Notes under the pieces: model-generated
Databases searched by the model: none
What the model saw: only the letters and a program-made list of their open reading frames with translations
What the model was told of the DNA's origin: nothing
Program-made: the position numbers and the translations under genes
Source of the DNA: Actinomycetes bacterium
Lineage (GTDB): Bacteria; Actinomycetota; CALGFH01
Assembly: GCA_035490035.1 (NCBI GenBank)
Contig: DATHIG010000522.1
Span: forward strand, 1 to 26,669
Direction of reading: 5' to 3'
Length of the DNA: 26,669 bases
Part shown: positions 1-26,669 of the stretch, piece after piece
Position numbering within the stretch: the stretch's first letter is position 1
Layout: every line of letters begins with the position of its first letter

Positions 1-2
1 TG

Positions 3-1367
3 ATCGCCTACTACCGGCTCCTCGGCGGGCTGGCCGCGGTGGCGCTGCTCTGCTACGGGCTGCTGTCGTTCGCCGTGCTGCTGGCGCTGCGTTCCACCCT
101 GACCCTGCCCGGGATCGCCGGGTTCGTGCTCGCCATCGGCATGGCCGTTGACGCCAACGTCCTGGTGTTCGAGCGGGCGCGGGAGGAGCACCGGGCCGGG
201 GCCGGCGTCCGCCTCGCCCTTGACCGCGGGTTCAGCAAGGCGCTCAGCGCCATCGCCGACTCCAACGTGACCACGCTGCTGGCCGCCGCCCTGCTGTTCT
301 TCCTGGCCTCGGGGGCGGTCCGCGGGTTCGGGGTGACGCTGTCGGTGGGCGTGCTGGCGTCGATGTTCACCTCGCTGGTGGTGACCCGAGTTCTGGTCGA
401 CCTGGCCGTCCGCGCCGGCCGGGGAAGGCCGCGGCCGGGGCGGCTCGGCCTCGACGGCGGCGGGCGGCTGGCCGCCTGGCTGGCCGGCCGGGACCCCAAC
501 CTGATCGCCAAGGGCCGCTGGTGGCTGGCCGGCTCGCTGGTGGCGCTGGTCCTGGCGACGGCCGGGCTGTTTGTTCGCGGGCCCAACCTGGGCCTGGAGT
601 TCACCGGCGGCCGGTTGCTGGAATACCGCACCCAGCGTCCGGTCGACCTGGAGCGGGCCAGGGCCGCCCTGGCCGAGGCCGGGTTCCCGCGGGCCGTCGT
701 CCAGCGGTCCGGCGACGCCGACCTGACGGTGCGGACAGCGCAGGTCGACCCCGGAGCGGATCGCCGGATCGAGGCGGCGGTCGCCGGGCTGGGGGGCGGC
801 CAGGTCGAGCGCCGCAGAGCCGAGCTGATCGGCCCGACCATCGGCGAGGAGCTTCGCCGCCGGGCGCTGCTCGCCCTCGGCCTCGCCCTGGCCGCGCAGC
901 TGGCCTACCTGGCGGTGCGGTTCCGGTGGACCTTCGGGGCCGCGGCCGTGCTGGCCATGTTCCACGACGTCGCCATCCTGCTCGGCGTGTTCGCCTGGCT
1001 GGGCAAGCCGCTGGACGGGGTGTTCCTGGCCGCCCTGCTGACGGTGATCGGCTACTCGGTCAACGACTCGGTGGTGGTGTTCGACCGCATCCGCGAACGC
1101 CTCAGGAAGCGGACCAGGGAACCGCTGGCCGAGCTGGCCAACACGGCCTGCCTGCAGACCCTCCCCCGCACCGTCGCCACCGGGCTGGGCGCGGTGTTCA
1201 TTCTTGCCGCCCTGTTCCTGTTTGGCGGCGACAGCCTCACCGACTTCGCGCTCGCCCTGCTGATCGGGATCGTCGTGGGCACCTGGTCGTCAGTGCTGGT
1301 CGCCACCCCGCTGCTGGTCGCCTTCGAGGGCGGCCGCCAGCTTCCACCAGGTCGCCGACCTGGGTAG
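3..1367 (+). CDS. secDF: Protein translocase subunit SecDF (fused), 5'-truncated by the window edge
   Basis: Frame is open from position 3. SecD motif LTLPGIAGFVLAIGMAVDANVLVFERAREE and SecF motif GYSVNDSVVVFDRIRE occur in one polypeptide with many TM segments. Confidence 0.95.
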   Translation: MAYYRLLGGLAAVALLCYGLLSFAVLLALRSTLTLPGIAGFVLAIGMAVDANVLVFERAREEHRAGAGVRLALDRGFSKALSAIADSNVTTLLAAALLFFLASGAVRGFGVTLSVGVLASMFTSLVVTRVLVDLAVRAGRGRPRPGRLGLDGGGRLAAWLAGRDPNLIAKGRWWLAGSLVALVLATAGLFVRGPNLGLEFTGGRLLEYRTQRPVDLERARAALAEAGFPRAVVQRSGDADLTVRTAQVDPGADRRIEAAVAGLGGGQVERRRAELIGPTIGEELRRRALLALGLALAAQLAYLAVRFRWTFGAAAVLAMFHDVAILLGVFAWLGKPLDGVFLAALLTVIGYSVNDSVVVFDRIRERLRKRTREPLAELANTACLQTLPRTVATGLGAVFILAALFLFGGDSLTDFALALLIGIVVGTWSSVLVATPLLVAFEGGRQLPPGRRPG

Positions 1368-1509
1368 AACATGGACGTTCGAGGTCACCTATGGCGGCCG
1401 GGAGGTGTCGCGGCAGACCATCACCGGGGAGGAGCTGGCCGGACGGGACTGGACCATCCGGGTCCCGGCCGCGGCCACCGCCGACCTGGAACGGCAGGGA
1501 TCCAGATGA
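1339..1509 (+). pseudogene. Possible 3' remnant of an unidentified gene (56 codons, no start codon)
   Basis: Frame 1 reads SFHQVADLGRTWTFEVTYGGREVSRQTITGEELAGRDWTIRVPAAATADLERQGSR* with strong G/C third-position bias. The frame is closed upstream by TGA at 1261-1263, with no start codon before the coding-like stretch. Confidence 0.35.
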
Positions 1510-1532
1510 GACCCAAGGAGACGGGCACAAGG

Positions 1533-2012
1533 ATGGACATCCAGGAGACCACCCTCCCCGGGGTCGGGCTGCGGCACGACTTCACCACCCGGGCCGGCCG
1601 CCAGCTCGGCGTCGTCACCCACCGCACCGGACGGCGCGACCTGCTGGTGTACGACCGCGAAGACCCCGACACCTGCCAGGAGGTGATCCAGCTCACCGAC
1701 GACGAGGCCGACGCCCTGGCCGAGCTGCTCGGCGCGGCCCGCCTGGTCGAGCACCTGGCCCGGCTGCAGCAGCAGGTCGAGGGGCTGGCGATCGACTGGC
1801 TGCCGATCCGGTCCGGCAGCCCCTACGCCGGCCGCGCCATCGCCGACACCCAGGCCCGCAGCCGCACCGGGGTCTCGATCGTGGCCATCCTGCGGGGCGA
1901 CGGCGCCATCCCCGCGCCCACCCCCGATGTGGGCCTTGACCCGGGCGACACCTTGGTCGTGGTCGGCACCCCCAAGGGCGTCAAGGACCTGAGCCAGCTG
2001 CTGGAGAGCTGA
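1533..2012 (+). CDS. Cation:proton antiporter regulatory subunit, RCK_C/TrkA_C domain (KhtT/CpeA-like)
   Basis: MDIQETTLPGVGLRHDFTT N-terminus typical of the family, C-terminal RCK_C motif (GVSIVAILRG...P.PD..L..GDTLVVVGT). AAGGAG at 1515-1520. Adjacent to a CPA2 antiporter. Confidence 0.9.
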   Translation: MDIQETTLPGVGLRHDFTTRAGRQLGVVTHRTGRRDLLVYDREDPDTCQEVIQLTDDEADALAELLGAARLVEHLARLQQQVEGLAIDWLPIRSGSPYAGRAIADTQARSRTGVSIVAILRGDGAIPAPTPDVGLDPGDTLVVVGTPKGVKDLSQLLES

Positions 2013-2016
2013 CGCC

Positions 2017-3237
2017 GTGCACGGCGCGGCCGTCCTGCTCGAGCTGGGCGGGGTGATCCTCGGGCTGGGCATCCTCGGCCGGCTGGCCGGCCGCTTCGGC
2101 CTCTCCGCCATCCCGCTGTACCTGCTGGCCGGGCTGGCGTTCGGCGAAGGCGGGCTGCTGCCGTTGATCACCGCCCAGGAGTTCATCGAGGTCGGGGCCG
2201 AGGTCGGGGTGATCCTGCTGCTGCTCCTGCTGGGCCTGGAGTACTCCGCCAGTGAGCTGCTGGGCAGCCTGCGCGCCGCCGCCCCGGCCGGCCTGGTCGA
2301 CCTGGTCCTCAACTTCACTCCCGGCCTGGTCGGCGGGCTGCTGCTCGGCTGGTCGCCGCTGGCCGCGGTGGTGCTGGGCGGGGTGACCTACGTCACCTCC
2401 TCGGGGATCGCGGCCAAGGTCCTCGGCGACCTTGGCCGGCTGGGCAACCGTGAGACCCCGGTGGTGCTGTCGATCCTGGTCGTCGAGGACCTGGCCATGG
2501 CCGCCTACCTGCCGCTGGTCACCGGGCTGCTGGTCGGCGGCGGCCTGCTGGCCAGCGCCCTGCCGGTCGGGGTCGCCCTGGTCACGGTGGCGCTGGTGCT
2601 GCTGGTCGCGGTGCGCTACGGCGAGACCCTGAGCCGCCTGGTGTTCAGCTCCAACAGCGAGGTCCTGCTGCTGGTCATCCTCGGCCTTGCCCTGGTGGTG
2701 GCCGGGCTCGCCCAGCAGCTCCAGGTCTCGACCGCGGTCGGGGCGTTCCTGGTCGGCATCGCCCTGTCCGGCGAGGCCGCCGAGGCCGCCCACGACCTGC
2801 TGACCCCCCTGCGCGACCTGTTCGCGGCCGTGTTCTTCGTGTTCTTCGGGCTCCAGACCGACCCGCGCTCGATGCGACCGGTCGTCCTGGCCGCCGCCGT
2901 GCTCGCCGTGGTCACGGCGGTCACCAAGATGGTCACCGGCTGGTGGGCGGCCCGCCGGGTCGGCGTCGGCCCGCGAGGCCGCTGGCGGGCCGGCACCGCG
3001 CTGGTCGCCCGCGGGGAGTTCTCGATCGTGATCGCCGGCCTGGCCGTCACCGCCGGCAACCAGCCAGCCCTCGGCCCCCTGGCCACCGCCTACGTGCTCA
3101 TCCTGGCCGTCCTCGGCCCGATCCTGGCCCGTGCCTCCGAACCGTTGCGGGCCGCCCTGACCACTGCGGTCACAGCTGTTGCAGGGCGGCGATCCGCTCG
3201 GCGACCGGCGGGTGGGTGGAGTCCTCGGGGGCCATGA
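2017..3237 (+). CDS. CPA2-family cation:proton (probably K+/H+) antiporter (KhtU/CpeB-like)
   Basis: 406 aa highly hydrophobic protein with GLE, TSSGI.AKVL.DLGRLGNRE, LVVEDLAM, PLRDLFAAVFF and RGEFS motifs of CPA2 antiporters. Confidence 0.9.
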   Translation: MHGAAVLLELGGVILGLGILGRLAGRFGLSAIPLYLLAGLAFGEGGLLPLITAQEFIEVGAEVGVILLLLLLGLEYSASELLGSLRAAAPAGLVDLVLNFTPGLVGGLLLGWSPLAAVVLGGVTYVTSSGIAAKVLGDLGRLGNRETPVVLSILVVEDLAMAAYLPLVTGLLVGGGLLASALPVGVALVTVALVLLVAVRYGETLSRLVFSSNSEVLLLVILGLALVVAGLAQQLQVSTAVGAFLVGIALSGEAAEAAHDLLTPLRDLFAAVFFVFFGLQTDPRSMRPVVLAAAVLAVVTAVTKMVTGWWAARRVGVGPRGRWRAGTALVARGEFSIVIAGLAVTAGNQPALGPLATAYVLILAVLGPILARASEPLRAALTTAVTAVAGRRSARRPAGGWSPRGP

Positions 3238-3904
3238 TCCACAGGTGGCGCATGCCGGGCCCGCTCGGCGGCTGCTCGCCCCCGGCCAGCTTCCTCAACG
3301 CGCTGACCAGGCCGGGCGGGTAGCGGGTGAGGCGGGCGCCGCCCTCGTCGGCGTCGAACTCGCGCCGGGCCGGGGCGACCAGCCGCAGCACGCCGGGCAC
3401 GCGCCCGAGGGCGACGCCGAGGGTGGCCAGCCGTGCCCCCCAGCTCCAGATGTGGTTGAGCTCGTGGGCCAGCACCCCCTCCAGCTCGACCCGGTTCAGG
3501 CTGGTGAACAGCCCTCGGGTGACGACCAGGGCAGCCCGCTCCGGGTCCCGCCCGACCGAGAAGGCGTTGGCGGCGTCGCTGTCGGCGACGTAGAGCCGGG
3601 GCATGGGCAGCCCGGCCACCTGGGAGAGCCCCTCGACCAGGTTGTGGTAGCGGGGCCAGCGGTCCGGCGCGGCCTCCTGCGCGCCGGCGTCGCGCAGGGC
3701 GGTGCGCTCCCCCACCCCGGGGGCGAACCCGACGACCAGCACGGCCAGCCCCAGCCCGGCGCCGAGCCCACTCACCCCAAGGCCGAGGACCAGGGTGACC
3801 AGCAGGCCGAGCAGGGCCAGGGCGGCGACCACGATGGCGACGCAGACCTGGTAGGCGCGCCGGTTGGCGGCGATCTGCTCCCGCAGGAGGACGAGCGTGC
3901 TCAA
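3170..3904 (-). CDS. M48-family zinc metalloprotease, HtpX-like
   Basis: NAFSVG, HELNH (HExxH), REFDAD third-ligand motif and C-terminal STHPP..ERI. Two N-terminal TM segments. TTG start overlaps the upstream stop (TTGA). Confidence 0.85.
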   Translation of the reverse strand: MSTLVLLREQIAANRRAYQVCVAIVVAALALLGLLVTLVLGLGVSGLGAGLGLAVLVVGFAPGVGERTALRDAGAQEAAPDRWPRYHNLVEGLSQVAGLPMPRLYVADSDAANAFSVGRDPERAALVVTRGLFTSLNRVELEGVLAHELNHIWSWGARLATLGVALGRVPGVLRLVAPARREFDADEGGARLTRYPPGLVSALRKLAGGEQPPSGPGMRHLWIMAPEDSTHPPVAERIAALQQL

Positions 3905-4353
3905 GGAAGGAGGACGATGCCGACCCAGGTGCCGAAGACCACCGAGGCGACCAGCAGGGCGAGGGGGGTGAAGGTGCCGTACGCGCGCCCGAACAGGCCG
4001 GGGCGGGGCTCGTCACCGGCCCGCACGTTGCGGTTGAGCGCGCCGAGCACCGGCAGCAGCAGCACGGCCAGGACCCCCTGGGCGAGCCCGAGCAGCGCCC
4101 CCCAGCCGACGTAGGTGGCCGAGCCGAGCCGCTGGAACACCTGCCGGTAGGCCAGGGCGAGCAGGGCGCCGGCGACGACCTGGAGCAGCACCCCGTAGAT
4201 GTAGACCATGCTGCTGCGCTCCCGCTGCAGCATGCCCCCCTCGAACCGGAGCAGGTCCAGCCGCGTCAGCCGCAGCCCGAGGAACCCGGCGTACACCGTC
4301 GCCGCCACGATCGCCCCGATGATCCCGCCCCACAGGGCCGCCGCCACGTCCAC
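3901..4353 (-). CDS. Hypothetical integral membrane protein (about 4 TM, 150 aa)
   Basis: Strong RBS GAGGAGG before GTG, high GC3, hydrophobic helices, translationally coupled to the M48 gene. Confidence 0.8.
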   Translation of the reverse strand: MDVAAALWGGIIGAIVAATVYAGFLGLRLTRLDLLRFEGGMLQRERSSMVYIYGVLLQVVAGALLALAYRQVFQRLGSATYVGWGALLGLAQGVLAVLLLPVLGALNRNVRAGDEPRPGLFGRAYGTFTPLALLVASVVFGTWVGIVLLP

Positions 4354-4438
4354 GCCGCCTCCTCGACTCGCCCGCTTCCGCGGCGCAGTGTACCGAACGT
4401 CAGTGGCTCGAATCGTTCACCCGGACGGCGAGGTCCAC

Positions 4439-5563
4439 TCAGCGGACCTGGCCGGGTCCGGCGGCCAGGGCGGCCCGGTAGACCTCGGCCACCTCGCCGG
4501 CCACCACCTCCCAGGCGTAGCGGCGGGCGGCCACGGCGGCCGCCTGGCCCATCGCGGCCCGGCGGGCCGGGTTGTCGAGCAGGCCGGCCAGGGCCTCTGC
4601 CAGCGCCTCCGGGTCGCGGGGCGGCACCAGCAGCCCCTCGCTGCCGTCGCGCACCAGGTCCCGGTAGCCGCCGATGTCGGAGCAGACCACCGGCAGGCCG
4701 ACCGCCATCGCCTCGGCCAGGACGATCCCGAACGACTCCCCGCCGAGCGACGGGGCGCAGAACACGTCGGCCGAGGCGTAGTAGGAGGGCAGGTCGGCCT
4801 GGGGCACCGAGCCGACGAACACCAGGTCGGGACGGAGCCGGGGCGGGACCATGGCCATGGCCCTGTCCTGCTGGTGCCCCCGGTCGCGCCCGACCACCAG
4901 CAGCCGAGCAGCCGGGAAGCGCGGCTTCAGCCGCAGGAACGCCCTGACCAGGTAGGCGAGGCCCTTGCGGGGCTCGAGCCGGCCGACGAACAGCACCGTC
5001 GGGCCGCCGGCATTCCAGCCAGGCAGGGGTTGCGGGCCGGCGAAGAACTCGGGCGCAACCCCGTTGGGGACCACCGCCATGGTCCCGCCGAAGTGGCCCT
5101 GCCAGGTGTCGCGGGCCGAGACGCTGACCGCGATCCGGCCGGCAAGGCGGTGGTAGAGCCGGCGCAGCAGCGGGCTGGCGGCCTGCAGGGCGATGGACCG
5201 GTCGAGGTTGGCGTGGAAGGTCCCGACCGTCGGGACGCTGGTGTTGGCCACGGCCAGCAGGCCGACGCTGGGAGACAGCGGCTCGTGGACGTGGAGCAGG
5301 TCGTAGCCGCCTCTGGCCAGCGCCCGGCGGACCTTGACGAGGGTGCGGGGCCCGATGGCGATGCGGGCCACCGAGCCGTTGTAGGGCACGGCCAGCGAAC
5401 CGCCGAGGCCGACGAACCCGGGCTCAAGCACCGGCCGCTCGGCCGGGGCGAGCACGTCGACCTGGTGGCCGAGGCGGCGCAGCTCGGCGGCGAGGGCGCG
5501 CACGTGGTTGCCGACCCCGCCGGGCACGGTCCACTCGTACGGGCAGACCAGGCCGACCTTCAC
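4439..5563 (-). CDS. pimA: GT4 phosphatidyl-myo-inositol alpha-mannosyltransferase
   Basis: VKVGLVCPYEWTVPGGVGNHV N-terminus, HVHEP, FVGRLEPRKG and ESFGIVLAEAMA motifs. GTG at 5563 overlaps the patA stop (GTGA). Position in a pgsA-patA-pimA operon. Confidence 0.88.
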   Translation of the reverse strand: MKVGLVCPYEWTVPGGVGNHVRALAAELRRLGHQVDVLAPAERPVLEPGFVGLGGSLAVPYNGSVARIAIGPRTLVKVRRALARGGYDLLHVHEPLSPSVGLLAVANTSVPTVGTFHANLDRSIALQAASPLLRRLYHRLAGRIAVSVSARDTWQGHFGGTMAVVPNGVAPEFFAGPQPLPGWNAGGPTVLFVGRLEPRKGLAYLVRAFLRLKPRFPAARLLVVGRDRGHQQDRAMAMVPPRLRPDLVFVGSVPQADLPSYYASADVFCAPSLGGESFGIVLAEAMAVGLPVVCSDIGGYRDLVRDGSEGLLVPPRDPEALAEALAGLLDNPARRAAMGQAAAVAARRYAWEVVAGEVAEVYRAALAAGPGQVR

Positions 5564-6453
5564 GCCGTGCTCCGGAAGTAGCGGCTGAGGACGTGCCACT
5601 GCTCGGGCGCCTCGGCGATCAGCAGCTCGAACTCGTCGGCCAGGCGCTGGGTCAGGGCGACCGCGTCCTTGCGGGTGTCACCGGACGGCGCCGGTTGCAG
5701 CGGCGGGTGGACCACGGCCCGCCAGTGGCCGGGCCGGCGGTCGTGGTAGACGGCGCAGGGCAGCAGGGCGGCGCCGGTCCTGAGGGCGATCGAGGCCGGC
5801 CCGCCGGGCATCACCGCCGACGCCCCGAACAGCCGGACCTCGAGGCCGCCGCCGGTCAGGTCGCGGTCGCAGACCAGGCAGGCCAGGCGGCCGGCGCGCA
5901 GCGCCCGCATCACCCCGCGCAGCGTCTCGGTCCCGTCGTCCAGCGGCAGCAGCTCCAGGCCAAGGGCCCTGCGGTAGACGGCGAAGCGCTCGTACAGCTC
6001 GGCCGGCCGCAACCGCTCGACGACCGCGGTGGCCGGGTAGCCGCTGGCGGCCAGCCAGGCCCCCCCGGCGTCCCAGTTGCCGATGTGGGGGCTGGCGAAG
6101 ATCGCTCCCCTGCCCGTGGCCAGGGCGGCGTCGATGTGCTCGCGGCCCACGATGCGCAGCCGGTCGCGGATCTGCCCGGCCGTCAGGTCCTCGAGCCGGA
6201 ACGCCTCCACCCAGTACCGGCCGTAGGTGGCGAAGCCGCGCCGGACCACCCGATGCAGCTCCCGCGACCCGACCCCCGGCCCCAGCACCCGGGCCAGGTT
6301 GGCCCGCAGGGCCTCCCGGCGCCCACGGTCCAGCCGGTGCTGGACCCGCGCTCCGATCCCCCCGAGCGCGAACGCCACCGGCTCAGGGAGTTGCCGCACC
6401 AGCTTCCAGGCGGCCAGCCAGCGGCGACTCGCCGCTTGGCTGTTGGAGGTCAC
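5560..6453 (-). CDS. patA: Phosphatidylinositol mannoside acyltransferase (lipid A lauroyl-acyltransferase-like family)
   Basis: YGRYWVEAFRL, PHIGNWD (H-x4-D), LVCDRDL and PEQWH motifs. GTG at 6453 overlaps the pgsA stop. Confidence 0.88.
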   Translation of the reverse strand: MTSNSQAASRRWLAAWKLVRQLPEPVAFALGGIGARVQHRLDRGRREALRANLARVLGPGVGSRELHRVVRRGFATYGRYWVEAFRLEDLTAGQIRDRLRIVGREHIDAALATGRGAIFASPHIGNWDAGGAWLAASGYPATAVVERLRPAELYERFAVYRRALGLELLPLDDGTETLRGVMRALRAGRLACLVCDRDLTGGGLEVRLFGASAVMPGGPASIALRTGAALLPCAVYHDRRPGHWRAVVHPPLQPAPSGDTRKDAVALTQRLADEFELLIAEAPEQWHVLSRYFRSTA

Positions 6454-7046
6454 CTGCCGATGTCCGGCCCGACGTCGGATTGCTGCCAGACGACCAGGAT
6501 GCGCTGGACCACGGTGATGGCGGTGCCGGCGACCAGCACCCACAACCCGGCTTCGGCGTGCCCGAGCAGCAGGGCGATGCCGAGCACGATGACCCGCTCG
6601 GGACGCTCGGCGATGCCGACGTTGCAGGCGAACCCCAGCGACTCGGCCCGCGCCTTGATGTAGGAGACGATCAGCGACAGGCCGAGCACCAGACCGGCCA
6701 GCATGGCCATGCCGCCCAGGTCCCGGACCACGGCGAACCAGATGACGCCGGCGAGCACGGCCGCGTCCGACAGCCGGTCCACGACCGAGTCCAGGAACGC
6801 GCCCCGGCGGGACATCCGGCCGGAGGCTTTGGCGACCGCGCCGTCGAGCATGTCGGGGAGCCCGGAGAGCAGGCTGACCGCCCCGCCGATCACTGGCTGG
6901 CCGGTGGCGATGAGGGCGCCGGCGCCGAGGCTGCCGGCCAGCCCGACCGCGGTCAGGCTGTTGGCGGTGATGCCGGCCTTGGCCAGGGCGTGGCCGGCCG
7001 GCTCGGTGACGTGGCGGAAGGTGTCGCGGGCCTTTGACGAGAGCAC
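6450..7046 (-). CDS. pgsA: CDP-alcohol phosphatidyltransferase (phosphatidylinositol-phosphate synthase)
   Basis: CDP-OH signature DMLDGAVAK...GAFLDSVVDRLSD, plus SYIKARAESLG and ERPER motifs. Start taken at GTG 7046; ATG 7088 or GTG 7112 are alternatives. Confidence 0.9.
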   Translation of the reverse strand: MLSSKARDTFRHVTEPAGHALAKAGITANSLTAVGLAGSLGAGALIATGQPVIGGAVSLLSGLPDMLDGAVAKASGRMSRRGAFLDSVVDRLSDAAVLAGVIWFAVVRDLGGMAMLAGLVLGLSLIVSYIKARAESLGFACNVGIAERPERVIVLGIALLLGHAEAGLWVLVAGTAITVVQRILVVWQQSDVGPDIGR

Positions 7047-7102
7047 GGGATGACCTGACGTGACGGGGGCGCTCTGGAGAGCGCCCATGCTGGACGTTGG
7101 GG

Positions 7103-7132
7103 AGGCTAGCACTCCTTGTAGACCCGGCTCAA
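7103..7132 (-). promoter_or_regulatory. Putative housekeeping-sigma promoter for pgsA-patA-pimA
   Basis: Minus strand TTGAGC (7132-7127), 18-nt spacer, TAGCCT (7108-7103). Resembles the actinobacterial TTGACN-N17/18-TANNNT consensus. Confidence 0.4.
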
Positions 7133-7214
7133 CGACGACCGGTTACGGCAATATGCGGTGGTAGCATCGCCGCTCCCGGGCGACACCGGCGAAAACGAGG
7201 GAGGCTGGCTGCCT

Positions 7215-9263
7215 GTGAAGAGCTACCCCACCGACCGCGTCCGCAACATCCTCATCGTTGGTCACGGGGGCGCCGGCAAGACCTCCCTCGTCGAGGCTGT
7301 GTGCCATGCCACCGGGGCCACCAACCGCATCGGCCGGGTCGAGGACGGCACCACCGTGACCGACTTCGAGCCGGAGGAGACCCGCAAGCAGATCTCGGTC
7401 TCCCTGGCCGTCGCCCCGGTCGAGCACGACGGCTTCAAGGTCAACCTGCTCGACGCCCCCGGCTACGCCGACTTCATCGGCGACGTCCGGTCGGCCCTGC
7501 CCGCCGCCGACGCGGTGCTGTTCGTGGTCAGCGCCGTGGACGGGGTCGAGACCCAGACCGAGGTGGTCTGGACGATGGCCGAGGAGCTCGGCCTGCCGCG
7601 GGCCTTCTTCATCAGCAAGCTGGACCGCGACCGGGCCTCCTTCTCCCGCGCCCTCGACGCCATCCAGGCCGCCTTCGGCAAGGCCTGCCCGCCGCTGTAC
7701 CTGCCCATCGGCGAGGAGCACGGCCTCCGCGGCCTTGTCGGCCTGCTGTCGGGCCGCGCGTACACCTACGACGGCGGCGGGCGCTCCGAGGGCGAGGTCC
7801 CGGCCGACCTCACCGACGCCGCCCAGAACCTGCGCGAGCAGCTGATCGAGGCGGTCATCCAGGAGTCCGAGGACGAGGAGCTGATGGACCGCTACCTCGG
7901 CGGGGACGAGATCGCTCCGACGGACCTGATCCCCGACCTGGAGCAGGCGGTGGCCGCCGGGCGGCTGTTCCCGGTGCTGGCCGGGGCGGCCATCCGCAAC
8001 ATCGGCGTCACCGAGCTGCTCGAGGTCTGCACCCAGGCGTTCCCGTCCCCCGCCGAGCGTCCGGCCGTCGAGGGCCGCCGCGCCGACCCGGACGGCCCGC
8101 TGGCCGCCTACGTGTTCAAGACCATCTCCGACCCCTACGTCGGCCGCATGAACCTGTTCCGGGTGGTCTCGGGCACGTTCCTGCCCGACAGCACCGTGTT
8201 CAACGCCACCAAGCGCAAGGACGAGCGGGTCGGCCACCTGCTGACCGTCCGCGGCAAGGCCCAGGAGCCGGCCGAGCGGGTGGTTGCCGGCGACATCGGC
8301 GCGGTGGCCAAGCTCACCGACACCGCCACCGGCGACACCCTGACCGCCAAGGACCACCCGGTGGTGCTGCCGGCCCCGGCCATGCCCGACCCGCTGCTGC
8401 CGATCGCGATCGCGCCCAAGTCGCGCGGGGACGAGGAGAAGCTCTCCTCCGGCCTGGCCAGGACCGAGGCCGAGGACCTGACCCTGCGGGTGGAGCGCAA
8501 CGCCGAGACCCACCAGACGGTCCTGTGGGGCATGGGCGAGAACCACATCGAGGTCACCCTGGAGCGGCTCAAGCGCAAGTACGGCGTCGAGGTCACCTCG
8601 GTCCCGCTGCTGCTGCCCTACAAGGAGACCTTCAAGGCGCCGGTCAAGGCGGTCGGCCGGCACGTGAAGCAGTCGGGCGGCCACGGCCAGTACGCCATCT
8701 GCAACATCGAGGTCGAGCCGCTGCCCCGCGGGAGCGGCTTCGAGTACGTCGACAAGATCTACGGCGGCTCGGTCCCCAACCAGTTCATCCCGTCGGTCGA
8801 GAAGGGCGTGCGCAAGGCGATGGAGGACGGCCTGGTCGCCGGCTATCCCGTGGTCGACGTCCGGGTCACCCTCTACGACGGCAAGTACCACACGGTGGAC
8901 TCCTCGGACATGGCCTTCCAGATCGCCGGCAACCTGGCCCTCAAGGAGGCGGCCGCCCAGGCCGAGATGGTGCTCCTGGAGCCTGTCCTGGAGCTGGAGG
9001 TGCTCATCCCCGACGAGTACGTCGGCGACATCCTCGGCGACCTGTCGTCCCGCCGCGGCCGGGTGGTCGGCACCGACCCGGTCGGCACCGGGCGGACGCT
9101 GGTCCGGGCGACCGCCCCGGAGGCCGAGGTGGTCCGCTACGCCATCGACCTGCGCTCGATGACCAGGGGCAAGGGCTCGTTCGCGCGCCGCTTCTCCCAC
9201 TACGAGGAGCTGCCGTCGCACATGGCCGCCAAGGTGATCGAGGAGGTCAAGTCGCGCAGGTGA
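7215..9263 (+). CDS. fusA2: Elongation factor G-like protein (EF-G2 paralogue)
   Basis: GHGGAGKT P-loop, DAPGYADF, HVKQSGGHGQY, HTVDSSDMAF, LRSMTRGKG. Divergent switch I (RKQISV rather than RGITI) and G4 (SKLD) mark the EF-G2 type. RBS GAGGGAGG upstream of GTG 7215. Confidence 0.92.
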   Translation: MKSYPTDRVRNILIVGHGGAGKTSLVEAVCHATGATNRIGRVEDGTTVTDFEPEETRKQISVSLAVAPVEHDGFKVNLLDAPGYADFIGDVRSALPAADAVLFVVSAVDGVETQTEVVWTMAEELGLPRAFFISKLDRDRASFSRALDAIQAAFGKACPPLYLPIGEEHGLRGLVGLLSGRAYTYDGGGRSEGEVPADLTDAAQNLREQLIEAVIQESEDEELMDRYLGGDEIAPTDLIPDLEQAVAAGRLFPVLAGAAIRNIGVTELLEVCTQAFPSPAERPAVEGRRADPDGPLAAYVFKTISDPYVGRMNLFRVVSGTFLPDSTVFNATKRKDERVGHLLTVRGKAQEPAERVVAGDIGAVAKLTDTATGDTLTAKDHPVVLPAPAMPDPLLPIAIAPKSRGDEEKLSSGLARTEAEDLTLRVERNAETHQTVLWGMGENHIEVTLERLKRKYGVEVTSVPLLLPYKETFKAPVKAVGRHVKQSGGHGQYAICNIEVEPLPRGSGFEYVDKIYGGSVPNQFIPSVEKGVRKAMEDGLVAGYPVVDVRVTLYDGKYHTVDSSDMAFQIAGNLALKEAAAQAEMVLLEPVLELEVLIPDEYVGDILGDLSSRRGRVVGTDPVGTGRTLVRATAPEAEVVRYAIDLRSMTRGKGSFARRFSHYEELPSHMAAKVIEEVKSRR

Positions 9264-10237
9264 GCGGCCAACGGGGGGGTCGGAGTCCGCTGCTGGTCAC
9301 CGGCATGCCGCGCACGGCCACCAGCTGGGTGGGCAAGATGCTGGAGGCGAGCGGCCGGCTGGTGTACGTCAACGAGCCGCTGAACCCGCAGCATCCGCCG
9401 GGGCGCTCGCCCGGGGTGCTGCGGGCCGAGGTCGAGCACGCCTTCCAGTACATCAGCGAGGAGAACGAGCGGGTCTGGCTGCCGGCGTTCCGGGACACGG
9501 TGCGCCTGCGCTTCCACCCGCTGGCCGAGCTGCGACGCAACCACGGCCCCTACGACCTGATGCGCACGGTCAAGTACACCGCCGGCTTCGGGCTGGGCCG
9601 GCTGCGCGGGCGCCGGGCCCTGCTCGACGACCCCTACGCGGTGTTCGCCGCCCCGTGGCTGCACCGCCGGGTCGGCTGCCGGGTGGTGGTCACCGTCCGC
9701 GACCCGGTGGCCACCGTCGCCAGCTGGCGCCGGCTCGGCTGGCGGCCGCGGCTTGGCGAGCTGCTGGCCCAGCCGGCCCTGGTCCGCGACCGCCTGGCCC
9801 GGTTCGTGCCCGAGCTGGAGGCGGCCCGCCGCGACGAGGGCGACGGGGTCGACCAGGCCAGCCTGCTGTGGCGGGTGATCTACGGGACGGTGGCCGCCTA
9901 CCGCGGGGAGATCCCGGGCCTGGAGGTGGTCAGGCACGAGGACCTGTCGGCCGACCCGGTGCCGGCGTTCGCCGGGCTCTACGACCGGCTCGGCCTGCCG
10001 TTCGGACCGGAGGCCGAGCGGGCGATCGTTGCGGCGACCTCCGGCGGGGCGGGCGGTGGCGCGATGCGCTGGTCGGTGTCGGCCGGCGGGGTGTCGAAGA
10101 CGGCCGCCCGCCGCCTCGACAGCCGGGCCAACCTGCAGGTGTGGCGGGAGCGGCTGGCCCCCGAGGAGGTGGCCCGCATCCGCGAGCTGACCGCCGAGGT
10201 CGCCGCCGCCTTCGGCTATGGGAAGGGCAGCCGGTAG
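9260..10237 (+). CDS. Sulfotransferase family protein (325 aa)
   Basis: N-terminal 5'-PSB-like loop LLVTGMPRTATSW, NEPLN, 3'-PB-like VRDPVATVASW, and RHEDL...P. GTG start overlaps the EF-G2 stop (GTGA at 9260-9263). Confidence 0.8.
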   Translation: MSGQRGGRSPLLVTGMPRTATSWVGKMLEASGRLVYVNEPLNPQHPPGRSPGVLRAEVEHAFQYISEENERVWLPAFRDTVRLRFHPLAELRRNHGPYDLMRTVKYTAGFGLGRLRGRRALLDDPYAVFAAPWLHRRVGCRVVVTVRDPVATVASWRRLGWRPRLGELLAQPALVRDRLARFVPELEAARRDEGDGVDQASLLWRVIYGTVAAYRGEIPGLEVVRHEDLSADPVPAFAGLYDRLGLPFGPEAERAIVAATSGGAGGGAMRWSVSAGGVSKTAARRLDSRANLQVWRERLAPEEVARIRELTAEVAAAFGYGKGSR

Positions 10238-12633
10238 GGCCAGCCGGCGAACTGCCGGCCGTCCTCGCCGGCGTCCCAGGGCCAGCATTCGATCACGAAC
10301 TGGCGGCCGGCCTTGTCGACCCGGACAAGGCCGTAGCCTTCGCGCTTGCGGTCGCGGTCGCCGAGCTCGGCGTTGCGCCCGCGCCGCTCGGCCCGGAAGG
10401 CGGCCTTGGTGAGCCGGGGGTTGGCGACGGCCAGGACCCGCATGCGGTTGCCGTAGGCGTCGGTGAAGTCGCCGGTGTCAGGGGTTGGGCCGGGGTTGGG
10501 CAGGCCGCCGGCCGGCTCGAACCAGCGCTGCCAGGCGCTCCCGGCGGCCGGGGCGACGAACTGGACCGGCCCGTCGTCGAACCCGTCGAGGCCGTGCCGG
10601 ACCAGGCTGGCCAGATGCTGGTCGCCCGAGACCAGCAGCGCCCCGGCCCGCTTGACCAGCTCCAGGGCGGTCCGGCGGGCCGCGACGGCCGCGTCGGCGT
10701 CGGAGTCGAACTGGGCCCGGCCGCGCTCGTCGGTCTGCAGGCAGCCCCACAGGGTCTGGGAGAAGCAGATCTTGGGGACGCCGGGGTCGGCGCCGGCCCA
10801 GTCGGCCAGGAACCGCTGCTGGCGGTCCCCGAGGATGGCCAGGTCGTAGCGGTTGCCGGCCGGGTCCCGGTTGTCCTTGTCGCCGGTCTTGAACTTGCGG
10901 TCCTCGACCAGCGCGAAGCCGACCCCGCCGTAACGGAAGGCGCCGTAGTAGACGCCGATGCCCTGGGCCACCGGGGCGGGGTCGTGCGGGTCGGGGTTGT
11001 GGCTGGTCTGGATCCGCTGGACCAGGTTGACCCAGGCGGCCGGGTGGGCGTAGCCGCCGTTGCGGTAGTCGCCGCCCGGAGACGGGGCGCCGGCGTTGCC
11101 CCACAGGTTGGGATGGTAGACGTCGTGGTCGTCGACCAGCACCACCGTCGGCACCGAACGCGTCAGGTCGCGGAACGCCCACAGCCACAGGTACCAGCGG
11201 TACAGCATGTCCAGGGTCGGCTCGGGGCCTCGCTCCTTGGTGGTCGGCCGGTACTCGTAGTACTGGTCGCCGACGGCGGCCAGCAGGTGGGGCCGGCGCC
11301 GGCGCAGGTCGTCGACCAGCTGCCGGTAGGGGAAGTACAGGTTGCGCTCGGTGTACAGGCCGAGCGGCCGCGACCCGGCGATCCCGTCATGGAGGTCGCT
11401 GGCCACGTTGAGCGGCCGGTAGCTGTGAATGGTGCAGTCGAGCACCCCGACCCGCAGCTCGTCGGCAGCCACCGGGTCGGCCGCGATCCTCCCCTGGAAG
11501 CGCTGCTCCTGCGCGGTGCCAGCCCCCCACACGACCCGGTACTCGCGGTCGGCACCGCCGTCCCAGCCGGTCAGCCGGAACACGGCCGCAAACCCCGGCC
11601 CGACCGGCGCCACCGGGCCGATCTCCCATGCCCCGCCTGGCCGGCGCAGCTCCAGCCGCACCTCGCGCGGGTCGGCATCGCCAACGGGCAGGAGCTGGGC
11701 GGTCAGCTTCAGCACCGACCCGTTGAGGGTGTAGAGGGTGCCGAGGACGGGGCCTTCGGCCCGCTCCGGCCGCTCGGCCAGCTTGGATCCGGCGGTCCCG
11801 AGGCCGGCGAACCAGTGCCTGGCGCCACCCTGCTTCTCCCTCGCCGAGGAGACCAGCGCGAGCCCGCCGGCCAGGGTGGCGCCGGACACGCCGTCCAGCC
11901 GGGCGCCGGCCAGCCGGCGGCCGTCCTGGCCGGTGGCCTGCAGGGTCAGCCGGAAGCGCCCGCGAGCGCGCGGGCTGATCTCCAGCACCAGCTCGACGTC
12001 CTCGTCGGTGGTCCGGGGCCGGGGCTGGCCGGACCGGACCGTGCCGGGCATGGGGGCGTAGGCGAACTGCCTGGCCTCGTCGGTGTGGTCCCGGAACCCG
12101 ACCGCCCCGTCGTGGTCGAAGGTGCAAAGGATGCCCCCGCCCTCCCCCGACGCCCCCTGGACGAGGGCGGCCGCCCGATGGTCGAGGCGGCCGGCGCCCG
12201 TCCCGACCAGGAACCCGGAGAAGCCCTCCCCGGCGGACAGGGTCCCGGTGCGGACCCCGATCCTGGCCGGCTGGTCGCCGGCGACCAGCTCCCTGGTGAG
12301 GACGGCCACGGTCCGGGTGCGCATCGGGCCGGTGCCGGCGACACACTCCAGCCGCCCCTGGTGCAGCCGCCAGTCCTGGAGCCGGTTGGCCCAGAAGGCC
12401 GGCCCCAGCCAGGTCCTGGTCCGGTCCGTCGGCAGCTGGCCGACCGCGGCCAGGCCGGCCGGCGGCGCGACCGGGGCCGGCGCCGGCGGCCGTGCCGGCT
12501 GGGCCTCACCCCTGGCCCACGGCCAGAGGCGCCAGGCCAGCAGTCCGGCGACCACGGCCCCGAGACCGGCCTTGAGGAAATTGCGACGTTCGATCCGACC
12601 GGCACCCAAGCGTCGACAACCTCCCGGCTCCAT
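10216..12633 (-). CDS. Tat-exported PhoD-like (alkaline phosphatase D family) metallophosphoesterase with a long N-terminal extension
   Basis: Twin-arginine motif ERRNFLK followed by a hydrophobic stretch. Metallophosphoesterase-type motifs GDQYYE, DDHDVY and LVSGDQH. Confidence 0.75.
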   Translation of the reverse strand: MEPGGCRRLGAGRIERRNFLKAGLGAVVAGLLAWRLWPWARGEAQPARPPAPAPVAPPAGLAAVGQLPTDRTRTWLGPAFWANRLQDWRLHQGRLECVAGTGPMRTRTVAVLTRELVAGDQPARIGVRTGTLSAGEGFSGFLVGTGAGRLDHRAAALVQGASGEGGGILCTFDHDGAVGFRDHTDEARQFAYAPMPGTVRSGQPRPRTTDEDVELVLEISPRARGRFRLTLQATGQDGRRLAGARLDGVSGATLAGGLALVSSAREKQGGARHWFAGLGTAGSKLAERPERAEGPVLGTLYTLNGSVLKLTAQLLPVGDADPREVRLELRRPGGAWEIGPVAPVGPGFAAVFRLTGWDGGADREYRVVWGAGTAQEQRFQGRIAADPVAADELRVGVLDCTIHSYRPLNVASDLHDGIAGSRPLGLYTERNLYFPYRQLVDDLRRRRPHLLAAVGDQYYEYRPTTKERGPEPTLDMLYRWYLWLWAFRDLTRSVPTVVLVDDHDVYHPNLWGNAGAPSPGGDYRNGGYAHPAAWVNLVQRIQTSHNPDPHDPAPVAQGIGVYYGAFRYGGVGFALVEDRKFKTGDKDNRDPAGNRYDLAILGDRQQRFLADWAGADPGVPKICFSQTLWGCLQTDERGRAQFDSDADAAVAARRTALELVKRAGALLVSGDQHLASLVRHGLDGFDDGPVQFVAPAAGSAWQRWFEPAGGLPNPGPTPDTGDFTDAYGNRMRVLAVANPRLTKAAFRAERRGRNAELGDRDRKREGYGLVRVDKAGRQFVIECWPWDAGEDGRQFAGWPYRLPFP

Positions 12634-12645
12634 GGAAAGCGCCGG

Positions 12646-13344
12646 CTAGCGGTCCTCGATCGTGACCAGCCCCTGGCGCACGGCCAGCGCGGCCGCCTCG
12701 AGCTTGGAGTGTACGCCCAGCTTGACCAGCACGTTCTGCACGTGGGTGCGGACCGTGTTGAGCGACAGGTAGCAGGCCTCGGCGATGCGGCGGTTGGAGT
12801 AGCCGCGGGCCAGCAGGGCCAGGATCTGGCGCTCCCGGTCCGACAGGCTGCGCAGCAGCAGCTCGGCGTGAGCGTCCCGCGCCGGTGGGGCCTGGGGCCG
12901 GCCGGCCGAGGGTGCCGGGGCGGACACCGCCATCGCGGCCAGGGTCCCGGCGGAGCCGGCGAAGGCGACCCGGTGGCCGGCGGCCACCATCCGGATGGCC
13001 TCGGCCAGCTCGCGGCCGGAGGCGGCCCGGCTCAAGCCGGCGTGGCCGCCCGGGTCGGGACCGCCCGCGGCCTGGCGCCGGAGGTCCTCGGCCAGCAGCA
13101 GCACCCGGGTCCCCGGCCGGGCCTGGCCGACCAGCCGGAGCAGCTCGGTGACCTCTGGTCCCGGCATCTGGGTGTCGACCACCAGCACGTCGGGCTGGTG
13201 GGCGAGCACCGCCTGCAGCGCCGAGGCGCCGTCGCCGGCCAGGGCGACCACCTCGAGGTCGTCCTCGGCCGACAGCACCATGCCGAGGCCCTCGAGGAAC
13301 GCGTCATGGTCGTCGGCCAGCACGACCCGGACCGGTTGCCGCAT
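12646..13344 (-). CDS. NarL/LuxR-family response regulator (atypical receiver)
   Basis: REC start VVLADDH, acceptor VVD, C-terminal LuxR HTH LSDRERQILALLARGYSNRRIA...TVRTHVQNVLVKLGVHSKLEAA. Confidence 0.92.
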   Translation of the reverse strand: MRQPVRVVLADDHDAFLEGLGMVLSAEDDLEVVALAGDGASALQAVLAHQPDVLVVDTQMPGPEVTELLRLVGQARPGTRVLLLAEDLRRQAAGGPDPGGHAGLSRAASGRELAEAIRMVAAGHRVAFAGSAGTLAAMAVSAPAPSAGRPQAPPARDAHAELLLRSLSDRERQILALLARGYSNRRIAEACYLSLNTVRTHVQNVLVKLGVHSKLEAAALAVRQGLVTIEDR

Positions 13345-13368
13345 TCCCCTTCCCCCCGAGAAGCGCGA

Positions 13369-14019
13369 TCAGGTGTTGACGGCAGTGTCCAGCGGATCTG
13401 GCTCGGCGGCGATCCCCGGCCGCAGCGGCAGGCTGAGCCCGACGACGGTGCCGCCACCCTGGCGCTCGGCCACCCAGGACCGCCCGCCGGCGTCGTCGAG
13501 GAACCGGCGGACCACGAACAGCCCGATGCCGTGCCCGCCGTCGCTGGCCTCGGCGACGCCGCGGTCGGCGACGATCACCTCGACCTGGCCGGCCGCCGGG
13601 TCGGCACGGACACCGACCTCGACGCCGTCCGGCCCGCCGTGCACGGCCGCGTTGTCGATCAGGTTCTCGACCACCTGGCGGAGCATGGTGGCGCTGGCCT
13701 CGACCTCGACCTCGACCTGGACGTCGGCCTCGACCCGCACCGACGCCCCGCGGGCGACCCCAACGGTCCTGGCCGCCGACCGCACCGCTGCGACCACGTC
13801 GGCGGCGGTGGCGGTGGCGGCGGGACGGTCGCGGCCCGGGTCGCCGAGCAGCTCGCCGGCCAGGTCGTCGAGGTCGTCGATCTCGCCGAGGAGCAGGTCG
13901 ATCATGGATGCCGGGTCGAGCCCCCGGCCGCGGAGCATGGCGATCGCCTCGCCGACGACCCGCACCGCCGCCATCCGCCGCCGCAGCTCGTGGGCGAGCA
14001 TGGCAACGTCGCTTGGCAT
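13369..14019 (-). CDS. Sensor-less histidine kinase-like protein (HisKA + HATPase_c)
   Basis: H-box AHELRR within the first ten residues, N-box LRQVVENLIDNAAVHG, degenerate G1 (ADRG), G2 GHGIGLFVV. No TM or sensor domain. Start at ATG 14019 is uncertain; the ORF extends to 14088. Confidence 0.8.
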   Translation of the reverse strand: MPSDVAMLAHELRRRMAAVRVVGEAIAMLRGRGLDPASMIDLLLGEIDDLDDLAGELLGDPGRDRPAATATAADVVAAVRSAARTVGVARGASVRVEADVQVEVEVEASATMLRQVVENLIDNAAVHGGPDGVEVGVRADPAAGQVEVIVADRGVAEASDGGHGIGLFVVRRFLDDAGGRSWVAERQGGGTVVGLSLPLRPGIAAEPDPLDTAVNT

Positions 14020-14090
14020 ATCCTGCCGCTTGCCTCCCTGAGCACGCGCAGCTTTCGGCGTGCATGCCGGCCGACACGCATGAGCCACTG

Positions 14091-14346
14091 AGTAGTCCCC
14101 CTGTCGCTACTTGTGGGCCGTCAACGTACTGCGCAGGGGACAAGCTGCCCATCTGAAGAACTGACTAGAGATGGTACGGGTGCATGATCTTCTTCACGAT
14201 CTGGACAGAGCGGGCCGGAAAGGTCGGGCGATTCCCGCGATACCCGGCACACCCTCCCTACAGGCATTTGCAACGGGCGTCGACTGTCGTAGTACGACTT
14301 ACTGCGGCTGTAGTAGGGAACGGACGAGCCGATCGGCCACAGTAGG
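14091..14346. promoter_or_regulatory. Divergent promoter region with recurrent AGTA(G/C)/(G/C)TACT motifs and a palindrome
   Basis: About 61% GC over 14081-14390 by hand count. AGTAG-N11-CTACT (14091-14111), GTCGTA-G-TACGAC (14286-14298), GTAGTAGGG (14310-14318), AGTAGG (14341-14346). Confidence 0.4.
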
Positions 14347-14390
14347 CAGCCGGAAGGCTCGCGAGAGCTCGCTCGGATGACGGGGACACT

Positions 14391-15062
14391 ATGGCACGGG
14401 TGGTGCTGGCAGATTCGCAGCCGCTGTTCAACGAGGCGCTGGAGGCGCTGTTCTCCCGCGATGAGGCGCATCAGGTGATCGGCCGCTGCTCGTCGGCCGA
14501 CGACGCCTTCACCGTCGTCTCCACCCTCCGCCCTGACCTGGTGCTGGTCGACGCCGCCCTCGGCCTGGAAGGCTCGCCGAACCTGGTCGTGCGCATGCTC
14601 GAAGCCTCCCCCGGGGCTCGGGTGATCGTGCTCGGCGACGACCACGACGCCGACCTGCTGCTGGCCGCCATCCGGGCCGGCGCCGCCGGCGTGGTCGGCA
14701 AGACCTACGGCGCCAGCACGGTGCTGCGGGTGGCCGGGGCGGTGCTGGGCGGCGAGGGAGCCGTCCCCCGGAGCATGCTGCTCGAGCTGGCCAGGCGCAT
14801 CGTCTCCAAGGAGCGGGCGGCCGACTCGCCGCTGTCGCGACTCTCCCCCCGCGAGCGTCAGGTGCTCGCCCTGCTCAGCCGGGGCTGGGACAACGCCCGT
14901 ATCGGCCGTGACCTGTTCATCAGCCAGCACACCGTCCGCACCCACATCCAGAACATTCTGGAGAAGCTGGGGATGCACTCCAAGCTCGAGGCCGCCACCT
15001 TCGCGATGCAGCGATCGATGGAGCTGGAGCTGGCCCCCGGCGGCGTCGGGTCGGACCATTGA
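14391..15062 (+). CDS. NarL/LuxR-family response regulator (atypical receiver)
   Basis: VVLADSQ, LVLVD acceptor, GVVGK, LuxR HTH LSPRERQVLALLSRGWDNARIG...TVRTHIQNILEKLGMHSKLEAA. Confidence 0.92.
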   Translation: MARVVLADSQPLFNEALEALFSRDEAHQVIGRCSSADDAFTVVSTLRPDLVLVDAALGLEGSPNLVVRMLEASPGARVIVLGDDHDADLLLAAIRAGAAGVVGKTYGASTVLRVAGAVLGGEGAVPRSMLLELARRIVSKERAADSPLSRLSPRERQVLALLSRGWDNARIGRDLFISQHTVRTHIQNILEKLGMHSKLEAATFAMQRSMELELAPGGVGSDH

Positions 15063-15102
15063 TCTCGGAACCCCAACTCGCAACCCAAAAGGAGCCGGCA
15101 CT

Positions 15103-16269
15103 GTGACGATCAGCGAGCGGATGTTGACCGAACCGCGCGGCGGCCTGCCGCACGGTGGGCAACTGGTCGACCGGCGCCTCGACGCCGACGAGGCGACCGA
15201 CCTGGCGTCCGGCCCGCTGTCTTCCCTGCCGCTGACCGCAGCCGAGGCGGCCGACCTGCGAGCGCTGGCCACCGGCGCCTACAGCCCGCTCACCGGCTTC
15301 ATGGGCGCCAAGGAGCACGAGTCGGTCACCGAGTCGATGCGCCTGCCCGACGGCACCCTCTGGCCGATCCCGGTCTGCCTGGGCGTCCCCGACGGCGTCC
15401 GGGTCGACTCGGGCCGCCTGGCCCTCCGGGGCGAGCGGGACGAGCTGCTGGGCCTGCTCGAGGTCGAGGAGGTGTTCGAGCGCGACCGCGCCGGCGAGGC
15501 CGAGCTGGTCTACGGCACCACCGACCCGGCCCACCCTGGCGTCGCCCGCGTCCTCGGCTCGCCCTCCCGCGCCGTCGCCGGCCCCATCCAGGCGGTGGTC
15601 GAGCCGCTGGACGGGCCGGTGGGCGCCCGCGCCCTCACGCCGCTGGAGACAAGGGCGGCGTTCCAGGCCAGGGGCTGGCGCACGGTGGTCGGCTTCCAGA
15701 CCCGCAACCCGGTCCACCGGGCCCACGAATATCTCATGAAGTGTGCGCTGGAGATGGTCGACGGGCTGCTGCTGCACCCGCTGGTCGGCCCGACCAAGGA
15801 GGGCGATGTCCCCGCCGAGGTCCGCATGCGGGCCTATGAGGCGGTGCTCGGCTACTTCCCACCCGAGCGGGTCCTGCTGGCCGCCCTGGTCGCCCCCATG
15901 CGCTACGCCGGCCCTCGCGAGGCGGTGCTGCACGCGCTGGTGCGCAAGAACTACGGCTGCACCCATTTCATCGTCGGCCGCGACCACGCCGGCGTCGGCA
16001 GCTACTACGGGACCTTCGAGGCCCAGGAGCTGATCGCCTCGCTGCCCTCCGACGACCTGGGCATCACCCCGCTGCGCTTCGACAACGCCTTCTACTGCCG
16101 GCGCTGCCTGGCCATGGCCACCGGCAAGACCTGCCCGCACCCCGACGAGGACCACGTCGCGCTGTCCGGCACCCAGGTCCGGTCGATGCTGGCCGCCGGC
16201 CAGCTGCCCCCGTCCGAATTCTCAAGGGCCGAGGTCGCCGAGCTGCTGATCGAGGCCTACCGTTCCTGA
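15103..16269 (+). CDS. sat: Sulfate adenylyltransferase (single-subunit ATP sulfurylase)
   Basis: GAYSPLTGFM, FQTRNPVHRAHE, MRYAGPREA, VGRDHAG and SGTQVR motifs. RBS AAGGAG at 15089-15094 before GTG 15103. Confidence 0.96.
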   Translation: MTISERMLTEPRGGLPHGGQLVDRRLDADEATDLASGPLSSLPLTAAEAADLRALATGAYSPLTGFMGAKEHESVTESMRLPDGTLWPIPVCLGVPDGVRVDSGRLALRGERDELLGLLEVEEVFERDRAGEAELVYGTTDPAHPGVARVLGSPSRAVAGPIQAVVEPLDGPVGARALTPLETRAAFQARGWRTVVGFQTRNPVHRAHEYLMKCALEMVDGLLLHPLVGPTKEGDVPAEVRMRAYEAVLGYFPPERVLLAALVAPMRYAGPREAVLHALVRKNYGCTHFIVGRDHAGVGSYYGTFEAQELIASLPSDDLGITPLRFDNAFYCRRCLAMATGKTCPHPDEDHVALSGTQVRSMLAAGQLPPSEFSRAEVAELLIEAYRS

Positions 16270-16327
16270 ACCCCTGTCCCGACCATCCGGTCCACCCTCC
16301 ACCACCAGCGGAAAGGCACAGCGACCA

Positions 16328-16873
16328 ATGACCAACGACACCGGCTTCGTGCTCTGGCTCACCGGCCTGTCCGGCGCGGGCAAGTCGACCGTCGCGGCCA
16401 AGCTCGGGCCCGCCCTGGCCGAGCGCGGCCACCGGGTCGAGCTGCTCGACGGCGACGAGGTCCGCACCAACCTCTGCCAGGGCCTCGGCTTCAGCCGGGA
16501 GGACCGCGACACCAACATCGCCCGGATCGGCTACGTCGCCGGCAAGCTGTCCAAGCACGGTGTTGCCGTGCTGGTGGCGGCCATCTCCCCCTACCGGGAG
16601 GCACGCGACCGGGTGCGGACCGCGGTCGACAACTTCGTCGAGGTGCATGTGGCCGCGCCCGTCTCGACCTGCGCCGAGCGCGACGTCAAGGGCCTGTACG
16701 CCAAGGCGCTGTCCGGCGAGATCAAGAACTTCACCGGCGTCTCCGACCCCTATGAGCCGCCCCTCGACCCCGAGATCGTGCTGCACACCGAGGCTGAGAG
16801 CGTCGACGACTCGGTCCACCAGGTCCTCGCCTGGCTCGAGGCCAACCGGCTCACCGCCCCCGCCGACCGGTAG
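16328..16873 (+). CDS. cysC: Adenylyl-sulfate (APS) kinase
   Basis: WLTGLSGAGKST P-loop, LLDGDEVR, ISPYR, RDVKGLY and FTGVSDPYEPP motifs. Confidence 0.97.
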   Translation: MTNDTGFVLWLTGLSGAGKSTVAAKLGPALAERGHRVELLDGDEVRTNLCQGLGFSREDRDTNIARIGYVAGKLSKHGVAVLVAAISPYREARDRVRTAVDNFVEVHVAAPVSTCAERDVKGLYAKALSGEIKNFTGVSDPYEPPLDPEIVLHTEAESVDDSVHQVLAWLEANRLTAPADR

Positions 16874-16877
16874 CGCC

Positions 16878-17759
16878 ATGACCAGCGGGAGGGGGGCCCC
16901 CGCGGCGGTCGACCTGCACACCCACACCGTGGCCAGCGACGGCAGCGACCGGCCGCGGGAGCTGGTCGAGGCCGCCGCCGCGGCCGGGGTGGGCGTGCTG
17001 GCGGTCACCGATCACGACACCGTCGCCTCGGTCGCCGATGCGCGGGCGGCCGGTCGGCCTCTCGGGGTCCGGGTGCTGGCCGGCTGTGAGCTCACCGCCT
17101 CGGTCGGCGACCGGGTCGTGCACGTGCTCCTGTACGGGGAGGGGCTGCTGGAGCCGGACCTGGCCGAGTCGGTCGAGCTGGCCAGGCGCGGCCGGCAGGA
17201 GCGCAACCTGGCCATCGGCGAGCGGCTGCAGCGGCTCACCGGGGTCGGCTACCAGGAGGCGGCCGGGATCGCCGGGCCCAGCGCCCTGTCGCGGGCCCAT
17301 TTTGCGCGGGCGCTGATCGCCCGTGGGGCCGTCGCCGACGTAGCCGAGGCGTTCGACCGCTACCTGTCCTCGGGCAGGCCGGCCTACGTGCCGGCCCCGA
17401 GCGTCTCGGTGACCGACGCGGTCGCCATCGCCGCCAAGGCCGGCGGGGTTGCGGTGCTGGCCCATCCGGGCCGCCTGGCCCCGCCGGAGCGCGACCGGGT
17501 GCTGGCCGAGGCGCTGGAGGCCGGCGTCGACGGCGTCGAGGTATGGCACTCCCAGCACGACGCCGGGCTCCGCCGCTCGCTGGCCGGCCTGGTGGAGCGA
17601 CGCGGCCTGCTCGCCACCGGCGGGTCCGACTACCACGGCCGGCACAAGCCGAGCGTCCGCGTGGGCACCGGGAGCGACGGCAATGTCGCCGTCCCAGGGG
17701 AGCTGCTCGACGCCCTGCTTGACCGGTTGGATTGGCCGACAGCGGCCCCGCCTGGGTAG
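16878..17759 (+). CDS. PHP-domain protein of the TrpH/YciV family; candidate 3',5'-nucleoside bisphosphate (PAP) phosphatase
   Basis: DLHTHTVASDG, AVTDHDT, GCELT, VHVLLY, AHPGR and GGSDYHG PHP motifs. ATG 4 nt after the cysC stop. Confidence 0.85.
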   Translation: MTSGRGAPAAVDLHTHTVASDGSDRPRELVEAAAAAGVGVLAVTDHDTVASVADARAAGRPLGVRVLAGCELTASVGDRVVHVLLYGEGLLEPDLAESVELARRGRQERNLAIGERLQRLTGVGYQEAAGIAGPSALSRAHFARALIARGAVADVAEAFDRYLSSGRPAYVPAPSVSVTDAVAIAAKAGGVAVLAHPGRLAPPERDRVLAEALEAGVDGVEVWHSQHDAGLRRSLAGLVERRGLLATGGSDYHGRHKPSVRVGTGSDGNVAVPGELLDALLDRLDWPTAAPPG

Positions 17760-17806
17760 GCTCCGCGACGCATAGGCCCAAGCAAGACAAGAGGGGGATA
17801 TCACCC

Positions 17807-18964
17807 ATGACATCGCGCGCGCGTCTGCTCCTCCCGGTGCTGGCGCTGCTCCTGGCCTTGGCGACCGCCATCGCCGTGTCCGTGGCCATCTCGCGGCCCG
17901 CGGCCGCGGTGGTCAGCGCCGACCCGGACAACGGCACCCCGCAGACCAACGGGCGCGTGAACGCCGTCGCCTACCTGGGCGGCACGGTCTACATCGGCGG
18001 CAGCTTCACGACCGTCAACGGGTCGACGCGCAACCGGCTGGCCGCCTTCAACGCCAGCGACGGGACGCTGCTGTCGTGGAACCCGAACGCCAACGGGGTC
18101 GTCCGGGCGCTGACGGTGTCCCCGGCCGGCACCCGGGTGTACGTGGGCGGCGACTTCTCCGCGGTGGGCGGGGCGGCCCGCTCCCGGGTCGCCGCCCTCA
18201 GCCCCTCCAGCGGCGCCGCCTTCGGCTGGAGCCCGTACGTCAACGACAGCGTCAAGGCGGTCACGACCTCCAACAGCGGCGCCACCGTGTACGTCGGCGG
18301 CGACTTCGACTCGGCCGAGGGGGCCGGCCGGCAGCGCCTGGCCGCCTTCAACGCCACCAGCGGGAACCTGTCCACCACCTTCAAGCCGAACGTGTCGAAC
18401 GGCACCGGCAACTTCGCCACGGTGCTGTCCATGGACGTCTCCGCCGACGGCAACACCCTCTACTTCGGCGGAGACTTCGCCCTGGTCAACGGCTCCTCGC
18501 GCCGCAACGCGGCCGCCGTGTCGACCGGCGTGGCCAGCCTGCGGGCGTGGAGCCCCAGCGCCACCGCCGACGTCGTCGGCGAGGTCACGGTGTCGGCCTC
18601 CGGGCGGACGGTGTTCGCCGGCGGCCGCAGCACCGGCGGCTACGTGCAGGCCTACGGGCCGACCGTCGGCGGCTCACCGGTGTGGAACGTGGCCACCAAC
18701 GGCGACGTGGAGGCGATCGTGGTCTCCTCCTCGATCCTGTACGTCGGCGGCCACTTCACCACCATCGGCGGCGCCAGCCGCGGCCACCTGGCCGCCCTGC
18801 GCGCCTCCGGCGGCGGCCTGGAGAGCTGGAACCCCGACGCCAACGGCGTCTTCGGCGCGTTCGGGGCGGCCATCGCCAGCGGCCGCGTCGCCTTCGGCGG
18901 CGAGTTCACCCAGGTCGCCTCCGAGAACCATCAGGGCGTCGTGCAGTTCTCCGGCACCCCGTAA
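17807..18964 (+). CDS. Secreted beta-propeller-like repeat protein (seven ~50-aa repeats)
   Basis: Sec-type signal peptide (MTSRAR, hydrophobic core, PAAA) and repeated unit NG.V.A....G..VYVGG.F..V.G..R..LAA.....G....W.P. Confidence 0.8.
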   Translation: MTSRARLLLPVLALLLALATAIAVSVAISRPAAAVVSADPDNGTPQTNGRVNAVAYLGGTVYIGGSFTTVNGSTRNRLAAFNASDGTLLSWNPNANGVVRALTVSPAGTRVYVGGDFSAVGGAARSRVAALSPSSGAAFGWSPYVNDSVKAVTTSNSGATVYVGGDFDSAEGAGRQRLAAFNATSGNLSTTFKPNVSNGTGNFATVLSMDVSADGNTLYFGGDFALVNGSSRRNAAAVSTGVASLRAWSPSATADVVGEVTVSASGRTVFAGGRSTGGYVQAYGPTVGGSPVWNVATNGDVEAIVVSSSILYVGGHFTTIGGASRGHLAALRASGGGLESWNPDANGVFGAFGAAIASGRVAFGGEFTQVASENHQGVVQFSGTP

Positions 18965-18970
18965 GGCCAA

Positions 18971-18991
18971 CCGGCGGCGGGAGGCTGCCGG
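18971..18991 (+). terminator. GC-rich hairpin downstream of the propeller gene (no U-tract)
   Basis: CCGGCGGC-GGGAG-GCTGCCGG forms an 8-bp stem with one G-U pair, starting 6 nt after the stop. Confidence 0.3.
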
Positions 18992-19039
18992 CATGCGACG
19001 CGGCTGGTCAACCTGGTGATCGACGCCACGGGCGAGGCG

Positions 19040-19081
19040 TTCACCGCCCGTACCGCCTGCTGTAGACTCATCTGTAGATGA
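19040..19081 (+). promoter_or_regulatory. Putative promoter and overlapping operator of the toxin-antitoxin operon
   Basis: TTCACC (19040-19045)-N17-TAGACT (19063-19068). Inverted repeat TCATCT-GT-AGATGA (19068-19081) overlaps the -10/TSS region, and TGTAGA is repeated at 19061 and 19073. Confidence 0.55.
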
Positions 19082-19108
19082 TCTTGCAACAACGCGTGGG
19101 GACCCGTG

Positions 19109-19357
19109 ATGGCATCGACAACAGTTCGCGTGACCGAGCACACCCATGAGCTTCTGCGCGAGCTGGCCGCGGCCACCGGCGAGCCGTTGCAGCGGGTTCT
19201 GGAGGAGGCGGTCGAGCGCTACCGCCGCGAGCGGTTCTTCGCCGATCTCCACGCCGCCTATGCACGTCTTGCGGGCGACCGGGCCGCCTGGGCAGCGGAA
19301 CTGGACGAGCGGGCAGAGCTGGACGGCACGCTCGGCGACGGGCTCCGTGATCTGTGA
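19109..19357 (+). CDS. Antitoxin of a type II TA pair (ribbon-helix-helix-like N-terminus, acidic C-terminus)
   Basis: MASTTVRVTEHTHELLRELA...QRVLEEAVERY strand-helix-helix pattern, acidic tail ELDERAELDGTLGDGL. Stop overlaps the toxin start (GTGA). Confidence 0.8.
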   Translation: MASTTVRVTEHTHELLRELAAATGEPLQRVLEEAVERYRRERFFADLHAAYARLAGDRAAWAAELDERAELDGTLGDGLRDL

Positions 19358-19698
19358 GGACCATCCGCCGAGGTGAGGTCTGGCTTGCCGACCTGAACCC
19401 CTCCCGTGGGCATGAGCAGACCGGCCAGCGTCCCGTCCTGGTGGTGTCCGCCGACCCGTTCAACCAGAGTCCGGCCGGGCTGGTCAGCGCTGTTCCGTTC
19501 ACCACCCGCAACCGGGGAATCCCGACCCACATCGAGGTTCGCCCACCGGACGGTGGGCTGCGCGACCTCAGCTTCGCCATGTGCGAGCAGCTCCGCGCGC
19601 TGGCCGCTGACCGACTCGCTTCCCATCCGTTCGGTACCGTGTCTCCCGCCGTGCTAGGTGCCGTCGAGGACCGCCTGCGGCTCCTGCTGGTGCTCTGA
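19354..19698 (+). CDS. mazF: PemK/MazF-family endoribonuclease toxin
   Basis: RRGEVWLADLNPSRGHEQTGQRPVLVVS, VPFTT and SFAMCEQLRAL motifs. Confidence 0.93.
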   Translation: MRTIRRGEVWLADLNPSRGHEQTGQRPVLVVSADPFNQSPAGLVSAVPFTTRNRGIPTHIEVRPPDGGLRDLSFAMCEQLRALAADRLASHPFGTVSPAVLGAVEDRLRLLLVL

Positions 19699-19791
19699 CG
19701 AGCCATGAGCGAGCAGGCGCCGTCCGGCGGGGGCGCTTCGACCCGAGAGGGCGCCCGGGCCCGGGCTGGGTGGGGCTTGAGGCCGCGCCAA

Positions 19792-19896
19792 CGGGGTCAG
19801 GGCGGGCCTTGCCGAAGTACATGAGCTCCCACAGCGTTTCGTCCGTGTGGCGCTCCACCAGGTCCTCGCCCTGGTCGTGCCAGGCGGGGTCAGGGC
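19792..19896. repeat. 12-bp direct repeat CGGGGTCAGGGC flanking a coding-like fragment
   Basis: Exact copies at 19792-19803 and 19885-19896 (93-nt period). The second copy contains the MFS stop codon. Confidence 0.5.
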
Positions 19897-21158
19897 TCGT
19901 CGGCGGGCTCCGGCTGGCCGGCCGGCAGGTAGCGTTCGGCGTGGCCGAGCGGGCCGAAGGAGAAGGCGAGCGCGATCAGGGCGACCAGGGACCCGATGAC
20001 GCCGTAGACCAGGGCGACGCTGCCGGTGCGCTCGACGGCCCAGCCGCCGGCCAGGGCACCGACCGGGATGGCCGACCAGGCGAGCACGCCGGCGATGCTG
20101 ATCACCCGGCCGAGCAGGTGGTTGGGGACGATCTGCTGGCGCAGGCTTCCGGTGTTGATGTTGAAGAAGATGCCAAGGCCGGAGATGGCCGCCCACAGCA
20201 GCAGCGCCGCCCAGTACCAGCGGGTCGCGGCCAGCACGACGGTGAGCAGGCCGTCGACCAGCAGGGCGCCAAGGGCGGCGACGCTGAACGACAGCCGCCG
20301 ACGTAGCGGCCCCGCCGCCAGCGACAGCAGCACCACCCCGGCGCTGCCGGCCGAGTAGAGCAGCGCCACCCGGGTGTCGCTGGCGTCCAGCTGGCGCTTG
20401 GCGAAGACCACCAGCTGCGTGTAGACGGTGGCCCCGACCAGGTTGATGAGCGCCATCATGGCCGAGATGTTGCGCAGCACCGGGTGGCCGAGGACGTAGC
20501 GCAGGCCGTCGACGACGTCGTGGCGGATCGTCCGCCGCGCCTCCCCGTCCCGGGGGGCGTTGAAGGCCCTGCCGATCAGCAGCAGCGTGCCGGCCGAGAC
20601 CAGGAACGAGGCCGCGTCGACCCACAGCACCTGCTGGACCGGCGCGACCGTGATGAGCAGGCCGGCCAGCAGCGGCCCGGCGATCTGGGCGGCCGAGTAG
20701 CTGGCATGGACGCGGCCGTTGGCGCTGACCAGGTCGTCGCCGGAGGGCACAAGGCTCGGGATCGCGGCGAACTGGGCGGCGTCGAAGGCGACGGTCAGGG
20801 TGGCGCTGCAGAACGCCACCGCGTACACCCAGCCGACCGACAGGGCATCGGCGGCGGCCAGCAGCGGGATGGTGGCGATCACGGCCGCCCGGGCCAGGTC
20901 GGTGGCGATCATCAGGCGCTTGCGGTCGACCCGGTCGACCCAGGCCCCGATGACCAGCCCGAACAGCAGGTAGGGGACGAACTCGGCCGCGGTGGTGATG
21001 CCGAGGTTGATCGGCGAGCCGGTCAGCTTGAACACCAGCAGGGGCAGCGCGAACAGCGTGAACGAGCTGCCGAGGTTGGAGATCGTCTGGCCCAGCCAGA
21101 AGCGGCCGAAGTCGCCCGACAGCAGCCAGCTCCGCCGGCCCCTCGCCTGCGTCGTCAT
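19890..21158 (-). CDS. MFS transporter (EntS/macrolide-efflux-like, MFS_3-type)
   Basis: FGRFWLGQTISNLGSSFT, GAWVDRVDRKRLM (motif A), DAAQFAAIPSLV, RQQIVPNHLLGRV and about 12 TM segments. Start uncertain (21158, 21167 or 21188). Confidence 0.9.
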   Translation of the reverse strand: MTTQARGRRSWLLSGDFGRFWLGQTISNLGSSFTLFALPLLVFKLTGSPINLGITTAAEFVPYLLFGLVIGAWVDRVDRKRLMIATDLARAAVIATIPLLAAADALSVGWVYAVAFCSATLTVAFDAAQFAAIPSLVPSGDDLVSANGRVHASYSAAQIAGPLLAGLLITVAPVQQVLWVDAASFLVSAGTLLLIGRAFNAPRDGEARRTIRHDVVDGLRYVLGHPVLRNISAMMALINLVGATVYTQLVVFAKRQLDASDTRVALLYSAGSAGVVLLSLAAGPLRRRLSFSVAALGALLVDGLLTVVLAATRWYWAALLLWAAISGLGIFFNINTGSLRQQIVPNHLLGRVISIAGVLAWSAIPVGALAGGWAVERTGSVALVYGVIGSLVALIALAFSFGPLGHAERYLPAGQPEPADEP

Positions 21159-21215
21159 ACCGGACATTCTCGCGTGCCGGTCCGACACCGGCCAGGCGGA
21201 TGGGGCAGCGGCCGG

Positions 21216-22547
21216 TTACGGGGTCAGGCGGTTGGGGCCGCGGAAGAACAGGGTGGCCTCGCGGATGGAGGGGAGGTCCAGGAGCTTCATCAGCAGGCGG
21301 CTGACGCCGATGCCGAGGCCCCCGTGCGGGGGGCAGCCGTAGCGGAAGCAGCTCACGTAGTGGCTGATCGGCTCCAGCGGGATGCCCTTCTCGGCGGCCT
21401 GGGCGACCAGGACCTCGTAGCGATGCTCCCGCTGGGCGCCGGTGGTCACCTCCAGGCCGTTCCAGATGAGGTCGAAGCTGCTGGTGACCGTCGGGTCGCC
21501 GTCGGGACGCATGTGGTAGAAGGGCCGCACCGACACCGGGTAGTCGGTGACGAACACGAACTGGTGCCCGAACTTGTCGGCGACCAGCTTCGAGAGCAGG
21601 CGCTCGCCCTCGCCGTCGAGGTCTTCCGAGGCCCGCTCGCCCGGCTGCCAGCCGGCCTGGAACAGCTGCTCGCGCGCCTCGGCCAGCGGCAGGCGCGGGA
21701 ACGGTGTCGCCGGGACCGCGAGGCTGACGCCGAAGGTCTCCTCGATCTCCTTGCCGAGGCTGTCGCGCACCGCCGCGATCGCGGCGGCCAGCATCTCCTC
21801 TTCCATGCGCATCACGTCGTCGACCGAGTCGATCCAGGCCATCTCCAGGTCCAGCCCGGTGAACTCGGTCGAGTGGCGGGAGGTGAAGCTGGGCTCGGCC
21901 CGGAACACCGGCCCGACCTCCATCACCCGGTCGAAGCCGGCGGCGATCGCCATCTGCTTGTAGAACTGCGGCGACTGGGCCAGGTAGGCCGACGACCCGA
22001 AGTAGTCGACCCGGAACACCTCGGCGCCCGACTCCGACGCCGCCCCCATCAGCTTGGGGGTGTGCAGCTCGGTGAACCGCCGTGCCCGGAGGAAGGACCG
22101 CATGCTCTGCTCGAACAGGTCGCCGACGACGAAGGTCAGGTGCTGCCGGGGAGCCCGCAGATCCAGGAACCGCCAGTCCAGCCGGAGGTCGATGTTGCTG
22201 GTCTCGGCGATCGGCAGCGGCTGCTCGGCGGTCGAGACCAGGTCGACCGAGTCGACCAGCACCTCGATCCCGCCGAGCTTCACCTGCGGCGCGTCGACGA
22301 CCCGGCCGGTCAGGGCGACCGCCGACCCGACCGTGAGGGCGTCCAGCTGCTGGTCGAGGCCGGGGCGCAGCTCGCGCCGGTTGGTGAGCTGCACCGCGCC
22401 GGTCTCGTCACGAAGGACCACGAACTGCATGCGCCGTTGCAGCCGGAGCGTCTGCACCCAGCCACACACCCGCACCTGGTCGCCGACCCGTGACCCGAGC
22501 TGCCCGACCAGCACGCGTGCTGGCTCCTGCCGGCCTTCGTCACCCAT
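21216..22547 (-). CDS. aspS: Archaeal/eukaryal-type (short, GAD-less) aspartyl-tRNA synthetase
   Basis: OB-fold start (GWVQ...QFVVLRD), RLDWRFLDLR, YLAQSPQFYKQM, motif 2 FRAE..FTSRHSTEF, GAQRE, motif 3 PPHGGLGIGVSRL. 443 aa. RBS GAAGGAG. Confidence 0.92.
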   Translation of the reverse strand: MGDEGRQEPARVLVGQLGSRVGDQVRVCGWVQTLRLQRRMQFVVLRDETGAVQLTNRRELRPGLDQQLDALTVGSAVALTGRVVDAPQVKLGGIEVLVDSVDLVSTAEQPLPIAETSNIDLRLDWRFLDLRAPRQHLTFVVGDLFEQSMRSFLRARRFTELHTPKLMGAASESGAEVFRVDYFGSSAYLAQSPQFYKQMAIAAGFDRVMEVGPVFRAEPSFTSRHSTEFTGLDLEMAWIDSVDDVMRMEEEMLAAAIAAVRDSLGKEIEETFGVSLAVPATPFPRLPLAEAREQLFQAGWQPGERASEDLDGEGERLLSKLVADKFGHQFVFVTDYPVSVRPFYHMRPDGDPTVTSSFDLIWNGLEVTTGAQREHRYEVLVAQAAEKGIPLEPISHYVSCFRYGCPPHGGLGIGVSRLLMKLLDLPSIREATLFFRGPNRLTP

Positions 22548-22608
22548 GAACGCTCCTTCACCGCGACCGAGCGAGGGCCAAGCATATCGGTGGTGGCGGG
22601 AGGCGCGG

Positions 22609-23406
22609 TCAGGGGATGCGGCGGGAGCCGACCGGGAAAGGGTCGGCACGGTCCAGGTCGAGCAGGCTGTAGCCGAAGTGGTTGGCGGCCGGCTCGTGGC
22701 GGCGGCACAGCGACCGGAAGCGCTCGCGGCGCCATCCCCTGGCCTCCGACAGCTCCTGCCACTGCCGTTGGTAGGTGGCGCTGCGGCGGGTGTCGATCCC
22801 GCCGGCTGGGATCGGCCCCTCCAGCTCCAGGAAGGCGGCGATCTCGGCCAGGGCCCGCTCCGGCTCCCCCACCAGCTGCTCGTACTTGACCACCAGCAGG
22901 TGGCGCAGGAAGGCGGCGTCCTCCTCGAACAGCCGGTGGGCGGCGAACCAGTGGTCGAGCAGGTCCCCGACCGAGCGGAGCCTCACCCACTTGCGGGTGG
23001 AGAGGCTGACGATCGCCGGGTGCCTGACCACCATCACGAAGCGGGCGTCGGGGAAGGCGGCCTGCAGGAACCGGCCCATCAGCAGGTTGGGCGGGGACTT
23101 CTCGACCAGGACCGGCTTGCCCAGGTCCCAGTGAGGCCGCCACTGCTCCGGCAGACGGGACGCGGTGTCCGGGGTGAGCAGCGGCGACGCCTCGGTGAGG
23201 TGGGAGGCTGGCCGCAGCGCGAACCGGCCAGGCCCGCCGTTGGCCTTGGCCGGAGGGTAGACGGTCTGGAGGTGCTGGCCCTCGTCCTCCTCCACGCCGG
23301 TGCCGTGGAAGCCGCTCACCTGCGGGTGCGCGGCCAGGCAGCGGGTCAGCGGGGTGGTGCCGCTGCGGTGCAGCCCGCCCACGAACACCAGCCGATGGTC
23401 GTTCAT
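22609..23406 (-). CDS. Sulfotransferase family protein (265 aa)
   Basis: FVGGLHRSGTT 5'-PSB loop, EKSPPN, VVRHP (3'-PB) and KYEQLV..P. ATG overlaps the upstream stop (ATGA). Confidence 0.88.
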   Translation of the reverse strand: MNDHRLVFVGGLHRSGTTPLTRCLAAHPQVSGFHGTGVEEDEGQHLQTVYPPAKANGGPGRFALRPASHLTEASPLLTPDTASRLPEQWRPHWDLGKPVLVEKSPPNLLMGRFLQAAFPDARFVMVVRHPAIVSLSTRKWVRLRSVGDLLDHWFAAHRLFEEDAAFLRHLLVVKYEQLVGEPERALAEIAAFLELEGPIPAGGIDTRRSATYQRQWQELSEARGWRRERFRSLCRRHEPAANHFGYSLLDLDRADPFPVGSRRIP

Positions 23407-24737
23407 CCGGTCCCCCCTTGTCGCAGGCGCCGCCCGAGCACCTCGAGCAGGGCGGCGCCGACCGTGTCCGGCCGGCCGGTCACCGCCGAGACCTCGGCCT
23501 CGGCGGCCCGGCAGAGCCGCTCCAGCAGGTACAGGGTGAGCAGCAGCTCCTCGACCCCGGCCTGCTGGCCCAGCTCGGCCAGCCGCGGCGCCGCCCGGTC
23601 GCGGCCGGTGGCCGCCGCCGCGGCCGGCGGCTGCCCGAGGCCCTGCAGGGCGGTCTGGTAGCCGAAATGGAGCAGGTCGAAGCCGAGCGGCACGCCGTCG
23701 CCGCTGCGCTCCCAGTCCCAGACCAGCAGCCGGCCAGGGGTCGAGCGCAGGTTCCATGGGCCCCAGTCGCCATGCCAGGTGGCGAAGGCGAGCCGGGTCG
23801 CCGCCTGCCCAGCGAGCGCCTCGATGGTGGCGTCGAGGGCGGTCGCGGCCCGGCCGTCGGTCTGCGTCCCGGCGGGCCCGACGTCCATGGCCTGCCGGAT
23901 GGGGGCCAGGCGCCGGCGCAGGCCGGCCCACCACGGGCTCTCCCCCAGCGGCATGACCTCGACCCCGCCGAGGGCGGCGACCTCCCTGGAGACGGCCGGC
24001 GGCGGCATGGCGTAGCGGCGGCCGCGGCGCCACAGCCGGTGGGGCAGGGCCGAGCTGATGGTGATCTCCAGCCCATGCCACTGGCCCTGGTGGAGCAGGC
24101 CGGGGGCGGTGAAGCTGCGCGGGCTGGCCTCGGCCAGCCGCCGCAGCATGTCGGCCTCGGCGCGGACCAGGCGGCGGGTCAGGTCGTTCCAGCCGACCTT
24201 CATGTAGCCGACCGGCTGGCCGCCGCGCCCGATGAGCTGCACGACCGGCTTGCGGTTGGGCCGCACCGGGCCCAGGACGATCGCGGCCGCCAGGTCGGGC
24301 CGGCCGAGCGCCGTGGCCACGTGGTCGCCGAGCAGGGTCCCCTCGGCCGGCCCGACGGCACCGAACAGCAGGCCGCGGCGGCGCAGCCACCACTGCAGGG
24401 CGCCGCTGCGCAGGCCGAGGCCGACCGCGGCCTTGGCCAGCCGGGCCCGCTGGGTCATGCCGTCGCTGTACTGGCGGACCGCCTCGGCGGCGGCCCGCCG
24501 CGAGGTCAGCGGCACCAGCACCCGCGGGCGCCGCAGGTCGGGCAGGACACCCCAGCCGAGCGACGACGGGACGCCGACCACCACCTCGACGCGGGGGGTC
24601 GGCCCCCACAGCACCTCGGCCAGCCATTCCAGCTCCCGGGCGCCGCCCCGGGGCCCGGCTCCGGGCGGGCGCCCCCCGCCGGCGGTCGGGGGGGGTTCGG
24701 GGAGGGCGGGCCGGCCCGCCCGACGGGTCGGGCTCAC
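23403..24737 (-). CDS. Protein-kinase-like (APH/choline-kinase-fold) phosphotransferase-like protein
   Basis: YMKVGW (ATP-binding Lys), AEAD (alphaC Glu), Brenner-like WHGDWGPWN and VWDWE. GTG 24737 overlaps the sulfatase stop. The N-terminal ~35 aa are low complexity, so the start is uncertain. Confidence 0.7.
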   Translation of the reverse strand: MSPTRRAGRPALPEPPPTAGGGRPPGAGPRGGARELEWLAEVLWGPTPRVEVVVGVPSSLGWGVLPDLRRPRVLVPLTSRRAAAEAVRQYSDGMTQRARLAKAAVGLGLRSGALQWWLRRRGLLFGAVGPAEGTLLGDHVATALGRPDLAAAIVLGPVRPNRKPVVQLIGRGGQPVGYMKVGWNDLTRRLVRAEADMLRRLAEASPRSFTAPGLLHQGQWHGLEITISSALPHRLWRRGRRYAMPPPAVSREVAALGGVEVMPLGESPWWAGLRRRLAPIRQAMDVGPAGTQTDGRAATALDATIEALAGQAATRLAFATWHGDWGPWNLRSTPGRLLVWDWERSGDGVPLGFDLLHFGYQTALQGLGQPPAAAAATGRDRAAPRLAELGQQAGVEELLLTLYLLERLCRAAEAEVSAVTGRPDTVGAALLEVLGRRLRQGGTG

Positions 24738-26125
24738 GGGCAGCCCGCCCCCTTGCAGGCACGGGCCGCGGCCAGGTCGGCGCCCAGCGTCGCTGGCGGG
24801 TCGTTGGCCGGGTCGTCGTCGGCGAGCAGATTTCGCTCCATGCCAGGGTCGCCGGCCAGGTCGTAGAACTCCCGGTAGACGCCGGGCCCGCCCGGCTGGT
24901 CGTAGTTCTCGATGTACTGCCAGGTGGCGGTGCGCAGGGCGGCCCAGTCGCGGATCCCAGGGGCGTTGGCCGGGTCGCGCCAGTACTCGGCCAGCAGCCG
25001 CTCGCGCCGCCCGCCGTCCAGCAGGGAGCGGCCGTCGACGGTGTCGTCGGGGTCGGGCCGGACGCCGGCCGCGGCCAGCACCGTCGGCTTGATGTCGATG
25101 GTGGCGACCAGGCGGTCGTCGACCGCGCCGGCGGGGAGCCGTCCCGGCCAGCGGGCCAGGAACGGGACCTTGATCGACTCGGTGTAGGGCACGAACTTGC
25201 CCACGTGACGGTGCTCCCCCCAGGAGTAGCCGTTGTCGGAGAGGAAGAAGACCAGCGTGTCGTCCAGCTCGCCGGTCTCCTGGAGCCTGCTCAGCACCCG
25301 GTCGACCAGGTCGTCGACCGACAGCAGGGTGCGCAGCTGGCCGGTCCGCAGCGCCGCCACCGTCGGCCCGGCCACCGGCGCCCGGTCGCGCAGGTAGCGG
25401 GGCTTGCCGGCGACGTCGGGCCCGCCAGCGGTCCCGGCCCGGCCCAGCGCCGGGAAGGTCGCCTTGGCGTACCTCGACTCCGGCACCCTTGGGTCGTGGG
25501 GGGCGAACGGGGCCAGGTAGGCGAACCAGGGCCGGGCGTCGTCGCGCTCGAACTCGGCCAGGTAGGCGAGGGCCTGGTCGCCGATGAAGCTGGTCGAGTA
25601 GGTGGGGACCCGGCGAACCTTGCCGTCCACCTGCCACACCTGGTTGTAGTAGCCGCCGTTGGCCAGTGCCCAGCGGTCGAAGAACGGCGGCGGGCGCCGC
25701 AGCGGCCAGCGGTTGAGGTACTTGCCGGCCATGGCCGTGCGATAGCCGGCGTCCCTGAGGTAGCGCTGCAGGGTGGTCCGCTGGTCGAGCCGGTCGGCCA
25801 GCCGCTGCCGGAGCACGCCGTGGTTGTGGACGTAGCGGCCGCTCAGGATCGACGCCCGCGACGGGCAGCAGCTCGGGGTGGTGGCGTACCCCTGGGTGTA
25901 GGTGACCCCGGCCTCGGCCAGCCAGCGCCGCGTCTTGGGCATCGCCTGGATGGTCTCGGCCCTGGCGTCGTCGGTCACCAGCACCAGCACGTTCGGCCGG
26001 TTGCCGTTCCCGGTCCCGCCGGGACCGGCCACGGCCCCGCCGGAGCGCCTCGAGGCGGTGAACGCCACCACGGCCAGGACCAGGGCGGCGACCACCACCC
26101 CGACCAGGACCAGCCGGCCGCCCAT
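24734..26125 (-). CDS. Formylglycine-dependent sulfatase, GNS/Sulf-like, with N-terminal membrane anchor
   Basis: PNVLVLVTDD, TTPSCCPSRASILSGRYVHNHGV (CxPxR), AGKYLN, PHDP, FLSDNG and GKFVPY. N-terminal hydrophobic helix. Start overlaps the flippase stop (ATG 26125 or GTG 26128). Confidence 0.92.
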   Translation of the reverse strand: MGGRLVLVGVVVAALVLAVVAFTASRRSGGAVAGPGGTGNGNRPNVLVLVTDDARAETIQAMPKTRRWLAEAGVTYTQGYATTPSCCPSRASILSGRYVHNHGVLRQRLADRLDQRTTLQRYLRDAGYRTAMAGKYLNRWPLRRPPPFFDRWALANGGYYNQVWQVDGKVRRVPTYSTSFIGDQALAYLAEFERDDARPWFAYLAPFAPHDPRVPESRYAKATFPALGRAGTAGGPDVAGKPRYLRDRAPVAGPTVAALRTGQLRTLLSVDDLVDRVLSRLQETGELDDTLVFFLSDNGYSWGEHRHVGKFVPYTESIKVPFLARWPGRLPAGAVDDRLVATIDIKPTVLAAAGVRPDPDDTVDGRSLLDGGRRERLLAEYWRDPANAPGIRDWAALRTATWQYIENYDQPGGPGVYREFYDLAGDPGMERNLLADDDPANDPPATLGADLAAARACKGAGCP

Positions 26126-26667
26126 CACGCCTCCGCACCGGGGGGGTTCGGGGTGGCGGCGCCGGCTCCCGGACCCATCGATCGGGACCGGCCGGCCCGC
26201 CGGCGCAGGATGTCGCGGAGGGCCTCCCACTCCAGGCGGTCCCGGAAGCGCCAGAGCAGGACCGCGTACAGGCCGACGCCGGCGGCGGCGTAGGCCACCA
26301 ACCCGGCGACGGTCGGGCCGAGCAGGGCCCGGATGCCCAGCCCGACCAGCCCGAAGCTGACCGCCGACAGCACCGCGGCAACGCCGGTCCCCTGCCCGAA
26401 CGGGTGCAGGCCCATCGACCGCCACACCTGGACCAGCGGGAGCAGATTGTTGAGCAGGATGCCGACCGCGAACGCCACCGCCGCCCCGGCCAGGCCGTAC
26501 CGGGGGGTGAGGGCGAAGTTGAGGGCCAGGTTGGCGCCGAGGGAGACCAGGGTGTTGAACAGGTTCCAGGAGCTGCGGCCGCCCATCAGCAGCACCACGT
26601 CGACCGGCCCGACCGCGGTGGCGACCAGCATGGTGGCCGACAGGATGACCAGCACCACCTGGCCGTC
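26125..26667 (-). CDS. Wzx-like polysaccharide flippase (C-terminal part; truncated by the window edge)
   Basis: GPVDVVLLMGGRS..NL.N.L...GANLALNFALTPRYGLAGAAVA matches the C-terminal pattern of polysaccharide biosynthesis exporters. Frame is open to the window end. Confidence 0.85.
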   Translation of the reverse strand, partial: DGQVVLVILSATMLVATAVGPVDVVLLMGGRSSWNLFNTLVSLGANLALNFALTPRYGLAGAAVAFAVGILLNNLLPLVQVWRSMGLHPFGQGTGVAAVLSAVSFGLVGLGIRALLGPTVAGLVAYAAAGVGLYAVLLWRFRDRLEWEALRDILRRRAGRSRSMGPGAGAATPNPPGAEA

Positions 26668-26669
26668 GG

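Follow-up and report, generated by a model that had tools for sequence, protein, structure and literature searches.

The bacterial sulfated exopolysaccharide system with the best chemical proof is synechan (xss) of Synechocystis sp. PCC 6803, which is encoded by a Wzx/Wzy-type cluster that includes several sulfotransferase genes and dedicated regulators (PMC8205485). Synechan stems from a different phylum and resembles the locus analysed here by gene content. Apart from one reference title, a term search of the synechan paper revealed no mention of a sulfatase or PAPS-synthesis gene in the cluster (PMC8205485). A closer relative is the wps-1 cluster of Actinoplanes missouriensis (AMIS_7280-7380, WpsA-K) with the adjacent gene AMIS_7390 (Appl Environ Microbiol 2026, PMC13390465). 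Deletions of wpsH, wpsI, wpsG, wpsJ, wpsK and AMIS_7390 all impair sporangium formation, and according to the Actinoplanes authors chemical verification of wps-1 sulfation is pending (PMC13390465). The earlier note on this DNA had named synechan as the best known example and assumed that few actinobacterial equivalents are characterised. Since wps-1 has been characterised, the novelty of the locus is lower than was assumed.

Both wps-1 and the cluster described here are of the Wzx/Wzy/Wzz-dependent type. They further share two sulfotransferases of different families (the heparan-sulfate-like WpsH corresponds to the ST_a type, WpsB to the ST_b type), a kinase family represented in wps-1 by the protein-kinase-like WpsI, a GH26 protein, a GT2 glycosyltransferase and a neighbouring Sat/APS-kinase gene (AMIS_7390). 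The link was drawn via congeneric loci and the published gene order and not via A. missouriensis sequences: kinase loci of Actinoplanes, Symbioplanes and Dactylosporangium show the published wps-1 order Sat/CysC-Wzz-Wzy-kinase-ST-Wzx-MT-GH26-GT26-ST-GT2. In contrast to wps-1, the lineage studied here has a formylglycine sulfatase within the operon, two more sulfotransferases (ST1 and ST2), and unfused sat and cysC genes with a PHP phosphatase gene behind them, where wps-1 has a single fused Sat/CysC. An Alg13/14 pair and a Bac_transf primer take the place of GT26, and no methyltransferase or DUF4262 gene was seen in this lineage. The kinase is only 36-40% identical to the Actinoplanes-type proteins.

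The window, i.e. the whole stretch of 26,669 nucleotides that was analysed, is an entire contig and the longest in an 899-contig MAG. The source is an uncultured soil actinomycete. A gene map was built by GC3 frame analysis together with Pfam and NCBIfam profiles and contains the following features of the system:

9260-10237, plus strand: ST1, PAPS-type sulfotransferase (Sulfotransfer_3, 39.3 bits, cut-off 27)
14391-15062, plus strand: RR2, LuxR/NarL-type response regulator (Response_reg and GerE), directly upstream of sat
15121-16269, plus strand: sat, ATP sulfurylase (PUA_2 and ATP-sulfurylase, 311 bits; the open reading frame spans 14908-16269, the true start is probably the ATG near 15121)
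16328-16873, plus strand: cysC, APS kinase (APS_kinase, 203 bits)
16878-17759, plus strand: PHP-family phosphoesterase, candidate pAp (3',5'-bisphosphate nucleotide) phosphatase, 4 nt past the cysC stop
17807-18964, plus strand: secreted DUF5122 beta-propeller protein (DUF5122 and Rax2 propeller matches)
22609-23406, minus strand: ST2, PAPS-type sulfotransferase, last gene of the operon (Sulfotransfer_3, 99 bits)
23403-24737, minus strand: APH/fructosamine-kinase-fold kinase, WpsI-type cassette marker
24734-26128, minus strand: formylglycine-type (S1) sulfatase (PF00884, 166 bits, and SGSH_C)
26125-26669, minus strand: Wzx (MOP-family) flippase fragment, a membrane protein of which the last 180 aa are encoded; the gene continues past the contig end

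The same interval holds genes outside the system, namely those for a TAT PhoD-like protein, a histidine kinase with a LuxR regulator, a mazEF pair, an MFS transporter and a nondiscriminating AspRS. All genes named in the earlier note are present, and the 4-nt overlaps that couple the operon are read directly in the sequence: GTGA between flippase and sulfatase (26125-26128), GTGA between sulfatase and kinase (24734-24737), and ATGA between kinase and ST2 (23403-23406).

Because the window is a whole contig, the genes past position 26669 were read in relatives and on other contigs. In G009, a genome of the same genus that is syntenic with the window at 92-97% amino acid identity, the flippase is preceded by a sulfotransferase, Wzy, a GH26-like protein, a GT2, a second sulfotransferase, an Alg13/Alg14 glycosyltransferase pair, a priming Bac_transf transferase and Wzz/BY-kinase. 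Thus the glycan-assembly genes which the earlier note had expected before the flippase exist: Wzy, three glycosyltransferase activities, a priming phosphoglycosyl transferase and Wzz/BY-kinase in G009. Contig C738 of the window genome carries most of these upstream genes; what the pathway needs beyond the window was found in G009 and, for this genome, on C738 and C228. This assembly has a gap of about 4.3 kb and lacks ST_a, Wzy and the N-terminal two thirds of Wzx; that this genome has them is predicted from the relatives. The flippase fragment has no Pfam match of its own and is identified as Wzx only through its 94% identity to residues 395-573, the C-terminus, of a 573-aa G009 protein, which at full length matches Polysacc_synt with 46 bits.

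We consider it likely that the window covers the distal half of a locus for a Wzx/Wzy-dependent heteropolysaccharide, that this polymer receives its sulfate in the cytoplasm, and that a private sulfate-donor module is encoded alongside. A repeat unit of probably three sugars would be built on undecaprenyl phosphate by the priming Bac_transf transferase, the Alg13/Alg14-type glycosyltransferase and GT2. It would then be decorated by up to four PAPS sulfotransferases, ST1 and ST2 from the window and ST_a (heparan-sulfate 3-OST/NDST-like) and ST_b from just outside; the APH-fold kinase may also act on it. After flipping by Wzx the unit would be polymerised by Wzy, with chain length set by Wzz/BY-kinase. 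PAPS would be supplied by the second-copy Sat and CysC under a LuxR-type regulator and the inhibitory by-product pAp removed by the PHP paralogue, while the formylglycine sulfatase, presumably anchored in the membrane, may trim or turn over the exported polymer, in which the GH26-like protein probably assists.

The kinase matches the APH profile with an E value of only 7e-4, and the motifs HGDxxxxN and DWE are present. All 47 homologues compared keep K180, E194, H322-G-D324, N329 and D341-x-E343. An AF2 model (pLDDT 86) retrieved FN3K, APH(3'), APH(4), homoserine kinase II and glucosamine kinase in Foldseek at E values of about 1e-6, which together with the invariant catalytic residues supports an APH/fructosamine-kinase fold. 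Relatives of the kinase occur in at least 188 actinobacterial species genomes, and linkage was counted over 79 kinase loci, which come from a broad set of actinobacterial families. This kinase family is the marker of a conserved cassette that consists of the kinase, a heparan-sulfate-like sulfotransferase, Wzx, Wzy, GH26 and GT2: near the kinase we found ST_a in 72 loci, Wzy in 61, Wzx in 57, GT2 in 48, Wzz in 45, ST_b in 43, GH26 in 41, cysC in 19 and sat in 15. ST_a lies directly beside the kinase in 55 loci and is fused to it in four (one protein of 713-728 aa). Homologues of the propeller protein, which has a signal-peptide-like N-terminus, are recurrent neighbours of the cassette (33 of the 79 loci).

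Eight of the ten genomes in the genus carry the kinase cassette, and the PHP orthologue occurs in exactly these eight; the 100% complete genome G001 yielded neither. The co-occurrence of modules proposed earlier is therefore seen both at this level and in the 79 loci, which link the kinase to sulfotransferases, Wzx and Wzy and often to CysC/Sat. In other genera each module occurs alone, the kinase cassette without the PHP orthologue in G015, G019 and G020 and sat-cysC-PHP without the kinase in G012, G014 and G018, so the modules are separable. In G014, sat-cysC-PHP stands at the head of another Wzx/Wzy cluster, which occupies the same chromosomal site.

The position of the sulfotransferases inside a Wzx/Wzy operon argues for a glycan acceptor, as the earlier note had favoured, and not for a lipid or small molecule. 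Alternatively, the polysaccharide could be made while at least one window sulfotransferase acts on protein tyrosine, a glycolipid or a small molecule, so that the glycan is lightly or not at all sulfated by the window enzymes. ST2, which carries the motifs HRSGTT and RHPxxxxxS, has tyrosylprotein sulfotransferases and not carbohydrate enzymes as its nearest solved relatives (E 1e-8), and the secreted propeller protein, a constant neighbour, could be a protein substrate. ST1 (PAPS-binding motifs PRTATS and RDPxxxxxS) is coupled to EF-G2 and to no glycan gene, which counts against the main reading: its GTG start overlaps the TGA stop of the preceding EF-G2 gene (GTGA), and the two genes also lie side by side in G009 and G005. 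However, translational coupling ties ST2 to the kinase, sulfatase and Wzx, ST2 homologues adjoin the kinase in six loci, and homologues of ST1 or ST2 lie within wps-like clusters of unrelated lineages (L083, L056, L035, L060), those of ST1 in L035 and L060 with 51-53% identity. Moreover, Sulfotransfer_3 is a broad family, in which similarity to TPST at E 1e-8 leaves the acceptor undefined. We regard this alternative as unlikely.

The sulfatase contains the CxPxR formylglycine motif (CCPSRASILSGR) and its best PDB matches are 7EBP, 9S8Y and 5G2V. The last of these is BT4656, an S1 N-acetylglucosamine-6-sulfatase, which shares with it CxPxR, the sulfatase fold with SGSH_C and an N-terminal membrane or signal helix. 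An extracellular site of desulfation is suggested by this one hydrophobic helix. Known bacterial S1 sulfatases are located in degradative loci, whereas this one is translationally coupled to flippase, kinase and sulfotransferase. Human SULF1/2 edit sulfate on heparan sulfate, and by analogy the window sulfatase could edit sulfate groups on the exported glycan.

It is rather improbable that the protein is not a sulfate ester hydrolase but works in the sulfate-adding direction, or cleaves a phosphate ester like the FGly phosphonate monoester hydrolases found among its PDB matches. A precedent is given by Agl30/Agl31 of Halobacterium, sulfatase-fold proteins needed for N-glycan sulfation (PMC11980604), and the gene does lie within a biosynthetic operon beside a kinase. 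Nevertheless, the full canonical S1 signature (C-C-P-S-R-A-S-I-L-S-G-R) is present, an FGE gene lies on contig C170 of the genome, and the best solved relatives are carbohydrate 6-O-sulfatases. Sulfate addition is already covered by four canonical PAPS sulfotransferases, and the sulfatase is a lineage-specific insertion (5 of 79 loci) outside the cassette core.

The window holds no APS/PAPS reductase or sulfite reductase gene, as stated in the earlier note; these genes are located on contig C872 in a cysC-sat-cysH-sulfite reductase operon. Window sat (481 bits against the NCBIfam sulfate adenylyltransferase cut-off of 387) and cysC are 68% and 60% identical to their C872 paralogues. The separate assimilatory operon makes the window genes a second set and strengthens the proposal that PAPS serves transfer and not cysteine synthesis; sat-cysC is most likely dedicated to donor supply. 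The PHP protein matches Cv1693 of Chromobacterium violaceum (2YB1), a PHP-family 3',5'-nucleotide bisphosphate phosphatase, end-to-end (E 8e-40), with the HxH, E, H, AHP and GSDxH positions and the metal ligands conserved. Cv1693 hydrolyses pAp (PMC8268124). Subfamily similarity makes the window protein a candidate Cv1693/TrpH-type pAp phosphatase, and its place after cysC fits pAp removal; its 189 bits against the NCBIfam 3',5'-nucleoside bisphosphate phosphatase model fall short of the equivalog cut-off (400), and its similarity to RNase RNM/RNase AM-type exoribonucleases is just as high (RNase RNM, 179 bits).

That sat-cysC-PHP belongs to ordinary sulfur assimilation or RNA metabolism, with only a chance location near glycan genes, appears very improbable. 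Between ST2 and the propeller gene that comes after sat-cysC-PHP there are about 4.8 kb with unrelated genes (mazEF, MFS, AspRS), and TrpH/YciV-type PHP enzymes are also 5'-3' exoribonucleases. Yet assimilation has its complete operon with its own sat and cysC on C872, and a PHP housekeeping paralogue of about 40% identity is found on contig C626 and in nearly all relatives. A. missouriensis lacking Sat/CysC shows a sporangium-formation defect like the wps-1 deletions (PMC13390465). The order RR2-sat-cysC is kept in G009, G005, G020 and G014; in these genomes and in G013 this module, in part with PHP, accompanies glycan clusters, and the fused Sat/CysC gene of Micromonosporaceae adjoins Wzz. 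A cluster that makes a sulfated or sulfamoylated small molecule, for example an aaRS inhibitor of the aminoacyl-sulfamoyl-adenosine type against which the aaRS would confer self-resistance, is hardly credible. Ascamycin/nucleocidin-type clusters do combine PAPS synthesis, sulfotransferases and a sulfatase, and directly downstream of ST2 come genes for a class II aaRS and an MFS exporter. But the aaRS is above the NCBIfam equivalog cut-off for an ordinary nondiscriminating AspRS (458 vs 353 bits), the G005 locus is without aaRS and MFS, the MFS is truncated in G009, nucleoside-tailoring genes are absent, and the operon forms one continuous unit with genes for Wzx, Wzy and glycosyltransferases.

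Compared with synechan, the pairing of kinase and sulfotransferase is an actinobacterial feature. Clusters of this type are widespread among actinobacteria, and what the window holds is a richer variant of the wps-1 kind rather than a new system. The sulfatase within the operon, the PHP paralogue and the two extra sulfotransferases set this lineage apart.

The window is the whole of contig C522, the longest in an 899-contig, 4.35-Mb, 74% GC metagenome-assembled actinomycete genome. Since spurious ORFs are plentiful at 74% GC, the genes of the window were picked by third-position GC and then named with Pfam and NCBIfam, giving the following map.

Left end of the window: SecDF, TrkA_C, Na/H antiporter, M48 peptidase and a hypothetical gene
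Between this block and EF-G2: conserved set of phosphatidylinositol-mannoside genes (GT4 pimA-like, acyltransferase, CDP-alcohol phosphatidyltransferase)
7158-9263: EF-G2
9260-10237, plus strand: ST1, Pfam Sulfotransfer family
10216-12633, minus strand: TAT-signal PhoD-like protein (805 aa; PhoD-like phosphatase domain weak)
12646-13344, minus strand: LuxR-type regulator, partner of the short histidine kinase
13369-14088, minus strand: short histidine kinase (239 aa, HATPase_c)
14391-15062: RR2, second LuxR regulator
about 15121-16269, plus strand: sat
16328-16873, plus strand: cysC
16878-17759, plus strand: PHP
after PHP: secreted DUF5122 propeller protein
19106-19698: toxin-antitoxin pair with overlapping start and stop codons, mazE-like (83 aa) and mazF (PemK_toxin, 93 bits)
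between mazEF and AspRS: MFS transporter
21216-22649, minus strand: nondiscriminating AspRS (NCBIfam aspartate--tRNA(Asn) ligase models of 438 aa and 428 aa; 458 bits, above the cut-off)
23406-22609, minus strand: ST2, sulfotransferase, last gene of the coupled operon
24737-23403, minus strand: kinase-like protein, coupled operon
26128-24734, minus strand: sulfatase, coupled operon
beyond 26669 to 26125, minus strand: Wzx fragment, first in-window gene of the coupled operon

The GTGA, GTGA and ATGA overlaps reported for the minus-strand operon were found in the sequence exactly as claimed. The gene list of the earlier note was likewise confirmed, except that the flippase fragment could be identified only by way of its full-length orthologue and that several genes of the interval are bystanders. 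As the window is a whole contig, the region beyond 26669 was read in relatives and on two further contigs of the same assembly, C738 and C228. The same-genus genome G009 contains a 41.9-kb contig that is collinear with the entire window (92-97% amino acid identity) and runs on past its end. Upstream of a full-length Wzx (Polysacc_synt) it carries, in order:

1: ST_a, heparan-sulfate-like sulfotransferase (Sulfotransfer_1)
2: Wzy_C polymerase
3: GH26-like protein, 695 aa
4: GT2
5: ST_b, sulfotransferase (Sulfotransfer_3)
6: Glyco_tran_28_C/Alg14 pair
7: Bac_transf priming transferase with a CoA_binding_3 domain
8: Wzz and a P-loop (ParA-type) BY-kinase

Next come HIT and ThrRS, at which the cluster ends. 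C738 carries Wzz, the priming transferase, Alg14, Alg13, the second sulfotransferase ST_b, GT2 and the first 427 residues of GH26, and C228 carries the Wzz N-terminus, HIT and ThrRS; the proteins on both are 84-98% identical to their G009 counterparts. About 4.3 kb (GH26 C-terminus, Wzy, ST_a and Wzx N-terminus) is missing from the assembly. A search of the whole assembly for ST_a and Wzy orthologues returned none, apart from a sulfotransferase on contig C5 that is 33% identical to ST_a, and both genes were therefore placed in the assembly gap. The C5 gene (2368-2937) ends a 2.9-kb contig and may mark another sulfation locus. The glycan-assembly genes expected upstream of the flippase are thus present in G009, and most of them on C738. 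Wzx, Wzy and Wzz belong to one locus, with the Wzx C-terminus in the window and the full Wzx, Wzy_C and Wzz in G009. Judged by gene content, a complete Wzx/Wzy pathway is predicted for the locus, comprising four sulfotransferases, one kinase and enzymes for three glycosyltransferase activities, the approximately 4.3-kb part being read from G009.

Both sulfotransferases of the window exceed the Pfam gathering threshold of 27 bits (ST1 39 bits, ST2 99 bits). They contain PRTATS/RDPVATVAS (ST1) and HRSGTT/RHPAIVSLS (ST2), which we take to be the 5'-PSB and 3'-PB PAPS-binding motifs. ST_a matches HS 3-OST (E 2.5e-24). We also considered that ST1 or ST2 might act on a non-glycan acceptor, a reading favoured by the TPST-like character of ST2. 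ST1 is coupled by a GTGA overlap to the EF-G2 paralogue (7158-9263/9260-10237), and the pairing is kept in G009 and in a further genome, G005. This coupling is probably an accident of insertion, because EF-G2 flanks pgsA1 in relatives without ST1. The 805-aa TAT/PhoD-like gene, which separates ST1 from the two-component genes, has a counterpart in G009 but none in G005.

The sulfatase carries the full S1 (CxPxR-type) signature CCPSRASILSGR at residues 87-98, and a formylglycine-generating enzyme gene (PF03781 FGE, 255 bits) lies on contig C170. N-acetylglucosamine-6-sulfatase 5G2V is among its nearest solved relatives. The protein has one N-terminal hydrophobic helix with an ambiguous charge distribution around it, and we infer an extracytoplasmic location. 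By analogy to Agl30/31 (PMC11980604), an enzyme of this fold could instead act as a transferase; the intact formylglycine signature argues against this. In the long-read genome G005 (C19, L013-L015) PHP, the propeller gene and the sulfatase gene are interrupted by frame changes or by a TAG stop, reflecting either decay of accessory modules or long-read indel errors.

Chance location of an assimilatory sat-cysC pair beside glycan genes was considered as well. Against it speaks a separate operon on contig C872 comprising cysC2, sat2, a PAPS-reductase-family protein, sulfite reductase and an F420-type Fe-S protein, whose CysC and Sat are 60% and 68% identical to the window copies. Since this operon covers assimilation, it supports sat-cysC of the window as a feed for the sulfotransferases, in line with the previous proposal that this PAPS is meant for transfer. 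The copy number of ATP sulfurylase in 41 relatives was uninformative as a co-occurrence test owing to MAG incompleteness. The histidine kinase/LuxR pair (12646-14088, minus strand) is divergent from the RR2-sat-cysC unit, and no sensor or transmembrane region was detectable in the 239-aa kinase. An aminoacyl-sulfamoyl-nucleoside antibiotic cluster with a resistance aaRS was rejected: the aaRS matches a plain nondiscriminating AspRS and is missing from the G005 locus, and the operon runs on into Wzx/Wzy genes. The AspRS gene is found in G009, and its longest ORF shares 41 nt with the 3' end of ST2. G009 lacks the mazEF pair at its syntenic locus, and there the adjoining MFS gene is truncated.

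PHP aligns over its full length with Cv1693 (PDB 2YB1; E 8e-40), an enzyme that hydrolyses pAp (PMC8268124), and the HxH, Glu, His, AHP and GSDxH positions are kept. Its top NCBIfam model is 3',5'-nucleoside bisphosphate phosphatase (189 bits, under the equivalog cut-off of 400), closely followed by RNase RNM (179 bits, cut-off 375). A CpsB/YwqE-type phosphotyrosine phosphatase for the BY-kinase was rejected: no PDB match to that subfamily was obtained at E<1e-3, the best matches are Cv1693 and TrpH, and the gene is tied to cysC, not to Wzz. Almost every relative has a PHP paralogue at about 40% identity (in the window's own genome on C626), and the high-identity orthologue is limited to genomes with the locus. 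The same 8 of 10 genomes of the genus have both the kinase and the PHP orthologue, a co-occurrence that is descriptive and not statistical because kin are not independent. Neither orthologue was found in the other two, G001 (100% complete) and G007 (63% complete).

The kinase-like protein stays under the Pfam APH gathering threshold (19.9 vs 23.2), and its profile gave only a marginal match to FN3K among PDB sequences (E 0.12), so that a fold search was needed. K180, E194, HGD322-324, N329 and D341-x-E343 are invariant in 47 homologues and correspond to the beta3 Lys, the alphaC Glu, the HGDxxxxN catalytic loop and the Mg-binding Asp. The AlphaFold (AF2) model (pLDDT 86, pTM 0.86) has an extra N-terminal domain; its top Foldseek matches are FN3K, APH and homoserine kinase (probability 1.00, target TM 0.55-0.62), and it also resembles APH(3')/APH(4), homoserine kinase II, glucosamine kinase and maltokinase. 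All of these matches are kinases of small molecules or of sugar hydroxyls.

The block from ST1 to Wzz spans about 28 kb in G009 and is flanked by EF-G2/pgsA1-acyltransferase-pimA and by HIT/thrS. In G016, of another genus of the family, thrS-HIT and EF-G2-pgsA1 lie 2.4 kb apart (L110/L111), and the kinase was not found in this genome. At the same site, the relative G014 (L107/L108) carries RR2, a protein resembling BY-kinases and sat-cysC-PHP, and after these a Wzx/Wzy cluster of another kind (epimerase, Wzy, GT2, DegT aminotransferase, Polysacc_synt_2 dehydratase, GT4, small Bac_transf, Wzx). This architecture ties sat-cysC-PHP to glycans rather than to assimilation, and the locus resembles a surface-glycan island of variable content, with its chromosomal site fixed and its PAPS module conserved. 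A 361-aa protein of the G014 cluster was checked as a hidden sulfotransferase and rejected; it is lipoprotein-like and lacks similarity to the sulfotransferases.

A profile search of species-representative genomes yielded at least 188 relatives of the kinase, and the best 79 of these were used for the analysis of loci. They derive from Micromonosporaceae (including Actinoplanes, Dactylosporangium, Micromonospora, Asanoa and Virgisporangium), Streptosporangiaceae, Glycomycetaceae, Thermomonosporaceae, Jiangellales, Acidimicrobiales, Gaiellaceae and Thermoleophilia. None of the conclusions draws on the unpublished genome G022.

Table. Loci with the given gene within 10 kb of the kinase (best 79 loci, from at least 188 relatives of the kinase).
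ST_a: 72/79
Wzy: 61/79
Wzx: 57/79
GT2: 48/79
Wzz: 45/79
ST_b: 43/79
GH26: 41/79
Propeller: 33/79
CysC: 19/79
Sat: 15/79
ST2: 9/79
Sulfatase: 5/79
PHP: 4/79

The expected co-occurrence of the modules in actinobacteria was borne out for the kinase with sulfotransferases, Wzx and Wzy. Sulfatase, PHP and ST2 hardly occur outside the window's own family. The kinase directly adjoins ST_a in 55 of the 79 loci and ST2 in 6 more; in the window genus it adjoins ST2, with ST_a two genes upstream. Four of the 79 loci, forming one clade with 58-95% mutual identity, encode kinase and ST_a as a single ORF of 713-728 aa (L063:33-2171, L073:9959-12139, L078:2128-4308 and L093:9977-12160; two labelled Acidimicrobiales), which is Rosetta-stone evidence for joint action of both enzymes. 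The kinase is as much a core of the cassette as the sulfotransferase, to which it is fused in one clade, and the polymer is therefore probably phosphorylated too.

Animals and algae are the textbook sources of sulfated polysaccharides; bacterial ones have been proven by chemistry mainly for cyanobacteria and for a few marine Gram-negatives. Gene clusters for sulfated polysaccharides are known from marine Gammaproteobacteria and from cyanobacteria (synechan, PMC8205485); the text of the synechan paper covered by a term search mentions no sulfatase or PAPS-synthesis gene for its cluster. Tezuka and Ohnishi (Appl Environ Microbiol 2026, PMC13390465) described wps-1 of Actinoplanes missouriensis, which encodes WpsA (GT2), WpsB (sulfotransferase), WpsC (GT26), WpsD (DUF4262), WpsE (GH26), WpsF (methyltransferase), WpsG (Wzx), WpsH (heparan-sulfate-type sulfotransferase), WpsI (protein-kinase-like), WpsJ (Wzy) and WpsK (Wzz). 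All these genes but wpsD are needed for sporangia to form normally, and production of a sulfated polysaccharide awaits verification according to the authors (PMC13390465). Loci of an Actinoplanes sp., Symbioplanes and Dactylosporangium recovered with the kinase match the published gene order exactly, and through these Micromonosporaceae loci, A. missouriensis 431 itself not being among those recovered, the window cluster is assigned, by gene content, as a predicted member of the wps-1 family. Deletion of AMIS_7390, a gene of the Sat/APS-kinase family adjoining wps-1, caused a severe sporangium defect that its authors left unexplained (PMC13390465); loss of PAPS for WpsB and WpsH would explain it. 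The Actinoplanes, Symbioplanes and Dactylosporangium order includes a fused PUA_2/ATP-sulfurylase/APS-kinase gene beside Wzz, and this gene adjoins Wzz in L061, L042, L072 and L039. The window cluster is distinguished by the in-operon formylglycine sulfatase, the PHP paralogue and the duplicated sat-cysC, as well as by four sulfotransferases against three glycosyltransferase activities.

Taken as a whole, the earlier note's reading of the locus as one for a sulfated surface polysaccharide holds as the probable one. In the suggested pathway a short lipid-linked repeat would be assembled in the cytoplasm, receive multiple PAPS-dependent sulfations and one phosphorylation, and then be flipped, polymerised and subjected to chain-length control. 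Regulated private PAPS synthesis with hydrolysis of pAp would sustain the sulfations, and the sulfatase and the GH26-like protein would trim the exported polymer. It is conceivable, though rather unlikely, that the kinase and ST_a place phosphate and sulfate on the same repeat unit and that in the window lineage a cell-surface sulfatase edits the sulfation after export. If so, the system would parallel in bacteria the way in which animal glycosaminoglycans are written and then edited (NDST/OST, the xylose kinase FAM20B, extracellular SULFs), and the polymer would rival heparin in charge density, because four sulfotransferases and a kinase face three glycosyltransferase activities.

The window locus is a richer variant of a widespread cluster family already published genetically in 2026. 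Its lineage shows the most self-contained version so far, with duplicated donor synthesis, putative by-product removal and a sulfatase within the export operon; at the level of the family, the distinctive point is the pairing and fusion of kinase and sulfotransferase. The kinase occurs in at least 188 species genomes, cultured carriers among them being Actinoplanes, Dactylosporangium, Planobispora, Nonomuraea, Glycomyces and Stackebrandtia; by implication, sulfated polysaccharides may be made by many actinomycetes of the soil too. If the chemistry is confirmed, these clusters would be a source of new GAG-like polymers and enzymes.

What the first reader, a model, noticed from the sequence alone, without database searches (positions are those of the whole stretch)
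15103..17759. PHP-family phosphatase occupying the CysQ slot in a sat-cysC operon
The PHP gene starts 4 nt after the cysC stop. PAP is normally removed by CysQ (inositol-monophosphatase fold) or NrnA-type enzymes, and neither is in the window. A TrpH/YciV-family PHP enzyme from Chromobacterium violaceum (Cv1693) is known to hydrolyse the 3'-phosphate of pAp, while E. coli YciV is an RNA-maturation 5'-exonuclease. Inference: this is a non-orthologous replacement of CysQ dedicated to PAP recycling, and the gene context is evidence for that physiological role.
Basis: partly seen in the sequence, partly recalled or inferred. Interest (0 to 1): 0.65.

Follow-up and report, generated by a model that had tools for sequence, protein, structure and literature searches.

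The report
PHP-type pAp phosphatase in PAPS operon
In this uncultured soil actinobacterium, the genes that make the activated-sulfate donor PAPS are followed, four bases on, by a PHP-family phosphoesterase that most likely destroys the inhibitory by-product pAp; the arrangement is real and conserved, but it is an expected use of an already characterised enzyme family.

Summary
The genes are sat (15103-16269), cysC (16328-16873) and a 293-aa PHP gene (16878-17759) whose ATG lies 4 nt after the cysC stop.

The PHP protein (PHP1) is a TrpH/YciV/Cv1693-family (COG0613) enzyme. It keeps all nine metal ligands, the three 5'-phosphate arginines, the stacking Phe and the HPGR arginine. Its best solved relative is Cv1693.

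PHP1 is a separate clade from a second, vertically inherited paralog (PHP2) found in nearly all relatives. PHP1 occurs in 12 of 20 same-family genomes. It follows sat-cysC in all 10 where the flank can be read, and in one genus it overlaps a sulfotransferase gene instead. COG0613 genes also sit next to cysC, independently, in Bryobacterales.

Two sulfotransferases flank the window's module. A separate APS-reductase-type operon handles sulfate assimilation. No CysQ was found in the family.

Three caveats apply:
- An NrnA-type DHH gene exists elsewhere in the genome.
- Related genomes carry sat-cysC without PHP1.
- Sequence and fold cannot separate pAp phosphatase from 5'-3' oligoribonuclease.

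Databases already name homologs "3',5'-nucleoside bisphosphate phosphatase". Earlier notes of this scan (unchecked) report similar PHP-PAPS modules on other DNA.

Verdict: a plausible dedicated pAp phosphatase, a new member of a known kind, of modest interest.

The parts
14391..15062 (+). NarL/LuxR-type response regulator, 40 nt upstream of sat; likely regulator or first gene of the module
   Evidence: Response_reg + GerE. A homolog lies upstream of sat in the g1, g8, g2 and g5 loci and in metagenome contigs.
15103..16269 (+). sat, homo-oligomeric ATP sulfurylase (sulfate + ATP -> APS + PPi)
   Evidence: PUA_2 + ATP-sulfurylase 2e-93. NF003166 scores 481 bits, above its cutoff. QTRNPxHRAH and GRDHAG motifs are present.
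16328..16873 (+). cysC, APS kinase (APS -> PAPS)
   Evidence: APS_kinase 4e-60. NF002059 scores 260 bits, above its cutoff. The P-loop is intact.
16878..17759 (+). PHP1: COG0613 (TrpH/YciV/Cv1693-type) trinuclear-metal phosphoesterase; proposed pAp 3'-phosphatase
   Evidence: PF02811. The best PDB sequence hit is 2yb1 (Cv1693) at 8e-40. The AF2 model has pLDDT 93 and TM 0.81 to 2yb1 and 9etk. Catalytic and nucleotide-pocket residues are invariant. The ATG lies 4 nt after the cysC stop.
17807..18964 (+). Secreted DUF5122/Rax2-like beta-propeller protein, 47 nt downstream of PHP1
   Evidence: Pfam and an N-terminal hydrophobic leader. It is conserved after PHP1 in g1 and g4, and directly after cysC in g8. 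Its role is unknown.
9260..10237 (+). Sulfotransferase (Sulfotransfer_3), a PAPS consumer and pAp producer
   Evidence: PF13469 at 39 bits, above its cutoff. It has the PAPS-loop-like motif GMPRTATS.
22609..23406 (-). Sulfotransferase (Sulfotransfer_3), last gene of a flippase-sulfatase-kinase-like-sulfotransferase operon
   Evidence: PF13469 at 99 bits. It has the 5'-PSB motif HRSGTT. It is conserved in G009, G005 and metagenome contigs.
23403..26125 (-). APH-like kinase-fold gene (23403-24737) and sulfatase (24734-26125); context of the sulfated-glycan island
   Evidence: Pfam; 4-nt overlaps follow from the coordinates.

Best explanation
PHP1 (16878-17759) is a cytoplasmic, Mn/Zn-dependent COG0613 phosphoesterase. 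Together with sat and cysC it forms a self-contained PAPS supply-and-clean-up module for glycan or metabolite sulfation.

The proposed sequence of steps:
1. Sat makes APS and CysC makes PAPS.
2. The neighbouring sulfotransferases transfer the sulfate and release 3',5'-ADP (pAp).
3. PHP1 binds the 5'-phosphate of pAp with Arg106, Arg109 and Arg139, and stacks the adenine on Phe159.
4. Its trinuclear metal centre (His14, His16, Asp21, His46, Glu71, His82, His196, Asp251, His253, helped by Arg199) hydrolyses the 3'-phosphate, giving AMP + Pi.
5. This prevents product inhibition of the sulfotransferases.

Shown here: gene order, conservation, family membership, residue conservation, and the absence of CysQ from the assemblies searched. 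Inferred: the substrate (pAp) and co-transcription.
For: Family and active site:
- The best solved relative by sequence is Cv1693 (2yb1, 8e-40), the characterised pAp phosphatase.
- The structural model matches 2yb1 at TM 0.81.
- All residues that PMC9410882 lists for metal binding, phosphate contact and 5'-phosphate/adenine binding are invariant in 11 PHP1 orthologs.
- PHP1 keeps the Cv1693/RNase AM motifs HPGR and SRxHF. The housekeeping paralog PHP2 has HPSV and GRPH instead.

Gene context:
- sat-cysC-PHP1 is conserved in 10 genomes of 3 genera, mostly with tight or overlapping cysC/PHP1 junctions, and in independent metagenome contigs.
- In G012, PHP1 overlaps a sulfotransferase gene by 4 nt inside a Wzy/Wzz cluster.
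- On the tree, PHP1 is a clade with 100% support, apart from the vertically inherited PHP2 clade. cysC-adjacent COG0613 genes fall in three separate clades.
- The public Bryobacterales MAGs have cysH-cysC-PHP.

Metabolic logic:
- Two sulfotransferases lie within 6 kb of the module.
- The genome's assimilatory operon (C872) has an APS-reductase-type CysH with the CC...CxxC motifs, so PAPS is made for sulfation.
- The only IMPase-fold gene is HisN, and no CysQ-level hit was found in 41 relatives.

Precedent: a biochemically verified DHH-type pAp phosphatase sits inside an archaeal sat-cysC cluster (PMC8268124).
Against: - No activity data exist for this protein.
- The family is bifunctional. E. 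coli, V. cholerae and P. aeruginosa members are 5'-3' oligo- and diribonucleases that also cleave pAp (PMC11528712).
- PHP1 scores almost equally on NCBIfam's bisphosphatase model (189 bits) and its RNase RNM model (179 bits), both far below cutoff. It matches RNase AM structures as well as it matches Cv1693.
- An NrnA-type gene and PHP2 could also remove pAp.
- Related sat-cysC loci in genus g8, G001, G011 and G015 lack PHP1, so it is dispensable for the module.
- The genome is an 88%-complete MAG, so the absence of CysQ is not proven for it alone.
Confidence: 0.68

Rival explanations
1. PHP1 is an RNase AM-type 5'-3' oligo- or diribonuclease acting in RNA turnover or rRNA maturation. Its place after cysC has no metabolic meaning.
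For: E. coli, V. cholerae and P. aeruginosa homologs are exoribonucleases or diribonucleases. PHP1 matches 9etk (V. cholerae RNase AM) with the best Foldseek E-value. NCBIfam RNase RNM scores 179 bits against 189 for the bisphosphatase model.
Against: A housekeeping paralog (PHP2) is inherited vertically in essentially all relatives and would cover that role. PHP1 is present only in some genomes. Wherever its flank can be read it lies next to cysC or a sulfotransferase. The same association arose independently in Bryobacterales.
Confidence: 0.1
2. PHP1 hydrolyses a different phosphoester of the same pathway. Candidates are PAPS to APS (tuning the donor pool), 2',5'-bisphosphates, or another 3'-phosphorylated nucleotide donor or by-product used by the glycan island.
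For: CysQ-type enzymes are known to accept PAPS as well as pAp (established knowledge). Cv1693 is promiscuous toward 3',5'-bisphosphonucleotides (my recollection of Cummings et al. 2014; the paper is not held). An APH-like kinase of unknown substrate sits in the island.
Against: Hydrolysing PAPS next to the enzymes that make it would be futile. The nucleotide 5'-phosphate pocket and the stacking Phe are those that bind AMP in Cv1693, which fits pAp most simply.
Confidence: 0.15
3. PHP1 is a CpsB/Wzh-like PHP protein-tyrosine phosphatase that regulates polysaccharide chain-length machinery.
For: PHP-family tyrosine phosphatases regulate capsule synthesis in Firmicutes (established knowledge). 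The wider neighbourhood encodes polysaccharide functions such as Wzy, Wzz and a flippase in related loci.
Against: No CpsB-type family or structure appears among the Pfam, NCBIfam, PDB-sequence or fold hits. All top hits are COG0613 nucleotide phosphoesterases, with the insertion lobe and the nucleotide-binding Arg/Phe residues conserved.
Confidence: 0.03

Closest known systems
Cv1693 of Chromobacterium violaceum (PDB 2YB1/2YB4), COG0613 3',5'-nucleotide bisphosphate phosphatase (Cummings et al. 2014, cited in PMC9410882 and PMC8268124)
   Same: The fold is shared (TM 0.81), at 36% identity in the structural alignment and a sequence E-value of 8e-40. The nine metal ligands, the Arg99/Arg102/Arg134 equivalents (Arg106/109/139), the stacking Phe and the HPGR motif are the same.
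   Different: PHP1 scores below NCBIfam's equivalog cutoff (189 bits against 400). It comes from an actinobacterial MAG lineage and is embedded after sat-cysC. I found no such gene context described for Cv1693 in the papers I could search. Activity is untested.
RNase AM (YciV/TrpH) of E. coli, V. cholerae and P. aeruginosa (PDB 7UG9, 9ETK)
   Same: Same family, same active site and same 5'-phosphate pocket.
   Different: RNase AM is a stand-alone housekeeping gene studied for 5'-3' RNA trimming and diribonuclease activity. In this genome that housekeeping position is more plausibly filled by the paralog PHP2.
Archaeal sat - DHH pAp phosphatase - type I phosphodiesterase (NPP) - cysC cluster (Pyrococcus yayanosii, PMC8268124)
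   Same: A pAp-removing enzyme is encoded inside the PAPS-synthesis cluster. Related genomes here (G011, and unpublished G022) even carry the NPP gene between sat and cysC.
   Different: The archaeal enzyme has the DHH/DHHA1 fold, not the PHP fold, and its gene order differs.
CysQ (IMPase-fold 3'(2'),5'-bisphosphate nucleotidase)
   Same: The proposed reaction and physiological role are the same. In relative G030 a CysQ-like gene sits directly after the APS-kinase gene (a 649-aa open frame, probably a cysN-cysC fusion), that is, in the same slot.
   Different: The fold and metal chemistry are unrelated. No CysQ was found in this genome or its family; the only IMPase-fold gene is HisN.

Membership tests
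COG0613 PHP phosphoesterases (TrpH/YciV/Cv1693) | PHP (distorted TIM-barrel) fold with the helical insertion lobe | tested here: met
   The AF2 model has pLDDT 93.1 and pTM 0.89. Foldseek gives TM 0.78-0.81 to 9etk, 3e0f and 2yb1 over about 270-283 columns.
COG0613 PHP phosphoesterases (TrpH/YciV/Cv1693) | Nine ligands of the trinuclear metal site (RNase AM His13, His15, Asp20, His45, Glu72, His83, His198, Asp255, His257) | tested here: met
   The PHP1 equivalents are His14, His16, Asp21, His46, Glu71, His82, His196, Asp251 and His253. All are invariant in 11 orthologs and in 31 diverse homologs. The mapping rests on the phmmer alignment to 7ug9 and the residue list in PMC9410882.
COG0613 PHP phosphoesterases (TrpH/YciV/Cv1693) | Nucleotide 5'-phosphate pocket (three Arg) and stacking Phe | tested here: met
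   Arg106, Arg109, Arg139 and Phe159 are invariant. Arg199, equivalent to RNase AM Arg201, is invariant in PHP1 but is Val in PHP2.
NCBIfam NF041577 3',5'-nucleoside bisphosphate phosphatase (equivalog) | Score above the curated cutoff (400 bits) | tested here: not met
   PHP1 scores 188.9 bits. The rival equivalog NF047791 (RNase RNM) gives 179 bits against a cutoff of 375. PHP1 is therefore a divergent family member that neither model assigns.
NCBIfam NF041577 3',5'-nucleoside bisphosphate phosphatase (equivalog) | Hydrolysis of pAp to AMP + Pi | not testable with these tools
   This needs an enzyme assay. Only context and residue conservation argue for it.
CysQ / IMPase-fold bisphosphate nucleotidases | Inositol_P (PF00459) fold | tested here: not met
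   PHP1 has no Inositol_P hit. The genome's only PF00459 gene is HisN, with TIGR02067 at 303 bits, above its cutoff.
NrnA-type DHH pAp phosphatase / oligoribonuclease | DHH + DHHA1 domains | tested here: not met
   PHP1 lacks these domains. A separate DHH-DHHA1 gene lies between infB and truB on contig C636.
CpsB/Wzh PHP tyrosine phosphatases | Match to CpsB-type families or structures | tested here: not met
   No such hit appears in the Pfam, NCBIfam, PDB-sequence or fold searches.

The most novel reading that the evidence does not exclude
In lineages without CysQ, COG0613 PHP enzymes are the physiological pAp phosphatases. PHP1 would then be a Cv1693-like copy, possibly acquired horizontally and distinct from the actinobacterial housekeeping paralog, that was recruited into PAPS modules. 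The same recruitment happened at least three times independently: in this actinomycete family, in a second actinobacterial family, and in Bryobacterales. This would be the first in-vivo-type (genomic) evidence that pAp removal, not RNA trimming, is the selected function of whole clades of the 'RNase AM' family.
Probability: 0.45. Interest if true: 0.5.

Novelty: new member of a known kind. Interest (0 to 1): 0.35.

Why it matters
The physiological role of the TrpH/YciV/RNase AM family is unsettled. Its pAp phosphatase activity is known only in vitro (Cv1693), whereas genetics in gamma-proteobacteria point to RNA and diribonucleotide turnover. A clade whose members sit beside cysC or a sulfotransferase in the 11 related genomes where the flank could be read, next to a separate housekeeping paralog in the same genomes, offers a natural paired experiment (PHP1 against PHP2) to define what makes a family member a pAp phosphatase. 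It would also improve annotation of sulfation gene clusters in uncultured soil Actinomycetota. The practical gain is modest, because automated pipelines already give these proteins the bisphosphate-phosphatase name.

Tried and rejected
- **Discriminating pAp phosphatase from RNase AM.** NCBIfam equivalog scores, PDB sequence ranking and fold ranking all came out nearly tied, so none is informative.
- **Reading Cummings et al. 2014.** I tried by DOI and by PMC id; the paper is not held. Statements about its kinetics and its CysQ/NrnA/COG0613 distribution analysis rest on my memory and on citing papers.
- **Literature on a PHP gene in PAPS or sulfotransferase clusters.** No paper turned up in the searchable library.
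- **Promoter and terminator scan of 14000-19400.** It found nothing. This is uninformative for a 74% GC actinobacterium, so the operon structure is inferred from spacing only.
- **CpsB-like tyrosine phosphatase.** Considered and rejected, as no hits support it.
- **A PHP1 pseudogene in G005.** The in-frame TAG or frameshift is rejected as evidence of decay. The same contig shows split matches for EF-G, PatA and other genes, which indicates assembly errors.
- **Recent in-family duplication of PHP2 as the origin of PHP1.** Rejected on the tree. PHP1 lies outside the well-supported actinobacterial PHP2 clade, but its true sister group is unresolved.
- **Not attempted.** I did not run a phylum-wide count of which gene follows cysC (PHP, IMPase or DHH). 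I did not run a complex prediction, because no binding claim is made.
Full report
**Observation.** The window is contig C522 of an 88%-complete MAG of 4.35 Mb in 899 contigs, with about 74% GC. Its close relatives are soil MAGs labelled "Actinomycetes bacterium" or "Actinomycetota bacterium". Third-position GC analysis and the ORF list give a co-directional run of five genes:

| Gene | Coordinates | Evidence |
|---|---|---|
| NarL-type response regulator | 14391-15062 | |
| sat | 15103-16269 | GTG start with AGGAG upstream |
| cysC | 16328-16873 | |
| PHP-domain gene | 16878-17759 | |
| secreted DUF5122 beta-propeller | 17807-18964 | |

Pfam and NCBIfam confirm Sat (NF003166, 481 bits) and CysC (NF002059, 260 bits), both above cutoff with intact motifs, and PF02811 for the third gene.

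**What the PHP protein is.**
- Its best solved relatives by sequence are Cv1693 (2yb1, 8e-40), V. cholerae RNase AM (9etk), E. coli RNase AM (7ug9) and BAD_1165 (3e0f). All lie between 1e-40 and 1e-37 over the full length.
- An AlphaFold model built on 31 homologs has pLDDT 93. It superposes on 9etk, 3e0f and 2yb1 at TM 0.78-0.81.
- I mapped the phmmer alignment to 7ug9 onto the residue list of PMC9410882. PHP1 keeps every metal ligand: His14, His16, Asp21, His46, Glu71, His82, His196, Asp251 and His253.
- It also keeps the phosphate-contacting Arg199, the 5'-phosphate pocket (Arg106, Arg109, Arg139) and the stacking Phe159. All are invariant in 11 orthologs.
- It is therefore an intact COG0613 enzyme. 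It is not a CpsB-type tyrosine phosphatase, a histidinol phosphatase or a polymerase PHP domain.
- NCBIfam's two equivalog models for this family give nearly equal, sub-threshold scores: bisphosphate phosphatase 189 bits (cutoff 400) and RNase RNM 179 bits (cutoff 375). Sequence and fold therefore cannot tell pAp phosphatase from 5'-3' oligoribonuclease. [quoted passage not shown]

**Two paralogs.**
- The genome has a second COG0613 gene, PHP2, on contig C626 at 41% identity.
- Across 40 relatives, a PHP2-type copy at about 40% identity is found in nearly every genome. A PHP1 ortholog (59-92% identity) is found in 12 of the 20 same-family genomes.
- A maximum-likelihood tree of 122 sequences puts PHP1 in a clade with 100% support on a long stem. 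This clade lies outside the well-supported, vertically structured actinobacterial PHP2 clade. The sister group of PHP1 is unresolved.
- PHP1 shares the HPGR and SRxHF motifs of Cv1693 and RNase AM. PHP2 has HPSV and GRPH, like the Bifidobacterium protein 3e0f.
- PHP1 is thus an extra, Cv1693-like copy beside a housekeeping one.

**Conservation of the context.**
- In all 10 relatives where the upstream flank is available, PHP1 follows sat-cysC: G002, G003, G004, G005, G006, G009, G010, G013, G014 and G018, from three genera.
- In most of them the cysC/PHP1 junction is 1-5 nt or overlapping.
- In G008 the two genes are at facing contig ends.
- Independent metagenome contigs show the same regulator-sat-cysC-PHP-propeller run, plus the sulfotransferase/kinase-like/sulfatase/flippase operon.
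- In G012, a fourth genus, PHP1 is not beside cysC. Instead it overlaps a Sulfotransfer_3 gene by 4 nt, next to a second sulfotransferase, Wzy and Wzz.
- I examined 73 COG0613 loci from other phyla. Three of them, all Bryobacterales MAGs, have cysC immediately upstream, preceded by cysH. They form their own clade on the tree.
- Two genomes of another actinobacterial family (G022 and G038) also have cysC-PHP. These genomes are UNPUBLISHED, and this single claim, together with the sat-NPP-cysC-PHP order in G022, rests on them.
- A random gene has roughly a 1-in-several-thousand chance of having cysC as its neighbour. Three independent junctions among a few dozen sampled lineages is far beyond chance. 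This is a rough inference, not a formal test.

**Metabolic logic.**
- The window holds two Sulfotransfer_3 genes (9260-10237 and 22609-23406). It also holds a sulfatase, and probably the 3' end of a flippase gene at 26125-26667; this last reading rests only on position in related contigs.
- A second locus (C872) carries cysC-sat-cysH-sulfite reductase. Its CysH has the CC...CxxC iron-sulfur motifs of APS reductases. Assimilation therefore does not need PAPS, and the window's module most plausibly feeds sulfotransferases, which release pAp.
- The only IMPase-fold gene in the genome is HisN (TIGR02067 above cutoff). No CysQ-level hit was found in 41 relatives, including several that are 93-100% complete.
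- In relative G030, from another family, a CysQ-like gene directly follows the APS-kinase gene (a 649-aa open frame, probably a cysN-cysC fusion). The "CysQ slot" is therefore real in this phylum.

- A DHH-DHHA1 gene lies between infB and truB on contig C636. From my own knowledge, this is where the mycobacterial NrnA/CnpB gene (Rv2837c) sits. It matches NCBIfam's NrnA model only weakly (88 bits against a cutoff of 350). It is nevertheless a second candidate pAp phosphatase, as is PHP2.
- Several related loci have no PHP1, and those genomes still lack CysQ:
  - Genus g8: sat-cysC followed directly by the propeller gene.
  - G011: sat-NPP-cysC.
  - G015: a Sat-CysC fusion followed by a sulfotransferase gene.
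  - G001: cysC at a contig end, with a regulator gene converging on it.
- PHP1 is thus an accessory, module-dedicated enzyme and not the lineage's only replacement for CysQ.

**Novelty.**
- The enzyme family and its pAp activity are known.
- JGI's pipeline already names many of the metagenomic PHP1 homologs listed at 80% identity or more "3',5'-nucleoside bisphosphate phosphatase".
- A pAp phosphatase inside a sat-cysC cluster has a published precedent with a DHH enzyme in archaea (PMC8268124).
- I found no paper describing a PHP-type enzyme in that position.
- Earlier unchecked notes of this scan list similar PHP-PAPS modules in at least eight other genomes.
- I class it as a new member of a known kind. 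Its main value is as genomic support for the physiological pAp role of part of the RNase AM family, and as a natural PHP1/PHP2 pair for defining specificity.

**Verdict.** The best explanation is a dedicated pAp 3'-phosphatase, with confidence about 0.68 and interest 0.35.

Noticed in passing
L037 (G000:C872) 1919-6897: A second sulfate locus in the same genome: cysC, sat, an APS-reductase-type cysH (CC...CAPC motifs), a NIR_SIR sulfite reductase, then a FrhB/FdhB-like protein with two 4Fe-4S motifs. The last gene hints at an F420-linked assimilatory sulfite reductase in an actinobacterium. It is also unclear why an APS-reductase operon keeps its own cysC.
   Followed up: partly
L043 (G011) 3857-7034; L047 (G022, unpublished) 7585-10849: A type I phosphodiesterase/NPP gene (461-489 aa) sits between sat and cysC. 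This is the same insertion as in the archaeal sat-DHH pApase-NPP-cysC cluster of Pyrococcus yayanosii, where it is speculated to remove PPi (PMC8268124). Its recurrence in bacteria suggests a conserved but untested role in PAPS synthesis.
   Followed up: partly
L154 (G015) 3223-6005: Sat and CysC are fused in one 605-aa ORF, and a sulfotransferase gene overlaps its end by 4 nt. Here the slot after cysC is taken by the PAPS consumer, not a pAp phosphatase.
   Followed up: partly
L045 (G012) 345-7005: A PHP1 ortholog overlaps an upstream sulfotransferase gene by 4 nt. A HIT-domain gene converges on it, and a second sulfotransferase, Wzy and Wzz follow. This looks like a sulfated-polysaccharide cluster without sat-cysC on the 7.3-kb contig.
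   Followed up: partly
window 17807-18964: A secreted DUF5122/Rax2-like beta-propeller protein is conserved directly after PHP1 (g1, g4), or directly after cysC where PHP1 is absent (g8). Its function and its link to sulfation are unknown.
   Followed up: no
window 19354-19698: A MazF/PemK-type toxin gene (PF02452, 1.8e-26) lies between the PAPS module and the MFS/AspRS genes. No antitoxin was identified.
   Followed up: no
L052 (G005:C19) 60000-79999: PHP1, EF-G, PatA, the propeller gene and the sulfatase all give split or frame-shifted matches on this contig. This points to an error-prone assembly and not to real pseudogenes.
   Followed up: partly
window 10216-12633: An 805-aa protein with a weak PhoD-like phosphatase match (28 bits) lies between a sulfotransferase gene and a response-regulator/short histidine-kinase pair. 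It is conserved in G009.
   Followed up: no
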